Source of the DNA: an uncultured Bifidobacteriaceae bacterium
Lineage (GTDB): Bacteria > Actinomycetota > Acidimicrobiia > IMCC26256 > PALSA-555
DNA: 58,635 nucleotides
Direction: 5' to 3'
Assembly: GCA_964555735.1 (NCBI GenBank)
Contig: CAZKTS010000114.1
Span: 1 to 58,635 of the forward strand
Part shown: positions 1 through 58,635 of the stretch, piece by piece
How the letters are laid out: every line of letters starts with the position of its first letter
How positions within the stretch are numbered: the stretch's first letter is position 1
Translations under genes and position numbers: made by a program
The notes under the pieces: model-generated
What the model was told of the DNA's origin: nothing
The model's input: the letters and a program-made list of their open reading frames with translations, nothing else
The model's database searches: none

Positions 1-683
1 GAGTCGAGCGACTCCGACAGCGTGACCGCGCGCTCGAGGCCGCACTCGAGGACGGGGACCATCCGCCGCAGCAGTCGTCCGCGTCGGACGACGCGGCCTC
101 CCGTCCGGGCGCGGTCGGCCTCGCCCACGTCGTGGACCGCCGCGATGGTCGACGGCACGAAGGCGAGGGCCACGACGATCACGAGGCCGAGCTCGTGGAA
201 CGCACGCGGCGAGAGCTGCACGAGCTCGTAGTGCGAGACGACCGCGTTGAACGCGCCGAAGACCGCGATGATCCCGATGACGACGAGACTCTCCGCGACC
301 GCGTTGAGCAGGATCGTGCTGTTGACCGCGCCGCCGACGGTGAACCCGCCGAGGACGTCCGGCAACGTGAACGACGGCGTGGTGAAGAGCAGCGCTTCGC
401 TGCTGTGGGTGGTGAGCACGGTGAGCACGATCCGCAAGAGCCCGAAGACGACGGCGAGCCCGACGAGGATCGGGAACGCCCGTGCGAACGGTCCGGTGCC
501 GCCGTGGACCGCGACGACCAGCCAGGCGATCGCGATGACCACGAGCACGTCGAGCGGGTTCGGCGCGAGCTGGATCGCCGTCGCCGCGGCCAGCGCCCAG
601 ACGAGCCAGGTGATCGCGTGCCATCGCCGCTCGACCGGCCGGGACGAACGCGTGTCTCGATCCTGTTGCGAGTCCTCGCGCAT
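1..683 (-). CDS. ECF transporter transmembrane T component (EcfT/CbiQ-like), runs off the window start
   Basis: My translation of the minus strand from ATG at 683: MREDSQQDRDTRSSRPVERRWHAITWLVWALAAATAIQLAPNP...FVPSTIAAVHDVGEADRARTGG...VPVLECGLERAVTLSESLD. It has several TM helices and the C-terminal A-x2-AR-G / LERA-x2-L-x-E pattern of EcfT. It is absent from the ORF track because there is no stop inside the window. Confidence 0.85.
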   Translation of the reverse strand, partial: MREDSQQDRDTRSSRPVERRWHAITWLVWALAAATAIQLAPNPLDVLVVIAIAWLVVAVHGGTGPFARAFPILVGLAVVFGLLRIVLTVLTTHSSEALLFTTPSFTLPDVLGGFTVGGAVNSTILLNAVAESLVVIGIIAVFGAFNAVVSHYELVQLSPRAFHELGLVIVVALAFVPSTIAAVHDVGEADRARTGGRVVRRGRLLRRMVPVLECGLERAVTLSESLD

Positions 684-724
684 CGGATATGGTCCCCAGC
701 GACAACGGTCATGTGCAGCCCGGA

Positions 725-870
725 TGCTGCACGTGGTCCCGGGAGCGATCCCGGGGCGGGGGAAGTCGGTGCGAGACCGACGCTGACCCGCAACTGTGAG
801 CGGCACTGCGACCGCCGGCCCCGCCGGCGATCGCACACCGCGAGCCAGGCTACCCACCGTCGTCCGCCGG
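725..870 (+). promoter_or_regulatory. cobalamin (AdoCbl) riboswitch
   Basis: Core GGGAAGTCGGTGCGAGACCGACGCTGACCCGCAACTGTGA (759-799) and 3' GAGCCAGG (842-849) match the cobalamin riboswitch consensus. It lies upstream of an operon ending in cobO. Ends are approximate. Confidence 0.9.
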
Positions 871-968
871 GCCACCGGCGCTCCCGAACGGGAGGCCGCA
901 CCACTGGGCGACCAGCGGCGCGGTCCACATACGGCCCTCGTGGACCAGGGGCCGGCGGAGGAAACGTC

Positions 969-2483
969 ATGGCTCTCTCCTTCCGGCGCGTCGCGACATC
1001 GGTCGCGCTCGTCGCCATCACCACGTCCGCGCTCGTCGCGGCCGCACCGAGCGCAACCGCTGACGGCGCGTCCGCGGTCGCGTGGCTCAAGACCCAACAG
1101 CAGCCGAACGGCGGGTTCGAGGTCGCGCAGTTCCCCGGGTTCGAGACCGCCGACGTGGTCGCGGCCCTCGCGGGTGAAGCACAGGCCAACGCATCGTGGA
1201 GCACCGACGAGGCGCTCGACGCGGTGTTCGACACCCAGACCGCCGGCCACGAGAACGCGCTCGACGCGCTCGACGACGACGCCGACGCCGGCATCGGTGC
1301 CGGGCAGGCCGCGAAGCTGATCGTGCTGGTCACCAACCCGCTCGGGCTCGACCCCAACCTCTTCGACCCCGAGTGCGACGGTGGGAGCGGGCAGGACCTC
1401 GAGGCGATCCTCGGGGTGCCCGGGACCAACGGCACCTACGGCATCTCGACCGCGGCCATCAACCAGATCTTCTTCGCGGCGCGGGCCACGAAGGCGCTCG
1501 GAGGCACCGTGGCGGCCGCCACGATCCAGGTGATCCGGGACGCGCAGCGTCCGGACGGGTCGTACGCGTTCAACGGCAACCCCGTCGACGACCCCGACGA
1601 TCCGTTCGACAGCTCGGACGTCGACACGACGGCCGCCGCCGTCATGGCGCTGCGCGCCGGCGGGGTCGCGGCCGACGACGCGGATCTCGCCCCCGCCGTC
1701 GCGTGGCTGCTCGGTCAGCGCAACGGCACCACGGGCGCGTTCCCGGCCTTCGGCAGCGACGACCCCAACGCCACCGCGGTCGCGCTGCTGGCGCTGCACT
1801 CGGTGGATCCGACGACCTACGCCTCGCAGATCAGCGCGGGCCAGGCGTACCTGCTCTCGCAGCAGCAGGGCGACGGCCGCATCGCCAGCCCGAACGACGG
1901 CTTCGGCGTCAACACGTTCGCGACCGCGCAGAGCGTGCAGGCGCTCGAGCTGCCCACCGTGCCCGCGGGCGGAACCGGCGGCCTCGCCGGGTGCCTCGAC
2001 GGGAACGACGACGGTGTGCGCGACGACGACCAGCCCGACGTCGACACCGTGCCGAGCCTGGACGGCGCGGGCTACGTGACCGTGGCCGCGTCGGGCGGCA
2101 CCCTGGCCGACGTGGCCGCGGTCGACCCGGCGACCGTCGCCGAGCCGCCGGTCGGCGTCACATTGCCGTCCGGGCTCGTGAGCTTCCGCCTCGAGGGGCT
2201 CGCCTCGGGCGCGACCGTGACCGTCACGATCACCTTCCACAGTGGGTCGAGCGCCACCTCCTACTTCAAGCTGCTGGCCGACGGCTCGTGGGTCGACTTC
2301 ACCAACCGGGCGTCGTTCTCGGGCAACACGGTCACGCTGACCCTCACCGACGGTGGACCGGGCGACGACGGCCCGGCGGACGGTGTCATCGTCGACCCGG
2401 GCGGACCGGCCGCGGTCGCGGCGCAGGCCGCGCCGGCCGTACCCGGGCAGGTCGACCCGAGCACGCTCTCGTTCACCGGGTGA
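969..2483 (+). CDS. secreted prenyltransferase/squalene-cyclase-repeat (alpha6/alpha6 barrel) protein with choice-of-anchor-U-like C-terminal domain; putative cobalamin-binding surface protein
   Basis: RBS GGAGG then ATG 969. Signal peptide MALSFRRVATSVALVAITTSALVAAAPSATA. QW-like repeats WLKTQQQPNGGF, IRDAQRPDGSY, WLLGQRNGTTGAF, YLLSQQQGDG. C-terminal LTLTDGGPGDDGPADGVIVDPGGP. Ends LSFTG-stop. Confidence 0.75.
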   Translation: MALSFRRVATSVALVAITTSALVAAAPSATADGASAVAWLKTQQQPNGGFEVAQFPGFETADVVAALAGEAQANASWSTDEALDAVFDTQTAGHENALDALDDDADAGIGAGQAAKLIVLVTNPLGLDPNLFDPECDGGSGQDLEAILGVPGTNGTYGISTAAINQIFFAARATKALGGTVAAATIQVIRDAQRPDGSYAFNGNPVDDPDDPFDSSDVDTTAAAVMALRAGGVAADDADLAPAVAWLLGQRNGTTGAFPAFGSDDPNATAVALLALHSVDPTTYASQISAGQAYLLSQQQGDGRIASPNDGFGVNTFATAQSVQALELPTVPAGGTGGLAGCLDGNDDGVRDDDQPDVDTVPSLDGAGYVTVAASGGTLADVAAVDPATVAEPPVGVTLPSGLVSFRLEGLASGATVTVTITFHSGSSATSYFKLLADGSWVDFTNRASFSGNTVTLTLTDGGPGDDGPADGVIVDPGGPAAVAAQAAPAVPGQVDPSTLSFTG

Positions 2484-2487
2484 CGTG

Positions 2488-3393
2488 ATGCGAAGCCGGA
2501 ACGCTCGTCAGCACACGCGCCTCCGCCGAGCGTGGTGGGCACGCGCCGCGGCGACGCTCGCGGTCCTCGTCGCGCTCGTTGCCGTGCCCGCGGTCCGCGA
2601 CGCGCGCCCGGCCGGCGCGGGCGCCAGCCGCGCGGTCGTGATCATCAACGGGAGCGTGCACGTCATCCACTTCGGTGGGTCGGTGTCCGGGCTCCAGGCG
2701 CTGCGGATGGTCGCGGGGGTCGAGACCCTCGGGTTCGGTGGGATCGGCGAGGCGGTGTGTCGCATCAACGGCCAGGGCAACCCGGCCACGCCGAACGAGT
2801 GCCTCGTCGGACCCAATGGCGAGTACTGGGCCTACTACCGCGCCGGTCCGGGCGCGAGCGGTTGGCAGTACTCGAGCCGCGGCGCGGGCGGCACGACCGT
2901 GACCGACGGCTCGGTGGAGGGGTGGCGCTACGGCACCGGGGGCCCGCCGGGGTTCGTGTCGTTCTGCGCCGCAGCCGGGTGCGGCCCGCCGCCGACCGCG
3001 GCCCCGCCCCCGCCGCCTCCGCCACCGGCGACGACGCCGGCCGGCGCCCAGGGGGACGCGGGCACCACCGCGACGACGAAGGCGACCGACGGCTCGGGGT
3101 CGAAGAAGAGCGACAAGAAGAAGGCGGACAAGAGCGACAAGAAGGAGGACGGCGCGGCCGCGTCGTCCGACGACGGCCAGCAGGCGAGCGGTCCGTCCGC
3201 ATCCGGGGACGGCGCCGCAGCTGCTGCCGGTGAGGGTCGGCGCACGTCGGCCTCCGGGCAGGCGAGCGTCGATCCGTCGGCCGACGACGGCGGCTCACCG
3301 CTCCCCGTGATCCTCGTGGTGGTGGTCGTCGCGGCGCTCATCGGCACCGGCCTGTGGCTCCGACGGCGCCGGCAGATGACAATGCCGTCGTGA
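2488..3393 (+). CDS. membrane-anchored DUF4430 / transcobalamin-beta-like protein
   Basis: Signal peptide; VCRING...ECL...YWAYY...WQYSSRGA...DGSVEGWRY motif; Pro/Lys-rich linker; C-terminal TM helix with basic tail (LWLRRRR). Confidence 0.7.
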   Translation: MRSRNARQHTRLRRAWWARAAATLAVLVALVAVPAVRDARPAGAGASRAVVIINGSVHVIHFGGSVSGLQALRMVAGVETLGFGGIGEAVCRINGQGNPATPNECLVGPNGEYWAYYRAGPGASGWQYSSRGAGGTTVTDGSVEGWRYGTGGPPGFVSFCAAAGCGPPPTAAPPPPPPPPATTPAGAQGDAGTTATTKATDGSGSKKSDKKKADKSDKKEDGAAASSDDGQQASGPSASGDGAAAAAGEGRRTSASGQASVDPSADDGGSPLPVILVVVVVAALIGTGLWLRRRRQMTMPS

Positions 3394-3968
3394 CCGACGC
3401 GACCGAACCGGCGACCCCGCCGACCGAGGATCCCCGGCCCAAGCTCCACGCCGCTCCGTCGCTCGTGCTCGTCAACACCGGCGACGGGAAGGGCAAGTCG
3501 ACCGCCGCGTTCGGGGTGGTGCTGCGCGCGGTGGCGCGCGGCTGGCGGGTCGCGGTCGTCCAGTTCCTGAAGTCGGGGGACTGGAAGGTCGGGGAGGAAG
3601 AGGTCGCGCGCAAGCTCGGCGTCGACTGGTGGGCGCTCGGCGAGGGCTTCACGTGGGACTCCGACGACCTGACGAAGGACCAGGCCGTCGCGCGGAAGGC
3701 GTGGGACCAGGCGGCGGCGCACATCCGCGGCGGCGAGTACGGCCTCGTCGTCCTCGACGAGAGCACCTACCTGATGACGTGGGGGTGGATCCCGACCGAC
3801 GAGGTGGTGGCCACGATCCGCGACCGGCCCGAGACCGTCAACGTCATCTGCACCGGGCGCGACGCGCCGGCGGCGCTGATCGACGTGGCCGACACGGTCA
3901 CCGAGATGCGCAGCGTGAAGCATGCGTACGACACCGGCATCGCGGCCAAGCGCGGCATCGACTACTGA
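3390..3968 (+). CDS. cobO: cob(I)alamin/cob(I)yrinate adenosyltransferase (CobO/BtuR)
   Basis: VNTGDGKGKSTAAFG P-loop, VVQFLKS, LVVLDE, CTGRDAP, H-x-Y-x2-G-x2-A-x2-GIDY. GTG start overlaps the upstream stop (GTGA). Confidence 0.95.
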   Translation: MTDATEPATPPTEDPRPKLHAAPSLVLVNTGDGKGKSTAAFGVVLRAVARGWRVAVVQFLKSGDWKVGEEEVARKLGVDWWALGEGFTWDSDDLTKDQAVARKAWDQAAAHIRGGEYGLVVLDESTYLMTWGWIPTDEVVATIRDRPETVNVICTGRDAPAALIDVADTVTEMRSVKHAYDTGIAAKRGIDY

Positions 3969-4024
3969 GCGCCTTTCCGCACAAGGGTTGGGGGACCGTC
4001 CTACCGACGCGGGAGGGTGACACA

Positions 4025-5515
4025 ATGCGAGCGATGGAACCGGCGGGCAAGCGGCGGGGCACCGAGACCTCCAACTTCGGCGTCGGCAAGCGTGAGAGTC
4101 ACGACGCGTCGAAGTTCTACGACCGCTTCGAGCCGCCGAAGATCTCCGACGACGACGCCATCACGAAGCCCGTCGTCGTGGACGCGATCTTCCACGGCAA
4201 CGCGGCCGAGATGACGCAGGATCAGGTCGCCGACGCCTCGGTCGCGCTGGTCGTCACCTCGCCCCCCTACTTCGCGGGGAAGGAGTACGAGGAAGCGCTG
4301 GGGCAGGGCCACGTTCCGGCGACGTACTTCGAGTACCTCGCGATGCTCGAGCAGGTGTTCGCGAAGTGCGTCGAGAAGCTCGAACCGGGCGGTCGCATCG
4401 CGATCAACGTCGCGAACCTCGGTCGGCGCCCGTACCGCTCGTTGTCGTCGGACGTCATCACCATGATGGGCGATCTCGGTCTGTTGCTGCGTGGCGAGAT
4501 CATCTGGCAGAAGGCGCGCGGCGCCGGCGGCTCGTGCGCATGGGGCTCGTTCCAGAGCCCGGCCAACGCGGTCCTCCGGGACCTCACCGAGCGCGTGATC
4601 GTGGCGAGCAAGGGCCGCTTCGATCGGGCGAAGGGCCCGAAGGAGCGCTTGCGCGAGCGTGAGCATCCGTGGGACCGGTCGCTGTTCCGTGAGGAGTTCA
4701 TGGACGGCACCACGGACCTCTGGGAGATCCCGCCGGAGAGCGCGACACGCGTCGGGCACCCTGCACCGTTCCCGGTCGAGCTCCCGCAGCGACTCCTCGA
4801 GCTCTACACGTACCGGGAGGACCTCGTCCTCGACCCGTTCATGGGTTCCGGGAGCACTGCGGTCGCGGCAATCCGAACCGGTCGGCACTACGTGGGCTTC
4901 GACACCGATCAGAAGTACGTGGACGCAGCGGTGGCGCGCTGCGAGCGGGAACGCGTCGAGCTGGCGGAGGATCCGAGTCGTCGGCCGTGGTCCGCGCTCG
5001 TCGACCTCACGGGTGAGCGTGCCGATGCCGACGAGGACGCGCTCGCACGCGCCGTCCGCGAGGGCCGGAAGGCCCAGGACATCGCGCGCCGAGTGCTCGA
5101 GCACTGCCACTTCCGGGTCGTCAAGGAGAACCACCGGACCGGCGGTGGCGTCGAGGTGGACCTCGTCGCCGAGGACGCCGACGGCGAGCAATGGTTCGTC
5201 GACGTATCCGGCGCCTTCACGACGACCCGAGCCGGGCTGCGTCGGACCGACACTTTGTGGAAGTCCCTTGGTAAGGCAGCCGTCTTGCGTCAGGCGGACA
5301 GCACCAAGACGACGCCGATCCTGCTCCTGACGACGGACCTGCCGCCCGTCGGGAGTGCCGGACACTCGGCCCTCCGCACAACCCGAGACACGGGGCTGAT
5401 CCACGACGCCCTCGAGATGCTGAGCGATCGGGGCCAGGAGCGCCTCGCGAAGTACGGCGCGGGCGGTCACCGGGACCACAGCGAAGGCGACTTCATCCCT
5501 CCTGTGCGTCCATGA
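4025..5515 (+). CDS. beta-class N4C/N6A DNA methyltransferase fused to a C-terminal PD-(D/E)xK-like domain
   Basis: Motif IV TSPPY precedes motif I DPFMGSGST (beta order). C-terminal GVEVDLVA...WFVDVSG...GLRRTDT domain. The start is ATG 4025 or 4034; the longer upstream ORF overlaps cobO. Confidence 0.85.
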   Translation: MRAMEPAGKRRGTETSNFGVGKRESHDASKFYDRFEPPKISDDDAITKPVVVDAIFHGNAAEMTQDQVADASVALVVTSPPYFAGKEYEEALGQGHVPATYFEYLAMLEQVFAKCVEKLEPGGRIAINVANLGRRPYRSLSSDVITMMGDLGLLLRGEIIWQKARGAGGSCAWGSFQSPANAVLRDLTERVIVASKGRFDRAKGPKERLREREHPWDRSLFREEFMDGTTDLWEIPPESATRVGHPAPFPVELPQRLLELYTYREDLVLDPFMGSGSTAVAAIRTGRHYVGFDTDQKYVDAAVARCERERVELAEDPSRRPWSALVDLTGERADADEDALARAVREGRKAQDIARRVLEHCHFRVVKENHRTGGGVEVDLVAEDADGEQWFVDVSGAFTTTRAGLRRTDTLWKSLGKAAVLRQADSTKTTPILLLTTDLPPVGSAGHSALRTTRDTGLIHDALEMLSDRGQERLAKYGAGGHRDHSEGDFIPPVRP

Positions 5516-5862
5516 GCCACGTGCCCGGCGGGACGCGACCCGGTCGCGTCGCGTACGCCGTCGTGCGCGACGATCCCCCGCGAGTCTTCATCGCGGAGGA
5601 CGAGTTCGTCCTCACGAGGCGCGTCGCCCTCGACGTCGTCGCGTCCATCCGCGCCGACGATCTACCGTCGCCGTCGGTGGCCGAGCGGCTGCGGGCAGCG
5701 CTGCTCGAGGAGCGGTGGGCCGACGCGATCGCCACGTGGATCGAGGTCTCCGGCATCGCCGTGGACGCGTACCCCGACGAGATCGTCTGGACCGAAGCCG
5801 CACTCGACGCCGAGCGGGCCGCATTCGAGATGCGCATGGCCCCGCTCTTCCGCGACGCGTGA
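5512..5862 (+). CDS. hypothetical protein (116 aa)
   Basis: ATGA overlap with the MTase stop and GTGA overlap with the next gene; no recognisable family. Confidence 0.7.
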   Translation: MSHVPGGTRPGRVAYAVVRDDPPRVFIAEDEFVLTRRVALDVVASIRADDLPSPSVAERLRAALLEERWADAIATWIEVSGIAVDAYPDEIVWTEAALDAERAAFEMRMAPLFRDA

Positions 5863-6275
5863 CCGACTTCCAGTCGCTCGCCGGGCGCCAGGGTCGGCAG
5901 TTCTCGGACCAGTGCGACCTGGTGCTCGAGAGCGAGGGATTCCTGCTCGACGGCAGCCGTCGGCTGCTCGACTGCGGCGTCGAGATCGACCGGGTCGCGC
6001 GCCGCAACGGGCGCGAGGTGTGGTTCGAGTACAAGGGCAGCTTCCGCGGCTCGACGCCCGGCATGCGCCGGACCGACACGGTGAAGAAGGCGATCGCCAA
6101 CGGTGCGTTGCTGGCGGCGCTCGGCGAGCACCCTCCGTACGTCGTGCTCACCTCGCACAGTCCCGAGCGGGGATCGGCGCTCGCCATGGTCGACGCGGCG
6201 ATCCGCCTCGGCTACCTCGCCGACGTGATCTGCATGAACGACCCGGCCGCGGTGCGGCGCCTCGACCGGCTCTGA
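5859..6275 (+). CDS. stand-alone PD-(D/E)xK nuclease-fold protein, paralogous to the MTase C-terminal domain
   Basis: GVEIDRVA...WFEYKG...GMRRTDT with D...E-x-K triad; GTG start overlaps the upstream stop. Confidence 0.7.
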   Translation: MTDFQSLAGRQGRQFSDQCDLVLESEGFLLDGSRRLLDCGVEIDRVARRNGREVWFEYKGSFRGSTPGMRRTDTVKKAIANGALLAALGEHPPYVVLTSHSPERGSALAMVDAAIRLGYLADVICMNDPAAVRRLDRL

Positions 6276-6319
6276 CCGTTCGGCGCATCCGCGGCTGACG
6301 CCGTACCCTCGACGGCGCT

Positions 6320-7105
6320 GTGCTCCGCCTCCTCGCCGCCACTGCCGATGCCGACAACCTCATCTACATCTTCGTGGCGTTCGGCGGCGGGGTCATCTCG
6401 TTCCTCTCGCCGTGCGTCTTGCCGATCGTCCCCGCGTACCTGAGCTTCGTCACCGGGCTCACCGTTGGGGAGCTCGAGGAGGCGGACCGGCCGAAGGTGC
6501 TCGGACGCATCGCGCTCGATACCGGCTTGTTCGTCCTCGGGTTCACGGTGGTCTTCGTGATCTTCGGGCTCTCGACCACCGCGTTGAGCCAGAACGTGTT
6601 CGAGAACCAGTCGACGCTCACGCGCATCTCGGGCGGCCTGGTGCTGCTGATGGCGATCTACCTCGCCGGCTCGCAGCTGCTCACGACGCCGCGGATGTAC
6701 CAGGAGTTCCGCTTCCATCCCCACCTCGAGCGGTTCGGGCCCGCAGCCGCGCCGGTGGCCGGCGCCGCGTTCGGGTTCGGGTGGACGCCGTGCATCGGGC
6801 CGATCCTCGGCACCGTGCTGGGGTTCGCGGCACAAGGGCAGGACCTGCTCTGGGCCGGCGTGCTGCTCACCGCCTACTCGCTCGGCCTCGGTGTCTCGTT
6901 CCTCGCCGTCGGCCTCGCCTTCGGGCGCTTCGCCGCGCCGCTGGCGTTCGTGAAGCGGCACGGCAAGGCGATCACCCTGATCTCGGCGGCGATCCTCGCG
7001 GTCTTCGGGGTGATCCTGCTCACCGACAGCCTCGACGAGGTGACTGCCCGCCTCTCCGACTTCCTCGATTCGATCGGCCTGCGGTGGTTGGTCGAGATCG
7101 GTTGA
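6320..7105 (+). CDS. ccdA: cytochrome c biogenesis protein CcdA / DsbD TM domain
   Basis: SFLSPCVLP and FGWTPCIGP cysteine motifs; multiple TM helices. Confidence 0.92.
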   Translation: MLRLLAATADADNLIYIFVAFGGGVISFLSPCVLPIVPAYLSFVTGLTVGELEEADRPKVLGRIALDTGLFVLGFTVVFVIFGLSTTALSQNVFENQSTLTRISGGLVLLMAIYLAGSQLLTTPRMYQEFRFHPHLERFGPAAAPVAGAAFGFGWTPCIGPILGTVLGFAAQGQDLLWAGVLLTAYSLGLGVSFLAVGLAFGRFAAPLAFVKRHGKAITLISAAILAVFGVILLTDSLDEVTARLSDFLDSIGLRWLVEIG

Positions 7106-7123
7106 GCCGCTAGGGTACGGAGA

Positions 7124-7822
7124 ATGTCGTTCTCCCAATCGGCGAACCCCAGTCACCAGGACGCCGATCGCCAGGAAGCCGATCGCCGGGCGGGCTCGTG
7201 GCGAGAGCGGGGCGTCGAGCGCAGCCTCGGTGCAGCACGGGCCCGGTCGGTCGAGCGGATGGAGCGCCTCGTCGCCGCGGCGCGCGACCTCGCCAACGAG
7301 ACGGGCAGCGCGGCGTTCACCGTCCAGCAGGTGTGCGGGCGCGCGGCCATCTCGTTGAAGGGCTTCTACGCCGCGTTCCCCGGTAAGGACGAGCTCCTGA
7401 TCGCGCTCCTCGAGGAGGACAGCCGCATCGGTGCCGACCTGCTCGGCGAGGCAGTGGCGGCCCACGACGAACCGCTGGCGCGTCTGCGCGCCTACGTCGA
7501 CGGCCTGTTCGCTCTGGTCGCGCTTCCCGGCGCGACCGGGTACGCGCGGGTGCTCGTACGCGAGCACCGCCGCCTCGGCGAGGACCATCCCGAGGAGCTC
7601 GCGGGCGCGCTCGCGCCACTCGTGGGGATCCTGGCAGCAGAGATCGAGGGCGCGACCCAGGCCGGCGCGCTGGCGTCGGCCGACTCGGCGCGCGACGCCG
7701 AGACCATGTTCGCAGTCGTGCTGGGCGGGGTGCACGACGTGACGATCGGCCGGGCGGACCCGGCCGACACCGCTTCCTACCTCTGGCAGTTCTGCTGCTC
7801 CGGACTGAAGGGCCCGCGATGA
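7124..7822 (+). CDS. TetR family transcriptional regulator
   Basis: HTH AARDLA...FTVQQVCGRAAISLKGFYAAFPGKDELL; start uncertain. Confidence 0.85.
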   Translation: MSFSQSANPSHQDADRQEADRRAGSWRERGVERSLGAARARSVERMERLVAAARDLANETGSAAFTVQQVCGRAAISLKGFYAAFPGKDELLIALLEEDSRIGADLLGEAVAAHDEPLARLRAYVDGLFALVALPGATGYARVLVREHRRLGEDHPEELAGALAPLVGILAAEIEGATQAGALASADSARDAETMFAVVLGGVHDVTIGRADPADTASYLWQFCCSGLKGPR

Positions 7823-9012
7823 CCACGACCGAATCCGCCCCCGCCGATCTGGCCACGCTGCTGTTCGACCCCGCGACGGCAAACTCGCCGCACGACGCGT
7901 ACCGGCGCATGCACGCCGAGTGCCCCGCGGCGCGCAGCGACTTCGGCGGCATGCCGACGGCCTTCGTGACTCGCTACGACGACGTGAAGTGGGCGCTGCG
8001 GAACCCCGACGTGTTCTCGTCGGCGCCCGAGGCCGTCGGCATCGGTCAGGAGCAGCCGCTCATCCCGCTCCAGGTGGACCCGCCCGACCACGCGAAGTAC
8101 CGCCATCTTCTCGACCCCGAGTTCTCGGCCAAGCGGATGTCGGAGCTCGAGCCTGGTGCTCGCAAGCTCGTCGACCAGCTGATCGACGGCTTCGTGGAGC
8201 GCGGCACCTGCAACTTCCACGAGGACTTCGCGACGCCGCTGCCGTCGTCGATCTTCCTCGAGTTCATGGGTCTGCCCCAGGCCGACCTCGCCGAGTTCCT
8301 GCGGTGGCGCGACGACACCGTCCGACCTGATGTCGCCCCCGACGACCTCGAGGGGGCGCAGCGGATCCGCGACCAGGTGGGCAAGGACATCTCGGCGTAC
8401 TTCGAAGCTGCGGTCGAGGACCGCCGGCGCAACCCCGACGACTCCTTGCTGTCGCGCATCGCGGTCGCAGAGATCGAAGGGCGTCCGCTCACCCGCGAGG
8501 AGACGCTGGGCATCTGCCACCTGTTGATCCTCGGCGGGCTCGACACCGTCACGGCGACGCTCGACTGCGCGATCGTGCACCTGGCGCGCGACGACGAGCA
8601 GCGGCGGAAGCTGGCGACCGACCTGACGCTCTCGCAGAGCGCGGTCGAGGAGCTCCTCCGCTACGAGACGCCGGTGATGATGGTCGTCCGTGTGCTCGCG
8701 CAGGACTGCGAGCTCTCGGGTGTGCAGTTCAAGGCGGGTGACCACGCGACCTTGCTGATCGGTGCCGCCGACATGGACGCCGACGAGTTCCCGGACGCAC
8801 AGGTGGCCGACTTCGAGCGCAGCCCGAACCGTCACCTCGCATTCGGCGCCGGCCCCCACCGGTGCCTCGGCTCGCATCTCGCGCGGCTGGAGCTGCGCGT
8901 CGCGCTCGAGGAGTGGCACCGTCGCATCCCCGAGTACCGCATCGCCGACGGCACCGAGATCGTCTACTCGCCCGGCATCCGCCAGGCCGACCACCTGCCG
9001 CTCGTGTGGTGA
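7819..9012 (+). CDS. cytochrome P450
   Basis: I-helix GGLDTV, EELLR (ExxR), heme motif FGAGPHRCLG; ATGA overlap with TetR. Confidence 0.97.
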   Translation: MTTTESAPADLATLLFDPATANSPHDAYRRMHAECPAARSDFGGMPTAFVTRYDDVKWALRNPDVFSSAPEAVGIGQEQPLIPLQVDPPDHAKYRHLLDPEFSAKRMSELEPGARKLVDQLIDGFVERGTCNFHEDFATPLPSSIFLEFMGLPQADLAEFLRWRDDTVRPDVAPDDLEGAQRIRDQVGKDISAYFEAAVEDRRRNPDDSLLSRIAVAEIEGRPLTREETLGICHLLILGGLDTVTATLDCAIVHLARDDEQRRKLATDLTLSQSAVEELLRYETPVMMVVRVLAQDCELSGVQFKAGDHATLLIGAADMDADEFPDAQVADFERSPNRHLAFGAGPHRCLGSHLARLELRVALEEWHRRIPEYRIADGTEIVYSPGIRQADHLPLVW

Positions 9013-9070
9013 GGGGTTTTGGCGTCAGCAATGGGGCGCGGAGCGCCCATCCCTGACGCCAAAACCCCTC
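9011..9070. repeat. 60-bp REP-like hairpin / bidirectional terminator
   Basis: Perfect 18-bp inverted repeat GAGGGGTTTTGGCGTCAG (9011-9028) / CTGACGCCAAAACCCCTC (9053-9070) with an inner imperfect stem, between convergent genes. Confidence 0.75.
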
Positions 9071-9075
9071 GGACG

Positions 9076-10215
9076 TCAGGTCTTGGCCGGGGCCTCGGTC
9101 TCGGTGGTCTCGTCGGCGTCGGCCGTCGCGGGCTCCTCGACCGGGTCGCCGGCGGGGACGTCGGCGTCGGCCTCGGGCTTCGGGGCATCGTCGACGGCCG
9201 GGGCCGGCTCGGGCGACGGCTCCACCGGCTCGGCGCCGTCGGCGGGCGGCGCCGCAGGTGCCGGACCGGCAGCGTGGCCCGCGCGCCAGGCCGCGATCAC
9301 GATGGCGCCGATGCCGTAGAGGCTGGCCACGTACCAGACGATGAACCCGATGCCCGGGATCAGGGCCGCGGCCCGCAAGATGCCGAAGCCGGCGAAGAAG
9401 GCGCCGAACCGGGCGCCGGTGGTGCGGCTCTTCACCATGAGCCGGCCGAGCCGCAGGGACGCGGCCACGTAGCCCAGCGGCCCGAGGATCGTCAGGCCGG
9501 CGAAGATGCCGAGCCCGAACGGGATGCCGACGACGGTCGCCATGATGAAGGTGGCGATCACCGGCAGGCCGATGCCCACGAGGATGCCGAGCCCGAGCGA
9601 CGCCCAGAAGCGCTGCCCGCCCTCGTCGACCGCATCGGCCGCACGCGGGAACAGCCCGATGAAGAGCAGGCCGAGGATCAGCACCGAGATGGTGGTGACG
9701 ATCCACAGCGCGATGAGCAAGGCGATCACGATGCCGTTGACCGCGTTGGTGAGGTTGATCTTCTCGACGTCACCCGTGACCGAGTTGGGTGCGACGCGTG
9801 GCTGCTTGCGCGACTTCACGTCGCCGCTCACGTTGCCGCCGTCTTGCACCGTCGCCCGTCCGTCGATGACCGCGATGTCGCCGCGCACCGTCCCGCCGTC
9901 GGCGACGGTGACGTTGCCGCGGATCACCAGGATGTCGCCGCGCACGGTGCCGTCCACGGTGAGGTCACCCCGGGCGATGAAGATGTCGTTGCGCACGGTG
10001 CCGAGCACGCTCACGTCACCGTCGAACGACACGACCTCGCCGGTGACCGTCTCGTCCTCGCCGATCACGAGGCCGCCGCTCACGCTGATGCGGCGATCGT
10101 CGTCGTTGAGGCGGTCGCGCAGCCTCTCGCCACCACCGCCGGCGGCGGCCGGGGCCGCGAGGACCGCGATCGCGGTCGCGGCGAGCGCGAGGCAGAGGAG
10201 GAGGCGACGACGCAT
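9076..10215 (-). CDS. bactofilin-like (polymer-forming beta-helix) membrane protein
   Basis: Signal peptide, repeated G-x-V-x-G-D-(V/I) beta-helix units, then about 6 TM helices and an acidic Pro-rich tail. Confidence 0.75.
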   Translation of the reverse strand: MRRRLLLCLALAATAIAVLAAPAAAGGGGERLRDRLNDDDRRISVSGGLVIGEDETVTGEVVSFDGDVSVLGTVRNDIFIARGDLTVDGTVRGDILVIRGNVTVADGGTVRGDIAVIDGRATVQDGGNVSGDVKSRKQPRVAPNSVTGDVEKINLTNAVNGIVIALLIALWIVTTISVLILGLLFIGLFPRAADAVDEGGQRFWASLGLGILVGIGLPVIATFIMATVVGIPFGLGIFAGLTILGPLGYVAASLRLGRLMVKSRTTGARFGAFFAGFGILRAAALIPGIGFIVWYVASLYGIGAIVIAAWRAGHAAGPAPAAPPADGAEPVEPSPEPAPAVDDAPKPEADADVPAGDPVEEPATADADETTETEAPAKT

Positions 10216-10298
10216 CTGGGGACCTTTCGGCTGCTTCGTGGGCTGCCGCAGCCTGGCAGGTGCGCCGGGCTCGCGCCAGGGTTTCGGGAGCCGGGGGC

Positions 10299-11360
10299 TC
10301 AGCGCAGGAGGCCCCGTCCGGTGATGAGGGGCAGGTCGGACGGCACGAGCAGCCCGGCCGGGGCCGCGCAGACGTCCGGGATCGCGTTCAGCAGGCGCAT
10401 CGCAGTGGCGAGCAGCCCGCCGTGGTTGTGGTCGCCGTCGGCGCCGACCATGCCGAGCTCGCAGCGCCACGTGGGGTCGCCGGTGATGTCGATGCGATAG
10501 CCGCCACCCGAGGGCGGCGCGGGCCACTCGGGGGCCAGGTCGTCGCGCAGGCGGGTGACGTGCTCGAGCACGATCGCGGGGCGGCCGTCGACGACGCCCT
10601 GCACCTCGAACCGCAGGGCCGCGGTCGTGCCGGCGTCGATCGTGCCGCTCGGGATCGCGAACGTCTCGGGCGCGGGGACTCGCTCGTGCACCTCGCGCAG
10701 ATCGTCGAGCTCGACGCCCAGCTCGGCGGCGAGCATCCGGACCGTCGGGCCCCACGTCATCGAGAGGACGCCGGGCGCGAGGATCAGCGGCACGGTGTCG
10801 AGCGGCTGCCCGAACCCGAACATGCCGAACAGGACGTCGGGCTGGTCGTAGGTGTCGTAGTTGAGGATCTCGGCGACGCGCACCGACTCGATGCGCGAGC
10901 AGAACCCGCTGAGCACGAGCGGCAGCAGGTCGTTCGCGAAGCCGGGGTCGATGCCCGACGTGAAGCACGACGCGTCACCGGCGCGGCACGCCTCCTCGAG
11001 CTTGGCCACCGCGCGCTTGTCGGCCGCGGGCGGGTACACGAGCGGCACGACCGCGGTCGACACGACGTCGATGCCGGCCGCGAGGACGCGGCACAGATCG
11101 TCGACCGCTTCCTTGGGGCGGAGGTCGCCGGTCGCCATGTAGGAGACCACGTCGGGTGCGGCGTCGAGGGCCTCGTCGACGTCGGTCGTGGCCAGCACGC
11201 CCGTGGGCCGGTCGAGGCCGCACAGCTCGGCCGCGTCGCGGCCGTGCTTCTCGTCGGAGTGCACGATCACCCCGACCAGCTCGAGCTCGGGATGGTCGAC
11301 GATCGCCCGGAGGGCGAGTCGTCCCACGTTGCCGGTGCCCCACTGCACAACTCGGTACAT
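10299..11360 (-). CDS. NAD(P)-dependent oxidoreductase, DapB-N-terminal / 2,4-diaminopentanoate dehydrogenase-like
   Basis: MYRVVQWGTGNVG Rossmann start, TSGIDPGFAND, ATAMRLLNAIPDV. Confidence 0.8.
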   Translation of the reverse strand: MYRVVQWGTGNVGRLALRAIVDHPELELVGVIVHSDEKHGRDAAELCGLDRPTGVLATTDVDEALDAAPDVVSYMATGDLRPKEAVDDLCRVLAAGIDVVSTAVVPLVYPPAADKRAVAKLEEACRAGDASCFTSGIDPGFANDLLPLVLSGFCSRIESVRVAEILNYDTYDQPDVLFGMFGFGQPLDTVPLILAPGVLSMTWGPTVRMLAAELGVELDDLREVHERVPAPETFAIPSGTIDAGTTAALRFEVQGVVDGRPAIVLEHVTRLRDDLAPEWPAPPSGGGYRIDITGDPTWRCELGMVGADGDHNHGGLLATAMRLLNAIPDVCAAPAGLLVPSDLPLITGRGLLR

Positions 11361-11403
11361 CGCGCCGAGGTTAGAGAAGGCGGGACGAGGGCGCGGGGGA
11401 GCG

Positions 11404-11952
11404 TCAGGCGCGGAAGACCCGGTGCACGGTCCCGAGGACCGCGTCGCGCAGCTCGTCGGGGTCGGCGTCGGCGAACCCCCAGAGGCAGTCCATGGCGCCA
11501 CCGAACGCCACCGCCCGTCGTACCTGCTGCTCCAGGGGAAGGTGGGTGCCGCCGATCGTGGCCCGGAACCGCTCCATGTGGGTCTCGAAGTCGTCGAGGC
11601 CGGCGACGCGCTCGAGCGCGGCGTGGTTGCGCACGAACATCGCGACGATGCGCTGCTCGGCGATGGCCTGCTCGAAGAACCGGTCGACCGCTGCCATCCA
11701 GCGCTCGTCGTCGGCGCCCACGGCCTCGAGCTCGAGGCTGCCCCAGGCGTCGAGGAACGGCTCGATCAAGGCCCGGGCGATGTCGTCCTTGCTCTTGAAG
11801 TGGTAGTAGAGCGCCGCCTTGGTCATGCCGAGGTCCTCGGCGATCTCCCGCAGCGAGGTGGCTTCGTAGCCCGCCTCGGTGAAGCGGTCGACGGCGACGT
11901 CGAGGATGCGCTGGCGGGTCGTGGGCGACGTCTCGACCGGGCTCGGGGTCAC
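11404..11952 (-). CDS. TetR family transcriptional regulator
   Basis: [47 protein letters not shown]. Confidence 0.93.
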
Positions 11953-11964
11953 GCCCAGATCCTA

Positions 11965-12003
11965 CTTGACGGCCGGTAAGTGCCTGGCTTACCGTGCGGC
12001 AAG
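11965..12003. promoter_or_regulatory. two 16-bp TetR-type operators between divergent tetR and ABC operon
   Basis: CTTGACGGCCGGTAAG (11965-11980) and CTTACCGTGCGGCAAG (11988-12003) both approximate CTTACCG-NN-CGGTAAG; TTGACG at 11966. Confidence 0.65.
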
Positions 12004-12066
12004 TCAGTCGGCCCAGCCCCCCGGGTCGGCTGGCGTCGCGTCCACCCCCCTGTCGCGGGAGCCTCC

Positions 12067-13041
12067 ATGACTGCTGCCATCGATGCCGAGGGCCTGGTGA
12101 AGGTCTACGGCGAGACCCGTGCCCTCGACGGCCTCGACCTGCACGCCGAGCCGGGGAGCGTGCTCGGGCTGCTCGGCCCCAACGGCGCGGGCAAGACCAC
12201 CGCGGTGCGGGTGCTCACCACGCTGACCCGGCCGACCGGCGGGCGGGCGCGGGTCGCCGGGTTCGACGTCGTGAAGGACGCCGACGAGGTGCGGGCGCGC
12301 ATCGGGCTCACGGGCCAGAACGCGAGCGTCGACGAGGCGCTCACCGGCCGGCAGAACCTCCAGATGATCGGGCAGCTCGCGCGGCTCTCGGGCCGGCGGG
12401 CGAAGGCGCGCACCGCGGAGCTGCTCGAGCGGTTCACCCTCGAGCACGCGCAGGACCGGCCGGTGAAGACGTACTCGGGGGGCATGCGCCGCCGGCTCGA
12501 CCTCGCCGCGAGCCTGATCGGCGAGCCCTCGATCCTCTTCCTCGACGAGCCGACGACCGGGCTCGACCCCACGAGCCGCCAGATGATGTGGGACGTCATC
12601 CGCGGGTTGGTCGACGGCGGCACCACGCTCCTGCTCACGACGCAGTACCTCGAGGAGGCCGACCGCCTCGCCGACCAGATCGTGGTCGTCGACGCCGGGC
12701 GCGCGATCGCCACGGGGAGCGCCGATGAGCTCAAGCGCATGATCGGTGGCGAGTACGTCGAGGTGACGTTGACCGACGGCGCTGACGTGAGCGTGGCGCG
12801 CGACGTGCTCGACGGATACGCGACCGGCCCGATCCGGGTCGAGGACGACGGCCGACTCTCCGTGCCGGTCGAACCCGCGCCGGGGCTCGTCACCGAGGTG
12901 GTGGGCGCGCTCGGCGCCCGGAACGTGAAGGTCGACGTGCTCGACGTCCACCGCCCGTCGCTCGACGACGTGTTCCTCGAGCTCACCGGCCACCGGGCCG
13001 AGACCGAGACCGACGACCTCGACGAGGAGGATGCCGCGTGA
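12067..13041 (+). CDS. DrrA-type ABC exporter ATP-binding subunit
   Basis: GPNGAGKTT, YSGGMRRRLDLA, LFLDEPTTGLDP, TTQYLEEAD, C-terminal PSLDDVFLELTG. Confidence 0.95.
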   Translation: MTAAIDAEGLVKVYGETRALDGLDLHAEPGSVLGLLGPNGAGKTTAVRVLTTLTRPTGGRARVAGFDVVKDADEVRARIGLTGQNASVDEALTGRQNLQMIGQLARLSGRRAKARTAELLERFTLEHAQDRPVKTYSGGMRRRLDLAASLIGEPSILFLDEPTTGLDPTSRQMMWDVIRGLVDGGTTLLLTTQYLEEADRLADQIVVVDAGRAIATGSADELKRMIGGEYVEVTLTDGADVSVARDVLDGYATGPIRVEDDGRLSVPVEPAPGLVTEVVGALGARNVKVDVLDVHRPSLDDVFLELTGHRAETETDDLDEEDAA

Positions 13042-13907
13042 CCACGACGACCGCCCCCACGACGATCGCACCCGACGTCGCGTTCGCACCGTCGGAGCGC
13101 CGCCGCGGCGGGCGCATCCGGTGGGGCGTCAAGGACGCGATCGTCATGACCCGGCGCGGGCTCCAGCGGATCCGTCACGAGCCGATGCAGCTCTCGGACG
13201 TGACCATCCAGCCCGTCGTGTTCGTCCTGCTGTTCGCCTACGTGTTCGGCGCGGCGATGAAGCTCGGCGCCGCGAACTACCGCGAGTTCCTCGTCGGCGG
13301 GATGTTCGCCTGGATCATCGTCCAGGCAGCACCCGGCACCACGATCGGCATCACCACCGACATGAGCACCGGGGTCATCGACCGCTTCCGTGCGCTCCCG
13401 ATGAGCCGCAGCGCGGTGCTGGCCGGTCGCACGATCGCCGACACGATCTGCGCGGCGCTTGCCGTCGTGATCGTCGCCATCACCGGGTCGCTCATCGGTT
13501 GGGGCGTGCACAACGGCGTGGGCAACGCGCTCGCGGCCGTCGGCATCCTGCTGCTCTTCGGCTACGCGATCAGCTGGTCGGGCGCCGCGCTCGGCACCAC
13601 CATGACCAACGTCGAGACCGCGCAGGCGACCGCGTTCATGATCTTCCTGCCGCTCACGTTCGTCTCGAACGCGTTCGTGCCGACGCAGGGGATGCCCTCG
13701 TGGCTCCAGACGATCGCCGAGTGGAACCCGATCAGCGCGGTGGCCACGGCGTGTCGCGAGCTGTTCGGCAACCCGAACCCGGCCGCCAAGCTCGACGCGT
13801 GGCCCATGCAGCACGCGATCCTCGCGTCCATCCTGTGGTCGGTCGTGCTGATCGCGGTGTTCGCACCGTTGGCCGTCCACCTCTATCGGCGCCGCGCCGC
13901 TCGCTGA
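13038..13907 (+). CDS. DrrB-type ABC-2 permease
   Basis: Six TM helices, DRFRALP, FVSNAFVP, WNPIS; GTGA overlap. Confidence 0.93.
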   Translation: MTTTTAPTTIAPDVAFAPSERRRGGRIRWGVKDAIVMTRRGLQRIRHEPMQLSDVTIQPVVFVLLFAYVFGAAMKLGAANYREFLVGGMFAWIIVQAAPGTTIGITTDMSTGVIDRFRALPMSRSAVLAGRTIADTICAALAVVIVAITGSLIGWGVHNGVGNALAAVGILLLFGYAISWSGAALGTTMTNVETAQATAFMIFLPLTFVSNAFVPTQGMPSWLQTIAEWNPISAVATACRELFGNPNPAAKLDAWPMQHAILASILWSVVLIAVFAPLAVHLYRRRAAR

Positions 13908-13962
13908 CCCTCCGCAGGCGCGCGAGGCTGGCGGGAACCCGCGCCACCCCCGAGGAGCCACC

Positions 13963-14760
13963 ATGTCCGTTCGCACCGAGTACGCACCCGGCACGCCGTC
14001 GTGGACCGACGTCATGACCCCCGACATCGCCGCGAGCAAGGAGTTCTACGGCTCGCTGTTCGGCTGGTCGTTCGACGAGCGCGACACCGGCGCGCCGGAC
14101 ATGCCCTACGTGATGATCCAGCAGGACGGCAAGGCCGTCGCCGGCATGATGGCGCTGACGCCGGAGATGGCCGCGGGTGGGATGCCGCCGGTGTGGTCCA
14201 CGTACGTCACGGTCACCGACGTCGACGCGAGCACCGCGAAGGTGGCCGGCCTCGGCGGCACGGTGCTGAACGGACCGATGGACGTGATGGACGCCGGCCG
14301 CATGACCGTGGTCTCGGACCCCACCGGCGCCGTGATCTGCCTGTGGCAACCGAAGGAGAGCATCGGTGCCGAGCTGGTGAACGAGCCGGTGTCGATGACG
14401 TGGAACGAGCTGCTGACGTCGGACGTCGCGAAGGTGAAGCCGTTCTACGAAGGGCTCTTCGGCTGGAAGGCCGAGGATGTGGAGATGGCGGGCGGCCCCA
14501 CCTACACGGTGTGGAACCTGCCCGGCTCCGAGCCGGGGATGGGCGGCGCGGTGAAGTCGCCGATGGAGGGGATGCCCTCGTTCTGGAACGTCTACTTCCA
14601 GGTCGACGACGTCGACGCGACGGTGGCGAAGGCGAAGGAGCTCGGCGCCTCGGTGCTGGCGGAGCCCATGGACATCCCCGACGTGGGCCGGATGGCCGGG
14701 CTCGTCGATCCGCAGGGCGCGGCGTTCAGCATCCTCAAGAGCTCGAACCCGCAGCCGTAG
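13963..14760 (+). CDS. VOC/glyoxalase family protein (two domains, Cfp30B-like)
   Basis: GTPSWTDVMT...KEFYGSLFGW, WSTYVTVTDVD, then WNELLT...FYEGLFGW, WNVYFQVDDVD, DPQGAAF. Confidence 0.92.
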   Translation: MSVRTEYAPGTPSWTDVMTPDIAASKEFYGSLFGWSFDERDTGAPDMPYVMIQQDGKAVAGMMALTPEMAAGGMPPVWSTYVTVTDVDASTAKVAGLGGTVLNGPMDVMDAGRMTVVSDPTGAVICLWQPKESIGAELVNEPVSMTWNELLTSDVAKVKPFYEGLFGWKAEDVEMAGGPTYTVWNLPGSEPGMGGAVKSPMEGMPSFWNVYFQVDDVDATVAKAKELGASVLAEPMDIPDVGRMAGLVDPQGAAFSILKSSNPQP

Positions 14761-14766
14761 GCCGCG

Positions 14767-16302
14767 TCACGCGTCGGCCGCGTACACCTGCTCGCCCGCG
14801 CGCCAGGTCTCGCTGACCGCCAGGCCGCCGTCGGGCGCGCGGTCCAGCACCACGAGGTCGGCCACGAGGCCGGGCACGAGGCGGCCGCGCTCGTCTTCCT
14901 GTCCGCCGGCGAAGGCCGCACCCGCGGTGTAGGCGTGCAGCCAGGACTCGATGTCGACGGCCTGCTCGGGCTCGAAGCGCAGGCCGGTCGACGTCGTGCG
15001 GGATGCGCCGAGCGCGGCGCCCCAGAGCGGCGCGACCGGCGCGCAGGGTTCATCGCTCGAGCCGGCGAGGGTGACCCCGGCATCGGCGAGCCCTGCGAAC
15101 GCGAGCCAGTGGTGGTCGTCGAAGCGGACGCCGCCGGACGACTCGCCGACGTGCTCCACGAAGCCCGGCTGCACGACCGCGACGGCGTCGAGCGCGGCGA
15201 GGCGCGTCCACTGGTCCGCGCTGGTCACGCCCGCGTGCTCGACGCGGAAGCGGTGGTCGGCGTCCGCGCGACCGCGCACGGCGTCGAACGCCGCGAGGGT
15301 GTGCTCGACCCCCGCGTTGCCGATCGCGTGCACGGCGATGCGGAAGCCCGCGTCGACGGCGCGGGTCGCGCAGTCCTCGAGGTCGTGCATGAGGAGGCCG
15401 TAGCGGATCGCGTGACCCGAGACCGTGGTGTCGAGGGCGATCGCGATCCCGCCGTCGGCGAAGAGCTTCATCGCGCCGACCCGGAGCTGCTCGTCGCCGT
15501 CGCCGGTGCGGGGGCCGTCGAGCCGGGCGGCGTGGTCGTTGACGAGGATCGCCGCCGGGTGGGGCATCGCGACCACAGACACCGGAAGGTCGCCACTCGA
15601 CGCGAGCTGCGCGTACACGGCCTCGGCGTCCGGCGAGCATGCGGCGTCGTGGACCGCGGTGATGCCGTGGCGCCAGAGCGCGCGTCCGTGCGCGGCGACG
15701 TGCTCGGCCCAGCGGTCGGGGTCGGCGTACGCGGCGAGGGAGCGGGCGTGCGCCTCGCTCCACGCGCGCTCGAGGAGCAGCCCGTTCGGCTCACCGTCGG
15801 GAGCGCGGAGGATCTCGCCGCCGTCGGGGTCCGGTGTGCCGCGGCCGATGCCCAGATCGTCGAGCGCGGCGGAGCTCACCACCGCCTGGTGCAGGGAGTA
15901 GTGGGTGACCACGACGGGGCGGTCCAAGCCGACGGCGTCGAGGTCGGCGCGGGTGGGCGTGTACCCGTTGCCGGCCTCGTTCCAGTCGTGGAGCCGGACC
16001 CAGCCCGTCTCGGTGTCGATCGCGGCCTGGCGTCGGATCGCGTCCGCGAGCGCATCGGGGCCGTCGACGCCGGACGCGTCGCCCCACATCGGGTGCAGGG
16101 CGGAGACCGAGAGGTGGTTGTGGGCGTCGATGAACGCCGGCGCCAGCGTGCGCCCGGCGAGGTCGACGACCGTCGCCTCGGGGTATCTCGCGCCGAGGTC
16201 GCGTCCGCCGACCGCGGCGATCCGTCCGCCGTCGACGACGACCGCCTCGGCACGCGTGCCGTCCATGGTGGCCACGGGACCGCCGGAGAAGAGGATGGGC
16301 AC
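14767..16302 (-). CDS. amidohydrolase family 3 (YtcJ-like)
   Basis: PAFIDAHNH, KLFADGG, HAIGN, RVEHA, GSSDEP, LVPGLVADLVVLD. Confidence 0.9.
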   Translation of the reverse strand: MPILFSGGPVATMDGTRAEAVVVDGGRIAAVGGRDLGARYPEATVVDLAGRTLAPAFIDAHNHLSVSALHPMWGDASGVDGPDALADAIRRQAAIDTETGWVRLHDWNEAGNGYTPTRADLDAVGLDRPVVVTHYSLHQAVVSSAALDDLGIGRGTPDPDGGEILRAPDGEPNGLLLERAWSEAHARSLAAYADPDRWAEHVAAHGRALWRHGITAVHDAACSPDAEAVYAQLASSGDLPVSVVAMPHPAAILVNDHAARLDGPRTGDGDEQLRVGAMKLFADGGIAIALDTTVSGHAIRYGLLMHDLEDCATRAVDAGFRIAVHAIGNAGVEHTLAAFDAVRGRADADHRFRVEHAGVTSADQWTRLAALDAVAVVQPGFVEHVGESSGGVRFDDHHWLAFAGLADAGVTLAGSSDEPCAPVAPLWGAALGASRTTSTGLRFEPEQAVDIESWLHAYTAGAAFAGGQEDERGRLVPGLVADLVVLDRAPDGGLAVSETWRAGEQVYAADA

Positions 16303-16326
16303 GGCGAGACCGTACCGTCCGGCCTC

Positions 16327-17958
16327 CTAGGCGCGGTCGACGAGCGCGTGCTCGTACGCGAACGCGGTCGCCGCGGCGCGGGACGTCACGTCGATCTTCG
16401 TGAAGATGTTGGACAGGTGCCGCGAGACCGTCTTCACGCTGAGGTGGAGCGAGGCGGCAATCTCCTTGTTCGACTGTCCGGCAGCGACGAGACGCAGCAC
16501 CTCGACCTCGCGCGTGGTGAGCCCGGCCGGGAGCGGGGCATGATCGGCGACGTCTACCCCGCGCGCGTCGAGCCGCGCACCGATCTCGTCGAACAGGGAC
16601 CGGGCGGCGGCGAACGCGACCTGCGCGCCTTCGTCGTCGCCGGACTCACGGAGGGCATGACCGAGCAGCGTGCGCGTGGTCGCAACCTCGTACGGCACCT
16701 CGAGCTCCTGCCATCGGCGCAGCGCGTCGCGCAGGGTGGCGACGGCAGCGGTCACGTCACCGCCCGCCAGCTCGACGCGGCCTCGTGCCAGTGTCGCCAT
16801 CGCGTGCAGCATCGGCGTGTCGTAGTCCGCTGCGGTCGCGGTCAGCTCGTCGAGCGCAGCACGCGCGCGAGGCGTGTCGCTCGCGGCGACGGCGACCTGG
16901 ACGGCGGCGGGCAGCATCCGGGCCCGGGCGAGACGGTTCGCGGGCTGGTCCGCGGTGCAGTCACCGATGATCCGCGCCGCGGCGTCGACGCGCCCCTGCG
17001 CGAGGCGCAGGAGTGCGATCCCGTCGCAGACCCGGCCCGACAGCTCCTCGGCGCGGGCGAACGCCTCCTCGGCGCGCGTGAGGTCGCCGAGTCGGCGACG
17101 GATGTCACCCACCTCGGCGAACGCCGCCGCCGCGTTCGGCAGGTGGCTCGCCACCAGCTCGTCGCACGCCTTGGTTGCCTCCCGCTCGGCGTCCTCGAGC
17201 GCGCCCCGACGACTGAGCACGCCGGCGCGGTGGATCCGGCAGATCCCGGGGAAGATCGCGAACGGGTGCTGCTCGGCCCACTGCATGGTGGCCTCGGTCC
17301 ACTCCGCGGCACGGCGGAGGTCGCCGATGTCCTCGCACGCGCTGATCAGGCTGCAGTACACCTTGCCGGTCGAGTACGGGCTGAGGCGCCCCTCGATCGC
17401 GAACAGCATCGCTTCGTCGAGGTGCGCGAACCCTTGGTCGATCCGGCCGTCGTCGATCTGCACGCGCCCGATGGTCTGGAGCGCCTCGGCCTCGAGGTCG
17501 GCCGAGCGGAGCTCGCGCCCGAGTGCGAGCGCGCGCTCGGCGAGCTGCGCGGCGTCATCGAGGCGCCCACCCCCGTGGGCGAGCTCCGCCTCCCGCAGGA
17601 GGAGCGCGCCGTGCTCCGCGCACGCGGCATCCTCGTCGAGGACGCGCCGCGCCCGCTGCAGCCAGCCGGTCGCGACCGCAGGGCGAGCCCGCATGCCGTG
17701 GTGCTCGTACAGCCAGACCGCACACTGCCCGGCCCGGCGCGGCTCGTCGAGCTCCTCGAAGGCTCGGTACGCGCGCTGGCGCGCGTCGATGCAGTCGTCG
17801 AGCCGGCCGAGCCACCACGCCGCGTCCGCGCAGAGCTCGAGGCGCTCGGCCTCGGCGACCGGGTCGTCGACGCGCGCCGCGGTGGCGAGCGTGAGGCACT
17901 CGTCCCAGTCGCCGCGGCCGAGCGCGTCCCGCGCGCCGGTCAGTGGGTCAGCGACCAT
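16327..17958 (-). CDS. LuxR family regulator with TPR-like N-terminus
   Basis: C-terminal LTTREVEVLRLVAAGQSNKEIAASLHLSVKTVSRHLSNIFTK. Confidence 0.92.
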   Translation of the reverse strand: MVADPLTGARDALGRGDWDECLTLATAARVDDPVAEAERLELCADAAWWLGRLDDCIDARQRAYRAFEELDEPRRAGQCAVWLYEHHGMRARPAVATGWLQRARRVLDEDAACAEHGALLLREAELAHGGGRLDDAAQLAERALALGRELRSADLEAEALQTIGRVQIDDGRIDQGFAHLDEAMLFAIEGRLSPYSTGKVYCSLISACEDIGDLRRAAEWTEATMQWAEQHPFAIFPGICRIHRAGVLSRRGALEDAEREATKACDELVASHLPNAAAAFAEVGDIRRRLGDLTRAEEAFARAEELSGRVCDGIALLRLAQGRVDAAARIIGDCTADQPANRLARARMLPAAVQVAVAASDTPRARAALDELTATAADYDTPMLHAMATLARGRVELAGGDVTAAVATLRDALRRWQELEVPYEVATTRTLLGHALRESGDDEGAQVAFAAARSLFDEIGARLDARGVDVADHAPLPAGLTTREVEVLRLVAAGQSNKEIAASLHLSVKTVSRHLSNIFTKIDVTSRAAATAFAYEHALVDRA

Positions 17959-17973
17959 GCGTGCTCGCAGTGG

Positions 17974-18345
17974 TCAGCCGGCCGGCGACAGCTGCGCTCC
18001 CAGGTGCTCGAGCACTGGCGCGATGTCGGCGGCCGGGCTCATCTCGAGGAACGTTACGCCCTCGTGCGTCCAACCCGTGTGGCCACCGCGCCAGTAGAAC
18101 GTCTCGCCCGCGATCGTCGTCTCATCGGTGCCGTCGGCGTAGCGGACGGTGATGGAACCTTCGAGCACGATGCCCCAGTGCGGGCACTGGCACAGGTCGC
18201 CGGGCAGGCCGCGGAACAGGGGGGTGAAGTCGGTGCCGGCCGGCAGGTCGATGGAGCGGACGACCTGTCCGCCCCAGTCGACGCCGCGGGTCTCGATGTC
18301 GTTGACCTTCATCTCCAGGGGCAGATCCCCGAGTCGAGCGTGCAT
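17974..18345 (-). CDS. cupin domain protein
   Basis: CQCPHWGIVLEGSI...GETFYWRGGH cupin motifs; RBS AGAGGTGG before ATG 18345. Confidence 0.75.
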   Translation of the reverse strand: MHARLGDLPLEMKVNDIETRGVDWGGQVVRSIDLPAGTDFTPLFRGLPGDLCQCPHWGIVLEGSITVRYADGTDETTIAGETFYWRGGHTGWTHEGVTFLEMSPAADIAPVLEHLGAQLSPAG

Positions 18346-18642
18346 GGTGACCACCTCTTCTCTCATTTCCGGGACCGTCCCGGTCACCGGATCATCGACG
18401 GCGGTGGGCGTTGCCGCATCGGTCAGAACCAGCATTCCGGCATCGGTGGCGGTGCGCCCCGCGTGGGACGAACACCCCACGGGCCCCGTTCACGGATGGG
18501 GCGACCGTCCGATGCGCCGGGCGGCGCCACCCGAGACACTGGCAGCATGATCGAGCCGGACGTCGCCAATGCCCGTGTCGCCGAGCTGCTCGCGCTCGGC
18601 CGCGATCGCGAGGCGGCGGAGCTCGCGGACCGAGGAGGACCC

Positions 18643-19185
18643 ATGGATGTGCTGGATCAGCTGGATGAGCTCGGGCCCGTGCTCGGCGCGGTCGTCGCGG
18701 GGATCACCGAGGACCAGCTCGATGCGCCGACGCCGTGCGCAGACTTCACCGTGCGCGGCGTGCTCGAGCACATGGTCGGTGGTGCGACGACGTTCGCCGC
18801 GGCGTTCCGCGGGGTCGAGCCGCCGGCCGAGCCTGACTCCTCGGATGTGCTCGCGGCGTTCGGTCCGGCGCTGACCGGCCTGGTCGAGGCCATCCAGGCG
18901 CCAGGTGCGCTCGACCGCACCGTGCACGCACCGTTCGGTGAGCTGCCGGCCGAGTCGTTCGCCCGATTCGTCGTGCTGGACGGGCTCGTGCACGGCTGGG
19001 ACCTCGCGGTGGCGACCGGGCAGGCCTATGACCCCCCGGACGCGCTGGTCGCCGACGCAGCGACGTTCGCACAGGCGACGATCGACCCGATGCGTGATGG
19101 CAACACCTTCGCCGCCCCAGTCGAGCCGTCGCCGTCGGCCACCCCGATCGAGCGCCTCGCCGCCTTCACCGGCCGCAGCGTCTGA
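18643..19185 (+). CDS. TIGR03086-like / maleylpyruvate isomerase N-terminal (DinB-fold) protein
   Basis: LDAPTPCADFTVRGVLEHMVG, VHGWDLAVATGQ, IERLAAFTGR; RBS GAGGAGG before ATG 18643 (alternative in-frame ATG 18547). Confidence 0.88.
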   Translation: MDVLDQLDELGPVLGAVVAGITEDQLDAPTPCADFTVRGVLEHMVGGATTFAAAFRGVEPPAEPDSSDVLAAFGPALTGLVEAIQAPGALDRTVHAPFGELPAESFARFVVLDGLVHGWDLAVATGQAYDPPDALVADAATFAQATIDPMRDGNTFAAPVEPSPSATPIERLAAFTGRSV

Positions 19186-19235
19186 TCGCCCCGCTGTGAC
19201 GGGTCGCGTGATGCGCTGGTACTCTGGTCGCACGC

Positions 19236-19316
<81 letters not shown>

Positions 19317-19328
19317 AACAGCAGGTCA

Positions 19329-19352
19329 GGGCCGGTCTCTCGGGACCGGCCC
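19329..19352 (+). terminator. GC-rich hairpin downstream of the tRNA, probable terminator
   Basis: GGGCCGGTC-N6-GACCGGCCC; no long U-tract. Confidence 0.5.
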
Positions 19353-19370
19353 TCTGCGCGGGCAGACCGA

Positions 19371-19392
19371 CTTCTAACGGGTCCTCTAACGG
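19371..19392 (+). repeat. putative integrase arm-type sites (left)
   Basis: CTTCTAACGG-GT-CCTCTAACGG; the same tandem occurs at 39933-39954. Confidence 0.7.
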
Positions 19393-19494
19393 GCCAGTTT
19401 CAAACTCCGCTCGGCCGTACTTGTCCGAGAACCCGATGGTGCCAGATCGTGAAAATTGGGAGTGCTTGTCGCACCCTTGCTGTTACATGGACAC

Positions 19495-22400
19495 GTGCCG
19501 GATGCCGACGACGGGAAGCTCTTCGATCACCTCATCGAGGAGTTTGGTCATGCTGGGCGCAGTTCGGTCGAGTTCCTCAGGACGGCGGCGAGCTACCTCG
19601 AAGCAGCCGACCCCGCCACGCATCCGCGGGTCGCCGAGACCATCGCGTATTGCACGAGAGAAGCTCTCAAGCGGATCCTCGACACCGTTGAAACGCCGCC
19701 CGGGGGGACACTGGGATCCGCCTCGCGAAGCGTTGTCGCCGCTCGTGATCGCTATCTGATCGCGCAAGGACTGCCAGGGGCCGATGAGGCTGGTGCGCTC
19801 GACGATCTCCTTCGTGCCATCGATGAGCTTGAAGAAGGCCGACAACAAGAAGGCGTCCACCAGCGCCGACTGATCGCGGTACTGGTTAACAGAACCGGCG
19901 CGGTACCGCTGTCGGCAGCGTCCAACCCGATCAGCGAGTACCAGGAGCTGATCGAGCATCTCAACCGCATCGTGCATGAGCACGGGAGTCTCGACGAGGT
20001 ACAGGGCGCGTTCGAGCACGCGATCGCACTGATCCGTCGGCTCTTCGCACCTCCCGATGTTCGGATGGCAGAGCTCGACGCGCTCTCCGCTCTCGCAGCG
20101 CCGACGACTGCCGATGCCGACCGGCTACTGAGCTTGGTCTCGGCATCTAGCCACTTGGACTACTTCTTCCGAAACGCTGTGAGCCCGTCCTGGCTGACGC
20201 TGCTGTCGGACAGCGAGGTTCTGACGCCTCCCGATGGGCAAGCCAACTGGCCGGTGTTCCGCGCCGTCGAGAAGTTGGGTCCGACGCACGCCGACGAGGT
20301 TGGTGCCTGGCTAGATCACGCTTACGACAAGTGGGGTTCTTCGGCAACGCGCGCTTGGTATATCGCCCGCGCCGCGATTGACTTGGGACCTGCAGGTCAT
20401 GATGTGATGCTTCGTGCGCTGCGGGATTACCCGACCGAAGGATCGGTCAACTTCGTCGCTGCATGGGCGCTGGAGGAGGTCGATGCCGGTGACCGCGTCG
20501 TGGAGGCCGTCGCAGACCTTGCGCTCAATGCACTTAACGACTTCTCGGTGACGGGACATCTCAAGACGCTCATCGACAAGCTCGGTTCAGGTGTCAGCGC
20601 TGACAATTGGCGCGACAGGGTTCGTCTCCTTGCCTTCAAGATCCGGGCCGTCCCTGAGGATGATCCCGGTCGAAGAATCCGTCTCTACGAACGCGCCGGC
20701 TCGATCGCCGAGCCAGTTGACGCGTATGACGACCGACGGTTCGCTGTCCTTCTCGGGGGCCTAACTGAGGTGTTGACGCGTGCCGTCGGATTGGGTGTGT
20801 CGTTCGACGATCTCCTCGAGTCGATCGCGGATCTCCCGCAGGACGTTCGGGATCGCCTCCGGCCGTGGATCCTGGGCCAAGCGCCGGACGTGAGTTCCTC
20901 ACGGTTGATCTCGGAGGTCGCCGACTTCGTCGCAACTCGGCACCCCTGCGGAGACGACCTCGCACTGATTGACCGCGTTATTGAGGATGCTGAGGAAGTC
21001 GAGTACGTCGGGCCGTGGAGAACCGCGCTCGGTCCCGCACCAACGCCGGAAATGATCGGTCCCGCGCTCGCCGAGCACACGGTTCCTGACGAATGGTTCG
21101 CGCGGCGGGAATGGTCTGCTGTCCTTCCATCGCCTTGCCCGAGCGAATGGGCGAAGGCCGGTGCCCTCATCGCCGCCGCGTACGGGCAGGCAACACGCGA
21201 GGCGCTCGAAAAGCGCTTCGACCGCGTCGAGTTCAGCACCGGCCGAAGTCCGTTTAGGGATGAAGAGTTGAAAGGGCTCACACCACGCGACGCCGCGATC
21301 ACGATCGCGAGGTGGAGGCCTGACCCATCAGACTGGCTCGTTAGCGCTGGCGAACTCGCGCGAACCCTTGAGCAGCTGGTCAAGGAGAATCCCGAGGCGT
21401 GGACCGAGTCACCACTCGACACGGTGAGCAGCCTGCGACACCCGACGTATATCGGTCGCTACTTCCGCGCGCTCTCCCAGGTTGATGGGGGCCTTGCCGC
21501 CCGAGCAGACGACTTGATCGAAGCGGTCGTCTTTTGCCGGAGCCACCCCTGGCAGCCGGAGGTGCTCGGCAGAGATGACTTCGACTACGACGCCGACTGG
21601 CGCCACGTTGATGCTGCAGGAGTCGATCTGATCAAGAAGCTCGCGAATTCGGATGCGGGCTTCGGCGACCGCATCGAACAAGCCTGGGCGGTGGCACTTG
21701 AAAGCGCGGCGGATCGATCAACGAGCTCGTCTCTGGTTTCCGATCGAGATCCGCTGGAAACAGCTTTCAACCGACCGTGCACGAGTGCGCTCGAAGCGGT
21801 CTTCGCCCTCATGGGATACGAGTATCGATCTTCGGGGACAGTGCGAGTGGACGCGCTTGCGCTCCTTGACACTGCACTCAGGCTTCCGGAATGGGATGGA
21901 GCTGAGCACCGGGCCGTGATCGCACCGCGGCTCGGTTTTCTTCTTCACATCGCGCCTGACTGGGTTGCAGAACGACAGGAGTTGCTCTTCGGATCGAGCG
22001 CGCCTGACGGACTGGGGCAGCAGACCGTCGACCTCGCGGTGAAGTGGGGTCGACCCCAGCCATGGGTCTTGGAGCACACCCGGGGTCAGGTCATCGATGC
22101 GGCTGCCCGCGATGTCGAGAACGCCATGAGCACGCTTCTCATCGGGATGCTGTGGGACGTTCCCGGCTACGACGTCGATTCAATCGTTGACCAACTGGTC
22201 AGTCGGCGCAGCGACCTGCTCTCGGCCGCAGGCGAAGCGCTGGGAAGGCTCTTGCGTCATGATGACGTGGAGCCGAAGCATGTTGAGCGGGGGGTCGAGT
22301 TCTGGCGTGGTGTCGTCTCTCGGAATGATCCGGACGCGATGTCCGGCTTTGGGTGGTGGGCCGAGGTGAAAACTCTCGACCGCGAGCGATGGGAGTTGCT

Positions 22401-22674
22401 CACGCTCGCAAGTGCCGAACTCGCTCATGGCCGCTTGGATTGGGCGCACGAAGTTGCCAAGCGCGCGGCGGATGAAGGCATCACGGAGACGGGCCTCGCG
22501 ATCCTGAATGAGCTTGTCCGCGGTCAGGTCGACGAATGGGATCGACTGCAGGTCATGCAGACGGCGCTAACAGCTCTCAGCGTCGCCGCTGAGGCCCACC
22601 GCGAGTCCGACGCCTTTGGGCGCCTTCGTACGTCACTGATTGAGCGCGGGTTCTTCGACGCACGCGACGTCTAG
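19495..22674 (+). CDS. large hypothetical protein: N-terminal HEPN-like/pPIWI-associated-nuclease-like domain plus long alpha-helical region
   Basis: ORF 19456-22674 with likely GTG start 19495. N-terminal IAYCTREAL and LNRIVH motifs; no Walker A/B seen. Family call is tentative. Confidence 0.55.
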   Translation: MPDADDGKLFDHLIEEFGHAGRSSVEFLRTAASYLEAADPATHPRVAETIAYCTREALKRILDTVETPPGGTLGSASRSVVAARDRYLIAQGLPGADEAGALDDLLRAIDELEEGRQQEGVHQRRLIAVLVNRTGAVPLSAASNPISEYQELIEHLNRIVHEHGSLDEVQGAFEHAIALIRRLFAPPDVRMAELDALSALAAPTTADADRLLSLVSASSHLDYFFRNAVSPSWLTLLSDSEVLTPPDGQANWPVFRAVEKLGPTHADEVGAWLDHAYDKWGSSATRAWYIARAAIDLGPAGHDVMLRALRDYPTEGSVNFVAAWALEEVDAGDRVVEAVADLALNALNDFSVTGHLKTLIDKLGSGVSADNWRDRVRLLAFKIRAVPEDDPGRRIRLYERAGSIAEPVDAYDDRRFAVLLGGLTEVLTRAVGLGVSFDDLLESIADLPQDVRDRLRPWILGQAPDVSSSRLISEVADFVATRHPCGDDLALIDRVIEDAEEVEYVGPWRTALGPAPTPEMIGPALAEHTVPDEWFARREWSAVLPSPCPSEWAKAGALIAAAYGQATREALEKRFDRVEFSTGRSPFRDEELKGLTPRDAAITIARWRPDPSDWLVSAGELARTLEQLVKENPEAWTESPLDTVSSLRHPTYIGRYFRALSQVDGGLAARADDLIEAVVFCRSHPWQPEVLGRDDFDYDADWRHVDAAGVDLIKKLANSDAGFGDRIEQAWAVALESAADRSTSSSLVSDRDPLETAFNRPCTSALEAVFALMGYEYRSSGTVRVDALALLDTALRLPEWDGAEHRAVIAPRLGFLLHIAPDWVAERQELLFGSSAPDGLGQQTVDLAVKWGRPQPWVLEHTRGQVIDAAARDVENAMSTLLIGMLWDVPGYDVDSIVDQLVSRRSDLLSAAGEALGRLLRHDDVEPKHVERGVEFWRGVVSRNDPDAMSGFGWWAEVKTLDRERWELLTLASAELAHGRLDWAHEVAKRAADEGITETGLAILNELVRGQVDEWDRLQVMQTALTALSVAAEAHRESDAFGRLRTSLIERGFFDARDV

Positions 22675-22710
22675 TTCAGCGCGGGCTGTCGGCATACCGA
22701 GCCGCCCGTC

Positions 22711-23703
22711 TCACTCGTCGTCTGAGATGTCGTCGTCATCGCCGGCGCCCTCCGGTAGCGGAGGTATTCCGCCCGTGGCAGCTATGGCCGCGCGCAGACG
22801 CGCCTGCGTGTCCTCGAACCACTCTTGGTACTCGAGCCATTCGTCACGATCGTCTACGGATTCGCCGCCGTTCCGCTTGATCCCAACCCGGCAGCCCTTT
22901 CGCGTCGGGAGATCGTCGAAGATCAGTGGCTCCCCAAACGCTTCCTCAATCTCCTTTTGTCGCGCGTCGAGAACCTGCCATCGCGCCAGGTTGACCGCTG
23001 GCTGTGCATGATGGAAGAAGAGCTCCGAGAGAAGGCCTTCCGTTCGAAATGAGACGCCGTACCGCGCCTTCCGCGCACCGGACGGCAGGTACAAGAAGTG
23101 CCTCGGTGGTGCCTTTCGGTTCGTCCACGATTGCTGCTTCACTCGCTCCAACCACTCAGTCCAGAACTCGAGATACATCTCCTCGCGCTCGGACGTCTCA
23201 GCCGTCGCCTTCTTGACGGCCTTGCCCCAATCGTTGGGCTTGACAACGACATCGAGAAGCGGAGCAACGAGTCCAGAAGGGGCGCCTTCGAGCGTGACCG
23301 CCTGCAACTCGACCCCGAAGAAGCGCGTCAGGGCATCGGTCCGCTGATTGAGCCAGTCGAGCGCGGCGCGGTGTTCGTCGCGGAACTGCTCCGCGATCCA
23401 TACGACGGTCGTGGGTTCAGTGCCGCCTGCATAGGTGAGAAGTTGTCCAAGGTGGCGATGATCTGTAGGACCAAACTGATTCTCAACTATCACGATCTCG
23501 TCAGCGGTTACGTCGCGGCCAACGAGATCCAGGCTGAAACCACCCACTTTGTGCTCGGCTGCCTCGAGTTCTAGGTCGATACCAAGTGCGTCGCCCAGCA
23601 CCTCGGCATTGGCGAGCAGCCACGGCGTGAAACTCGATGCCTCCATCGGCCAAACGTCGCGCACGGCGACGGGGAGCAGCCGCGAGAGTTTCGGTGAAGT
23701 CAT
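22711..23703 (-). CDS. DUF4268-domain protein with N-terminal NucS-like endonuclease-fold domain
   Basis: VRDVWPMEASSFTPWL, LDLVG...VIVENQFGPTDHRHLGQLLTYA, C-terminal YLEFWTEW...EIEEAFGEPL...RKGCRV. Confidence 0.8.
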   Translation of the reverse strand: MTSPKLSRLLPVAVRDVWPMEASSFTPWLLANAEVLGDALGIDLELEAAEHKVGGFSLDLVGRDVTADEIVIVENQFGPTDHRHLGQLLTYAGGTEPTTVVWIAEQFRDEHRAALDWLNQRTDALTRFFGVELQAVTLEGAPSGLVAPLLDVVVKPNDWGKAVKKATAETSEREEMYLEFWTEWLERVKQQSWTNRKAPPRHFLYLPSGARKARYGVSFRTEGLLSELFFHHAQPAVNLARWQVLDARQKEIEEAFGEPLIFDDLPTRKGCRVGIKRNGGESVDDRDEWLEYQEWFEDTQARLRAAIAATGGIPPLPEGAGDDDDISDDE

Positions 23704-23761
23704 AGTGGGACGCTATTCGGGTTGCTCGCTTGATGCCCGAGGAGTGCCCGCTTTCCGTGCG

Positions 23762-24916
23762 CTATCGCTCGAACACAGCGCGCGAGAACGCTGCGGCCGC
23801 GTCGGCTTGCATGCCGGGCAGCACGTGCTGATAGACGCTCATCGTGAACGCGGGGCTTGAGTGGCCGAGGCGTTCGCTGACGACCTTCACCGGGACGCCG
23901 GCTTGGAGCAGGATCGTCGCGTGGGTGTGGCGAAGATCGTGGAGTCGGATCCTGGGTAGCTCGCTCTTCGCGATGTGGCGTTCGAAGAGCTGGCTGAAGG
24001 AGTCGGGGTGAACCGGCGCCCCGTCGGGCTGCGCGAAGACGAGCGCTGACTCGTCCTCCCGACGGCCGACGAGGAGCTGCTCCTCGAGTTGTCGCTTTCG
24101 CCAGGTCCGGAGCACGGCGACGGTTCGCTCGTCGAGGTCGACGACGCGACGGCTGCTTTGGGTCTTCACGTCAGCGAGCTGGAGTTGGTACGCGATGTTG
24201 ACGAGTGCCTGTCGAACCGAGAGTCGCTGGCCTTCGAGATCAACGTCCTGCCACCGGAGCCCAAGCACTTCGCCGCGTCGCATGCCGGTGTTCGCTGCAA
24301 CGAACAGTGCGGGGTAGAGGCGATGGTCCGACACCTCGTCGAGGAACTGTCGGAGTTGCTCGGCGGTCCACGCCCGCATCTCGGGCTTCCGGGTGGCTGA
24401 CGGCTTCGGTGGGTCGGCGACATCCGCGACATTCCGAACCACGGTGCCCTTACGGTGAGCGTCGGACAGTGCCTTGCGCAGGATGCCGTGGATGTAGCGA
24501 ACTGACTTCGGAGCCAACCCGCCGCCGGCACCGTTGAGACGGCCGTCGCGGAGGAGATCCGCGTAGAAGCCGTCGAGGTCTTCGGCCGTCAGTCGCTGCA
24601 GCGGAATCGAGCCGATGCGCGGCACGACGTGGTTCTTGATGTTGCGCTCGTAAGAGTCGAACGTCGATGGTCGCAGTTGCGCCCGCTTGCTCGGTAGCCA
24701 CCGCTCGGTGAGGTAGTCGCCGAGCGTTGTCCGTTCGGGTGCCCGGTAGTCGCCATCGTGCTGGCGCTTGACCAAGTCTCCAAGGACACGCTCCGCCTCC
24801 TTGCGAGTCCCTCCGCCTGCGTACCAGCGGTGGCGAGGCTTTCGGGTCGCGGGATCGAGTCCCTCGTAGATGACCGCGTAGTACCGCTTGCCCTTCTTGG
24901 CGATGTGTCCGCGCAT
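23762..24916 (-). CDS. int: tyrosine recombinase / integrase
   Basis: TGMRRGEVLGL (R), HDLRHTHAT (H-x2-R), LGHSS (H), VYQHV (Y); N-terminal arm-binding-like segment. Confidence 0.96.
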   Translation of the reverse strand: MRGHIAKKGKRYYAVIYEGLDPATRKPRHRWYAGGGTRKEAERVLGDLVKRQHDGDYRAPERTTLGDYLTERWLPSKRAQLRPSTFDSYERNIKNHVVPRIGSIPLQRLTAEDLDGFYADLLRDGRLNGAGGGLAPKSVRYIHGILRKALSDAHRKGTVVRNVADVADPPKPSATRKPEMRAWTAEQLRQFLDEVSDHRLYPALFVAANTGMRRGEVLGLRWQDVDLEGQRLSVRQALVNIAYQLQLADVKTQSSRRVVDLDERTVAVLRTWRKRQLEEQLLVGRREDESALVFAQPDGAPVHPDSFSQLFERHIAKSELPRIRLHDLRHTHATILLQAGVPVKVVSERLGHSSPAFTMSVYQHVLPGMQADAAAAFSRAVFER

Positions 24917-25141
24917 GCCGCCTCCCGTGTGCCGGACCGTGCTGCCTGGTTCGCTCGCCGTTCGGTGTCGCTCGGTTCGCCGATCCCAGCGTTGCTGACA
25001 TCTCGGCGCGCTCCTCCAAGGACACGCTGCTGGTCAGTCAACTACCGAGGTGTGACGCCGGCCACCGCCGTTTCGCGTGTCGGATTCGTCGCTCTCGAGG
25101 TGCGTTGGGGTGGTGTCACGAGCGATGCCCGGGAGGCCCTG

Positions 25142-25489
25142 ATGTCCACGCCCCAGCCTGACAACACCGACTTCCTGACCGTGGAAGAGGCAGCGCGCGT
25201 GCTGCGTATCGGCCGCACCGCGGCATACGCCCTTGCACGCATCTGGCGCGAGACCGACGGTCGGGAGGGACTGCCGGTCGTCCCCTTCGGCCGCCTACTC
25301 CGGGTCCCGCGAGCTGCGCTGGAGGCGATCTCGGGCGCGCCGATCACGCCACCCGCGCCAACGAACGTGCCAGCGCAGGCCCGGGTCGAGTCGCGGGGGG
25401 AACCGCGGCTACCTGCGGGTCCACATCGAGGCCGTCATCGACGCACTCGACGCGTCGATCCCGATCAGGCCGTTCTCCCGCTCGACTGA
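25142..25489 (+). CDS. xis: excisionase-like HTH protein
   Basis: FLTVEEAARVLRIGRTAAY...FGRLLRVPRAAL; divergent from int; RBS GGAGG. Confidence 0.8.
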   Translation: MSTPQPDNTDFLTVEEAARVLRIGRTAAYALARIWRETDGREGLPVVPFGRLLRVPRAALEAISGAPITPPAPTNVPAQARVESRGEPRLPAGPHRGRHRRTRRVDPDQAVLPLD

Positions 25490-25543
25490 GCAGCACGATG
25501 CCTGTCCTCGCCGCGACCCGCCTGTCCTTTCCAACTGACGCAC

Positions 25544-25606
25544 TTGCACCTGGGGTGCGGGGTGTCATTCCGCGCGTCCTCGGGAGTGTCCTCGCGTACG
25601 CGAGGA
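25544..25606 (+). other. putative oriT
   Basis: Hairpin GCACC-TGG-GGTGC followed by GGGGTGTCATT resembles the R388 TrwC substrate as I recall it (GCGCACCGAAAGGTGCGTATTGTCT). A perfect 18-bp palindrome TCCTCGCGTACGCGAGGA lies at 25589-25606, immediately upstream of the relaxase. Confidence 0.6.
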
Positions 25607-25631
25607 GTCACAGAGGGAGTGGGGTGGGGAG

Positions 25632-28169
25632 TTGCTGAGTCTCGGGAAGCTCGCGCCGGGCCAGCAGGGCTACTACCTCGACACTGTCGCGCGCGGCGCG
25701 GAGGAGTACTACACGGGTGCGGGGGAGGCGCCGGGTCGATGGGTCGGCGCGGCTGCCGTCCGGCTCGGGCTCGAGGGCGAGGTCGACCCGCAGGCCCTTC
25801 ACTTGGTGCTGGAGCACCGTGACCCGCGAACAGGCGAGCCGCTCACTCGGGCGCAAGGGGCGGCCCGGGTCCCCGGATTTGATGCGACGTTCTGCGCGCC
25901 GAAGTCCGTCTCGCTCCTCTTCGCGATGGGCGATGAGCGTGTCTCACGAGAGGTCCGCGAGGCACACGATCTCGCGGTGGATCGGGCGCTCGGCGTGCTC
26001 GAAGGGGAGGCCGCTCGGGCGCGGCGGGGGAAGGGCGGCGTCGAGCAAGTCGCCGCCGACGGGTTCGTCGCCGCTGCGTTTCGGCATCGCACGTCTCGGG
26101 CCGGCGATCCGCAGCTGCACACCCATGTCGTGGTCGCGAACCTCGTCCACGCACCCGACGATGACCGCTGGTCAGCGCTCGATGCCCGGCCGTTCTACGC
26201 GTGGGCCAAGACCGTCGGCTACCTCTACGAGACCGAGCTGCGCACCGAGCTGACTCGCCGTCTCGGCGTCGCGTGGACCACGACCCGCAATGGGATCGCA
26301 GACGTCGCGGGTGTACCGGCGGAGGCGATCCGGGCGTTCTCGCAACGCCGCCAGGAGATCGAGCTGCACCTCGAACGCGTCGGGGAGAGCACTGCGCACG
26401 CGGCCCAGATCGCCGCCTACGCCACCCGCCGCACCAAGACGACCGAGCCGGAATGGAGCATCACGGAGTGGCACGAACGAGCAGCCCGGGCCGGGCTCGA
26501 CGACCAAGCCATCACGAACGTCCTCGGCATGGGCGCGACGGTCGAGCCACCCACCCCGGGTACTGACGTCGCGGATGCGCTGTTCTCTGCGCTCGCGAGT
26601 CCGGACGGGCTGACATCGAGCCACTCGACGTTCGGTCGCCGCGACGTCATCCGCGCTCTGTCTGAACGGTGCCCGCCCGGCACCACGATCGGTCATGTCG
26701 TCGCGCTGAGCGAAGCGTTCCTCGCCTCGCCGCACGTGATCGCCCTCGGCACCGGCAACGGGCTGACGACATCGGACGTGATCCGACGCAGCGATGGCCG
26801 CATCGTCGCGACCGGAACCGACCAAGCCCGCTGGACGACGCCCGAGCTCCTCGCGATCGAGGCCCGACTGGTCGAGAGCGCAGGCGACCGACGCAACGAC
26901 AACGTCGCGGTCGCGGACCGCGAGCAGACCTCGCGAGCCGTTCGGGCTCGCCCGTCACTCGGTCCCGAACAGGTCCAGCTCGTCCGACGGATCACATCGT
27001 CGGGCGCGGGCGTCGACATCGTCGAAGGCGCCGCCGGAACCGGCAAGACCTATGCGCTCGACGCTGCACGCGACGCTTGGGAAGGCTGCGGCCACCGAGT
27101 CCGCGGCTGCGCGCTCGCGGCTCGTGCTGCGGCCGGACTCGAGCGCGGCTCGGGGATCCCGTCCCAGACGATCCACCGTTTCCTTCGCCAGCTCGACAAC
27201 CCACGTGGCGACGCGCTGCGAGCCGGCGACGTGCTCATCGTCGACGAAGCCGCCATGGTCGGCACTCGGGTGCTCGCCCAACTCCTCGACCACGCGGAAG
27301 CCGCCCGAGCGAAGGTCGTCCTCGTCGGCGACCACCACCAGCTCCCCGCCATCGATGCCGGCGGCGCATTCGCTGGGCTTGCTCAACGACTCGACGCGAC
27401 ACGGCTCTACGACAACCGCCGCCAAGTCGAACCCTGGGAGCGCCGCGCCCTCGCTCGTCTCCGCGTCGGAGCCACCCAACGCGCCATCGCCGCCTACCAA
27501 GAGCACGGCCGAATCAAGGTCTCACCCACGCCCGACCTCGCCCGCGAGCGACTCGTCGAGGACTGGCTCGACGCCCGACGCGCCGGGCACGTCGTCACGA
27601 TGCTGGCCGCACACCGCAGTGACGTCGACGAGCTCAACCGCCTCGCTCGCGAACGACTCCACGCCACTGGATTGCTCCCACCAGACGAAGCCGTCATTGC
27701 CGACCGACCGTTCGCCGTCGGCGACGACGTCATTGCCACCCAGAACGACTACCGCCTCGACGTGCTCAACGGCACCCGCGGCGTCATCACCGCGTGCGAC
27801 TCGCTCCAGCAGGCGATGACGATCCGCACCGACGACGACCGCAGCGTCGATCTCCCCGCTGAGTACGTCGTGGACGGCAACCTCACCCATGCCTACGCGC
27901 TCACCTTGCACAAGGCCCAAGGCATCTCGGTAGGCGAAGCGTTCGTCCTTGGGACTGAGGGCCTCGATCGCGAGCACGCGTACTCCGCTGTCTCCCGAGG
28001 AGCCGACGGCAACTGGCTCTATCTCAGTGAGGAGACCATCCGCGCTGAAGACGGCCACGCGCCCGAGGTCGAACCGGATGCCATCGAGCGCCTGGAGGCC
28101 GGACTTGGGCGGTCCACGGCCGACGGGCTGGCCATCGACTTCGCCGAGAGCATCGGCCTCGAACTCTGA
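25632..28169 (+). CDS. mobF: MobF (TrwC/TraI-like) relaxase-helicase
   Basis: GYY...EEYY catalytic tyrosines, FDATFCAPKSVS, HRTSRAGDPQLHTH (HUH), GAAGTGKT Walker A, IVDEAAM, LVGDHHQL, HAYALTLHKAQG; TTG start. Confidence 0.95.
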   Translation: MLSLGKLAPGQQGYYLDTVARGAEEYYTGAGEAPGRWVGAAAVRLGLEGEVDPQALHLVLEHRDPRTGEPLTRAQGAARVPGFDATFCAPKSVSLLFAMGDERVSREVREAHDLAVDRALGVLEGEAARARRGKGGVEQVAADGFVAAAFRHRTSRAGDPQLHTHVVVANLVHAPDDDRWSALDARPFYAWAKTVGYLYETELRTELTRRLGVAWTTTRNGIADVAGVPAEAIRAFSQRRQEIELHLERVGESTAHAAQIAAYATRRTKTTEPEWSITEWHERAARAGLDDQAITNVLGMGATVEPPTPGTDVADALFSALASPDGLTSSHSTFGRRDVIRALSERCPPGTTIGHVVALSEAFLASPHVIALGTGNGLTTSDVIRRSDGRIVATGTDQARWTTPELLAIEARLVESAGDRRNDNVAVADREQTSRAVRARPSLGPEQVQLVRRITSSGAGVDIVEGAAGTGKTYALDAARDAWEGCGHRVRGCALAARAAAGLERGSGIPSQTIHRFLRQLDNPRGDALRAGDVLIVDEAAMVGTRVLAQLLDHAEAARAKVVLVGDHHQLPAIDAGGAFAGLAQRLDATRLYDNRRQVEPWERRALARLRVGATQRAIAAYQEHGRIKVSPTPDLARERLVEDWLDARRAGHVVTMLAAHRSDVDELNRLARERLHATGLLPPDEAVIADRPFAVGDDVIATQNDYRLDVLNGTRGVITACDSLQQAMTIRTDDDRSVDLPAEYVVDGNLTHAYALTLHKAQGISVGEAFVLGTEGLDREHAYSAVSRGADGNWLYLSEETIRAEDGHAPEVEPDAIERLEAGLGRSTADGLAIDFAESIGLEL

Positions 28170-28202
28170 ACACCAGACGGTGCAGCGAGCCGAGCCGCTC
28201 TG

Positions 28203-28248
28203 GTCACAGTCATTGTGACTTGACATCACAGACGTTGTGGTTCATAGT
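28203..28248 (+). promoter_or_regulatory. sigma70-type promoter with twin palindromic operators
   Basis: TTGACA (28220-28225), 17 bp, CATAGT (28243-28248); palindromes GTCACA-GTCAT-TGTGAC (28203-28219) and ATCACA-GACGT-TGTGGT (28225-28241). Confidence 0.7.
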
Positions 28249-28254
28249 CAAGCC

Positions 28255-28734
28255 ATGCGAACGCACTTTCCTCACCGATCGATTCACCTGGTGGACATCG
28301 AGAACCTGCTGGGCGACGCCCGCCCGGGTTCAGACGCAGCTGCTGCCTGCCGAGCGCAGTATGAAGACGTCGTGGGCCGAGGGGAGGCAGACCTTGTGGT
28401 CGTAGCGTGCAACCACGGTGCAGCCGTCGATGTCGGACTCACCTGGTCCAGTGCCAGGTTGGCCGTTCGATCGGGGCCGAGCGGCGCGGATCTCGCGCTG
28501 CTCGAAGTGATCGAGCGCGAGCAGATCGAGTCTCGGTTCGACCGAGTGGTGATCGCCTCCGGTGACGGCATCTTCGCCGACGCGGCAGCGGATCTAGCCG
28601 GCCAAGGTTTGCCAGTGACGGTTGTGTCCCGACGCGCTTCTCTCTCCCGGCGCCTGCGCCTCGCGGCAACGGACGTGACGTACTTTCCTGTGCCGGGACC
28701 GCCGGATTGCGGTGTCTTCGAGGCGGTCGCGTGA
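28255..28734 (+). CDS. NYN-domain (PIN-like) predicted ribonuclease
   Basis: HLVDIENL, GADLALL, VIASGDGIF, GLPVTVVS, LSRRLRLAA; start ATG 28255 (GTG 28237 also in frame). Confidence 0.8.
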   Translation: MRTHFPHRSIHLVDIENLLGDARPGSDAAAACRAQYEDVVGRGEADLVVVACNHGAAVDVGLTWSSARLAVRSGPSGADLALLEVIEREQIESRFDRVVIASGDGIFADAAADLAGQGLPVTVVSRRASLSRRLRLAATDVTYFPVPGPPDCGVFEAVA

Positions 28735-30305
28735 GTGCATTGCCGAGCACTGAGGGAACGCTCGTTGGAATTCCCGAGATCGCTTCGATCGCCGGCGTTC
28801 AACGGTCGGCGGTCAGCAACTGGCGGAAGCGTCATCCCGACTTTCCGCACCCAGCCGTCGAGACTCCGTCGGGTCTGCTCTTCGATCTCGGCCTCGTGGA
28901 GCTGTGGCTATTCGAGCACGGGAAGGTGACGACGCCGATCTCGGCGACGTCGATCCTTTGGAGGTTCATCAACGCGACGCAGTCTGAACCGGGACCGCTC
29001 CGAGACTTCTTGATCTCTGCACTGGTCTACCTCGAGGCGTGTGACCGTGCGCAAAGCGGCGGTGTGATCCGCGTCGCGGACGCGGACCGCTGGTCGAGCA
29101 TCGACTCCCTGCCCGAAGCCGAGCTCGGTGCCCGATTGCGGATGGTGCTTGCGAGGATCGAGGAGGAGAACGAGCAACTCCGTGGTCTCCTGCTCCATGG
29201 TGTTGCCTCGCCGGGTGCGCCACCGATGGAACGACAGCTCGAACTCCTCGGCCATCTTGACTTCGTCTCGCGTGACTCAGAGACCCCGCGGTTCGAGTTG
29301 TTCGAGGAAGTCGTTGCGCGAACGCACCAGAGAGCGCGCTTCACCGAAGAACATGCAACCCCAGATGGCCTCGCCCTTCTCCTCGCCAAGCTCGCTGGTG
29401 AGGCCGAGCGCGTGTTTGATCCCGCGTGCGGGGAGGGCGGAGTTCTCCTCATGACTGCAGTCGCGTCGGACCTACCGGGACAGAGCACGCGGGAGCTGAT
29501 CGGGTGGGAGGTCGATGCAGATGCGCTTCGACTCGCTCGCGCACGCTTCTTCCTGTACGGCATCGACGCAGAGCTTTCCCTGAGGGACAGCCTCACGGCG
29601 GCGCCGAACGAGCTGCCCTCGGCCGACGCTGTTCTCCTCGACCCTCCATACGGCGTTCGCCAGTGGGGAAACCCTGATATCTATCGAGACACCACCAGGT
29701 GGCCGTTCGGCACGCCTCCACCAAACTCTGCCAACCTCGCTTGGTTGCAGCTCGCCGCTGCTTCGTTGAAGCGTGGAGGCATGGCCTTCGTGCTCCTCCC
29801 CGCAAGCGAACTCGCAAGAGGCGGACGCGAACAAGGCATTCGTCAGTCGATGCTCGAAAGCGGTGCAGTCGACGCCGTCGTTGTTCTCCCCGCCCGACTC
29901 CGACGGGACACATCGATCCCACTATCGCTCTGGTGCATGCGACCCCCGAAGAGTGGCGGGACCGATGGCTCGATTCTGCTCGTCGATGCGTCACAGATAG
30001 GTCGTTCGAGCCGGTCGACCGTCTCGTTAGAGGAGGAGGACGTCGAACTCCTTGCACAGACGCTTGGCAAGTGGTTCGACGACCGCGCGATCGATACTGC
30101 AGACACGACGATTACCGCAGTCGTGGTCACCATTGCTGACGTCGAGGAGGCGCGGCTTGTCCCAGCGCACTACGTCCCAAAGCCGCAGGTTGATCGTCGT
30201 CAGCTGTCGCGCGAACGCGAGGTGCTGGTCGAGGAGCTCCGCGACGGTGCATCGGTACTCGCATCGGTCCTTCGCGCGGTCATCAAGGGATCACCGGGCG
30301 AATGA
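28731..30305 (+). CDS. HsdM-like N6-adenine methyltransferase with N-terminal AlpA/Xis-type HTH
   Basis: N-terminal LVGIPEIASIAGVQRSAVSNWRKRHPDFP; VFDPACGEGG (motif I); LLDPPYG (motif IV); LAWLQ...LKRGGMAFVLLP; GTGA overlap with NYN. Confidence 0.85.
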   Translation: MSALPSTEGTLVGIPEIASIAGVQRSAVSNWRKRHPDFPHPAVETPSGLLFDLGLVELWLFEHGKVTTPISATSILWRFINATQSEPGPLRDFLISALVYLEACDRAQSGGVIRVADADRWSSIDSLPEAELGARLRMVLARIEEENEQLRGLLLHGVASPGAPPMERQLELLGHLDFVSRDSETPRFELFEEVVARTHQRARFTEEHATPDGLALLLAKLAGEAERVFDPACGEGGVLLMTAVASDLPGQSTRELIGWEVDADALRLARARFFLYGIDAELSLRDSLTAAPNELPSADAVLLDPPYGVRQWGNPDIYRDTTRWPFGTPPPNSANLAWLQLAAASLKRGGMAFVLLPASELARGGREQGIRQSMLESGAVDAVVVLPARLRRDTSIPLSLWCMRPPKSGGTDGSILLVDASQIGRSSRSTVSLEEEDVELLAQTLGKWFDDRAIDTADTTITAVVVTIADVEEARLVPAHYVPKPQVDRRQLSREREVLVEELRDGASVLASVLRAVIKGSPGE

Positions 30306-30892
30306 GCGAGCACTCCGTCCGCCTCTCCGAGGTTGCCGACGTCCTGCGCGGAACCGTTCCAGCAACCACGACGCCAGAGCCGACGGGCCCAAAGTTCTTC
30401 GGGCTCGCAGAACTCAGTGATCGCAGCCTCACCCAGGTGCGCTACCTCGACCCTGACATCGAGTTAGGTCGCGCGGTCTACCTGCAGACTGGTGACATCG
30501 CGGTCGCGCTACTCGGTCGACTCGGCGAGTCTGCTCTGGTCAGGGATGAGCGTGCCGGTTCTGTCCTGGGTCGTGAGTGTGCGGTGATCAGACTCCGGCC
30601 GCACGAGGAGGCGATCACGCCGCCTTGGCTCTACGCGTGGACTAGATCGAGCGCCTTCGACCATGTCGTCGCAACGAGCACCTCGGGTACGACGATGCCG
30701 CGTCTCTCGATTCGCGGCCTACGTGAGTGTTCAGTTCCGCTCACGGAACTCGACACGCAGCAACGGCTGGCGGACAGGCTGGGCAAGTTCGAAGATGCAC
30801 TTGAGCTGACTCAACACGTCACGATGAAGCTCGAGAGATTGCGCCAGATTGAGATCGACCTGACCTTCGATGCAACCGATTCGAAGGGGTAA
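30302..30892 (+). CDS. half-size HsdS-like specificity subunit (single TRD)
   Basis: VRLSEVADVLRG, LQTGDI, GTTMPRLS, SVPLTELDTQQRLA plus one coiled-coil; 196 aa; ATGA overlap. Confidence 0.8.
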   Translation: MSEHSVRLSEVADVLRGTVPATTTPEPTGPKFFGLAELSDRSLTQVRYLDPDIELGRAVYLQTGDIAVALLGRLGESALVRDERAGSVLGRECAVIRLRPHEEAITPPWLYAWTRSSAFDHVVATSTSGTTMPRLSIRGLRECSVPLTELDTQQRLADRLGKFEDALELTQHVTMKLERLRQIEIDLTFDATDSKG

Positions 30893-31002
30893 CGCAGTGC
30901 TCGCGTCGCCTGCCGCCCCCATTGCGGTTGACTCGATGACTATCACGCGCTTGCCCGGATGGGTGCCGGACGTCCCACCCACTGCATAACGTGGGGACCA
31001 GC

Positions 31003-33822
31003 ATGACGGGCAGGGGCGACTCGGACTATCTGCAACCCGAGCAGAAGGCGCGCCAGCGAATCGACGAGATGCTCGTCGCTGCTGGCTGGGAGGTCCAGGA
31101 CTACAAGGCCGTCAACCTCCACGCCGCGACCGGTGTCGCCGTCCGGGAGCTCGTGACCGACGCCGGCCCCGCCGACTACATGCTGTTCGTGAACCGACAG
31201 GCTATCGGTGTGATCGAGGCGAAGCCGCAGGGCACGCCGCTGTCGGGCGTCGAGCCTCAGACGCTGAAGTATCAAGCCAACGTCCCGGATGCACTCCCGG
31301 CGTACCGGATCGATGGTTGCTTGCCCTTCGGATACGAATCGACGGGCGACGAGACGTGGTTCACCTGTCGCATGGATCCTGAGCCAACCGCGCGCAGGGT
31401 GTTCTGGTTCCATCGACCCGAGACGCTCGAATGGCAGCTCGAGGACCATGCGAATCACGGCGGCGGGACGCTGCGCGCTCGCATCCCCGACATGCCGGAG
31501 CTGGAGCCCGATCCGGCGCGGTTGCGTGATGCTCAGTTCGATGCGATCACCAACCTCGAGCGATCGCTGAAGGACAACCACCCCCGCGCGCTGATCCAGA
31601 TGGCCACAGGGTCGGGCAAGACATTCGCGGCTGCGAACATCTGCGAGCGGCTGATCCAGCACGCCCAGGCTAAGCGAATCTTGTTCCTGGTCGACCGGGC
31701 CAACCTGGGCAAGCAGGCCCTCAGGGAGTTCCAGGGCTTCGACGTGCCCGGCTCGGCCCACAAGTTCACAGAGCTCTACAACGTCCAGCACCTCACCCAC
31801 AACAAGGTCGACCCAGTCGCGAGTGTGTGCATCGGGACGATCCAGCGCGTGTATTCGATGCTGCGCGGCGACGCCGAACTGCCGGAGGAGATCGACGAGG
31901 AGTCGGGCTACGAAATGGCGCCCGAGCGACCCGTCGAGGTCGACTACAGCAGCGCGCTGCCCATCGAGATGTTCGACGTGATCATCATCGACGAGTGCCA
32001 CCGCTCGATCTACGGCGTGTGGCGCCAGGTGCTCGAGTACTTCGACGCGTCCCTCATTGGGCTGACCGCCACACCCGGCAAGCAGACGTTCGGGTTCTTC
32101 AACAAGAACCTCGTGATGGAGTACGGCTTCCCCGCGGCGGTCGCCGACGGCGTGAACGTCGACTTCGACGTTTTTCGGCTCTCTACCGCGATCAGCGAGG
32201 GTGGCTCCACGATCGAGGCCGGCTATTGGACGACCTTCCGGGATCGCGAGACCCGCGGGGAACGGCTCGAGCTGGTCGACGAGGACCTCACCTACGACGA
32301 GCGCGAGCTCGACAAGAGAGTGGTTGCAAAGGACCAGATCCGCACCGTCATCCGGTCCCTGCGCGACAACCTGCCAGCGATGTTCCCGGACCGCGAGATC
32401 GACGAACACGGCCGGCTCCGTCACATCCCCAAGACCCTCATCTTCGCCAAGGACGACAGCCACGCAGAGGACATCGTGCGCATCGCCCGCGAGGAGCTCG
32501 CCAAGGGCAACGATGTCATCGCCAAGATCACCTACAAGGTATCCGACGGCGCCAAGCCCGAGCAGCTCCTGCAGGACTTCCGCACGACCTACTACCCGCG
32601 CATCGCCGTGACCGTCGACATGATCGCCACTGGCACCGACGTGAAGCCCATCGAAATGGTGGTCTTCATGCGGATGGTTCGCTCCCGCAACTTCTTCGAG
32701 CAGATGAAGGGCCGCGGGGTGCGGACTATCCCTGACACCGACCTCCAGGTCGTCACTCCAGACGCCACCCACAAGGACCGGTTCGTGCTCGTTGACGCGG
32801 TCGGCGTCACCGAGACCAAGCTCATCGAGTCGATGCCGTTGGAACGCAAGCGCGGCGTGCCGCTCCAGAAGCTGCTCCACCAGGTGGCGCTCGGCCAGGT
32901 AAGCGAAGACCTCGTGTCGACGCTCGCCTCGCGAATCGCCCGCATCCAAGGCCGGATCGCTCCGGCCGACCGCGAGAGGCTCCAGGCACTTGCCGGCCAG
33001 TCGCTCGAGTCGATCGAACACGGACTGATCGAGGCGATTGACCCCGACCGCCAGCTCGCCGCCGCTCAAGCTGCGAGCGGCAACCCCGACCCGACCGAGG
33101 AAGAGCGCGCAACAGCCAAGGCGACGATGCTCGATCAGGCCGTGCTCCCGTTCGCCGCCAACCCTGAGCTTCGTGAGCAGCTCGTGAACGTGCAGCGCAC
33201 GTTCGACCAGGTGATCGACGAGATCAGCATCGACCACGTCACCCGCGCTGAGTTCGCGGTTGACGCCCGCGCTCGCGCGGCGGAGACCGTCGAATCGTTC
33301 AAGGCGTACCTCGATGAGCACAAGGACGAGATCACCGCCCTCCAGGTGCTCTACAGCCGCCCCTACGCGAAGCGGCTCACTTATCGCGACGTGAAGGAGC
33401 TGGCCGAAGCGATCGGGCGGCCACCCCACCGTTGGACTCCCGCGCGCCTCTGGGAGGCCTACGAGACACTCGACGCCTCGAAGGTCCGCGGTGCGGCCGG
33501 AACCGTGCTGACCAACGTCGTGTCGCTGGTGCGCTTTGCGCTCGGCGATGACGATGAACTCGCGCCGTTCCCTGAACTGGTCGAGGAGCGCTTCGAAGCT
33601 TGGCTGCTCCAGCAACAGTCTGCCGGGCGAAACTTCACTGCGGATCAGCTCGACTGGCTCCGCCTCATCCGCGACCACCTCGCCGCCAGCCTCTCGATCG
33701 AGTCGCGTGAGCTGCTCGATCCTCCCTTCAGCCAGCATGGCGGCCTTGGTCGCGCGCGCGAGCTCTTCGGTCACGAACTCGACGGCCTCCTGGTCGAGCT
33801 CGGTGAGGCTGTCGCGGCGTGA
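31003..33822 (+). CDS. hsdR: type I restriction endonuclease subunit R (EcoKI/EcoAI-like)
   Basis: ADYMLF...VIEAK nuclease, MATGSGKT, IIDECHRS, LTATP, TGTDV, QMKGRG; EcoEI-R-like C-terminus. Confidence 0.95.
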   Translation: MTGRGDSDYLQPEQKARQRIDEMLVAAGWEVQDYKAVNLHAATGVAVRELVTDAGPADYMLFVNRQAIGVIEAKPQGTPLSGVEPQTLKYQANVPDALPAYRIDGCLPFGYESTGDETWFTCRMDPEPTARRVFWFHRPETLEWQLEDHANHGGGTLRARIPDMPELEPDPARLRDAQFDAITNLERSLKDNHPRALIQMATGSGKTFAAANICERLIQHAQAKRILFLVDRANLGKQALREFQGFDVPGSAHKFTELYNVQHLTHNKVDPVASVCIGTIQRVYSMLRGDAELPEEIDEESGYEMAPERPVEVDYSSALPIEMFDVIIIDECHRSIYGVWRQVLEYFDASLIGLTATPGKQTFGFFNKNLVMEYGFPAAVADGVNVDFDVFRLSTAISEGGSTIEAGYWTTFRDRETRGERLELVDEDLTYDERELDKRVVAKDQIRTVIRSLRDNLPAMFPDREIDEHGRLRHIPKTLIFAKDDSHAEDIVRIAREELAKGNDVIAKITYKVSDGAKPEQLLQDFRTTYYPRIAVTVDMIATGTDVKPIEMVVFMRMVRSRNFFEQMKGRGVRTIPDTDLQVVTPDATHKDRFVLVDAVGVTETKLIESMPLERKRGVPLQKLLHQVALGQVSEDLVSTLASRIARIQGRIAPADRERLQALAGQSLESIEHGLIEAIDPDRQLAAAQAASGNPDPTEEERATAKATMLDQAVLPFAANPELREQLVNVQRTFDQVIDEISIDHVTRAEFAVDARARAAETVESFKAYLDEHKDEITALQVLYSRPYAKRLTYRDVKELAEAIGRPPHRWTPARLWEAYETLDASKVRGAAGTVLTNVVSLVRFALGDDDELAPFPELVEERFEAWLLQQQSAGRNFTADQLDWLRLIRDHLAASLSIESRELLDPPFSQHGGLGRARELFGHELDGLLVELGEAVAA

Positions 33823-35153
33823 CACTTCGAGCGGATCCGGCGGAGATCGTCGCAGCATCGACATCGCCCCAACTCGCGGCCGCGCCCTGGTGGGTCAGGG
33901 TTCGCCTCGGTGACATCGCCGAAGTGATCAACGGTGCGGCCTTCAAGTCATCGAGGTTCAACGACGAGGGCCGTGGCGAGCCACTCGTGCGGATTAGGGA
34001 CGTGGGAAAGAACAGCGTTCAAGCTCACTATGACGGTCCGTATGAGGAGCGACATCTCGTCAACCACGGAGATCTGCTCGTCGGAATGGATGGCGACTTT
34101 CGCGTCGCCACCTGGGAGGGGCCTCGCGCACTGCTTAACCAGAGAGTGTGTCGTATTCAGATCCGTGAGCCGGACTACTACAGCGATCGCTTCCTGCTAC
34201 ACGTGCTCCAGCCCTACTTAAACGCAATCCAGGCTGCGACGTCATCCATCACGGTGAAGCACCTGTCATCACGCACGATTCAGGATCTACCTGTTCCTCT
34301 TCCTCCGCGTGCAGAACAGTCGCGGGTCGCCGCCGCAATTGAGGAGCACATCTCCCGCCTCGACGGTGCCGTAGCCGCCACAGCGTCGGCGCGGCGAAGG
34401 CTCGCTGGCTTCTACGACTCGGTATTGCAGGCGACGTTCGATCCAGCCTGGCCGCGGGATCCGCTGGACTCGCTCAACGATCGCGAGCGGCCGATCTGCT
34501 ACGGCATCCTCAAGCCGAAGACCCCGGAGCCAGGCACAGTGCCCTACGTCGAGGTCAGGAGCATTGCCAACGGCCAGATCAACGTGAGTGAGCTCCATAA
34601 GACGACGATGGCTCTTCACCACGAATTTCGGCGGTCCGAGTTGCGGGCAGGGGACGTGACCCTTGCCATCCGAGGTTCGTTCGACAGAGCAGCGGTCGTT
34701 CCAGACGAGCTCGGGGGAGCGAATGTCAGCAGGGACGTCGCGCGCATCGCGCCGACTCACTATCTGCTTCCCGAGTTCCTGGCAGCATTCTTGGTGAGTC
34801 CCGAGGCGCGGCGGTTCTTCCGAACGCATGCGCGTGGGGTCGCCGTCCAAGGCATCAACATCGGCGACTTGCGGCGGCTGCCGGTCCCGAAGCCCAACGC
34901 CGATGTTCAACAAGCAGCCGTCCGGAGGATTGCAGCGGCACGATCGGCGATCGACCACATTGAGGGCGAGGTCCGAATCGGCGATGTGCGCAGCCATCAA
35001 CTACGCCGCTCAATCCACGCGGCGGCGTTTGCAGGCCAGCTCGTGCCGCAGAATTCTGATGATGAGCCAGCTTCGGCGCTACTCGAACGTATCCGGGCCG
35101 AGCGAGCATCGGCACCCCCCGCGAAGCGCAGGCAGAAGGCGACGACATCGTGA
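33819..35153 (+). CDS. hsdS: type I specificity subunit S (two TRDs)
   Basis: WVRVRLGDIA...VPLPPRAEQSRV, second TRD ...GINIGDL...PVPKP; C-terminal AFAGQLVPQ...EPASALLERIRAE. Confidence 0.93.
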   Translation: MTLRADPAEIVAASTSPQLAAAPWWVRVRLGDIAEVINGAAFKSSRFNDEGRGEPLVRIRDVGKNSVQAHYDGPYEERHLVNHGDLLVGMDGDFRVATWEGPRALLNQRVCRIQIREPDYYSDRFLLHVLQPYLNAIQAATSSITVKHLSSRTIQDLPVPLPPRAEQSRVAAAIEEHISRLDGAVAATASARRRLAGFYDSVLQATFDPAWPRDPLDSLNDRERPICYGILKPKTPEPGTVPYVEVRSIANGQINVSELHKTTMALHHEFRRSELRAGDVTLAIRGSFDRAAVVPDELGGANVSRDVARIAPTHYLLPEFLAAFLVSPEARRFFRTHARGVAVQGINIGDLRRLPVPKPNADVQQAAVRRIAAARSAIDHIEGEVRIGDVRSHQLRRSIHAAAFAGQLVPQNSDDEPASALLERIRAERASAPPAKRRQKATTS

Positions 35154-36631
35154 GCGAAGCCAAGGTGATCGTCGACAAGCTTTGGAACTACTGCCACATC
35201 TTGCGCGACGACGGATTGTCGTATGGCGACTACCTGGAGCAGCTCACGTATCTGCTGTTCCTGAAGATGGCTGAAGAACAGCATCAGTTCGGCTTCGAGC
35301 GGATCGTGCCCGAGGGTTACGACTGGCCCTCGCTGCTCGACTTGAAAGGCGAGACGCTGGAGGCGCACTACATCACGATCCTCAACGAGTTGGGCAAGGG
35401 CGACGACATGTTGGGTGTCGTCTTCCGCAAGGCGCAGAACCGGATCCAGGACCCAGCCAAACTCGAACGGCTCATCAAGGATCTCATCGGCAACGAGGAG
35501 TGGATGAGCCTCGACGCCGACGTGAAGGGCGACGCGTATGAAGGGCTGCTCGAGAAGAACGCGGCCGACACCAAGTCGGGGGCGGGCCAGTACTTCACCC
35601 CGCGCGCGTTGATCGCCGCGATGGTCGATGTCATGCGGCCGGGGCCGGACATGCAGATCTGTGATCCGGCGTGCGGCACCGGTGGCTTCTTCCTCGCCGC
35701 GTTCGATTACATCCTCCGCAACCATCCCAACCTCGACCCCGACCAGAAGCGCCACGTCCGCTCGGGGTTGTTCACCGGCTGGGAGATCGTCGACAACACG
35801 GCGAGGTTGTGCGCCATGAACCTGTTGCTGCACGGGATCGAGAGTCCCGAGTCCGACAGCCCAGTTCACGTCGACGACGCGTTGCGGGCCGACCCGGGCG
35901 AGCGGTTCGACATAGTGCTAACTAACCCGCCGTTTGGGAAGAAGTCGTCAGTGACGATCGTCAATGGCGAGGGCAAGGCCGAGAAGCAGAGTCTCACCGT
36001 TGTTCGGGACGACTTCTGGGCGTCGACGTCGAATAAGCAACTCAACTTCGTGCAACACGTCAAGACGCTCTTGAAGGTGGAGGGCACCGCAGCAGTGGTC
36101 GTGCTCGACAACGTCCTGTTCGAGGGCGGAGCCGGCGAGACGATTCGTCGCCGGCTGCTCCACGAGTGCGACGTCCACACGTTGCTCCGCCTGCCGACTG
36201 GGATCTTCTACGCCCAAGGCGTCAAGGCCAACGTGTTGTTCTTCGACCGCAAGCCTGGCTCCGACACGCCCTGGACCGAAGAGCTGTGGATCTACGACCT
36301 ACGCACGAATATGCATTTCACGCTCAAGACCAAGACCCTCACTCGGGCCGACCTCGACGACTTCGTCGAGTGCTACCAGCCTGGAAAGCGCTCCAAGCGC
36401 GAGGAGAGCGACCGGTTCCACCGCTTCGCTTACGACGATCTGATTGCTCGCGACAAGGCCAGCCTCGACATCTTCTGGCTGCGCGACGAAAGTCTGGAGG
36501 ACACCGACAACCTGCCGTCACCCGGCGTAATCGCCGCGGAGATCGTTGAAGATCTCGACGCAGCGCTAACCGAATTCACCGCGCTAGCCGAGTCGCTACA
36601 GGGGATCGGCGAAGAGGTCGATTCGGCATGA
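35150..36631 (+). CDS. hsdM: type I methyltransferase subunit M
   Basis: KLWNYCHILRDDG, GAGQYFTPR, CDPACGTGGF, LTNPPFG. Confidence 0.96.
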   Translation: MSEAKVIVDKLWNYCHILRDDGLSYGDYLEQLTYLLFLKMAEEQHQFGFERIVPEGYDWPSLLDLKGETLEAHYITILNELGKGDDMLGVVFRKAQNRIQDPAKLERLIKDLIGNEEWMSLDADVKGDAYEGLLEKNAADTKSGAGQYFTPRALIAAMVDVMRPGPDMQICDPACGTGGFFLAAFDYILRNHPNLDPDQKRHVRSGLFTGWEIVDNTARLCAMNLLLHGIESPESDSPVHVDDALRADPGERFDIVLTNPPFGKKSSVTIVNGEGKAEKQSLTVVRDDFWASTSNKQLNFVQHVKTLLKVEGTAAVVVLDNVLFEGGAGETIRRRLLHECDVHTLLRLPTGIFYAQGVKANVLFFDRKPGSDTPWTEELWIYDLRTNMHFTLKTKTLTRADLDDFVECYQPGKRSKREESDRFHRFAYDDLIARDKASLDIFWLRDESLEDTDNLPSPGVIAAEIVEDLDAALTEFTALAESLQGIGEEVDSA

Positions 36632-36704
36632 GCAGAACCAAGCTGTTCAGCAGCGCCGGCGGGGTAGCCGAGCTGGCGGTCGCCGATCCCTGGGATTGCT
36701 CGTC

Positions 36705-37268
36705 GTGAGCCACGGCCCGCCATCCCAGGTGTGCCCGCTGTGTGCGGACGACGACCAGCTGAGTGCGCTCCCGGGGGAGCCGGGCACCTGGATGTTTACC
36801 TGCACTGGTACTCGTGGTCACGAGACTCCGTACTCATGGCCAGTCAAGGTCGAGTCCACGGTTGAGGGCCGAGAAGGAATCACCGAAGAGCTCGGCGTCT
36901 ATGACGATCTTCTTCTGTGCGTGCACTCGGACGAACCGTGGGTCGAGCATGGTGTCGTCGAGCATCGCTACAAGTTGTTGAAGCCGGCCGTCTACTTCAA
37001 GGAGCTGCTTCCGACGTACGGCCATGTCGCTCAAGGCCCGAAGCAGTACACGCTGTCGGCGTTCCTGGCTCGGGCGCTCGGACAGCTACGTGACGAAGGA
37101 GCACTCGCGTGGCAGTACGCGACCGCGACCGGGTTCTGGGCCTACAACGGGTCGATCTCCTACTGGGCGATCCCGCCCGCCCCGCCTGCTGACGAGCGCG
37201 CTACCTGGGAACAATTCGCGTTGGACGCAGGCCTCGATCCGAAGTCATGGAATCTCGACCCGCCGTGA
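36705..37268 (+). CDS. hypothetical protein with N-terminal Zn-ribbon-like motif
   Basis: CPLC...C-x4-H at the N-terminus; ORF 36696-37268, start uncertain; coupled to the next gene. Confidence 0.65.
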   Translation: MSHGPPSQVCPLCADDDQLSALPGEPGTWMFTCTGTRGHETPYSWPVKVESTVEGREGITEELGVYDDLLLCVHSDEPWVEHGVVEHRYKLLKPAVYFKELLPTYGHVAQGPKQYTLSAFLARALGQLRDEGALAWQYATATGFWAYNGSISYWAIPPAPPADERATWEQFALDAGLDPKSWNLDPP

Positions 37269-38014
37269 GCGATGTGACTGCCGAGGATGCGAAAGCACGG
37301 AATCGACGGGTGACGCGCGTGCTCGTCGACTGCGCAGATCGTTTCGGACTCAGGGCGGTCACCGAGTACCCGGTGCCAGGCGGCCGGCTCGACGTCGTTT
37401 GGCTTTGGAAGCCGAACGACGGAAGCGAGATCCCAGGCGTCGAGTTGGAACTGCCGCTCGTCGCGTTCGAGATCGAGTCGAGTTGGCGAACCCGCAAGCA
37501 CATCAAGGGCGACCTGATGAATCTCCAGGACGTGTGCCCTCTCGTTGGTGTCATCGTGTTGCTCGGCGAAGGACCAGATGTAGAAGGAACCCGTCGGTTC
37601 GCCTCTCAGCTTGTCGACCGGCCGGGGGCTCGCGTCGTCGTGTGGTCCGAACAGGATGTCGAGGCTCTCGTCCGGAGTCATGGCGAAGGCGCCGTCGCGT
37701 CCGAGGAGGCTGACGCGCGCCCACTGGCTCTCGCGACCGACGAAGACCGTGAGCACGGTGGCAAGTACCGGCCTCTCTGGAACTGGTTGCGGTTCCAGGA
37801 GACGTCCCCGGTCACGGCGACCTTCGGAGAGATCGAGACGGTCCTGGGATTCCCTTTGCCGCCGTCGAGTCGCCGGCACCTTCCTCATTGGTACGGCTAC
37901 GAAGGCACGGCAGTAGGCCGGGCGATCCGCGACGCCGGCTGGCGGGCGCGCCACGTGGACCTCGATGCCGAAACGGTGCTCTTTGAGCGAGTCGAAGAGT
38001 CCGACCACCCTTGA
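37265..38014 (+). CDS. PD-(D/E)xK-like nuclease domain fused to C-terminal DUF7662-like domain
   Basis: TEYPVPGGRLDVVW...AFEIESS; C-terminal KYRPLWNWL...TFGEIETVLGFPLPPSS...W...AGW. Confidence 0.65.
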   Translation: MSDVTAEDAKARNRRVTRVLVDCADRFGLRAVTEYPVPGGRLDVVWLWKPNDGSEIPGVELELPLVAFEIESSWRTRKHIKGDLMNLQDVCPLVGVIVLLGEGPDVEGTRRFASQLVDRPGARVVVWSEQDVEALVRSHGEGAVASEEADARPLALATDEDREHGGKYRPLWNWLRFQETSPVTATFGEIETVLGFPLPPSSRRHLPHWYGYEGTAVGRAIRDAGWRARHVDLDAETVLFERVEESDHP

Positions 38015-38032
38015 TGCCGCTTGGTCGGCCCA

Positions 38033-38069
38033 TTGAGTTTGCGTATCACGCAAGGTATATTGCGTGATA
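38033..38069 (+). promoter_or_regulatory. leaderless sigma70-type promoter with perfect operator palindrome
   Basis: TTGAGT (38033-38038), 17 bp, TATATT (38056-38061); TATCACGCAA-N6-TTGCGTGATA (38044-38069) ends on the A of ATG 38069. Confidence 0.75.
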
Positions 38070-38668
38070 TGAAAGAAGGCGGGTCACCCCTCTTGCCGTT
38101 GCTCCGGTCTCGGATTCTGGCCGAGATCCTCACTGTCGTCTTGTTGAATCCGGCTCGCGAGTGGTCGCTGACCGAGCTCGCCGAGCACGTCGGCGCATCA
38201 GTCGCCACGGCGCAGCGAGAGGTGCAGCGTGCCGAGGAGGCGGGCGTCGTGGGTAGCCGCAAGGTCGGCAATACCCGACTTGTGCGCGCCGTTGTCGATG
38301 GCCCACTCACTGAACCCCTGACAGAGCTCCTGTTGCGCTCGTTCGGTCCGAAGCAGGTGCTCGCCGAGGCGCTCCGCGACGTGCCCGGCATCGACGCGGC
38401 GTTCCTGTTCGGCTCGTGGGCGGCTCGCTACGCGGGGGAGAGGGGGCGTCCGCCGGAGGACATCGACGTGCTCGTGATCGGTGAGCCCGACCGCAACCGG
38501 CTCGATGACGCGATCACTGCTGCCGAGCAGCGCCTTACCAGACCGGTGCAGGTCACCATTCGGCGCCGAAGCTGGTGGGCCAAGGGCGATGACGCGTTCC
38601 ACAAGGAGATCTTGAAACGGCCAATTGTCGAGGTGTTCCCTCCGCGGTGGGAGGAGGTCGCATCATGA
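38069..38668 (+). CDS. ArsR-type HTH + minimal nucleotidyltransferase (MNT) antitoxin
   Basis: wHTH SLTELAEHVGASVATAQREVQR; LFGSWAARY...EDIDVLVIG (GS...DxD). Confidence 0.88.
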   Translation: MKEGGSPLLPLLRSRILAEILTVVLLNPAREWSLTELAEHVGASVATAQREVQRAEEAGVVGSRKVGNTRLVRAVVDGPLTEPLTELLLRSFGPKQVLAEALRDVPGIDAAFLFGSWAARYAGERGRPPEDIDVLVIGEPDRNRLDDAITAAEQRLTRPVQVTIRRRSWWAKGDDAFHKEILKRPIVEVFPPRWEEVAS

Positions 38669-39141
38669 CCTGGACAACGGGAGCCGACCACGTCCGCGAG
38701 CTCCTCGACCAAGGCGAGCTCGAGCAGGTCGAAGCCAGCGAGCAGATCGCCCGGCGGCTCCTGAGCGATGCCGAGCAGCACCTCGCGTCCGCTCGGACGA
38801 TCAGCACACAGGGGGATCTGACCGGCGCTTACCAGCTTGCATACGACGCGCTCCGCAAGACCGCGTCAAGTCTTCTCGCCGTGCAGGGGCTGCGGGCTAC
38901 CAGCCGCGGTGGGCACGTCGCAGTTCAAGACGCGGTCGTCGCGCAGTTCGGATCGGGCATCAGCGAGCTCCGGGCCTTCAGTCGCATCCGCCGAAGCCGT
39001 AACCGCTTCGAGTATCCCGGCGATGCCGCGAGCGAGGCCACCGAGGACGATGTTGCGGATGCCCTGCAGATCGCCGAGGGCGCACTCGACAAGACGATCA
39101 CGATCTTCGATCGGGGACTCCTCGGACCCTGGCGTCCCTAG
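38665..39141 (+). CDS. HEPN-domain protein (toxin partner, RX4Y variant)
   Basis: AYQLAYDALRK, RGGHVAV, IRRSRNRFEY; ATGA overlap with the MNT gene. Confidence 0.82.
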   Translation: MTWTTGADHVRELLDQGELEQVEASEQIARRLLSDAEQHLASARTISTQGDLTGAYQLAYDALRKTASSLLAVQGLRATSRGGHVAVQDAVVAQFGSGISELRAFSRIRRSRNRFEYPGDAASEATEDDVADALQIAEGALDKTITIFDRGLLGPWRP

Positions 39142-39907
39142 GAGCCGTCGTTCGCGAGAGGATCGAAGATCTCCGCGAGTTCGCAACTCGGTACGTGGAT
39201 CCAACCCTCCCGGCGGGCTTGGGCAAGGTCAGCCTCGGCGGGAACTTCGGTCAGCCCAAGCATCGCAGCGCGCGCCACCAGTGCGCAGATCAACGCGTCG
39301 AGGTCGTCGTCGTCCTCTGCGCAACGCTCTGCGATCTCGGCGGTGACCGCCAGACCGTGACACTGCGCCAACAGCTTCCCCGAAAGCACGACCCGGTTCT
39401 CTCGGTGCTCCTTCCCCTTGTAGGAGATGTCTTCAAGGTCCATGCGCGCAAGGCGGCTGCGGGGTAGACCTCGACGAGCCTGCTGTCGAGGCCGGCTCGA
39501 TCGACGGGCTCCTCGCTCGCGACCAGATCCTGGACGGCTGCGCAACGCATGGTGGTTACCGCGATTCGGTCAGACGACGGGCTGAGCGGGAGTCGACCTC
39601 GCTCGCCGACACGCAGGTCCGTGCCCCGGAAGCGCAGAGTCTTCCGATGGCTCTCCGGATCGAGTCCCCGACCTGGCCAGGGCTCCTGTCGTCGATGCCC
39701 GTCGATCGCCGTGACGAAGGCGTCGGGCCAGCCGAAGGGTGCATCGATCCCGACGTTGTCGATCGTCAACGCGAGCGCGGCAAGCTTGGAATCTGTCGCG
39801 CCGCGTTCATGGAACGTCACGCAGCCCGTTTTCCAGTCGACTGAGCAGATCGACGTTCGACGGACGTCGGAGGACAGGTCGATCCCGAGCGTTCGCACGC
39901 TCGTCAT
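39138..39907 (-). pseudogene. DUF429 (RNase H-fold predicted nuclease), frameshifted near 39440
   Basis: N-part LGIDLS...GIDAPFGWP...EVYPAAALRAW is in one frame; C-part DLEDISYKG...DDLDALICAL...EGWIHVP is in another. One extra G (TGG-GAC) restores a single ORF. Confidence 0.8.
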
Positions 39908-39932
39908 CTTGGCCGGAGCAGCCGGCGGAGGC

Positions 39933-39954
39933 CTTCTAACGGATCTTCTAACGG
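39933..39954 (+). repeat. putative integrase arm-type sites (right)
   Basis: CTTCTAACGG-AT-CTTCTAACGG. Confidence 0.7.
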
Positions 39955-40069
39955 ATGGTCCGGCATCGGGCGATACCCGCAGGTACGCGCCGAGAGGACG
40001 CAAACACGAAAGCCCAGGTCAGCGGCAGTATCCGACACAGCCCGACACCAGCCGCGATGGCCCGGCGAT

Positions 40070-40120
40070 GGCTCATAACCCGAAGGTCGTGGGTTCAAAT
40101 CCCACCCCCGCCACCATCGA
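40070..40120 (+). repeat. att core, right copy (duplicated tRNA-fMet 3' half)
   Basis: Identical to 19266-19316; no D-arm or acceptor 5' strand upstream. Confidence 0.95.
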
Positions 40121-40214
40121 GAACACCATGCACCGAGCGGGCCGTACGGCCCGCTCGGTCGCGTCGAGCGCACGTCATCGACCGAGTGCGGCCCGCGCGG
40201 CGACGCCGGGACCG

Positions 40215-40763
40215 TCACGCCGTGTCGGCGGTCACGATCCCGTCGCACTCTGGGGCCGCGTCGAGCGCGGCGATGAGCTCCGGGTCGCGCAGGCGCGTGA
40301 ACGGATCGTCGAGGTTCCGTCCCAGCTCCTGGAGTCCGGCCTCGAAGGTCGAAGCCTTCGCCTCGAACACGGGCTTCGACGGGTCGGCCGCTCGGAGGTC
40401 ACGCGCGAGCCGGCGGACCTCGCGGATGGCGTCCCGCAGGTAGCGGTCGACGCCCCGAGCGGCGTTGCCACCCTCCGGGGGGTTGAGCTCGGCGAGTGAC
40501 GATCGCGCCTCGCGGAGCGCGCCGAGGTAGGCCTTGGTGTTGGCGAGGGCGCCGGTCTGGAACTCGTCCGGCGAACCCAGGTCGAGTGTGGCGTGCGCCG
40601 TGACGAACGCCTCTTCCGCGGTCCGCACGTCGACGAGCGACGAGCACACCGCCGTGGCCCACTCCTCGTTGGAGACGTCACGTGCCGCGGCGGGCAGCGC
40701 CATGATGCCGAGTGCGGTCGCGCCGACGAGCAACGTCCCGAGTGCGCGCCTCGTGTTCCTCAT
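40215..40763 (-). CDS. secreted helical hypothetical protein
   Basis: Signal peptide MRNTRRALGTLLVGATALGIMALPAAA; Cys near each end (AVC...PEC). Confidence 0.75.
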   Translation of the reverse strand: MRNTRRALGTLLVGATALGIMALPAAARDVSNEEWATAVCSSLVDVRTAEEAFVTAHATLDLGSPDEFQTGALANTKAYLGALREARSSLAELNPPEGGNAARGVDRYLRDAIREVRRLARDLRAADPSKPVFEAKASTFEAGLQELGRNLDDPFTRLRDPELIAALDAAPECDGIVTADTA

Positions 40764-41896
40764 GACCCACCTCCGACGACCGTGCTCCGCTCGAGGTTCA
40801 CCAGCGCGCTCCCGATGGGCGGTGCGCCGTCGAACCGGGCGATGGTCGAATCATTGGGTGGCGGGGGCGACGAGGTCGGCACGCTCGGCCCACGCGTCGT
40901 CGTCGTCACCGGCGCCGCGGTCGTCGGCGTCGTCGCACCGGTGGTCGTGGTCCCCGGACCGCTCGTGGTCGTCGTCTGTCCCGCGCTCGTGGTGCTCGTC
41001 GTGGAGGTCGTGGTCGTGTCGACGGTGTCCTCCGACGGCGTGCCTGCCTGCGGGTCGAAGAACGTGATGATCACGTAGCCGTTGCCGTGCTGGTGACTGT
41101 CGATGAACTCGACGTCCGTCGCGCTCCCGGAGGTGCACGACGAGCCGCCGCCTCCACCCGCACCGGGCTCCGCGTCGGCCGGGTTCTCCGGCTGGTTGTC
41201 GCCGCCGCCGCCGCCGTTGCAGCCGCCGCCACCGCTGCCGCCGCCGCCGTAGTCGTAGAGCCCGTAGTTGTCGCGCTCGTAGTTCGGCGCGTCGCCGCCG
41301 CGGCGTCCGCCCTGGTTGGCGCCGCCGCCACCCGGCCCGGCGTAGCAGCAGCCGTAGCTGCCGGCACCGGCGCTGCGGCCGCCGTGCCCGCCGGTGCCGC
41401 CGATGCCCTCGCCACCGTCGCCGCCGCCGGCGCCGCCGCCGCCGCCTCCGGTCACTTCCCAACCGGGCCCGGTCACGAAGCTCGCGCCGCCGCCGGTCGC
41501 GCCGTCGTAGCCGCCGGGGTCGCTGTCCTGGGAGTTTCCAGCCTTGCCGAGTGCGCGGTGGCCGCCGGATCCGTTGCTGCCGTCGCCCCAGCCGTCCTGG
41601 CAGCCGACGACGATGCGGAGGTAGTCGCCTTCCTTCACCGGCACGGTCGCCTCGACCTTGCCGCCGAGGCCCGCGCCACCGCTCGAGTCACCGCCGTTGG
41701 CGTGGTTGCCCTGCGCGCCGGCGAGGCGGATGGTGGCCATCGTCCACCCTTCGGGGACGACCAGGCCGCGGACCTGGTGGGAGCAGCTGTACTTGACCTG
41801 CTTCTGGGTGCCGGTCTGGGCGTGGCCCGGTACGGCCAACGCGCCCCCGGTTGCCATCGCGATGGTCGCGACGACGACGGCGAGACGTCGTTTCAC
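40760..41896 (-). CDS. secreted glycine-rich (ALK/LTK-like) domain protein with Thr/Pro stalk
   Basis: GTG start, signal peptide, TIRLAGAQG, VPVKEGDYLRIVVG, GGGGGGAGG, GNGYVIITF, then TTTSTT linker. Confidence 0.75.
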   Translation of the reverse strand: MKRRLAVVVATIAMATGGALAVPGHAQTGTQKQVKYSCSHQVRGLVVPEGWTMATIRLAGAQGNHANGGDSSGGAGLGGKVEATVPVKEGDYLRIVVGCQDGWGDGSNGSGGHRALGKAGNSQDSDPGGYDGATGGGASFVTGPGWEVTGGGGGGAGGGDGGEGIGGTGGHGGRSAGAGSYGCCYAGPGGGGANQGGRRGGDAPNYERDNYGLYDYGGGGSGGGGCNGGGGGDNQPENPADAEPGAGGGGGSSCTSGSATDVEFIDSHQHGNGYVIITFFDPQAGTPSEDTVDTTTTSTTSTTSAGQTTTTSGPGTTTTGATTPTTAAPVTTTTRGPSVPTSSPPPPNDSTIARFDGAPPIGSALVNLERSTVVGGGS

Positions 41897-42074
41897 CTCG
41901 TGCTCCTGGGTGTCGGTCCCGCGCCGCGGTCGACACCTTATCGTGGTCACGCGACCACGGAGAGCGCGCAAGGCCCTGCGCGCTGGCCGCACGGAGTTCG
42001 AGCCGTAGTGACGCCGAGCTACGAGCTCGGGGACGACCGGTGCGTTGCGCGGCGGTCTCGGCCGCCGCGCTCGA

Positions 42075-42593
42075 TCAGCTCGATCGCTTCGTGAGCGTGA
42101 ACGTGTAGGTGCCGGGGAAGACGAACTCGCCGCCCGATGTCCGGAGCGACTCCTCACCGTGGCCGCGGACCTGCTTGAGCTTCCCGGTCCCAGCCGTCAC
42201 CTTGGTGACGTAGTCGCGTGCGGTCGCGCCGGGAGACCCTGTCCACGTCGAGCTCCACGTGAGCGTGCCCTTCCCGAGCCCTTTGATCGTGCCGACGAAC
42301 TTCTCGGTGGCGTGCTCGGTCGTGGTACCGGCCGCGGCATCGAGCGTGATCGTTCCGCTCGTGGTGACGACCCCGGCAAGATCCCCGTCGAGCTGCCAGC
42401 TCAGCTCGTACGGGATCGATCCGTCGGTCGCCGCGGGCAGCAACGTGAGCGCGGTCGGACCGAAGGCGGTGATCGATCCCTCCGCCTCGATCTTCTTCGA
42501 CTTCGCCGGCGCCGACCACGCTGCGGGCGCGCTCGCAGCCACGACGAGAGCGGTCGCGCAGAGCACGACGTTGACCTGGAGCACGCGCTTCAT
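42075..42593 (-). CDS. secreted beta-rich hypothetical protein
   Basis: Signal peptide MKRVLQVNVVLCATALVVAASAPAAWS; VTAGTGKLKQVRGHG. Confidence 0.7.
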   Translation of the reverse strand: MKRVLQVNVVLCATALVVAASAPAAWSAPAKSKKIEAEGSITAFGPTALTLLPAATDGSIPYELSWQLDGDLAGVVTTSGTITLDAAAGTTTEHATEKFVGTIKGLGKGTLTWSSTWTGSPGATARDYVTKVTAGTGKLKQVRGHGEESLRTSGGEFVFPGTYTFTLTKRSS

Positions 42594-42704
42594 GACCCCC
42601 CACCCCGCGCGCCTGCCGAGATTGGGGCAGGATTGCTGCGCTCGTGCGACGTACGGCTGCGTGAGCATAGAGCGATCTGACGGTTCCGGCGGGCGAAGGG
42701 GCGC

Positions 42705-43133
42705 ATGATGACGGAAGCGCTGTTGCAAGGCATCAACCATGTGGCGCTCGCGTCTGCGGACGTCGACGCGACCGCCTCGTGGTACGCCGAGCTGTTCGGG
42801 CTCGAGATCACCGACATCACCGAGCCGGGGTCGTACCGCAACGTGCTGCTCTTCTTCCCGAACGGATCGTTCGTGCAGGTGCTCGACGCCGCTGACGCAC
42901 CGGTGGTGCTCGCCCCCGAGGCGGGACCGGGTACGGGCCGGTACCTCGACGGTGCTCCGCTCGACCACTTCTCGCTCTTCGCCGCGGACGTGGCTGCGCT
43001 CGAGCAGCTTCGCGATCGTCTGGTCGCGCGCGGCGCGACCGACGGTCACATCGAAGACATCGCCGGGCTCGTGCGCAACCTCGAGTTCAAGGATCCCGAT
43101 GGCCGCGACGTCGACGTGACGGCGTTCGTCTGA
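42705..43133 (+). CDS. VOC/glyoxalase family protein
   Basis: GINHVALASADVDATASWYAELFG, LDHFSL, FKDPDGRDVDV. Confidence 0.9.
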   Translation: MMTEALLQGINHVALASADVDATASWYAELFGLEITDITEPGSYRNVLLFFPNGSFVQVLDAADAPVVLAPEAGPGTGRYLDGAPLDHFSLFAADVAALEQLRDRLVARGATDGHIEDIAGLVRNLEFKDPDGRDVDVTAFV

Positions 43134-43192
43134 CGGAGACGCGGCTCGCTGCGCACAGGAGTCGGGCCGCGGACCGGCGGGCGCCGTCCGGG

Positions 43193-44113
43193 TCAGCCGG
43201 TGAAGCGCAGCTCGACCGAAGGCAGGCTGGCGGCGGGAGAAGCGCACCCCGGATCCGGGGTGTAGGTGATGATGACCTCGCCCCCACCGTCGTTGACCCC
43301 GTCGCTCATGCCGCTGCCGTCGGGCGTGAAGCCGGAGCCACCTCCACCACCTGCGCCGCCATCGCCGCCGGCGCTGGTGCCACCCCCGCCTCCGCCACCG
43401 AGGACACCGCCGCCGCCGCCACCGCCGCCTTCGCCGGCGTTCGTCGCAGGTCCACCCGCCCCGCCCTGGCCGGTACCGCCGGGGAGGCCGTTCGCCGGGG
43501 CGACTTCGCCAGTCCCGCCGCCACCGCCGTTCCCGCCGGAGAACCCGCCCTGCGCGCTCGCGGCCTGGTTCGATCCACCGTCGGCACCGTCGCCGCCTCC
43601 GCCACCACCGTTGCCGGGGGTCTGGCCGTCACGGCCGCCGCCGCCAGCGCCGCCACCCGCCGCCACGAGGAACACGCTCCCACGGCGGACGTCTGACATC
43701 CCGCCGCCGCCGCCACCACCGCCCGCGACGCCGGTGCTGTCGCTGCCACCGGCACCGCCGCCGTTCACGCCCGCGCTGCCGCCGGCGGCAGCGGAACCGT
43801 TGCCACCCTGGCCTCCGACCGACACCGTCAGGCTCTCGCCGGGAGTGGTCGCGACCGTGCCCGTGGCGCTGCCTCCCAGCCCGCCAGTGCCACCCGGGTC
43901 CACGGTGGGCGTGGCCCCGTCGCCGCCCTCGGCACCGAGCGCGGTGATCGTGATCCCGCACACGTCGGCAGGCACCAGGAAGTCGACGGTGCCGGGATCG
44001 TCGAAGACGACCTCTTGCTCAGCGCCGGGCAGTCCGGCGCCGGCGCCGGCGGGATACCAAGCAAGGCAGATCCCTGCGGCGAGCGAGCCGATCACAACGA
44101 GGCGCTTGAACAT
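43193..44113 (-). CDS. secreted glycine-rich (ALK/LTK-like) domain protein
   Basis: Signal peptide, ITALGAEGG, TPGESLTVSVGGQGG, LVAAGGGAGGG, EVIITYT; ends LRFTG-stop. Confidence 0.8.
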   Translation of the reverse strand: MFKRLVVIGSLAAGICLAWYPAGAGAGLPGAEQEVVFDDPGTVDFLVPADVCGITITALGAEGGDGATPTVDPGGTGGLGGSATGTVATTPGESLTVSVGGQGGNGSAAAGGSAGVNGGGAGGSDSTGVAGGGGGGGGMSDVRRGSVFLVAAGGGAGGGGRDGQTPGNGGGGGGDGADGGSNQAASAQGGFSGGNGGGGGTGEVAPANGLPGGTGQGGAGGPATNAGEGGGGGGGGVLGGGGGGGTSAGGDGGAGGGGGSGFTPDGSGMSDGVNDGGGEVIITYTPDPGCASPAASLPSVELRFTG

Positions 44114-44222
44114 GGCGGGCGACGCTAGCGCGGGCCCGCACCTGCCTCACTGCTGAACGGAACCTGCCGCGGGGGTCGCAACGGCCTGCTTGACTGACAC
44201 CCGCTCGAAGGGGGATGGGGCC

Positions 44223-46937
44223 GTGGTCGAGCTGCCGACGGGAACGGTCACGTTCCTGTTCACTGATCTCGAGGGTTCGACGCGTCTGTGGGAAAAGCAT
44301 CCCGACGCGATGAAGGGCGCGCTCGCACGGCACGACGAGATCGTGCGCACGGCGATCGAAGCGAACGATGGTCTCGTCGTGAAGACGACGGGCGACGGCT
44401 TCCACGCCGCGTTCGCGAGGACCCACGAGGCCGTCGAAGCCGCCGTCGGCGCCCAGCTCGCGCTCGCCGAAGAACCCTGGGCGCATACCGGACCGCTGAC
44501 GGTCCGGATGGGCGTGCACACCTGCGAGGCTGAGGCGCGCGACGGCGACTACTACGGCACCGGTGTGAATCGTGCGGCCCGACTGATGGGCGTCGCGCAC
44601 GGCGGCCAGATTCTCGTCTCGAGCGCCACGAGCGAGCTCGTGCGGGATCGGTCAGTGGAGCTCGTCGACCTCGGCGAGCACCGGTTGCGCGATCTCGGTC
44701 ATCCGGAGCGGATCTTCCAGGTGCTGCATCCGGCACTGGAGCGCTCGTTCCCGCCGTTGCTGACCGTCGACACGGTCCCGACGAACCTGCCGACCGTGCG
44801 CACCGAGCTGATTGGTCGCAATGCCGACGTGGACGCGCTCTCGGAGCTCGTCACCCGCGAGCGGCTGGTCACGCTGACCGGTGTCGGTGGCGTCGGCAAG
44901 ACCCGGCTCGCGCTCGGTGTGGCTGCGGCGGTCGCCGCGGACTTCGCGGACGGGTGCTGGTTCGTGGAGCTCGCGCCGGTTGCGGGTGATGAGGAGGTGA
45001 CCAAGGTCGCCGCGGCAGCGATGCGGGCGCCGACGATCGATCTCGACGGATTCGCCGCCTACCTCGGTGATCGTCGCGTGCTGCTGGTGCTCGACAACTG
45101 CGAGCACGTCCTCGACGGCGCCGCCGATCTGGTGGATGCGGTGCTCGAATCGGGTCTTGATGTCCACGTGCTGGTGACGAGCCGTGAGCCGCTAGGGCTC
45201 GACGGTGAGCAGGTGCGACGGGTGCAGTCGCTCGGTGTCCCCGACGAGCACGCCGATGCGGAGTCCGCCCGCTCGACTGCCGCGGTGCGGCTCTTCACCG
45301 AGCGCGCCATCGCCGCGTCCGACGGCTTCGCGGTCGACGACGGCAACGTCGCCGCGGTCACCGAGATCTGCCGTCATCTCGACGGCATCCCGCTCGCGAT
45401 CGAGCTCGCCGCAGCGCGGGTGCGAGCGATGCCGCCGGAGGAGATCGCCCAGCGACTCGACGAGCGCTTCCGGCTGCTCGCCGGTGGGTCACGTCGAGCG
45501 CAGGAGCGCCACCGGACGCTGCTGGCAACCGTGGCCTGGTCGCACGATCTGCTCACCGACGACGAGAAGGCGGTGTTCCGGCGACTCGCCGTGTTCCCCG
45601 CGTCGTTCGCCCTGCCGGCGGCGGAGGTGGTCGCGGGCGGCGGCGGGGTCGACGTCGTGGAGTGCGTCCTGCACCTGGTCGACCGGTCGCTCGTGGTCTA
45701 CGAGCCCGAGACCGGTCGCTACCGCATGCTGGAGACGCTCCGGCAGTTCGGCGCCGACCGGCTCGCCGATGCGGGCGAGACCGAGCCGACCCGGGAGCGC
45801 CACGCCGGGCATTTCCTCGACCTCGTCGAGCGAGTCGCGCCCGAGTTCGACGACGCGCGCCTCCCCGCGGCCGAGGCGCTGCTCGTGCTCGAGCTCGAGA
45901 ACCTTCGTGCGGCCGCCGACTGGTGCGCCGAGCATGACCGGTGGGTCGAGCTCGCCGCCATGGGCGAGCGGCTGTGGGTCTTCGTGAACAGCGCGGGCGC
46001 GGCCGACGGTGTCGCGTGGTATCAGCAGGTGATCGATCACGGCACTGCGCTCGACGAGCAGGTCCTCGCCGATGCACTCGGCGTACTCGCCTACCTGCAG
46101 GTGATCACCCTCGGGAACTACGACATCGCAACCGAGCTCAGCACGCGGAGCCGCGAGCTGGCCGAGCAGCATCAGCTCGCCGAGCCGCAGACTGCCTGGC
46201 TGGCGACGGCGTTCGCCGCGATGTTCACGGGTGACTACCGCGTCGCACTCGACGCCGGCGCTCGGTCGCTCGCCGCAGCCGAGGCTCGGGGCGACGAGCC
46301 GGTTGCCGTCACTGCCTTGTGCGTCCACGGGACACCGCTCGCCGGGCTCGGCGACTTCGACCGCGCGGTGGAGGTCGTGGCGGAGGCCGTGCGGCGCGCG
46401 GAGCGGCTCGGTCAACCCACACTCATCGGTGCGTCGCTGGTCACGGCGGCGTCGCTGCACTTCATGGATCCCCGCGGACCCGACTTCGCCGCGTGCCTCG
46501 ACAGGGTGTCCAGCTATCCGATCGCGGGCGGTGGCGCCGCGAACGACATGTGGGTGGCGATCACCCGCGCGACTGCGGAGGTCGGCGTGCGAGCGCCGGG
46601 TGCCGTCGAGACCGTCGTCGATGCGATCCGCGCGTGTGACCGCCTGCAAGCGCGTCATGCGCTCGACCTGAGCCTGCGCCTCCTGGCGTTCGAAGCCGCC
46701 GCCGCCGGCTTGGAGCAGGCGGCGAGGGAGCTCGTCGGCTACTCGGAGGCACATCTGCGTGCACACCGGATGGAGAACCCCCAGCAGGCGTGGGTGCAGG
46801 CGCGCCTCAAGGAGGTCCTCGACGAGCTCCCGGGACCGTCGGCCGGACCGGTGCGCACTCGCAGCGAGATCATGCGCGTCGTCACCGAGATCGAGACCGC
46901 GCTCACACGCGACACCGCCGAGGCCTCTGATGCGTGA
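44223..46937 (+). CDS. class III nucleotide cyclase - STAND ATPase - TPR protein (paralogue 1)
   Basis: FLFTDLEGST, VKTTGDGF, DYYGTGVNRAARL; GVGGVGKTRL, LLVLDNCEH, LDGIPLAIELAA, YRMLETLRQF; no C-terminal LuxR HTH seen. Confidence 0.9.
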   Translation: MVELPTGTVTFLFTDLEGSTRLWEKHPDAMKGALARHDEIVRTAIEANDGLVVKTTGDGFHAAFARTHEAVEAAVGAQLALAEEPWAHTGPLTVRMGVHTCEAEARDGDYYGTGVNRAARLMGVAHGGQILVSSATSELVRDRSVELVDLGEHRLRDLGHPERIFQVLHPALERSFPPLLTVDTVPTNLPTVRTELIGRNADVDALSELVTRERLVTLTGVGGVGKTRLALGVAAAVAADFADGCWFVELAPVAGDEEVTKVAAAAMRAPTIDLDGFAAYLGDRRVLLVLDNCEHVLDGAADLVDAVLESGLDVHVLVTSREPLGLDGEQVRRVQSLGVPDEHADAESARSTAAVRLFTERAIAASDGFAVDDGNVAAVTEICRHLDGIPLAIELAAARVRAMPPEEIAQRLDERFRLLAGGSRRAQERHRTLLATVAWSHDLLTDDEKAVFRRLAVFPASFALPAAEVVAGGGGVDVVECVLHLVDRSLVVYEPETGRYRMLETLRQFGADRLADAGETEPTRERHAGHFLDLVERVAPEFDDARLPAAEALLVLELENLRAAADWCAEHDRWVELAAMGERLWVFVNSAGAADGVAWYQQVIDHGTALDEQVLADALGVLAYLQVITLGNYDIATELSTRSRELAEQHQLAEPQTAWLATAFAAMFTGDYRVALDAGARSLAAAEARGDEPVAVTALCVHGTPLAGLGDFDRAVEVVAEAVRRAERLGQPTLIGASLVTAASLHFMDPRGPDFAACLDRVSSYPIAGGGAANDMWVAITRATAEVGVRAPGAVETVVDAIRACDRLQARHALDLSLRLLAFEAAAAGLEQAARELVGYSEAHLRAHRMENPQQAWVQARLKEVLDELPGPSAGPVRTRSEIMRVVTEIETALTRDTAEASDA

Positions 46938-46961
46938 ACCCACGATGGAGCCGTGCCGTGA

Positions 46962-47393
46962 CTACCCGTCGAGCGGATGCTCCCACCGGAGCCCCGGGAA
47001 GCGTGCGAACGACCGGTCGCAGGTGTACCAGGTCGTTCCCTGCTCGATCGCGAGCGCCGCGAGGTATGCATCGGGCACGGTGTTGCCGCGGGCTTCTGTC
47101 GTCGTGCAGAGCTGTTCGAAGATCTGCCAGTGGCGCGGTCCGGGAGCGATGGTGACTGCGGCGGGCGCTGTGCGCAGCGCATCCGCGAACTCGAGCGCGA
47201 CACTCAGCGGGGTCGGGTCGCGGAAGACCCGCGGGTGCGTGACCACCCGGATGAACCCCGAGAGGACGACGTCGGTGAGCCCGAGCGGTTCGTCGTCGGT
47301 GCGGGCAGCCTCGAGCCACTCGAAGTGCTCGACGTGCCGGGGAGACTCGGGGCGGTGCGCGTACACGAGGACGTTGACGTCAACGCCGCGCAT
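46962..47393 (-). CDS. vapC: VapC PIN-domain toxin
   Basis: VDVNVLVYA, VLSGFIRVVTHPRVF, VPDAYLAALA, TCDRSFARF. Confidence 0.92.
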   Translation of the reverse strand: MRGVDVNVLVYAHRPESPRHVEHFEWLEAARTDDEPLGLTDVVLSGFIRVVTHPRVFRDPTPLSVALEFADALRTAPAAVTIAPGPRHWQIFEQLCTTTEARGNTVPDAYLAALAIEQGTTWYTCDRSFARFPGLRWEHPLDG

Positions 47394-47640
47394 CGAGCTC
47401 GACGTCCTCGTCCATCGAGTCGCGCAACGCGGCATTGTTCGCGAGGTCGATGCCCGGGAGCACACCCGATCCGCCGAAGGTCGGCAGTGGCGGGAGCGCG
47501 GCTCCGGACGCGGTCGTCGACTCGGTCATCGCGCGCCGCAGGGCGTCCTCGATGACCTCGGCGACGGTGCGCCCCGAGCGCGCGGCGCGCGCCTTCACCG
47601 TGGCGTACAGGTCGTCATCGATCCGCACGGTCGTCCTCAC
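47380..47640 (-). CDS. vapB: VapB RHH antitoxin
   Basis: MRTTVRIDDDLYATVKARAARSGRTVAEVIEDALR; overlaps the vapC start. Confidence 0.9.
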   Translation of the reverse strand: MRTTVRIDDDLYATVKARAARSGRTVAEVIEDALRRAMTESTTASGAALPPLPTFGGSGVLPGIDLANNAALRDSMDEDVELDARR

Positions 47641-47732
47641 TGCCGGCATCTTAGCATCAGAGGCCGACATCTTGATGCCCCGCCGGGCACCTTCGTGGTT
47701 CCCTCGACAGCCCTGGCTGAGCGCGGTGACCG

Positions 47733-50471
47733 ATGACCGAGCTGCCGACCGGAACCGTCACGTTCCTGTTCACGGATCTCGAGGGCTCGACGCGGCTCTG
47801 GCAGGAGCATCCGGCGGCGATGAAGCCCGCGCTTGCTCGGCACGACGAGATCCTGCGCGGTGCCATCGAGTCGCACCGCGGACACGTGGTGAAGACGACG
47901 GGCGACGGGTTCCACGCCGCGTTCGCCGCAGCCCACGACGCGGTCGAAGCGGCGATCGCCGGCCAGATCGCGATGGCAGGCGACCCGTGGCCGGGCACCG
48001 GTCCGCTCGCGGTGCGCATGGGCATCCACAGCGGTCCGGCCGACCTGCGTGAGGGGGACTACTACGGCACCGCGGTGAACCGTGCCGCTCGACTGATGTC
48101 GGCGGCCCACGGCGGCCAGATCGTCGTGTCGCTCGCCACCGAGGAGCTCGTGCAGGACCACGGCGTCGAGCTGCTCGATCTCGGCGAGCATGCGCTGCGC
48201 GACCTCGCCCGCCCCGAGCGGGTGTTCCAGGTGGTCCATCCGGACCTTCCGCGCGAGTTCGCCGTGATCAGCTCGCTCGAAGCCTTCCCCGGCAACCTCC
48301 CCGCGCAGGTCACGTCGTTCGTCGGTCGTGACGCGGAGCTCGCTGCGGTCGCCGCCGCGTTGGGGTCGTCACGGTTGGTCACGCTCACGGGCGTCGGCGG
48401 TGTCGGCAAGACGCGCCTGTCGCTGCAGGTCGCCGCCGAGATGCTGCCGCGCTTCGAACGCGGCGCCTGGTTCTGCGAGCTCGCGGCCGCGGTCGACGAC
48501 GAGTCGCTCGTGCAGGTCGTCGCGACGACCCTCGGCGTCACGCCGCTCACGGGCATGACGCTGGAGCAGAGCACGCTCGAGTACCTCCGCGCGAAGTCGC
48601 AGCTCCTCGTGTTCGACAACTGCGAGCACCTCCTCGACGAGGTCAGTCGCCTCGCCGAGGCGATCCTGCGGTCCTGCCCCGAGGTGCGGATCCTCGCCTC
48701 GAGTCGGGAGGGCCTCGGTGTGGCCGGCGAGCAGATGGTCGCCGTGCGGTCCCTGCCGATGCCCGATCCCGACCAGGGCTTCGACGCCGTGGTGCAGAAC
48801 GAGTCGGTGCTGCTGTTCACCGAGCGGGCCGCGGCGGCGCGCTCGGGGTTCGCGTTGGACCCTGCGAATGCGGCTGCGGTCGTGGAGATCTGTCGCCGCC
48901 TCGACGGGATCCCGCTCGCGATCGAGCTCGCCGCGGCGCGTGTCACCGCCATGAACCCCAGCGACATCGCAGCACACCTCGACGAGCGCTTTCGCCTCCT
49001 CACCGGCGCCCGCCGGACCGGGATCGAACGGCATCAGACGCTCCGGGCCACGGTCGACTGGTCATACTCTCTGCTCGAGCCGACCGAGCAAGCCGTCTTC
49101 GACCGCCTCGGCGTGTTCTCCGGCGACTTCGACGCCGAGGCGGCGCAGGCGGTCGCGTCGGGCGATGGTGTCGAGGCGTGGGACGTGCTCGACGCGCTCT
49201 CCGGTCTCGTCGCGAAGTCGATGGTGAACATCGACGACGCCGCGGAGGGCGAGGCCCGCTACCGCATGCTCGAGACGCTGCGCACCTACGCGCGGGACCG
49301 GCTCGACGAGCTCGGTGAGACCGATCAGTGGCGACGGCGCCACGCGCAGCACTACGCGGACCTCGCCGAGATCGTCGGTCCCCAATTGCGGTCGCGCGAC
49401 GAGTTCGCGGCGCGGCGACGCTTCCGGACCGAGCTCGACAACCTGCGAGCTGCCGTGACGTGGGCGCTGGACGCGGACGATCCGAGCGCGCAGGAGCTGG
49501 GCGTGCGGATCGTGCTGGCCTTCGGCTACGAGGTCACCACCGATCGCCGGGCCAACACGGGGATCTGGGCCGAGCACGCGCTGCGGCGGGTGGAGACGTG
49601 GCAACCGTCCAGCCGGGTCGGCGTGCTCTCGATCGCGGCGATGAGCGCCTGCGCGCGTGCGGACGTCCCGACCGCATCCGAGTGGGTCGAGGAAGCGTTT
49701 GGCATCGGCATCTCGGTCGACACCCCGGTCGCGCTCATGCCGTGGATGGCGCGCGCGAACGTCTTGCTCGCCAACGGCGGGTTCGACGATGCGTTGGAGT
49801 GCATGGCGGCCGCCATCGAGTTCTTCGACGCCGGTGGCGCCGCGTTCCAGCGCGCCAACGTCCGGGGCGCATCCGCGCACTACCGGATAGCGTGTGGCGA
49901 CCTCGCGGGTGCACTCGCGGAGGCCGAGGAGTCCCTCGTGATCTCCCGTGAGATCGGTAACCCGACGCAGCTCGCGATCGCGCTCGGTGCTCTCGGCGAT
50001 GCCCTGATCTTCTCCGATCCGCGCCGAGCGCTGGACGCGCTCGAAGAGAGCCTGGCGCTGACGGACGCGGGAGCGAGCGATGTGGTTCGCCCGATCGTGC
50101 TGATGCACGTCGCGACGCTGCGCGCAGAGTTCGGCGATGCCCGCGGCACCCTGGAATGTCTCCGCGACGGCATCGAGCGAGCCGCCGAGTGGGGCGATCG
50201 CTCGGCGTTCGGCGCGATCGGGTTCGGCGTGGTGCCCCTCGTGCAGATCGGTCGACCCGAGCTCGCATTGACGATCAGTGCGGTATCGACGTTCACGAGT
50301 CCGCTCGGTGGCTATTGGATCGATGCTCAGGAGACCGCCCTTGCCCGGGCGCGAGGAGCAGTCGGTGCCGAGCGCGCCGACGGGCTGAAGGCGCGCATCG
50401 AGGCGATGTCGTACGACGAGATGGTCGACCACCTCCAAGCCGAGCTGGATCGCGCGATCACCTCGGCGTGA
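47733..50471 (+). CDS. class III nucleotide cyclase - STAND ATPase - TPR protein (paralogue 2)
   Basis: Same motifs as 44223-46937: FTDLEGST, VKTTGDGF, DYYGTAVNRAARL, GVGGVGKTRL, FDNCEH. Confidence 0.92.
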   Translation: MTELPTGTVTFLFTDLEGSTRLWQEHPAAMKPALARHDEILRGAIESHRGHVVKTTGDGFHAAFAAAHDAVEAAIAGQIAMAGDPWPGTGPLAVRMGIHSGPADLREGDYYGTAVNRAARLMSAAHGGQIVVSLATEELVQDHGVELLDLGEHALRDLARPERVFQVVHPDLPREFAVISSLEAFPGNLPAQVTSFVGRDAELAAVAAALGSSRLVTLTGVGGVGKTRLSLQVAAEMLPRFERGAWFCELAAAVDDESLVQVVATTLGVTPLTGMTLEQSTLEYLRAKSQLLVFDNCEHLLDEVSRLAEAILRSCPEVRILASSREGLGVAGEQMVAVRSLPMPDPDQGFDAVVQNESVLLFTERAAAARSGFALDPANAAAVVEICRRLDGIPLAIELAAARVTAMNPSDIAAHLDERFRLLTGARRTGIERHQTLRATVDWSYSLLEPTEQAVFDRLGVFSGDFDAEAAQAVASGDGVEAWDVLDALSGLVAKSMVNIDDAAEGEARYRMLETLRTYARDRLDELGETDQWRRRHAQHYADLAEIVGPQLRSRDEFAARRRFRTELDNLRAAVTWALDADDPSAQELGVRIVLAFGYEVTTDRRANTGIWAEHALRRVETWQPSSRVGVLSIAAMSACARADVPTASEWVEEAFGIGISVDTPVALMPWMARANVLLANGGFDDALECMAAAIEFFDAGGAAFQRANVRGASAHYRIACGDLAGALAEAEESLVISREIGNPTQLAIALGALGDALIFSDPRRALDALEESLALTDAGASDVVRPIVLMHVATLRAEFGDARGTLECLRDGIERAAEWGDRSAFGAIGFGVVPLVQIGRPELALTISAVSTFTSPLGGYWIDAQETALARARGAVGAERADGLKARIEAMSYDEMVDHLQAELDRAITSA

Positions 50472-50574
50472 GGTCCCCGAACGTGTCAGCAGTTCGCGCT
50501 CCGCGCTGGTCGCGGTGGTTCGTGAGGTACTGCCACTACGCTCTCGGCATCTGATCGCGCGGGGAGGGGCAACC

Positions 50575-51531
50575 GTGGGTACACGTCGGTCGAGTTGGTT
50601 CCGTGCATCTGGAGTCGTGGTGGTCGTCGCCGCGTCACTCGGCATCGTGTCGGCAGCGACGACGGCCGGAGCGCAGGGTGAGCCAAGCGAGAAGCCCGCG
50701 CTGATCACCATCGACGCGGTCGATGCCAAGCTGACCGACAACGGCCGCCTCCGGCTCACCGACGTCAACCCGAGAGCGTTCTTCCAAGCCGACGGAAGCG
50801 ACCAGACGCAGCTCGAGACCTACGGGCTCGCGAAGCTTCTCGACACGGAGCCGACCGTCGTGGCGGTCCTGCGCGCTGATGCCGACGCCTCGAACGACGC
50901 CGAGAGCGAACGGTTGGAGCTCAGCACGATCAAGTACGACTTCGGGAAGGGCACGCTGACGGCCGATGCCGAGCCGGCCTCGGACGCCGACGCGGCGCCG
51001 CTGGAGGACGTCGCCCCCGAGGCGGACGCTGATGGTGAGCTGCCCGAAGGCCCGGTGGAGCTGGTCGTGCTCGACTCGGACACCGAGGTTGCCGGCAACG
51101 AGCCGCTCCCTCCCCGTTCCGCTGCCTCGACCCCGTCGTACGACGTCCCCCTGCAGATCCAGTACTCAGGGCGGCTCACGCCGGGTCGGACGATCGTCGG
51201 GACGGTCGTCTCGTCGCAGTGCATCACCGGGAGCGGGTTCCGGATCGATGCAAGTGGTCAGCGTTCGTACGACACGCTGTACGACGCCGAGAAGATGAAG
51301 ATCAACACCGGCATCGACTGCTTCTTCAAGGTCGCTCACATCGAGTACGCCCTCAGCCTCGAGGGGCTGTCCTACGACAACCAGCTCTACGTCGACGGGC
51401 CGATCTCGCTGCACGTCACGCAGACCGGGCCTCGCTACTTCATCTCGAGCTGCACCGACAAGTGGCCGATCGAGTCGAGCTGTCGCGTGTTCCTCGCGCC
51501 GGCGACACCTCTCGTGAAGGTCACCATGTGA
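50575..51531 (+). CDS. secreted two-domain hypothetical protein
   Basis: Signal peptide ending AGA; acidic N-domain, Pro linker, Cys-containing C-domain; GTG start inferred. Confidence 0.7.
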   Translation: MGTRRSSWFRASGVVVVVAASLGIVSAATTAGAQGEPSEKPALITIDAVDAKLTDNGRLRLTDVNPRAFFQADGSDQTQLETYGLAKLLDTEPTVVAVLRADADASNDAESERLELSTIKYDFGKGTLTADAEPASDADAAPLEDVAPEADADGELPEGPVELVVLDSDTEVAGNEPLPPRSAASTPSYDVPLQIQYSGRLTPGRTIVGTVVSSQCITGSGFRIDASGQRSYDTLYDAEKMKINTGIDCFFKVAHIEYALSLEGLSYDNQLYVDGPISLHVTQTGPRYFISSCTDKWPIESSCRVFLAPATPLVKVTM

Positions 51532-51659
51532 GGTGACGCGGGCACGCTGCGTCGCTCACCAACCGTTGAGGACGATCGACGGCCTTACGACGGTTTCGTT
51601 CGGCCTGATTGCGGGGTAGTCGAGAGGCACGCAGCCGTTGGCCCATCGACAGGTTCGAC

Positions 51660-52010
51660 ATGGCCGAGAGTCCAACCCCAGAGCGCGAACTGACCGGAGT
51701 CGCCAGGGACGCGCGAACCTTGCGCGAGGCGCTCGACCTCTTGCAGCAGCGCGGGTTCGACCAAGAGATGCGCGCCGAAGCCGACGGCAAGGTGCAGTGC
51801 CTGCACTGTCAGGTCGTGTCGCCGTCCGCGGCGCTGGTGCCGGCGGATCTCCTGCGGCTCGAAGGTGCCTCGGACCCCGACGACATGCTCGCGGTCGTGG
51901 CGCTGACCTGCCCGGCGTGCGGGGCGCGCGCCGCGCTCGTCCTGGGGTACGGCCCGGAGGCGTCGGAGGAGGACAGCACCGTGCTCAGAGACCTGCCGCA
52001 GTTCGGCTGA
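51660..52010 (+). CDS. small conserved hypothetical protein with two CxxC motifs
   Basis: TLREALDLLQQRGF, CLHC, RLEGASDPDD, CPAC. Confidence 0.7.
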   Translation: MAESPTPERELTGVARDARTLREALDLLQQRGFDQEMRAEADGKVQCLHCQVVSPSAALVPADLLRLEGASDPDDMLAVVALTCPACGARAALVLGYGPEASEEDSTVLRDLPQFG

Positions 52011-52071
52011 CTGCAACCGTTTCCTGCTCCGCGCTAGCGTTCCGCGCTCGAGAGGACCGGGAGGAGCGGTG

Positions 52072-52956
52072 ATGGCGGGACGTCGCGTCGCATCGTTGGT
52101 GCTGTGCGTCGCGATCTGCACGTTGGGGGCGGGACTGGGTGCACCCGCGGGTGCGCAGGGCGATGGTTCCTCGCCGGCGGAGGCGGTCGCGGCGACGGAA
52201 CAGGTCCTCGGCGTCGTGAGCGCGCGGGGCGGATCCTTTGACGGCAAGCACCTGACGCTGACCGGGGTGCAGCCGCAGCTCACGTGGTTCAGCGACCGGC
52301 CCGCCCGTCGGGCGGGGCTCCTCGACACCGCGAGCCTCGAGGAGGCGTTCTTTGCTCGCCAGGTGCCGCCGAATGCGGCCTTGGTGCTCGACGGGAGCCC
52401 GGCGTCGCGAGACGTCGTCGTGGTCGAGCTGTCGAAGGCCCGCTACGACTCGAACGAGCACCGGCTCAGCTTCGCGACCAAGGTGGTGAAGCCCGACGAT
52501 GTGTTCCGGGTGGTGCACCCTCGACTGTCGGAGTTCGCCGACCGCAGCGACGCCAAGATCCCGAAGCGGTTCGACGCCAGTGCATTGTTCATCGACACCG
52601 CGCCGGCCTCGACGCAGACGCCCGACCAGGCAGCCGTCGCGCAGCTCACGAGCCAGTTCGGCACCTTCGAGTACGACTGGGGCCACATCCTGGCCGATCT
52701 GCAGCAGTGCCTCAACGCCGCGACGGCGGACGTCATCAATGAGATGCTCGAGCGGGCCGGCGGTCAGATCAGCTCCTTCGAGGATCTCTACCAAGAGCTC
52801 GGGGCGCTGCAGCAGGCCGTGGCGAATGGCGGCTCGCTCTCTCCTGCGCAAGAGCAGCAGCTCGGCCAGCTCCAGGCCGCGGTTCCCACGAACCAAACCC
52901 TGATCTCGCAGTACCAGGACTTCATCAACCGGGCGGACGAGACCGGCTTCTGCTGA
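52072..52956 (+). CDS. secreted two-domain hypothetical protein
   Basis: Signal peptide; LTLTGVQPQLTWFSDRPARRAG...SALFID N-domain; helical C-domain ending GFC-stop. Confidence 0.75.
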   Translation: MAGRRVASLVLCVAICTLGAGLGAPAGAQGDGSSPAEAVAATEQVLGVVSARGGSFDGKHLTLTGVQPQLTWFSDRPARRAGLLDTASLEEAFFARQVPPNAALVLDGSPASRDVVVVELSKARYDSNEHRLSFATKVVKPDDVFRVVHPRLSEFADRSDAKIPKRFDASALFIDTAPASTQTPDQAAVAQLTSQFGTFEYDWGHILADLQQCLNAATADVINEMLERAGGQISSFEDLYQELGALQQAVANGGSLSPAQEQQLGQLQAAVPTNQTLISQYQDFINRADETGFC

Positions 52957-53010
52957 CCCTCCGCCGTCGGCCGGCACCCCCCGCGGTCGGCGCGTCCGAG
53001 TCGCGCTCGG

Positions 53011-53808
53011 TCACCCGCGGCCCGCGTCGCGCCGGGCCTGTCGGACGCGACCCGCGGTCGACCAGTCGGCGAGGTGTGACCAGAGGGGCAGCGATGCCAG
53101 CCGGCTCCACCCCGCGATACGCGGGACGCTGATCGTCCGATAGCCCGGGATCCGACGCGTGAGCGCGCGCCGCACGGCGCGTGCCACGGCGTCCGGCGGA
53201 AGTCCGCGGTCGAGCGCACCGGGCTCCGGTGCGGGGCCGCCGGTCTGCTCGCGGGCGACGAACTCCGTCTTGATCGGCCCGGGCGCGATGAGGGTGACGG
53301 TGATGCCGCGCCCGCGGAGCTCGCGGCGCAGTCCGTCGTTGAACCCCTGCACCGCCCACTTCGTCGCCGAGTACAGCGCCTCGCCCGGCACGCCGACGTA
53401 GCCGGCGATCGACCCGATGTTGACGATGTGGCCGCGTCCACGTTCGAGCATCCCCGGCAGGACGAGTTGGGTGAGGTCGATCAGTGCGTAGACGTTGAGC
53501 TCGAACAGCTCGTGGACGCGCTCGGGCGGCATGTGCTCGACGAGACCGTGATGACCGATGCCCGCGTTGTTCACCAGCACATCGACGTCACCGGCTGCGG
53601 CGAGGACGCGCGCCCGTTCTTGTGGGATCGTCATGTCGGCGGGCAGGTCGACGATGCCGGGCTGCTCGGCGGCCAGCGCGCGGAGTCGTTCCGCGTCGCG
53701 CGCGACGGCGGTGATCTGGGCACCGTCGCGGGCGAGCAGGAGTGCCGTCGACCGTCCGATCCCGGTCGACGCGCCGGTGATCACGATGTTCGCGCCCTGA
53801 AGCTTCAC
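53011..53808 (-). CDS. short-chain dehydrogenase/reductase
   Basis: TGASTGIG, LVNNAG, NIGSIAG, YSATK. Confidence 0.93.
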   Translation of the reverse strand: MKLQGANIVITGASTGIGRSTALLLARDGAQITAVARDAERLRALAAEQPGIVDLPADMTIPQERARVLAAAGDVDVLVNNAGIGHHGLVEHMPPERVHELFELNVYALIDLTQLVLPGMLERGRGHIVNIGSIAGYVGVPGEALYSATKWAVQGFNDGLRRELRGRGITVTLIAPGPIKTEFVAREQTGGPAPEPGALDRGLPPDAVARAVRRALTRRIPGYRTISVPRIAGWSRLASLPLWSHLADWSTAGRVRQARRDAGRG

Positions 53809-53858
53809 GGTGGCGACGCTATCCGTCGGACCCGCACCGCCCGCCCGGCACGCGCACC

Positions 53859-54464
53859 TCAGTGGCGCCTCGGCGCAGCGATCCCCTCGAAGATGGCGAT
53901 CACGCCGACCACGATCGCGGCGAGCGAGTCGGCCCACCACCAGCCGAACGCAGCGTTCGTGACCAAGGCGAGGAGAACCCCGAGCGCGAGCGAACCGTCC
54001 AGGAACGTCACACGCGCCTCGTGGACCAACGGGTGATCGTCGATCAGGCGACTCGTGCGCAGCTTGGCGACGGCCAGCCCGTACATCACGCACGCGGTGA
54101 TCGTGAGGTACGCGATGCCGAACGGCGAGTCGTCGGGGCGATGTCCGATCCACAGGTTGCGCACGCCGGCGACGATGAGCACCGCGGCGAGGATGAAGAA
54201 GGCGAGCGCGACGAGCCACAGCGCGCGTCGGGTCCGTTCAGGCGTACGCCGATTGCGCAGGTGCCACAGGACCACGCTGGACGCGAAGATCTCGGCGACG
54301 GAGTCGAGGCCGAAGGCGATGAGTGCGAGCGACCCCGATGCCACACCCAGGCCGACGGTGACGAAGACCTCGCCGACGTTCCAGGCGATCGTGGCGATCT
54401 CGAGGCGTCGAGCGCGGCGTGCGCCTGCAGCCCGGTCGCCTTCGGTCACTGCTCGCGACACCAT
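53859..54464 (-). CDS. cation-efflux (CDF) TM-domain protein, no cytosolic domain
   Basis: SLALIAFGLDSVAE, HEARVTFLD, WWWADSLAA. Confidence 0.8.
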   Translation of the reverse strand: MVSRAVTEGDRAAGARRARRLEIATIAWNVGEVFVTVGLGVASGSLALIAFGLDSVAEIFASSVVLWHLRNRRTPERTRRALWLVALAFFILAAVLIVAGVRNLWIGHRPDDSPFGIAYLTITACVMYGLAVAKLRTSRLIDDHPLVHEARVTFLDGSLALGVLLALVTNAAFGWWWADSLAAIVVGVIAIFEGIAAPRRH

Positions 54465-54496
54465 GGGTCGACCGGAGGATAGTGAACGGCTCGGTG

Positions 54497-54563
54497 CGAA
54501 CCAGACCCTGATCCCGCACTACCAGAGATCATCAACCGGGAGCACGAGGCCGGCTTCTGCTGA
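54497..54563 (+). repeat. degenerate orphan copy of the 3' end of gene 52072-52956
   Basis: CGAACCAGACCCTGATCCCGCACTACCAGAGATCATCAACCGGGAGCACGAGGCCGGCTTCTGCTGA aligns to 52889-52956 with several substitutions and a 1-bp gap. Confidence 0.85.
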
Positions 54564-54621
54564 GGATCGGCTGCGACGCTAGGGTGCCCCCTCGATCTGG
54601 GTGCGAGCAGGGGGCAGGGGC

Positions 54622-55515
54622 ATGGTGCGGCGTGCGTTGGCGGCTGTGGTGGCGACCGCAGCGATCGGATTCGGTGCCGTGGGCCCGGCCGGAGCGGCAC
54701 CCGTCACCTTGTTCGAGTCGTCGACGCCGGGTCCGAGCTCGGTGACGATCCCGCCGGGCGTCTGCTCGGTTGCGGTCGTCGCGGTCGGCGGTGGTGGCAG
54801 CGGATCTGACCTCTTGACCGATGGGCTCTCGGCCGGTGGTGGCCAAGGCGCGCGTGTCACGACGACGTTGGCGGTCACGCCGGGACGGGTGCTGTCGCTG
54901 TTCGTCGGTGCTGGCGGCACGACGACGAGCCTTGCCTACGGCTCCGGCGGCGGGAGCACGTCGATCGACCCGAGCGATCCGATCCACCGTGTGATCGCCG
55001 GCGGTGGTGGAGGTGGCGGGTTCAGCTCGGCGAAGGGAGGCGATGGCGGCGTCTTCCCCGACGGACGCGGCGGGGACGGATCGTCGACCGGCGGTCCGTC
55101 CCCAACCGGCGGCACGGGTGGTGGCAATGGCCTCGGTGGCGCCGGCGGCACCGGGACGGGCGGCAACGGCGTGCCGGGTGGCAACGGCAACGGCGGTCCT
55201 GGCGGGGGCGCGAGCGGAGGTACCGGCTTTGCCGGTGGCGGGACCGGCGCGACCGCGGGATCGGCTCCGGGTGGCGGCGGAGGGTTCGGCGGCGGCGGTA
55301 GCGGCGGGTACGTGAGCGGCCCCATCGACGCCTACGCGGGGAGCGGCGCGGGCGGGAGCACGGGCCCCGTGGGCGTCACGACGTTCTCGACCGCTGGGAA
55401 CGCCGGCCCCGCGCAGGGCAACGGCGGCCCGGGGTCGCTGCTCATCACCTACGACGCGGCGGTGAACGCCTGCGCGGCGGCCGCGGTCGTGGTCGAACCC
55501 CGCTTCACGGGCTGA
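54622..55515 (+). CDS. secreted glycine-rich (ALK/LTK-like) domain protein
   Basis: Signal peptide, VVAVGGGG, VTPGRVLSLFVGAGG, VIAGGGGGGG, SLLITYD; ends EPRFTG-stop. Confidence 0.8.
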   Translation: MVRRALAAVVATAAIGFGAVGPAGAAPVTLFESSTPGPSSVTIPPGVCSVAVVAVGGGGSGSDLLTDGLSAGGGQGARVTTTLAVTPGRVLSLFVGAGGTTTSLAYGSGGGSTSIDPSDPIHRVIAGGGGGGGFSSAKGGDGGVFPDGRGGDGSSTGGPSPTGGTGGGNGLGGAGGTGTGGNGVPGGNGNGGPGGGASGGTGFAGGGTGATAGSAPGGGGGFGGGGSGGYVSGPIDAYAGSGAGGSTGPVGVTTFSTAGNAGPAQGNGGPGSLLITYDAAVNACAAAAVVVEPRFTG

Positions 55516-55596
55516 CGGTCTTGCTCCTCGCCGCGCGGGACTGCTGAGTCCGTCGCCGCCCCACTGGTAGCGTCCGGCGATGCTGGGGAGCCAGAC

Positions 55597-56673
55597 GTGA
55601 TCCGCCGGCGCGCCCTGCCGCGCAACGTCGTGAGGGTGCTCGCTGTTGGCGGGTTGGTCGCCGGTTCGCTGACGTGGGGAACCGCAGCGCCGGTCGTCGC
55701 CGCGGGCGGGTCGTGCACCGGCACCACGACGGTCACCTGCACGTTCTCGTTCACGTTCGCTCCGGACACCTTCACCGTGCCCGCCAACGTCACGTCCCTG
55801 ACCATCGAGATGTTCGGTGCGCAGGGTGGTGCCGGCTCGTCCTGCTCCAACACCGCGTGCTCGAACGGCGGCACGGGCGGGACGGGCGGGAACGGCGCGC
55901 ACGTCGTCGGCACGGTGCCGGTGACGCCCGGCCAGGTGCTGACCGTCTTCGTCGCGGGCGCCGGCATCGACGCCACTCGCACCACGGTGGGGGTCGGCGG
56001 CTTCGGGTACGGCACCAGCGGCAACGGTGGCGTCGACGGCACGGGAGGAACCGCCGCCGGAACCGGAGGTGGCGGTGGCGGCGCGTCCGCGGTCGTGGAC
56101 GGCGTGACCCCGCTGGTGGTCGCGGGCGGTGGTGGCGGCGGCGGGGGAGCCGGAACCACGACGGTGAGCGTGCAGATCGGGTACGCCGGTGGCAACGGTG
56201 GAACCAGCGCCGTGACGGGCCAGTCCCCGCCGGGTCCGGGGGGCCCGCCGGATCAGTGCCCGCCTGCCGGTGGTGGTGGCGGGGGCTCGGCGACGACGCC
56301 CGGCGCGGCCGGAGCGGGCGGCGGCGCGTTCGTCGGATGCAACACCGGGGCGGCGGGCGGAGGCGGCGGCGCGGCCCTGGGCGGCAGCGGTGCCGTCAAC
56401 CCGACCGCGTGTGGCGCCGGCGGTGGCGGGGGCGGTGGCGGCATCTTCGGCGGCGGCGCCGGCGGCGCCGGGGGCGCCATCGTGCAGAACTTCCTCTGCT
56501 ACCCGGGTGGTGGCGGAGGCGGCGGCGGCAGCCGCGTGCCCGCCAACGGGACCCTCGTCGACGGCGTTCGAGCGGGCGCAGGCGAGGTCGTCATCACGTA
56601 CACGTTCGATCCGGTGCCACCGGCGGGGCCGGCGGCGGACGCGATCCTTCGCTCGCCGAACTTCGCCGGCTGA
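55597..56673 (+). CDS. secreted glycine-rich (ALK/LTK-like) domain protein
   Basis: Signal peptide, FTVPANVTSLTIEMFGAQGG, VTPGQVLTVFVAG, VVAGGGGGGG, EVVITYT; ends SPNFAG-stop. Confidence 0.8.
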   Translation: MIRRRALPRNVVRVLAVGGLVAGSLTWGTAAPVVAAGGSCTGTTTVTCTFSFTFAPDTFTVPANVTSLTIEMFGAQGGAGSSCSNTACSNGGTGGTGGNGAHVVGTVPVTPGQVLTVFVAGAGIDATRTTVGVGGFGYGTSGNGGVDGTGGTAAGTGGGGGGASAVVDGVTPLVVAGGGGGGGGAGTTTVSVQIGYAGGNGGTSAVTGQSPPGPGGPPDQCPPAGGGGGGSATTPGAAGAGGGAFVGCNTGAAGGGGGAALGGSGAVNPTACGAGGGGGGGGIFGGGAGGAGGAIVQNFLCYPGGGGGGGGSRVPANGTLVDGVRAGAGEVVITYTFDPVPPAGPAADAILRSPNFAG

Positions 56674-56695
56674 CGAGCTCGGGGCGGGGAGTCCG

Positions 56696-57154
56696 CTACG
56701 CGCCCTCCGCGACGGCTTTGATGCGTTCGAGCGTGCGGAGCATGTCGCGCTCGTTGCGGCGCTCTCGTAGGAATCCGCCGAGCGGACGCCAGACCTTGGT
56801 GAAGAGGTTGTCGCCGAGGTCGAACGACTCCGTCACGTCGGTGCCGCCGTCGGCCGCGCGGAACTCGTACCGCCACACGTTCACCGGCTTGTCGCGCATG
56901 ACGACCGCGAACTCGAAGACCTCACCGGGAACGCACTCGGTGACCTCGCACGTCGTCCAGTAGAGGACGACCCAGTTCTCGTTCCGCTTCACGTGGCCGC
57001 GGTAGCGCGCGCCAACGGCGGGACCGGTGGCGCCGTCGATCCACTCGGCCTCGACCACCTCCGGGCTGTACTCGCCCATCTTGGTGATGTCGCTGACCAA
57101 CGCCCAGACCTTCTCGGGTGGCGCGTCGATGTGGAGCGTGACCGCGGCCTGCAT
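56696..57154 (-). CDS. SRPBCC/START-like (polyketide cyclase) protein
   Basis: IDAPPEKVWALVSD...EYSPE...GARYRG...GGTDVTESF...TLERIKAVAE. Confidence 0.9.
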   Translation of the reverse strand: MQAAVTLHIDAPPEKVWALVSDITKMGEYSPEVVEAEWIDGATGPAVGARYRGHVKRNENWVVLYWTTCEVTECVPGEVFEFAVVMRDKPVNVWRYEFRAADGGTDVTESFDLGDNLFTKVWRPLGGFLRERRNERDMLRTLERIKAVAEGA

Positions 57155-57209
57155 GGCGGGGACGATAGGCGTCACTCGGGGCGCGGGCGGAGGCGACACC
57201 AAAGATTTC

Positions 57210-57270
57210 TCAACCGTTCGGTTGACAACCAGCGTGCTGCCGCCGTAGGTTCTTCAACCATGCAGTTGAA
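57210..57270. promoter_or_regulatory. promoter with two TCAAC...GTTGA operators
   Basis: TCAACC-GTTC-GGTTGA (57210-57225), TTCAAC-CATGCA-GTTGAA (57253-57270), TTGACA 57222-57227. Confidence 0.65.
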
Positions 57271-57283
57271 GAAGGAGGCCTCG

Positions 57284-57655
57284 GTGGCGGACGACCAGCT
57301 CTCCCGAGTCCTGGCCGCGCTGGCCGATCCGACCCGGCGCGACATCGTCGCCCGCCTCGCCGTCGGCGACGCCACCGTCGGGGAGCTGGCCGATCCCTAC
57401 GACGTCTCGATCCAGGCGGTGTCCAAGCACATCAAGGTCCTGAGCGAGGCGGGCCTGGTGACCCAGCGCAAGGACGCGCAACGCCGGCCGTGCCACCTCG
57501 AGGCGGAGGTCTTCGACCTGATGACCAAGTGGATCGAGCGCTACCAGCGCCAGGCCGAGGCGCGCTACCAGCGTCTCGACGCCGTCCTCGACGAGATGCG
57601 CGAAGACCAAGGACGCACCGATCACCGCACCCGCGAGCAAGGAGCAGCGTCATGA
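57284..57655 (+). CDS. ArsR/SmtB family regulator
   Basis: LAALADPTRRDIVARL...TVGELA...AVSKHIKVLSEAGLV; RBS AAGGAGG then GTG 57284 (ATG 57260 also in frame). Confidence 0.92.
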   Translation: MADDQLSRVLAALADPTRRDIVARLAVGDATVGELADPYDVSIQAVSKHIKVLSEAGLVTQRKDAQRRPCHLEAEVFDLMTKWIERYQRQAEARYQRLDAVLDEMREDQGRTDHRTREQGAAS

Positions 57656-58137
57656 GCACGTCCGACCACCCCGAGGCCTCGATCGAGGCCGACCCGAACC
57701 TCCCGATCATCCGCATCACGCGTGACTTCGCGGCGACGCCCGCGCAGCTGATGCGCGCGCACACCGATCCCGAGCTCTTCGCGCGCTGGGTCGGCCCCAA
57801 CGACGTGGAGACCAAGATCCTCGACTGGGACGCGACGACCGGTGGACGTTGGCGATTCGTCGGATGGCGCGACGGCGAGGAGTTCGGCTTCCACGGCTGC
57901 TTCCACGAGGTCGGCGAAGCCCACATCGTGCAGACCTTCACGTACGACGGTCAGCCCGACGACGTCGCGCTGGAGACGTTCTGGTTCGAGGACCTCGGCG
58001 GCGGCCGTACGCGGCTGCGCGCGCAGTCGCTGGTCGACAGCTTCGAGAGCCGCGACCAGTGGTTGGCCAGCGGCATGGAGGTCGGTGTCGACCAGGGCTA
58101 CGCGAAGCTCGACGCTCTGCTCGCGGAGCTCCGGTGA
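57652..58137 (+). CDS. SRPBCC / AHSA1-like protein
   Basis: ITRDFAATP...AHTDPELFARWVGP...GGRWRF...GMEVG...YAKLDALL. Confidence 0.9.
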   Translation: MSTSDHPEASIEADPNLPIIRITRDFAATPAQLMRAHTDPELFARWVGPNDVETKILDWDATTGGRWRFVGWRDGEEFGFHGCFHEVGEAHIVQTFTYDGQPDDVALETFWFEDLGGGRTRLRAQSLVDSFESRDQWLASGMEVGVDQGYAKLDALLAELR

Positions 58138-58635
58138 GCACGCCGGCCGAGGAGCACCGGCGCGTCGCGGCCGTGTTCACCGAGACGGTGGAGGGCGTCG
58201 GTCCGGGGGACTGGGACCGACCTTCGCCCGTCGACGGTTGGGTCGCGCGCGACGTCGTCCGCCACCTGACCGAGTGGTTGCCCGCCTTCCTCGAGGGGTC
58301 AGCAGGGATCACGCTGCCGACCGGGCCGTCGGTCGACGCCGACCCGGCCGGCGCGTGGCGCAGGCACACCGAGGCCGTGCAGGCACTGCTCGACGATCCC
58401 GAGACCGCGGAGCGAGAGCACGACCTTCCGCACCTCGGGCGGATGTCGGTCGGGCAGGCGATCGACACGATCTACACGCCCGACGTGTTCCTCCATCGGT
58501 GGGACCTCGCGCGGGCCACAGGTCAGGACGAGACGCTCGACCCGGCAACGTGTGCGGTGGTGCTCGAGGGCATGCTGCCGATGGACGAGGTCCTGCGCCA
58601 GAGCGGCCAGTACGGCCCGCGTGTCGAGGTGCCCG
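58134..58635 (+). CDS. TIGR03086-like protein, runs off the window end
   Basis: My translation from GTG 58134: MSTPAEEHRRVAAVFTETVEGV...WDRPSPVDGWVARDVVRHL...VFLHRWDLARATGQD. Confidence 0.85.
   Translation, partial: MSTPAEEHRRVAAVFTETVEGVGPGDWDRPSPVDGWVARDVVRHLTEWLPAFLEGSAGITLPTGPSVDADPAGAWRRHTEAVQALLDDPETAEREHDLPHLGRMSVGQAIDTIYTPDVFLHRWDLARATGQDETLDPATCAVVLEGMLPMDEVLRQSGQYGPRVEVP

What the first reader, a model, noticed from the sequence alone, without database searches (positions are those of the whole stretch)
969..56673. Shared terminal F[T/A]G-stop motif on four secreted proteins: possible TM-less C-terminal sorting signal
Seen in sequence: four signal-peptide proteins at separate loci end in a Pro/Ala/Val-rich linker followed by LSFTG* (969-2483), LRFTG* (43193-44113), PRFTG* (54622-55515) and PNFAG* (55597-56673). 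One of them has a fold unrelated to the other three, so the motif is not only paralogy. Established: sortase signals (LPxTG / LAxTG) are followed by a TM helix and basic tail, which are absent here. Inference: this is a lineage-specific export or anchoring signal (for example a transpeptidase or S-layer-binding tag). I do not recognise it as a named signal. No sortase is encoded in this window.
Basis: partly seen in the sequence, partly recalled or inferred. Interest (0 to 1): 0.8.

Follow-up and report, generated by a model that had tools for sequence, protein, structure and literature searches.

The report
New C-terminal PxFTG protein-sorting tag
Four secreted proteins in this window end in a short tag (Pro-x-Phe-Thr-Gly, then stop) that is shared by many unrelated secreted proteins of two actinobacterial classes and, in one class, sits directly in front of a cell-wall cross-linking enzyme gene, pointing to an undescribed way of fastening proteins to the cell wall.

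Summary
Four signal-peptide proteins end in LSFTG*, LRFTG*, PRFTG* and PNFAG*, with nothing membrane-spanning after the stop. The DNA pattern occurs only at these four gene ends in all six frames of the window.

It is a modular tag, not paralogy. The consensus is hydrophobic-hydrophobic-x-P-x-F-T-G-COOH, and it is always exactly terminal. It ends about 40 secreted-protein genes of at least 10 unrelated domain types in Thermoleophilia and Acidimicrobiia MAGs. It also ends all 26 full-length orthologues of protein 1 and 35 divergent representatives of the glycine-rich family.

Within the toroid family the tag alternates with classical LPxTG + TM + basic-tail signals. No Pfam or NCBIfam model, and no paper found, covers it.

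New lead: in 12 genome loci the gene immediately downstream is a secreted YkuD L,D-transpeptidase (SHGC[IV]R). Starting from that enzyme, 35 of 60 readable metagenome loci have a tagged gene upstream.

Best model (inferred): the enzyme cleaves Thr-Gly, with the terminal Gly mimicking the stem-peptide D-Ala. It then transfers the protein to peptidoglycan, acting as a sortase analogue.

Caveat: the window (probably Acidimicrobiia) encodes no such enzyme, and no adjacency was seen in that class.

The parts
969..2483 (+). Tagged protein 1 (504 aa). It has a signal peptide, a prenyltransferase-like alpha-alpha toroid, a choice-of-anchor U beta-sandwich, and a disordered 21-aa tail ending L-S-F-T-G (codons 2466-2480) with a TGA stop at 2481-2483.
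   Evidence: AF2 model: toroid at residues 30-330 and sandwich at 358-483 are confident, and the tail (484-504) is mostly below pLDDT 50. All 26 full-length orthologues (42-70% identity) end in tag variants.
43193..44113 (-). Tagged protein 2 (306 aa). It has a signal peptide and a glycine-rich domain, and its tail ...DPGCASPAASLPSVE-L-R-F-T-G is followed by TGA. Tag codons are 43196-43210 and the stop is 43193-43195.
   Evidence: alignment A1.
54622..55515 (+). Tagged protein 3 (297 aa). It has a signal peptide and a glycine-rich domain (Pfam Gly_rich_2), and its tail ...NACAAAAVVVE-P-R-F-T-G is followed by TGA. Tag codons are 55498-55512. This is the canonical form of the tag.
   Evidence: The family search found 35 divergent representatives with the same terminus.
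55597..56673 (+). Tagged protein 4 (358 aa). It has a signal peptide and a glycine-rich domain, and its tail ...PAADAILRS-P-N-F-A-G is followed by TGA. Tag codons are 56656-56670. It lacks both the N-terminal and the C-terminal Cys that its paralogues share.
40760..41950 (-). Fifth glycine-rich paralogue without the tag, used as an internal contrast. It has a Thr-rich linker and ends ...STVVGGGS*.
   Evidence: No Pfam hit.
2485..3393 (+). Context gene, not part of the tag. It starts 1-4 nt after the stop of protein 1. It has a signal peptide, a C-terminal TM helix and an RRRR tail. It is the counterpart of the gene that carries a faint Pfam SCO2322 hit in syntenic loci. It is not a sortase or an L,D-transpeptidase.
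   Evidence: no Pfam hit in the window copy. Synteny with L205 and L207.

Best explanation
The F-[T/A]-G-stop endings are instances of a modular, TM-less C-terminal sorting tag. Its consensus is hydrophobic-hydrophobic-x-P-x-F-T-G-COOH, and it sits at the end of a flexible linker. Acidimicrobiia and Thermoleophilia attach it to many unrelated Sec- or Tat-exported proteins. The explanation has three layers.

Layer 1 (shown): it is a real, family-independent tag that is always exactly terminal, and it occupies the place where relatives carry LPxTG+TM or other sorting signals.

Layer 2 (shown for Thermoleophilia-type contigs, inferred for this window): it is functionally coupled to a dedicated subfamily of secreted YkuD L,D-transpeptidases. 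These are often encoded immediately downstream, with stop and start codons overlapping.

Layer 3 (inferred): the enzyme's catalytic Cys attacks the Thr-Gly bond. The terminal Gly, with its free carboxylate, plays the role of the terminal D-Ala of a peptidoglycan tetrapeptide stem and leaves. The Thr-acyl-enzyme is then resolved by the free amine of a stem-peptide diamino acid. The protein ends up amide-linked to peptidoglycan through its C-terminal Thr. This is the same product a sortase makes, reached with L,D-transpeptidase chemistry. It would explain why the motif needs no membrane anchor and must be the very last residues.
For: Layer 1.
- The four window genes are confirmed.
- The exhaustive profile search of the Gly-rich family found 35 of the top 150 representatives (at most 50% identical to each other) ending P-x-F-[TA]-G. 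These are nearly all of the ~300-540 aa signal-peptide forms, including ones with extra domains inserted before the tag.
- All 26 full-length orthologues of protein 1 carry tag variants.
- The scan of GTDB species genomes for PRFTG-TGA was stopped at 120 loci. About 41 of these are long secreted-protein ORFs, all in Thermoleophilia, Acidimicrobiia or unresolved Actinomycetota MAGs.
- The tagged proteins carry DUF7507/DUF11/SpaA-like, Vgb_lyase propeller, Ice_binding, Tat-type Ferritin_2, lipase, Big_13, Big_3_5, beta-helix+PASTA and choice-of-anchor Q domains.
- Position frequencies are the same in three independently gathered sets.
- In 270 family proteins the motif is terminal 57 times and never lies within 30 aa of the end without being terminal.
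- Anchor swapping in the toroid family: about 70 members stop after the domain, about 17 have a linker plus PxFTG*, and 6 have LPxTG/LSRTG + TM + RRR.

Layer 2.
- Neighbour clustering found a secreted 230-300 aa protein immediately downstream of the tagged gene in 10 loci. L056 and L098 add two more, each with two tandem copies.
- These neighbours are Pfam YkuD with E 1e-15 to 1e-22 and have an intact SHGC[IV]R motif.
- Stop and start overlap as GTGATG or TGATG.
- Reciprocal test: 80 metagenome loci were chosen only by similarity to the enzyme. Of the 60 with a readable upstream ORF, 34 have a gene ending P-x-[FLY]-[TA]-G*, and one more has tagged gene, LDT, LDT in that order. The background elsewhere in the same loci is about 0.4% of ORFs.
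- The upstream partners include at least 6 unrelated families.

Layer 3.
- The conserved tag positions (P, F, T/A, G) include no amine nucleophile, so the protein cannot be the acceptor as Lpp is.
- YkuD enzymes are known to handle stems ending in Gly, and transpeptidase-type members keep Arg at Cys+2, as these do (PMC8263019).
Against: - There is no biochemical evidence of cleavage or attachment.
- The window itself has no YkuD gene. None was found next to tagged genes in 10 Acidimicrobiia genome loci, or in 8 further contigs of the Gly-rich and toroid families. For the window's lineage the enzyme link is therefore an extrapolation from an identical motif.
- Most LDT-adjacent partners share one C-terminal Ig-like domain. 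Part of the adjacency signal may be one expanded gene-pair module, and recognition may involve more than the five residues.
- No L,D-transpeptidase is known to use a protein C-terminus as acyl donor.
- Whole-genome co-occurrence of the tag and the enzyme subfamily could not be computed.
Confidence: 0.55

Rival explanations
1. The tag is a degenerate sortase signal. An actinobacterial class E/F-type sortase cleaves the T-G bond of [LP]-x-F-T-G without needing a TM retention segment.
For: The tag shares T-G with LPxTG and LAxTG. Window proteins 1 and 2 read LSFTG and LRFTG. The same toroid family alternates between LPxTG+TM and the tag.
Against: The conserved Pro is at -5, not -4, and Phe occupies the 'x' position. 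There is no TM helix or basic tail, both of which define sortase signals. No sortase was found in the window, in any Pfam-annotated neighbourhood, or by a TLxTC signature scan of all loci. In contrast, a YkuD gene is adjacent in 35 of 60 enzyme-anchored loci. The coexistence of full LPxTG+TM signals in related proteins argues for two separate machineries.
Confidence: 0.1
2. The tag is a non-covalent C-terminal recognition peptide. Candidates are a ligand for a PDZ-type tail-specific protease or chaperone (a maturation or degradation signal), or a docking peptide for an envelope receptor or S-layer.
For: A strict requirement for the extreme C-terminus and a free carboxylate is typical of PDZ ligands. 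No enzyme is adjacent in Acidimicrobiia.
Against: This does not explain the translationally coupled YkuD genes. It does not explain replacement of the tag by covalent LPxTG anchors in the same family. PDZ ligands usually end in a hydrophobic residue, not Gly (established knowledge). No PDZ or S41 gene recurs near tagged genes.
Confidence: 0.13
3. The tag is coupled to the YkuD enzyme, but the chemistry or acceptor differs from the best model. The enzyme may trim the terminal Gly as a carboxypeptidase. It may polymerise subunits into fibres by transferring to a Lys of another subunit, as a pilus sortase does. It may transfer to a non-peptidoglycan acceptor.
For: The synteny evidence is the same as for the best model. 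Many partners are Ig-like, SpaA-like or DUF11 adhesin folds typical of polymerised surface fibres. YkuD-family members with hydrolase activity exist, for example DpaA with its mDAP-Gly carboxypeptidase activity (PMC8263019).
Against: The enzymes keep the Arg at Cys+2 that marks transpeptidase-type members. The tag also sits on enzymes and ferritin-like proteins that are unlikely to be fibre subunits.
Confidence: 0.18
4. The shared ending is a coincidence or an artefact, arising from paralogy, a DNA-level repeat overlapping gene ends, or a recoded stop with a hidden TM segment.
For: Three of the four window proteins are paralogues. Some cytoplasmic proteins end in PRFTG by chance, for example enolase of some actinobacteria.
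Against: The domain families are unrelated and codon choices differ. There is no conserved DNA or TM-like frame after the stops. The window shows 4 occurrences against 0.56 expected. The motif is conserved at the exact terminus across dozens of clusters below 50% identity.
Confidence: 0.02

Closest known systems
Sortase / LPXTG cell-wall sorting signal (TIGR01167 type; class E LAxTG in Actinobacteria)
   Same: Both are C-terminal pentapeptides ending in T-G on Sec-exported surface proteins, placed after a Pro/Ala/Thr-rich linker. Both occur on the same kinds of domains (DUF11, SpaA-like, choice-of-anchor). The two are interchangeable within one protein family. The predicted product, a Thr carboxyl amide-linked to a stem-peptide amine, would be identical.
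   Different: The tag has no TM helix and no basic tail, and its Gly is the last residue. Pro is at -5 and Phe at -3. The associated enzyme gene belongs to the YkuD family, not the sortase family.
L,D-transpeptidase-mediated protein-peptidoglycan tethering (E. coli LdtA/B/C with Braun's lipoprotein; LDT-tethered outer-membrane proteins of Alphaproteobacteria and Coxiella)
   Same: A YkuD-family Cys transpeptidase is dedicated to linking a protein to peptidoglycan. In the Lpp case the determinant is also at the protein's extreme C-terminus (PMC8263019).
   Different: In the known systems peptidoglycan is the acyl donor and the protein supplies an amine (a C-terminal Lys side chain or an N-terminal Gly/Ala). 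This tag has no conserved amine and ends in a small leaving-group-like Gly, so the roles would be reversed. The organisms here are Actinomycetota, not proteobacteria.
Exosortase/PEP-CTERM, archaeosortase/PGF-CTERM, rhombosortase/GlyGly-CTERM, MYXO-CTERM and related tripartite signals
   Same: These are lineage-specific C-terminal signals found on many unrelated secreted proteins, and the 'choice-of-anchor' domains precede them. Homologues of the window's choice-of-anchor U domain elsewhere end in such signals.
   Different: All of them comprise a motif, a TM helix and a basic cluster, and they are processed by polytopic membrane enzymes. None of that is present here.
Plant asparaginyl-endopeptidase ligases (butelase/OaAEP, N-HV or NGL tails)
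   Same: A very short, TM-less C-terminal recognition tail is cleaved by a Cys transpeptidase, releasing one or two residues (established knowledge).
   Different: The enzyme fold, the kingdom, and the purpose (peptide cyclisation) are all unrelated.

Membership tests
Sortase LPXTG-type sorting signal | LPXTG (or LAXTG/NPQTN) pentapeptide with Pro/Ala at position 2 | tested here: not met
   The consensus is P(-5) x(-4) F(-3) T(-2) G(-1). The window tags are LSFTG, LRFTG, PRFTG and PNFAG. Only the T-G is shared.
Sortase LPXTG-type sorting signal | Hydrophobic membrane-spanning segment after the pentapeptide | tested here: not met
   TGA follows Gly directly, and nothing TM-like lies in frame after the stop. 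The motif is always terminal.
Sortase LPXTG-type sorting signal | Positively charged tail at the C-terminus | tested here: not met
   Absent. In contrast, six toroid-family relatives do have LPxTG + TM + RRR.
Sortase LPXTG-type sorting signal | Cognate sortase gene in the genome or neighbourhood | tested here: inconclusive
   None was found in the window or in about 200 related loci. Whole genomes could not be inspected.
L,D-transpeptidase-dependent protein tethering (Lpp type) | YkuD-domain enzyme with catalytic His/Cys and Arg at Cys+2 | tested here: met
   This holds for related loci only. The adjacent genes are PF03734 with E 1e-15 to 1e-22, have an invariant SHGC[IV]R, and are nearest to B. 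subtilis YkuD 1y7m. No such gene was found in the window.
L,D-transpeptidase-dependent protein tethering (Lpp type) | The protein supplies an amine acceptor (C-terminal Lys or N-terminal Gly/Ala) | tested here: not met
   There is no conserved Lys in the tag, and position -4 varies among R, T, Q, S, N, A, D, P and K. This is why a donor role is proposed instead.
L,D-transpeptidase-dependent protein tethering (Lpp type) | Covalent protein-muropeptide linkage | not testable with these tools
   This needs mass spectrometry of muramidase-released wall proteins.
PEP-CTERM / PGF-CTERM / GlyGly-CTERM / MYXO-CTERM class signals | Tripartite signal: motif + TM helix + basic cluster, recognised by a curated HMM | tested here: not met
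   There is no TM helix. No NCBIfam or Pfam model hits the tails even at E<=10.
Type IX secretion C-terminal domain | A folded beta-sandwich CTD of about 80-100 aa, in Bacteroidota | tested here: not met
   The tail is a 10-25 aa low-confidence linker in Actinomycetota. By eye, Bacteroidota-type members of the Gly-rich family end in T9SS-like C-terminal domains instead; this was not checked against an HMM.
choice-of-anchor domain proteins (NCBIfam) | A significant match to a choice-of-anchor model placed just before the C-terminal anchor region | tested here: met
   Protein 1 matches NF041766 choice_anch_U at 90.7 bits (cutoff 32) over residues 394-481 of 504. The tagged protein in L116 matches NF041518 choice_anch_Q at 82.6 bits.
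Glycine-rich domain proteins (Pfam Gly_rich_2 PF21722 / ALK_LTK_GRD PF12810) | A Pfam match above the gathering score | tested here: met
   Protein 3 matches PF21722 at 41.7 bits (cutoff 24.3). Homologues carry a precomputed PF12810 hit. Proteins 2 and 4 are assigned only by alignment to protein 3.

The most novel reading that the evidence does not exclude
Thermoleophilia and Acidimicrobiia possess a previously undescribed protein-sorting system. In it, a dedicated clade of YkuD L,D-transpeptidases acts as a sortase analogue. The enzyme recognises a TM-less P-x-F-T-G-COOH tag as a mimic of a peptidoglycan tetrapeptide stem and expels the terminal Gly. It then covalently anchors dozens of unrelated secreted proteins per genome to the cell wall.
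Probability: 0.45. Interest if true: 0.92.

Novelty: categorically new. Interest (0 to 1): 0.83.

Why it matters
If the model is right, this is a third route for covalently displaying proteins on a bacterial wall. The known routes are sortases and the Lpp-type reaction, in which the protein is the acceptor. It would also be the first case of an L,D-transpeptidase using a protein as acyl donor.

It would give a function to part of the large, mostly unassigned YkuD family in Actinomycetota. It would allow the surface proteomes of two abundant but poorly cultured soil and aquatic classes to be predicted from sequence.

It would supply a minimal five-residue, membrane-independent ligation tag and enzyme pair of possible use in protein engineering. 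It also predicts that carbapenem-type LDT inhibitors would strip surface proteins in these lineages.

Even if the mechanism is wrong, the tag itself is a robust and currently unannotated feature. It deserves an HMM or pattern rule in annotation pipelines.

Tried and rejected
- Stop-codon read-through or a hidden TM segment. Reading past each TGA, and in the other frames, showed only the next gene's signal peptide after protein 1 and nothing TM-like elsewhere. Rejected.
- A DNA repeat or terminator overlapping the gene ends. The flanks are unrelated and the codons differ. Rejected.
- An existing model for the tail. NCBIfam and Pfam gave no hits, even with 25-47 aa tails at E<=10.
- Literature. 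Searches for 'PRFTG', choice-of-anchor, Solirubrobacter+sortase, YkuD+'sorting signal', and D-transpeptidase+sortase returned nothing describing this.
- A search with only the C-terminal 148 aa of protein 1. It found distant choice-of-anchor U proteins with TM-type anchors but no close relatives. The full-length query was needed.
- A word-indexed search with Gly-rich protein 3. It was swamped by poly-Gly words and gave only one tagged homologue, P0035. The exhaustive profile search solved this.
- Source look-up. Protein 1 was found only on a 1.7-kb Logan contig. The window is a whole 58,635-bp NCBI contig with names withheld. Its taxon was inferred from the best named homologues (Acidimicrobiia, 67% identity).
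- A partner enzyme in the window lineage. No YkuD or sortase gene was found in the window, in 10 Acidimicrobiia 8-kb loci, or in 8 contigs around Gly-rich or toroid tagged genes. No other recurrent neighbour emerged.
- The conserved Cys 6-20 aa before the tag as part of the signal. This was considered and rejected as a domain disulfide. In the Gly-rich family it co-occurs with an N-terminal Cys (VPxxVCS), and window protein 4 lacks both. Ferritin-type and toroid+U-type tagged proteins lack it.
- Structure prediction of the enzyme or of an enzyme-tail complex.

Full report
**1. The observation**

Translation of the four ORFs confirms the reported endings:
- 969-2483 (+) ends ...VDPSTLSFTG*.
- 43193-44113 (minus strand) ends ...LPSVELRFTG*.
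- 54622-55515 (+) ends ...AVVVEPRFTG*.
- 55597-56673 (+) ends ...AILRSPNFAG*.

Each stop is TGA. The DNA after the stops is unrelated between loci. No frame after any stop encodes a hydrophobic helix followed by basic residues. The only hydrophobic stretch, after protein 1, is the signal peptide of the next gene. All four proteins start with signal peptides.

The DNA pattern TTY-RCN-GGN-stop occurs four times in all six frames of the 58.6-kb window. Shuffles give 0.56 on average, and the four occurrences are exactly these gene ends.

Protein 1 is a prenyltransferase-like alpha-alpha toroid followed by an NCBIfam choice-of-anchor U domain (NF041766, 7.9e-26). Protein 3 matches Pfam Gly_rich_2, and proteins 2 and 4 are its paralogues.

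An AlphaFold2 model of protein 1, built on 27 orthologues, is confident for both domains. Over the last 21 residues pLDDT is mostly below 50.

**2. The motif is a modular tag, not paralogy**

*The glycine-rich family.* An exhaustive profile search gave 13,878 hits. Among the best 150 representatives (no two more than 50% identical), 35 end in P-x-F-[TA]-G. These are nearly all of the ~300-540 aa, signal-peptide, high-GC forms. They include members with extra domains inserted between the glycine-rich domain and the tag. By eye, long Bacteroidota-type members end instead in what look like T9SS-type domains, and a few others in TM+basic anchors; neither was checked against an HMM.

*Protein 1 homologues.* The closest named relatives are Acidimicrobiia MAGs at 67% identity, so the window is probably from that class. 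All 26 full-length orthologues (42-70% identity) end in tag variants such as LTFTG, LDFTG, PRLTG, PNLTG, PTFTG, PSFTG, PRFAG and LRFTG.

*Toroid-only paralogues.* About 70 stop right after the domain. About 17 carry a linker plus PxFTG*. Six carry LPxTG/LSRTG followed by a TM helix and an RRR tail, which is a classical sortase signal. The tag therefore occupies the same slot as a cell-wall sorting signal.

About 41 of these are long, high-GC3 ORFs with signal peptides. All are in MAGs labelled Solirubrobacterales/Thermoleophilaceae, Acidimicrobiia, or unresolved Actinomycetota. The rest are short chance ORFs or unrelated cytoplasmic families such as enolase.

*Domain content of the real hits.* They carry DUF7507/DUF11/SpaA-like repeats, Vgb_lyase propellers, Ice_binding, a Tat-type Ferritin_2, a lipase, Big_13, Big_3_5, beta-helix+PASTA, and a choice-of-anchor Q domain.

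*Consensus and position.* Position frequencies agree across three independently gathered sets: hydrophobic at -8 and -7, P at -5 (L in some), variable at -4 (R most common), F at -3 (sometimes L), T at -2 (sometimes A), and G at -1. In 270 family proteins the motif is terminal 57 times. It is never within 30 residues of the end without being terminal. It occurs 44 times elsewhere, which is the background rate. The free carboxylate of the last Gly therefore seems to be part of the signal.

*Prior description.* No Pfam or NCBIfam (June 2026) model touches the tails even at E<=10. No paper in the library describes the motif.

**3. A partner enzyme**

Clustering all predicted neighbours of tagged genes gave one recurrent untagged family. 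It is a secreted 230-300 aa protein encoded immediately downstream, on the same strand, in 10 Thermoleophilia loci. Loci L056 and L098 add two more cases, each with two tandem copies.

All members tested are Pfam YkuD L,D-transpeptidase catalytic domains (E 1e-15 to 1e-22). They have an invariant ...GIHGT...SHGC[IV]R motif. The nearest solved structure is B. subtilis YkuD. The subfamily has an insertion, LTDWPGGG, just before the catalytic His, and an N-terminal ~130-aa domain with no PDB sequence match. No specific NCBIfam model exists for it. In L042 and L125 the tagged gene's TGA overlaps the enzyme's start codon.

*Reciprocal test.* Eighty metagenome loci were retrieved only by similarity to the enzyme. 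Sixty have a readable same-strand upstream ORF. In 34 of these the ORF ends in P-x-[FLY]-[TA]-G*, and one more has the order tagged gene, LDT, LDT. Elsewhere in the same loci only about 0.4% of ORFs end this way.

*Diversity of partners.* The upstream partners include a large group sharing a C-terminal Ig-like domain, plus at least five other families.

**4. Mechanism**

The tag's conserved residues contain no amine. The protein therefore cannot be the acceptor, as Braun's lipoprotein is for LdtA/B/C (PMC8263019).

L,D-transpeptidases normally attack the bond between the L-centre of the diamino acid and a terminal D-Ala that has a free carboxylate. They also accept Gly in that terminal position. 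Transpeptidase-type members keep Arg two residues after the Cys (PMC8263019), and these enzymes do.

The most economical reading is that ...F-T-G-COOH mimics a tetrapeptide stem. The enzyme would form a Thr-thioester, release Gly, and pass the protein to a stem-peptide amine. This explains why the tag has no membrane anchor and why it must be strictly terminal. This step is inference. Nothing here shows cleavage or linkage.

**5. Limits for this window**

The window encodes no YkuD and no sortase. No enzyme is adjacent to tagged genes in 10 Acidimicrobiia genome loci, or in 8 further contigs around Gly-rich or toroid family members.

The link to the enzyme in the window's lineage therefore rests on the identity of the motif. 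Whole-genome co-occurrence could not be computed with the capped tools.

**6. Comparison and novelty**

The tag works like a sortase signal but fails three of that signal's defining features: the pentapeptide register, the TM helix and the basic tail. It resembles Lpp-type tethering in enzyme family only, with the donor and acceptor roles reversed. It is not any of the exosortase-class tripartite signals.

I rate it as a new kind of sorting signal:
- High confidence (about 0.95) that the tag is real and modular.
- Moderate-to-good confidence (about 0.75) that it is coupled to the YkuD clade in Thermoleophilia.
- About even odds that the donor mechanism described above is right.

Noticed in passing
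window 19400-40000: A lower-GC (64% against 72%) integrated mobile element. It holds a tyrosine integrase (23762-24916, minus strand) and a TrwC relaxase with AAA_30 helicase (25632-28169). It holds two type I restriction-modification sets: N6_Mtase 28707-30305 with HsdS 30302-30892, and HsdR 30991-33822 with HsdS 33819-35153 and HsdM 35150-36631. It also holds a DUF4268 protein (22711-23703, minus strand) and a 1072-aa ORF of unknown function (19456-22674).
   Followed up: partly
window 44190-50471: Two paralogous proteins of about 915 aa lie at 44190-46937 and 47733-50471. The first, the only one scanned, has adenylate/guanylate-cyclase and TPR domains. They flank a PIN-domain toxin (46962-47435, minus strand) and a small overlapping upstream ORF, a putative antitoxin by position only (47380-47649, minus strand).
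   Followed up: partly
window 3-3968; L205 and L207: Protein 1 sits in a conserved cobalamin/cobalt-type neighbourhood. The syntenic loci carry divergently transcribed ECF-transporter genes. Directly downstream is a membrane-anchored protein (window 2485-3393); its counterpart in L207 has a faint SCO2322 hit. The window also has CobO (3390-3968). The tagged toroid protein may be a wall-tethered corrinoid or metal-binding component of this transporter.
   Followed up: partly
window 40760-41950 (minus strand): A fifth glycine-rich paralogue has a Thr-rich linker and no tag (it ends ...STVVGGGS*). Tagged and untagged versions of the family therefore coexist within 15 kb.
   Followed up: no
L017, L064, L078, L079: The enolase of several actinobacteria ends ...AFPRFTG*, identical to the tag but on a cytoplasmic enzyme without a signal peptide. 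This is probably coincidence. It is worth remembering, though, because enolase is a well-known 'moonlighting' surface protein.
   Followed up: no
L084 (252-3744), L008 (5471-7805), L092 (6056-7296): Tagged genes often occur in tandem pairs: two DUF7507-type genes in L084 and in L008, and two small proteins ending PRFTG* and PTFTG* in L092. No adjacent L,D-transpeptidase lies in the 8-kb pieces.
   Followed up: no
alignment A2 (L042:6379-7074 and relatives): The tag-adjacent L,D-transpeptidases carry a clade-specific insertion, L[TS][DE]WP[GA]GG, just before the catalytic GIHGT. They also carry an N-terminal domain of about 130 aa (...RPNGRTGWV...) with no PDB sequence match. Both are candidate substrate-recognition elements.
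   Followed up: partly
L186, L187, L180: Some genes upstream of the enzyme end in near-miss variants (VPRFPG*, VVRFTR*). They may be decayed tags or alternative specificities.
   Followed up: no

Follow-up and report, generated by a model that had tools for sequence, protein, structure and literature searches.

A 1,059-residue all-helical protein at the left end of a tRNA-Met island as a candidate Dsr1-type anti-phage factor

What does a protein of more than a thousand residues, lying immediately inside the attachment site of a mobile island and matching no curated family, do for the cell that carries it? The window (the whole stretch of DNA analysed, 58,635 nucleotides) holds such a gene next to tRNA-Met. 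A preliminary description had taken its product for a single-gene anti-phage factor made of a HEPN-like nuclease head and a helical scaffold. On the sequence evidence, an anti-phage function is our best reading, and the gene is treated here as a candidate for it. The nature of the head is a different matter.

Position of the gene in the island

The integration target, the ends of the island and the genes at its left end are located as follows.

19236..19312, plus strand: tRNA-Met (CAT), integration target of the island (ARAGORN; Rfam tRNA, 66 bits)
19266..19316, no strand: attL, left copy of an exact 51-nt direct repeat, comprising the 3' part of the tRNA and 4 nt
19495..22674, plus strand: the gene itself, from a GTG start to the stop at 22672-22674; its all-helical product of 1,059 aa belongs to an uncurated family of ~1,050-aa proteins
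22711..23703, minus strand: convergent neighbour, a DUF4268 protein of 330 aa (Pfam)
23762..24916, minus strand: tyrosine integrase of the island (Pfam Phage_integrase, 4e-28)
40070..40120, no strand: attR, second (right-hand) 51-nt repeat copy, where the island ends

The repeat search gave 100% identity between attL and attR at a spacing of 20,804, and the island is 20.8 kb long. The att core pattern occurs twice in the window, with 0 occurrences expected by chance. From the positions of the repeat it follows that the distance from attL to the start of the gene is 178 nt and that no other gene of the island comes before it, in agreement with the place given to it in the preliminary description. 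The possibility that attL and the integrase gene enclose a further, nested or tandem, island was rejected, as a third att copy is absent from the window. G+C content is 62–66% in the island and 70–75% in the flanks, and GC3 is 0.70 as compared to 0.85–0.95. The island is mobilisable, with a TrwC relaxase (Pfam), and its other cargo includes a type I R-M system and a HEPN-MNT pair. The gene would simply be cargo of the island beside these two systems.

Between attL and the integrase gene there are only this gene and the DUF4268 gene. The latter was considered as a component of the same system and rejected, since clustering of the neighbours at 20 loci showed that it is not kept beside the homologues. 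No other partner gene is conserved in these 20 loci either, which agrees with the earlier view of a stand-alone cargo gene.

The open frame extends from a TTG at 19456 to the stop at 22672-22674. Starting at GTG 19495 yields 1,059 aa and agrees with the N-termini of the homologues in the alignment. Compared to a homologue with 88% identity, dN/dS is 0.12 and roughly uniform over the length of the gene. This value together with thousands of full-length relatives makes it more than a chance ORF; the gene is under purifying selection and horizontally mobile. With a pI of 4.8 and a net charge of −6% of residues, the encoded protein is strongly acidic. The sequence of the gene was found in DNA metagenome runs only, and a promoter and terminator scan around it was uninformative.

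Architecture and family of the protein

The AlphaFold2 model of the whole protein is all-helical with a pLDDT of 87.1. The motif scan found neither Walker A nor GxGxxG in the window protein, and Pfam gave no AAA or NACHT match. The proposal of a helical body of about 850 aa without Walker motifs is thereby borne out. Model and conservation divide the chain into the following parts.

19495..20106, plus strand: N-terminal module of eight helices (residues 1-204), a candidate effector head with an unclassified fold
19645..19662, plus strand: motif AYCTRE, residues 51-56; family consensus AYC[LIV]REA
19960..19977, plus strand: motif LNRIVH, residues 156-161; family consensus L-N-x-[AG]-[LV]-H
20107..21210, plus strand: solenoid lobe 1, built of helical hairpins in a stack (residues 205-572)
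21211..21345, plus strand: non-helical break, residues 573-617, seen by DSSP and as lower pLDDT
21346..22671, plus strand: solenoid lobe 2, residues 618-1059

Two residues of the head stand out. Arginine 55 is present in 124 of the 128 members aligned, with gaps in the remaining four, and histidine 161 in all 128; the two are separated by about 100 residues in sequence. In lobe 1, F224, W233, R454, W540 and W552 are kept in at least 95% of members. The single break in the solenoid, near residues 573-617, includes the conserved S585-P586 and W607-R608-P609 and, judged from the model, may be a hinge between the two lobes. Lobe 2 contains D801-G-A-E-H-R806-A (21895-21915), the block with the highest conservation in the protein.

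When the full model was compared with the PDB by Foldseek, only generic HEAT/ARM/TPR solenoids were returned at TM 0.1–0.2, among them importins, CAND1 and condensin HEAT subunits. The viral BFVD gave nothing at E<1e-3.

The family comprises 2,109 cluster representatives (E<=1e-3). A length of about 1,050 aa is the rule among the best 150 relatives, and the shorter ones are partial matches. Hosts are mainly Actinomycetota and the family is common in Streptomyces, whose members include L009 and WP_331732783.1 (the latter from Streptomyces sp. NBC_00015, with an hhalign probability of 99.8%). The window protein itself has no match in Pfam (E<=1), NCBIfam, PADLOC (E<=1) or the PDB (sequence and profile), and the cluster look-up gave the name 'hypothetical protein' only. 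Two matches from the family searches were judged to be due to chance: one between family profile positions 779-893 and the N-terminus of Legionella RidL (E 0.003), the other between 2 of 33 diverse N-terminal domains and Pfam Alpha-E, described by a 'conserved ER motif' (E 0.011).

A profile of these 33 heads returned just 5 short fragments and no other head-bearing architecture, and when the 40 most divergent members were used as queries, 8 unnamed full-length relatives were added. No swapping of the effector was seen among the best 150 relatives and in the follow-up searches. All parts of the chain are conserved to a similar degree, with invariant Trp and Arg residues as well as the DGAEHRA block in the putative sensor. 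Taken together, even conservation and absence of effector swapping set this family apart from the usual fast-evolving sensor with exchangeable effectors.

Genomic contexts and relation to Dsr1 and Avs7

Defence genes were scored within 10 kb in 25 independent loci. The preliminary description had suggested looking for enrichment of homologues near defence genes; in keeping with such enrichment, recognised defence genes occur in 11 of the 25 contexts, a raw count from a small sample without a formal background rate. They are:

window: type I R-M, HEPN-MNT
L003: AbiEii, Mrr
L005: OLD nuclease, DUF1156, DUF499
L008: type ISP enzyme
L010: GmrSD immediately upstream
L011: Eco57I/MmeI methylase
L018: McrBC and a methylase-helicase giant
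L019: ApeA, OLD
L020: type I R-M, DarTG; the start of the homologue gene overlaps the hsdM stop
L026: Dnd
L029: NACHT protein

Three further contexts were graded probable for defence. Integrase, transposase, relaxase or plasmid genes are found in 12 of the 25, and about 5 lack both these and defence genes. The gene has a far lower GC3 than its neighbours in the host; in the Streptomyces locus L009, for instance, the values are 0.58 and ~0.9. A phage origin is rejected because neither 50,697 phage records nor IMG/VR contain a homologue. The family resides in defence islands and in integrative, conjugative or plasmid elements.

The preliminary description had also likened the protein to the C-terminal region of Avs proteins without their STAND NTPase. 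The absence of the NTPase is confirmed, and similarity to a protein of this type recurs in the family at a low level. Specifically, the PADLOC model PDLC04167 (Dsr1) is matched by 11 of 85 members, that is by 2 of 40 (best E 2e-4) and 9 of 45 (7e-4) in two sets, and a second Dsr1 model, PDLC04166, by 3 of 45. All of these matches are under any curated threshold, and in part they could reflect a helical-repeat composition that both sides have in common. Apart from the Dsr1 models, no PADLOC model was matched more than once. The likeness did not extend to the window protein, which has no PADLOC match at E<=1, Dsr1 models included; the AVAST models of PADLOC matched neither it nor the 85 members. 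Since a SIR2 or Rossmann part is missing from the family (Pfam found no SIR2 in the window protein and its model has no Rossmann-type strands), the similarity presumably lies in the sensor region of Dsr1.

Dsr1 carries an Avs7-type sensor without the STAND NTPase (PMC13581612). The Dsr1/Avs7 sensor binds by wrapping itself around the major capsid protein (HK97 fold) of the infecting phage. Recognition of the major capsid protein has been shown for SeAvs7 and EcDsr1 (2026 Nature; PMC13581612), and toxicity of the system is lost when the effector is disrupted (PMC13581612). The sensor also occurs in other NTPase-less proteins, including a 'HEPN-like' one of Streptomyces (NBC_00271), and the proteins listed with the Avs7 sensor number 9,097 (PMC13581612).

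Like Dsr1 (defence-associated sirtuin 1; EcDsr1, WP_029488749.1), the window protein is encoded by a single gene, has an N-terminal head and a large helical repeat, and lacks the STAND NTPase; both are found in defence islands and mobile elements, and members of the family have sub-threshold matches to both Dsr1 models. The heads are different: Dsr1 has a SIR2 NADase, and the window protein has a helical head of 200 aa with R55 and H161 and no database match. Avs7 has a long, TPR-like, bilobed and sharply bent capsid sensor with exchangeable N-terminal effectors, and some of its members are NTPase-less. The window solenoid is similar in size (about 850 aa), and its one break could part two lobes. 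Avs7 itself carries a STAND NTPase, whereas the window protein has no Walker A motif, and sensor homology between the two is indicated by the weak Dsr1 matches only.

DSR2 is another protein in which an effector head and a HEAT-like solenoid sensor are joined in one NTPase-less chain of about 1,000 aa. It consists of SIR2, MID and an alpha-solenoid C-terminal domain and senses the phage tail tube protein (PMC11850899, PMC11263360, PMC10981675). However, the family has no sequence or profile similarity to solved DSR2 chains, DSR2 is absent from the 50 best Foldseek matches of the window model, and the window protein has no SIR2.

The best explanation of these observations is an immune protein of the Dsr1 type that acts alone in the cytoplasm and joins an effector head at the N-terminus to a large helical-repeat sensor in one chain, without an NTPase; we consider that it has about an even chance of being correct. 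The solenoid would be distantly related to the Dsr1/Avs7 sensor. Once a phage protein is bound (capsid protein is the first candidate), the N-terminal heads would be released or assembled, and the head would then use R55 and H161 to perform a toxic reaction by which infection is aborted. For an Arg/His pair placed in a helical domain, the chemistry that suggests itself first would be metal-independent RNA cleavage. Several results speak against this explanation. In addition to the low level of the Dsr1 matches and their absence for the window protein, the family profiles found no solved Dsr, DSR2 or Avs structure by sequence, DSR2 was absent from the 50 best Foldseek matches, Foldseek and Pfam recognised no catalytic fold in the head, the conservation is even and no effector swapping was seen in the searches described above, and about 5 of the 25 contexts are devoid of both defence and mobile genes.

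If the Dsr1-type explanation is true, the capsid-sensing Dsr1/Avs7 receptors have in this family a major branch without an NTPase. It comprises more than 2,000 sequence clusters, and most of these come from Actinomycetota, a group in which defence systems have seldom been tested. As a system of one gene, the family would be a simple means of studying how a helical-repeat sensor activates an effector without an NTPase, and what chemistry is performed by the R55/H161 head, which matches no curated family. It would also add to the defence catalogues an unannotated gene missed by PADLOC, Pfam and NCBIfam. Surprise is limited by the fact that the concept, including the Streptomyces 'HEPN-like' example, was already published in 2026 (PMC13581612).

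Alternative readings of the head and of the gene

A further reading takes the head to be a new effector module of eight helices with a split Arg55/His161 site, not a HEPN domain, permanently joined to a Dsr1/Avs7-type sensor. We regard this as possible but tentative. If it is true, the family represents an immune receptor that is very widespread in actinobacteria and had not been characterised before. The even conservation and the invariant Trp and Arg residues of the putative sensor could then mean that it binds a conserved ligand other than capsid, or that there is a second active site at DGAEHRA.

The same conservation also fits a solenoid without any enzymatic activity, which would block or sequester a phage or plasmid component or serve as a scaffold for neighbouring restriction systems; R55 and H161 would then be structural or ligand-binding residues. 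The chain is conserved as a single unit from end to end, swapping of effectors was not seen, the Foldseek matches are to adaptor- and transport-type solenoids only, and the protein is acidic. As to restriction, hsdM or its remnants lie near the gene in 3 loci, and in L020 the gene overlaps hsdM. But type I R-M is the commonest neighbour of any defence-island gene, and neither a restriction gene nor another partner is conserved across the loci. Moreover, an invariant Arg and His in an otherwise variable head are more typical of catalysis. We consider a non-enzymatic role unlikely.

The preliminary description had read AYCTRE and LNRIVH as signature motifs of a HEPN or HEPN-like RNase effector in the N-terminal 200 aa. 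The common HEPN signature is R-N-x-x-x-H. The invariant H161 lies in L-N-x-[AG]-[LV]-H, which resembles the N-x-x-x-H half of it, R55 is likewise kept in all aligned members, and the modelled head is all-helical. These traits and the defence-island setting are shared with HEPN RNases (ApeA, HEPN-MNT toxins, Csm6/Csx1 and the HEPN lobes of Cas13). In addition, the head of the Streptomyces protein with a Dsr1/Avs7 sensor is termed 'HEPN-like' (PMC13581612), and that protein may belong to the family of the window protein.

However, the defining Rx4-6H arrangement is not conserved. Position 156, where the arginine of Rx4H should be, is L, A or V in 108 of 128 members and S, I or C in most others, and is never R. 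There is an arginine at position 155 in 41 of 128 and at position 154 in 22 of 128, so that at most about half of the family has one 4–6 residues ahead of H161. The arginine within LNRIVH is not conserved in the family, and the Rx4-6H strings that the window protein does contain (R116-H122, R158-H163 and others) are at non-conserved positions. Pfam HEPN families matched neither the protein (E<=1) nor the 33 diverse N-terminal domains (E<=10). The proposed Foldseek search of the N-terminal ~200 aa for a nuclease-like fold (head model, residues 1-204, pLDDT 79) reached a best E of 0.22 against the PDB, which is rich in HEPN structures; the matches were TetR, 14-3-3 and BAR-type bundles, and HEPN structures were absent among the 50 best. 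By hhalign, the head profile had a probability of 0.1% against both the HEPN protein of the island and an ApeA. The resemblance to pPIWI-associated nucleases that had also been suggested led to no link. We therefore consider a HEPN head improbable, and the motif assignment made earlier is not supported. A catalytic head is nevertheless possible because R55 and H161 are kept in all aligned members, but it is not one shown as HEPN.

Least probable of all is that the gene is a fitness factor of mobile elements (anti-restriction, exclusion) or a cellular gene riding in variable regions, with no anti-phage role: about half of the contexts have integrase, transposase, relaxase or plasmid replication genes, the island of the window is mobilisable, the protein is acidic and five contexts have no defence gene, but known anti-defence proteins are mostly small compared to 1,059 aa, phage records and IMG/VR hold no copies, the loci L003, L005, L010 and L020 are chromosomal defence clusters without nearby mobility genes, and the recurrent Dsr1 matches favour immunity.

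The island and its first gene

The candidate gene lies in an island of 20.8 kb bounded by an exact 51-nt direct repeat (attL/attR), of which the window holds no third copy. G+C content of the island is 62–66% as compared to 70–75% outside, and its GC3 is also lower.

Features of the island from left to right (gene assignments by Pfam)
19236-19312, tRNA-Met gene
19266-19316 and 40070-40120, direct repeat, attL and attR
19495-22674, plus strand, candidate defence gene, 1,059 aa; GTG start at 19495, uninterrupted reading frame from TTG 19456 up to a stop codon at 22672-22674
22711-23703, minus strand, DUF4268 protein, 330 aa; domain C-terminal, N-terminal half unannotated
tyrosine integrase, minus strand
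HTH_17 protein, plus strand
25632-28169, TrwC relaxase-helicase
28237-28734, small NYN-like protein
28707-30892, N6 methylase with half-size S subunit
30991-33822, hsdR of a complete type I R-M system
33819-35153, hsdS of the same system
35150-36631, hsdM of the same system
two unknown proteins, one of them DUF7662
38021-39141, nucleotidyltransferase-HEPN pair
39138-40003, minus strand, DUF429 gene split into two overlapping ORFs (39290-40003 and 39138-39545)
24758-40120, mobilisable remainder of the island as a whole

With this gene content the island is therefore a mobilisable integrative element bearing defence cargo. The long ORF is indeed placed directly inside the left att site, as had been proposed: it is the island's first gene and starts 178 nt inward of attL. 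Its GTG start agrees with the N-termini of aligned relatives. Comparison with an 88%-identical homologue from another genomic setting (L013) gives a dN/dS of 0.12 for the whole gene and of 0.10–0.18 in each segment; by this measure it is therefore a functional gene, constrained over its full length. The DUF4268 gene is convergent with it, with 36 nt in between, and both occupy an unusual spot between attL and the integrase. The split DUF429 gene adjoining attR is probably a frameshifted pseudogene; an intact DUF429 gene is also found near one homologue (L016).

The sequence comes from a bioreactor or activated-sludge metagenome. Comparison of window positions 17800-23800 with two sludge metagenome runs, X3 and X5, revealed a 98%-identical variant contig in both, with 86–88 substitutions over ~4.5 kb. 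The variant begins in the same tRNA-Met and spans the candidate and DUF4268 genes, and the pair is linked there too. The left flank of the window (17800-19200) has almost no depth in X3 and X5, which suggests that the island sits there in a different host background and fits an element moving between hosts.

A family of single genes in defence and mobile contexts

A word-indexed search returned only 23 relatives, each ~1,050 aa long, with neither a name nor a Pfam domain. An exhaustive profile search brought in 2,109 cluster representatives at E<=1e-3, 431 of them at E<=1e-30. The best 150 of the 2,109 are mostly full-length (~1,050 aa), the shorter ones being partial matches. No member tested carries a Pfam, NCBIfam or source name; this is a large family missed by all curated libraries. 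Genome matches are mainly in Actinomycetota (Acidimicrobiia, Streptomyces, Pseudonocardiaceae, Phytoactinopolyspora), with one Dehalococcoidia MAG and one MAG labelled Spirochaetia. Distant members reside on Streptomyces linear plasmids, among them WP_331732783.1 (1,093 aa; 999 aligned columns, hhalign probability 99.8%). Neither 50,697 phage records nor IMG/VR contained a copy. Four of the 12 genome loci hold disrupted copies: frameshifted in L004 and L007, lacking ~220 internal residues and frameshifted in L011, and reduced to a 228-residue fragment in L012. These reflect either frequent gene decay or MAG assembly error. One homologous protein, P0007 (1,350 aa), has a 300-aa upstream extension in which a ribbon-helix-helix-like stretch was recognised only by eye (...VTLRVTPELRDQAERLAGERGTTVSRLAREALEQLL); the gene caller probably fused a small, separate upstream gene to this homologue.

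No neighbour gene is conserved across 20 loci, integrase, hsdM and DUF5131 recurring three times each, and the unit is therefore a single gene. We counted defence genes within 10 kb in 25 independent contexts, a small sample taken without a formal background rate, and recognised them in 11.

Defence genes within 10 kb of the gene or its homologues
Window: type I R-M, HEPN-MNT
L003: AbiEii, Mrr
L005: OLD nuclease, DUF1156, DUF499
L008: type ISP enzyme
L010: GmrSD
L011: Eco57I/MmeI methylase
L018: McrBC, methylase-helicase giant
L019: ApeA, OLD
L020: type I R-M with embedded DarTG; hsdM stop overlapped by the homologue start
L026: Dnd
L029: NACHT protein

Three additional defence contexts (L007, L023 and L027) are probable. 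Integrases, transposases, relaxases or plasmid genes occur in 12 of the 25 contexts, about five have neither defence nor mobile genes, and in several hosts the gene stands out from its neighbours by a far lower GC3. Over these 25 contexts, with no formal background, the pattern is that of a horizontally traded defence-island gene. At L020 (1-13153) cargo is found within the type I R-M operon, in the order hsdR, hsdS, M78 peptidase, DUF5131, an unknown gene, DarT, a Macro-domain protein (DarG), DUF433, hsdM and the homologue. At L007 an hsdM remnant and DUF5131 lie upstream of the frameshifted homologue.

Predicted structure and weak likeness to Dsr1

AlphaFold2 with the family alignment gives a confident, all-helical model (pLDDT 87.1, pTM 0.66): eight helices in the first ~200 residues, then a long run of helical hairpins interrupted once, by the non-helical, lower-confidence residues 573-617. 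Foldseek matches the full model in the PDB only to generic HEAT/ARM/TPR solenoids (importins, CAND1, condensin HEAT subunits, Ski3, Ctr9; E 1e-5 to 1e-3, TM 0.1–0.2), and to nothing significant in a viral structure library. A motif scan of the protein found no Walker A or GxGxxG. The preliminary description of a helical solenoid without an NTPase is therefore right. With the best-conserved block of the family (profile positions 779-893, window residues ~775-890) the N-terminal domain of the Legionella effector RidL (5wyh, 5osh) is weakly matched at E 0.003, probably by chance between helical proteins. An alignment of 128 full-length members with identity down to 25% has just 17 positions with conservation of 95% or more. 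Two of them, R55 and H161, fall in the head (residues 1-204), and this family-wide Arg/His pair suggests a candidate catalytic or ligand-binding site.

The window protein matched no PADLOC model. Scanned singly, 2 of 40 members matched PDLC04167, a model of defence-associated sirtuin 1 (Dsr1), at best E 2e-4; in an independent set of 45, nine members matched this model (best E 7e-4) and three a second Dsr1 model. All these matches are sub-threshold, and no other model was matched more than once. The family lacks any SIR2 or Rossmann part, so that the likeness can only reside in the non-SIR2 region of Dsr1. That region is an Avs7-type sensor, a bilobed, sharply bent TPR array; phage major capsid protein triggers both SeAvs7 and EcDsr1, and toxicity is lost on effector disruption (2026 Nature, PMC13581612; preprint PMC12803255). 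These profile matches suggest a weak but specific homology of the putative sensor to Dsr1 and Avs7. DSR2 is an architectural analogue only, with no similarity to the family detectable in sequence or profile searches. The principle in general, and with it a 'HEPN-like' example from Streptomyces, is already published (PMC13581612), which moderates the novelty of a function predicted here from sequence, model and context; the present family may be the group to which this example belongs, or one sister to it.

We consider it an even chance that the protein is a Dsr1-type single-chain receptor, in which a sensor of the Dsr1/Avs7 type is joined to an unclassified head and an NTPase is absent. We infer its trigger, division of labour and chemistry as follows. 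The solenoid, which may consist of two lobes with a hinge at residues 573-617, would bind a phage protein, the capsid protein being the first candidate. Binding would free or assemble the heads, and the R55/H161 site would then do damage, most simply RNA cleavage, aborting infection. Against the Dsr1-type receptor stand the sub-threshold matches with their unmapped region and the absence of effector swapping in the family. Moreover, the putative sensor is as conserved as the head, with invariant Trp and Arg residues and a DGAEHRA block, which is unusual in a phage-facing sensor. Conservation this even would also be compatible with a protein that only binds, or with a second active site. That the protein is an accessory or a binder with no enzymatic activity seems unlikely beside the family-wide Arg/His pair.

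A true HEPN head is quite unlikely. The usual HEPN signature is R-N-x-x-x-H, and the context of H161, L-N-x-[AG]-[LV]-H, recalls its second half. The AYCTRE and LNRIVH motifs noted earlier are found where they had been placed, at residues 51-56 and 156-161. However, position 156, that of the HEPN arginine, is L, A or V in 108 of the 128 members and R in none, and an R 4–6 residues upstream of H161 is present in at most about half; the defining sequence feature of HEPN is therefore lacking. The R of LNRIVH, at −3 to H161, is not conserved, and R55 lies ~100 residues from H161 on another helix. Pfam HEPN families are matched neither by the protein nor by any of 33 diverse heads, each scanned on its own at E<=10. 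Aligned by hhalign with the island's own HEPN protein and with an ApeA, the head profile reaches a probability of 0.1%, and the head modelled alone (pLDDT 79) has no PDB match by Foldseek (best E 0.22). Of the preliminary description, the architecture and the defence candidacy hold and the HEPN assignment does not. That the gene serves the mobile element in some way unrelated to immunity is also quite unlikely.

The window outside the island

A cobalamin riboswitch (Rfam RF00174, 45 bits) at 733-860 on the plus strand lies within the mechanically listed ORF 132-2483, the 5' part of which is therefore probably non-coding. By its codon-position G+C pattern one long ORF left of attL was rejected as a spurious high-GC shadow of real genes.

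Shadow ORF and underlying genes
14935-19185, plus strand, rejected ORF of 1,416 aa
14767-16302, minus strand, amidohydrolase
16327-17958, minus strand, LuxR/TPR regulator

Just beyond attR, long runs of GCC/GCG-type triplet repeats (40760-44113, minus strand; 36 loosely related copies in two blocks) fall in ORFs of that strand whose predicted products are rich in glycine.

Follow-up and report, generated by a model that had tools for sequence, protein, structure and literature searches.

The window, by which we mean the entire 58,635-nucleotide stretch of DNA that was analyzed, contains a 20.8-kb mobilizable island integrated in a tRNA-Met gene and bounded by two copies of a 51-nt perfect direct repeat, of which attL (positions 19266 to 19316) coincides with the 3' part of the tRNA-Met (19236 to 19312) and forms the left end, while attR (40070 to 40120) forms the right end. 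Over this region (19 to 40 kb), the GC content falls from about 72% to 63 to 66%. The island encodes a tyrosine integrase on the minus strand (23762 to 24916; Pfam Phage_integrase, 4e-28) and a TrwC/MobF-type relaxase-helicase on the plus strand (25632 to 28169; Pfam TrwC, 3e-83, and AAA_30). A MNT/HEPN pair is also carried on this integrative element. A megablast search with positions 28100 to 31100 recovered no match in plasmids.

Downstream of the relaxase and on the same plus strand lie three genes that we refer to as the trio: ORF1 (28255 to 28734; 159 aa), encoding a protein with a NYN/LabA-like fold; M1 (28731 to 30305; 524 aa), encoding an HsdM-like protein with an HTH; and S1 (30302 to 30892; 196 aa), encoding an HsdS-like protein with one TRD. 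Successive genes overlap, ORF1 and M1 by GTGA (28731 to 28734) and M1 and S1 by ATGA (30302 to 30305). A complete canonical type I system (31003 to 36631), again on the plus strand, begins 110 nt after S1 and comprises an intact hsdR (31003 to 33822; ResIII, Helicase_C, and EcoEI_R_C domains), an hsdS with two TRDs (33819 to 35153; 444 aa) that overlaps the hsdR stop codon, and an hsdM (35150 to 36631; 493 aa; HsdM_N and N6_Mtase domains) that overlaps the hsdS stop codon. The interval from S1 to hsdR contains no predicted terminator, and the statement of the sequence-only reading that the operon lacks an endonuclease gene is not confirmed in that form, given an intact hsdR at this distance. 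The order of relaxase followed by the trio recurs in related loci L008, L009, L010, L017, L099, and L100.

ORF1 is preceded by a promoter of the form TTGACA-17 nt-CATAGT (plus strand; −35 hexamer, 28220 to 28225; −10 hexamer, 28243 to 28248), the sole sigma-70-like site in the region from 27900 to 37400. Two palindromes on the plus strand overlap it: O1 (TCAC-N7-GTGA; TCACAGTCATTGTGA; 28204 to 28218), which starts 35 nt after the relaxase stop codon and abuts the −35 hexamer, and O2 (TCAC-N7-GTGG; TCACAGACGTTGTGG; 28226 to 28240), which lies between the −35 and −10 hexamers and 22 bp from O1. The −35 hexamer is thus placed between the inner half-sites GTGA and TCAC, and the four half-sites have an 11-bp spacing. 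Because the −10 hexamer sits only 6 nt ahead of the ORF1 ATG, the mRNA is probably leaderless; the same −10, N6, ATG spacing is found again in relatives.

O1 and O2 are the only two matches to the palindrome (with at most one mismatch) across the 58.6-kb window. Two such palindromes were reached by 23 of 100 shuffles, so that their number alone is not significant; the decisive point, which makes them more than a chance occurrence, is their conservation in relatives. The array TCAC-N7-GTGA, −35, TCAC-N7-GTGR, with O1 among the parts retained, is kept across these, while the spacers vary freely (information content close to 2 bits in the half-sites and about 0 bits in the N7 spacers), and TTGACR is invariant among 20 aligned loci. 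At least one operator is present within 90 nt upstream of the NYN gene in 17 of 26 loci of the M1 type, compared with 6 of the 71 other NYN loci, and the 22-bp operator pair is present in 11 of the 26 versus none of the 71. No further copy was detected between S1 and the type I genes in seven loci, and the operator variants show too little variation for their covariation with HTH or TRD residues to be of use. On this comparative evidence, the twin palindromes are a conserved operator, the binding of which is predicted.

The product of ORF1 scores above the cut-off for the Pfam NYN family over its C-terminal part only (PF01936; 25.2 bits; cut-off, 24.2), and a search of PDB sequences with the NYN-family profile gave a marginal match (2qip; E = 0.16). 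Its AF2 model (pLDDT, 92.7) best matches VPA0982 and the MARF1 NYN domain in Foldseek (TM, 0.59 to 0.69; E values of about 1e-5 for 2qip and the MARF1 NYN) and has the PIN-like fold of that family. It is this comparison of a modeled fold, alone among the searches, that makes the NYN assignment convincing. Five positions are conserved (D14, E16, N17, D79, and D104); among NYN homologs, D14 and D104 never vary, and D79 is kept in at least 90%. The three aspartates are spaced by 65 and 25 residues, comparable to 68 and 26 residues for D358/D426/D452 of MARF1, and the second Asp of the SGDxD motif, the fourth acidic residue that is canonical in LabA-type NYN domains, is absent. The NYN domains known so far are RNases.

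M1 combines a winged HTH (residues 10 to 62), an HsdM_N-like helical domain (72 to 201), an N6-adenine MTase fold (212 to 470), and a C-terminal helix (489 to 519), and the copy in the window retains motif I as DPACGEGG and motif IV as DPPY. These domains emerge jointly from Pfam (N6_Mtase), from homologs, and from the AF2 model (pLDDT, 90.7), whose top Foldseek matches are PacII M1M2S and the HsdM subunits of Methanosarcina mazei, S. thermophilus, EcoR124I, and EcoKI (TM, 0.6 to 0.73). M1 thus has the full HsdM fold, with a helical N-terminal domain, a gamma-class MTase, and a C-terminal helix, and resembles the HsdM subunits that have been solved with Ocr or ArdA. Pfam detects HsdM_N in 5 and HTH_17 in 6 of 36 M1 homologs. 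The N-terminal HTH proposed by the sequence-only reading is supported by these homologs and by the model; Pfam applied to the first 200 aa of the window copy gives it no significant HTH, just HTH_23 at E = 0.05. The corresponding motif, AV.NWRKRH.DFP.P, is largely invariant, with A27, V28, W31, K33, R34, F38, and P39 never varying. S1 has a single Methylase_S domain in its 196 aa and lacks the two TRDs, varying between systems, that are expected of a type I specificity subunit; its TRD is colinear across 14 loci at 34 to 54% identity, with no TRD swapping. PADLOC returned generic type I M/S matches, together with a weak match of the HTH to PDC-M06B (E = 0.003), and no named system. Several other elements of the sequence-only reading, namely the promoter, the two palindromes over it, the NYN product of the first gene, the single-TRD S subunit, and the translational coupling of the three genes, were borne out by the above analyses, the last by the two overlaps together with the conservation of the genes as a unit.

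In about half of the M1 homologs, motif IV has become DPPL or DPPM. These copies keep motif I, the HTH, perfect twin operators, the NYN gene, and synteny. Since the operators are kept, the TRD is fixed, and DPPY is lost in half of the family, M1-S1 looks like an exapted DNA-binding complex; judged from these sequence patterns, it resembles a DNA-binding sensor more than a working methylase.

We encountered dozens of M1-type loci, and in every one examined, including four found via M1 alone, NYN, HTH-M1, and S1 occur together, in keeping with the co-conservation that the sequence-only reading had anticipated. Of 16 distinct related loci, 15 have a full type I system immediately downstream of the trio. 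The type I genes follow the trio on the same strand in L001/L011, L002, L004, L005/L014, L006, L007, L009, L010, L017, L018, L095, L097, L099, and L100, and likewise in the window; in L001, all six genes overlap in one operon. The adjacent hsdR comes with its own hsdS and hsdM, and these partners belong to at least two families (with HsdR proteins of the EcoEI_R_C versus the T1R_D3-like/EcoR124_C type) and occur in two gene orders (R-S-M in the window and M-S-R elsewhere). Across loci, M1 is 40 to 55% identical, whereas HsdM of the window is only about 31% identical to that of the relatives. As the families and orders of the partners differ while M1 stays constant, what is kept is adjacency to any type I system. 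In L101, a transposase takes the place of the RM system beside the trio, and a solitary HTH-M-S fusion from Streptomyces (L098; 33% identity) has neither NYN, a type I system, nor an upstream TCAC-N7-GTGA. In L004, NYN is intact while M1, hsdM, and hsdR are fragmented; we do not count this against toxicity of NYN because the many fragmented genes resemble assembly frameshift errors.

Within the trio, NYN is the best-conserved product (50 to 67% identity versus 40 to 55% for M1 and 34 to 54% for S1), and the NYN family, with >700 members, extends well beyond it. In 71 of 93 NYN loci, there is no methylase of any kind, the NYN proteins being about 50% identical. ORF clustering, with a codon-position GC filter against spurious high-GC ORFs, placed many of these in housekeeping neighborhoods with a different upstream repeat, and one such NYN gene overlaps a T4SS coupling-protein gene. 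A role for NYN as a type II restriction nuclease was considered on account of L094, where NYN is convergent to a C5 methylase, and was discarded, given that most homologs have no methylase nearby and that NYN shows stronger conservation than M1 and S1. Because homologs occur without M1-S1 in 71 of the 93 loci, NYN is not intrinsically a methylase-restrained toxin, and the earlier suggestion that its toxicity is held in check by M/S is not implied for the whole family. With a full type I system adjoining the trio in the window and at 15 of the 16 related loci, the proposal that NYN replaces the restriction nuclease also fails, and we reject the trio as a stand-alone RM system with NYN in place of HsdR.

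Several characterized systems share parts of this arrangement. Ronin is a ronA-hsdS-hsdM decoy of Escherichia coli ECOR55 without hsdR, linked to RM or BREX, in which MTase activity is dispensable by experiment, an upstream noncoding region is needed, Ocr or ArdA triggers cell death, and HsdMS suppresses an effector that is toxic by itself (Silas et al., bioRxiv 10.1101/2023.04.06.535777). In the trio, likewise, an effector gene is tightly linked to hsdM/hsdS-like genes with no dedicated hsdR, beside a real RM system and behind an important upstream noncoding region; methylation appears dispensable here as well, to judge from the DPPL variants. Ronin thereby provides a published precedent for the earlier proposal that a nuclease is coupled to a methylase-like complex. 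Unlike Ronin, the trio has a soluble 159-aa NYN-fold protein rather than the 61-aa membrane peptide RonA as its effector, an N-terminal HTH on M1, a one-TRD S1, a defined twin operator, and hosts among the high-GC Actinomycetota/Acidimicrobiia. Nothing points to homology of NYN with ronA, and the two are set apart by description. PrrC is an RNase encoded in a type I hsd locus, probably kept latent by RM proteins and released when a phage factor inhibits restriction. The trio resembles PrrC/EcoprrI (type IC) in having the gene of a putative RNase inside or beside a type I hsd locus, its product presumably restrained by RM proteins; however, PrrC, an anticodon nuclease of the ABC-ATPase type, binds the genuine EcoprrI enzyme, whereas NYN has a dedicated HsdM/HsdS-like pair.

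M.AhdI is an M2S2 complex whose promoter is downregulated by methylation of an overlapping site. The trio shares with it the one-TRD S subunit, the expectation of a symmetric N-spaced site, and a candidate site, TCAC-N7-GTGA, over its own promoter. Unlike the trio, AhdI has a type II endonuclease and a C protein, neither of which is present at the trio locus, and an active methylase whose M subunit lacks an HTH; in the M1 family, to go by the alignments, the catalytic motif is lost in about half. In SsoII-type systems, an HTH is fused to the N terminus of the C5 methylases of type II systems. A dedicated HTH repressor, RptR, is genetically linked to type I systems (PMC12255303). In C proteins, SsoII-type methylases, and RptR alike, an HTH reads repeats or palindromes over an RM promoter and autoregulates it, and the HTH-bearing M1 with the operator over its own promoter is predicted to bind in this manner. 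Unlike M1, RptR and the C proteins are small and stand-alone, and none of the three is accompanied by an S subunit and a nuclease. HEC-09 consists of an HTH and a MARF1-like NYN, is embedded in Hma systems, and gave no defense in tests (bioRxiv 10.1101/2024.01.29.577857). Compared by description, it shares with the trio the NYN fold, the three MARF1-type aspartates, and a location inside a methylation-based defense locus; unlike the trio, it is one polypeptide carrying both HTH and NYN and belongs to a different host system. By analogy, its lack of defense would count against reading NYN as the effector of a guard.

We consider it most likely that the trio guards or controls the adjoining restriction system rather than replacing its nuclease. 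Our preferred reading, to which we give a probability of roughly 0.4, is that, in the manner of Ronin or PrrC, it forms an autoregulated guard of type I restriction whose effector is the NYN nuclease. M1 and S1 would form an M2S2-type complex, exapted from methylation to DNA binding, as we infer from the fixed TRD and from the loss of the catalytic Tyr in about half of the family. This complex would occupy the four half-sites through its HTHs, its TRDs, or both, thereby repressing the operon, and would probably also restrain the cotranslated NYN nuclease. Ocr/ArdA-like mimics block type I enzymes by filling the DNA groove of the M and S subunits. They would occupy M1-S1 as well as the type I enzymes, so that repression would be lifted, NYN freed, or both, and RNA cleavage by the freed NYN would halt either the infected cell or the invader. 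The logic would be that of Ronin and PrrC/EcoprrI, here with NYN as the effector and the operator built in. Against this reading, NYN homologs exist without M1-S1, the fourth acidic residue canonical in LabA-type domains is missing, derepression alone leaves the ratio of NYN to M1-S1 unchanged if the genes are cotranscribed, and, to our knowledge, anti-restriction DNA mimics are undocumented in phages of such Acidimicrobiia-like hosts; that the search of viral contigs turned up no NYN relatives is neutral. A more specific version, which we offer tentatively, takes M1-S1 as a type I methylase turned sensor-repressor, proposed to hold the operators via the same DNA groove that DNA mimics of phages or plasmids attack, so that an inhibitor would derepress the operon, raise the level of the restriction enzyme, and unleash the NYN RNase.

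The position of the operators over the −35 hexamer and the spacer to the −10 hexamer, a typical repressor geometry, also lends itself to a simpler account, namely that HTH-M1-S1 is purely a transcriptional controller, autorepressing a six-gene type I operon in the part played elsewhere by C proteins, RptR, or the HTH of M.SsoII, with NYN as an accessory RNase. Expression would burst when the island arrives in a new cell and settle to a low steady state later, and NYN would be no killer, instead trimming the polycistronic mRNA and, for instance, delaying HsdR. The single promoter-like site in 27900 to 37400, the absence of a predicted S1-hsdR terminator, and the six overlapping genes of L001 are in accord with this, as are the mobilizable islands with an adjoining relaxase, where timing after transfer matters, the example of RptR as a dedicated repressor of type I islands, and the NYN homologs outside RM, which argue against an obligatory toxin role. 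Yet a small HTH protein would suffice for repression, and this account leaves the retained HsdM fold, the S subunit with its conserved TRD, the SAM-binding motif I, and the coupled nuclease unexplained; moreover, no operator was found between S1 and the type I genes in the seven loci, and L101 keeps the trio with a transposase instead of RM. We regard it as doubtful.

The twin palindromic operator, translational coupling, and HTH on the presumed neutralizer equally recall the classical toxin-antitoxin layout, and the element also has the MNT/HEPN pair; NYN could then be a stable RNase toxin and HTH-M1-S1 its neutralizing autorepressor, such that loss of the island kills the cell regardless of phage or anti-restriction proteins. 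We think such an addiction module unlikely: it leaves the near-obligatory adjacency to type I RM systems of varied families (15 of 16 loci) unexplained, NYN homologs exist without an M1-S1 partner, and we know of no precedent for a 720-aa two-protein antitoxin with the HsdM/HsdS fold.

Least probable is the view favored by the sequence-only reading, an independent system of the AhdI kind in which two M1 and two S1 subunits methylate a TCAC-N7-GTGA-like site and repress their own promoter through it, with NYN as the nuclease or M1-S1 as an orphan methylase: the one-TRD S1 with a palindromic bipartite operator, predicted methylatable adenines 10 bp apart as in type I geometry, the DPPY and motif I of the window copy, and the M.AhdI precedent of an M2S2 complex with a methylation-controlled promoter speak for it, but the DPPL/DPPM variants retain operators, NYN, and synteny, the TRD is without diversification, the known NYN domains are RNases, and NYN is conserved better than M1 and S1 and recurs at about 50% identity with no methylase nearby, where a sequence-specific restriction nuclease could not survive. 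The palindromes are accordingly retained from that reading as an operator, conserved in relatives, and not as a methylation target of general significance, since the DPPL/DPPM half of the family keeps perfect twin operators.

Type I restriction is among the commonest bacterial defenses, and many phages and plasmids disarm it by means of DNA mimics. The few backup systems known to us that punish anti-restriction (PrrC, PARIS, Ronin, and some retrons) are all from Proteobacteria, and we found no published description of a NYN-M1-S1 module in the literature. The trio is a conserved, uncharacterized companion of type I systems in high-GC Actinomycetota that unites a defined operator with a small putative nuclease and a methylase scaffold in the course of losing its catalytic activity, a combination of parts that makes the idea of a decoy or guard directly testable by simple reporters and expression assays. 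If M1-S1 controls only transcription, the trio would explain how mobile islands time dangerous type I expression after transfer. If the sensor-repressor version is true, it would represent an anti-anti-restriction decoy wired at the level of transcription, without precedent in Actinomycetota and the first to combine an RNase effector with a defined operator. More generally, if the trio is a guard, it would show a route from methylase to sensor and regulator.

The trio under study consists of ORF1 (28255 to 28734, + strand), an NYN-fold protein; M1 (28731 to 30305, +), an HTH-fused HsdM-like protein with an N6-adenine methylase domain; and S1 (30302 to 30892, +), an HsdS-like protein. GTGA and ATGA stop/start overlaps join the three genes behind a TTGACA-N17-CATAGT promoter read from the sequence (28220 to 28248, +), which is overlapped by the palindromes TCACAGTCATTGTGA (28204 to 28218) and TCACAGACGTTGTGG (28226 to 28240). 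Our inspection of the sequence from 27800 to 31300 and an ORF listing bore out this anatomy, first described in a sequence-only reading, including the single TRD of the 196-aa S1. That reading was correct for the most part but mistaken in its main negative claim, the absence of an endonuclease gene from the operon. The immediate neighbor of the trio is a complete canonical type I system, in which an intact hsdR (31003 to 33822; ResIII, Helicase_C, and EcoEI_R_C), starting 110 nt past S1 with no predicted terminator between, is followed in an overlapping series by hsdS (33819 to 35153; two TRDs) and hsdM (35150 to 36631; HsdM_N and N6_Mtase).

Related loci were retrieved in two ways, via ORF1 and via M1, and genes with ≥40% identity to M1 were treated as M1 type. 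The proposed co-conservation of the three genes held throughout: every M1-type gene has ORF1 just upstream, with a 4-nt overlap, and S1 either downstream or fused to it (the fusions being in L010, L017, L097, and L101). Four loci found via M1 alone all possess ORF1, including where gene callers had missed it. Of 16 distinct loci with sufficient sequence, 15 have a full type I system after the trio on the same strand; at the remaining one, L101, a transposase precedes the end of the contig. At L001, all six genes overlap as one operon. The partner HsdR is of either the EcoEI_R_C or the T1R_D3-like/EcoR124_C type, the gene order is R-S-M in the window and M-S-R elsewhere, and the window HsdM is ~31% identical to those of the relatives, versus 40 to 55% for M1. 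This variability indicates that the conserved trait is adjacency to some type I system and not co-evolution with one enzyme. Further defense genes are embedded in or appended to some of these systems: at L099 (11266 to 19229), an Mrr gene separates hsdM from hsdS and a Shedu-like SduA_C gene follows hsdR, and L100 (17501 to 19243) has an AAA_15/AAA_21 ATPase.

Our literature search found no published description of the NYN, HTH-M1, and S1 module. The closest precedent is Ronin, an effector gene with hsdS and hsdM that lacks hsdR and is linked to restriction-modification (RM) or BREX; its methylase activity is dispensable, its upstream noncoding region is essential, and Ocr/ArdA is the trigger. 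The authors of that study view the system as decoy immunity and liken it to PrrC/EcoprrI (Silas et al., bioRxiv 10.1101/2023.04.06.535777). The best-supported reading of the trio, to which we assign a probability of roughly 40%, is a Ronin/PrrC-like guard that accompanies type I restriction and regulates its own expression. In such a guard, M1 and S1 would form an exapted complex that binds the operators, acting as both a DNA-binding decoy and a repressor, and an active NYN protein would be the effector, responding to a trigger.

The promoter region is itself conserved. Allowing ≤1 mismatch, TCACA-N5-TGTGA has only two matches in the whole window, the two palindromes, which lie 22 bp apart. 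A gap of 6 nt separates the -10 hexamer from the ORF1 ATG at 28255, so the mRNA is probably leaderless; the same layout of -10, N6, and ATG recurs in relatives. An alignment of 20 loci anchored on the -35 element gave the consensus tcaC-N6-TGTGAC-TTGACa-TCACA-N6-gtG, which contains two TCAC-N7-GTGA palindromes offset by 22 bp, their four half-sites recurring every 11 bp. Information content nears 2 bits at the half-site columns and is ~0 bits in the spacers, whose free variation shows selection on the half-sites. Of 26 M1-type loci, 17 have one or more operators (≤1 mismatch) in the 90 nt preceding ORF1, versus 6 of 71 other NYN loci, and the exact 22-bp pair is present in 11/26 versus 0/71 (Fisher P of ~1e-7, for loci that are related and not independent trials). 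With half-sites one helical turn apart and potential target adenines 10 bp apart, the geometry fits both the HTH and the TRD pair; both are conserved, and both are candidate readers of TCAC-N7-GTGA. Upstream of the operator, L097 (7400 to 7500) and L101 (about 8380 to 8500) have two or three ~45-nt direct repeats (GCGCGCGGATTCTCGGTGGAAYTCCCCC..GTGAT), each ending in a GTGA half-site, which may be extra binding sites. The trio promoter is the sole sigma-70-like site within 27900 to 37400, and RptR shows that a type I island can have an HTH repressor of its own (PMC12255303). The trio might then be purely a controller of the six-gene operon, with no guard function, which we regard as possible but rather unlikely.

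ORF1 belongs to a family of >700 proteins and barely passes the Pfam NYN cutoff (25.2 versus 24.2 bits, C-terminal part only). Its confident AlphaFold model (pLDDT of 92.7) best matches the LabA-like protein VPA0982 and the MARF1 NYN domain in the PDB (TM of 0.59 to 0.69). An alignment of 31 homologs shows no variation at D14, E16, N17, D46, C52, H54, or D104 and almost none at D79; D14, D79, and D104 are spaced by 65 and 25 residues, versus 68 and 26 for the three MARF1 active-site aspartates, and the LabA-type SGDxD motif lacks its second Asp. HEC-09, which is a MARF1-like NYN protein found within Hma systems, gave no defense when tested (bioRxiv 10.1101/2024.01.29.577857). M1 is absent from 71 of the 93 loci retrieved via ORF1 (mostly ~50% identity), many of which share a housekeeping neighborhood (acyl-CoA dehydrogenase; a two-component system of histidine kinase and LuxR regulator). 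This second NYN clade (L019 to L093; e.g., L022, 3816 to 4517, L027, and L036; ~50% identity) has no methylase and pairs with a divergently transcribed, uncharacterized ~290-aa protein, which occurs in 49 loci; the common upstream region is rich in CCATGG/GCATGG repeats instead of the operator. One homolog is convergent to a C5 methylase, and another (L096, 4319 to 6591) shares 10 nt with the end of a TraG/TrwB-like gene for a T4SS coupling protein; at L096, two uncharacterized genes follow, with an Eco57I-like methylase 3.4 kb downstream. NYN is also better conserved than M1 and S1, which, together with these M1-less contexts, rules out a sequence-specific restriction nuclease.

The trio is part of a 20.8-kb island whose GC content is below that of its surroundings and whose two ends are marked by perfect 51-nt direct repeats of the tRNA-Met 3' end (attL/attR, 19266 to 19316 and 40070 to 40120; tRNA-Met region from 19236). 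The island encodes a tyrosine integrase (23762 to 24916, -) and a TrwC relaxase (25632 to 28169, +) ending 35 nt ahead of the operators, but no T4SS genes, and it is an integrative mobilizable element loaded with defense genes; TrwC precedes the module in seven loci. A 1,072-aa protein lacking Pfam or PADLOC matches (19456 to 22674, +) and the adjoining DUF4268 protein (22711 to 23703, -; PADLOC candidate PDC-S11, E = 8e-97) may be further defense cargo. Directly after hsdM (36696 to 38014 and 38021 to 39141) come an uncharacterized 190-aa ORF, a DUF7662 protein, and then an overlapping MNT (Polbeta and HTH)/HEPN pair that looks like a toxin-antitoxin-like or defense module. Just outside the island, a GCC/GCCGCC-rich imperfect tandem repeat with 9-nt periodicity (41197 to 41464) probably lies inside a Gly/Ala-rich coding region. 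That the trio is an addiction module of this mobile island is improbable; the M1-less contexts weaken the view of NYN as intrinsically a toxin needing M1-S1.

In the confident M1 model (pLDDT of 90.7), a winged HTH (residues 10 to 62), anticipated by the sequence-only reading, precedes a helical domain resembling HsdM_N, the catalytic domain, and a helix at the C terminus; the top structural matches are type I HsdM subunits and PacII M1M2S. Pfam does not detect the HTH in the window M1 but finds HTH_17 in 6 of 36 homologs. The motif AV.NWRKRH.DFP.P is largely invariant. M.SsoII is a precedent for an HTH-fused autoregulatory methylase. Streptomyces and Micromonospora have many solitary 640- to 740-aa proteins with ~31 to 38% identity to M1 (P0199 to P0223). 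The one such locus examined (L098, 8001 to 10025, Streptomyces, P0206) encodes an HTH-HsdM-HsdS fusion, its HTH 49% identical to that of M1, with neither NYN nor a type I system and a GmrSD_C gene nearby.

Genuine type I systems exchange and diversify their TRDs, but the TRD of S1 stays colinear at every locus (34 to 54% identity) and evolves like the other parts of the module. At motif IV, the window M1 and about half of the homologs have DPPY/F/W, and the other half have DPPL or DPPM. A (D/N)PP(Y/F) methylase that has lost its aromatic residue is expected to be severely impaired in adenine methylation. The equivalent F287G mutation was used to inactivate HsdM in the Ronin study (bioRxiv 10.1101/2023.04.06.535777). 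DPPL/DPPM copies (L064, L095) retain motif I, the HTH, ORF1, the type I neighbor, and perfect twin operators, suggesting that methylation cannot in general be how the operators act, contrary to the idea of the palindromes as methylase targets. TRD fixity and motif IV decay argue against a working RM methylase. An AhdI-like RM system or orphan methylase is the least probable reading; M.AhdI offers the precedent for a one-TRD S subunit. Because the TRD is fixed and the aromatic residue is lost in about half of the homologs, we infer that the conserved role of M1-S1 is binding, not methylating.
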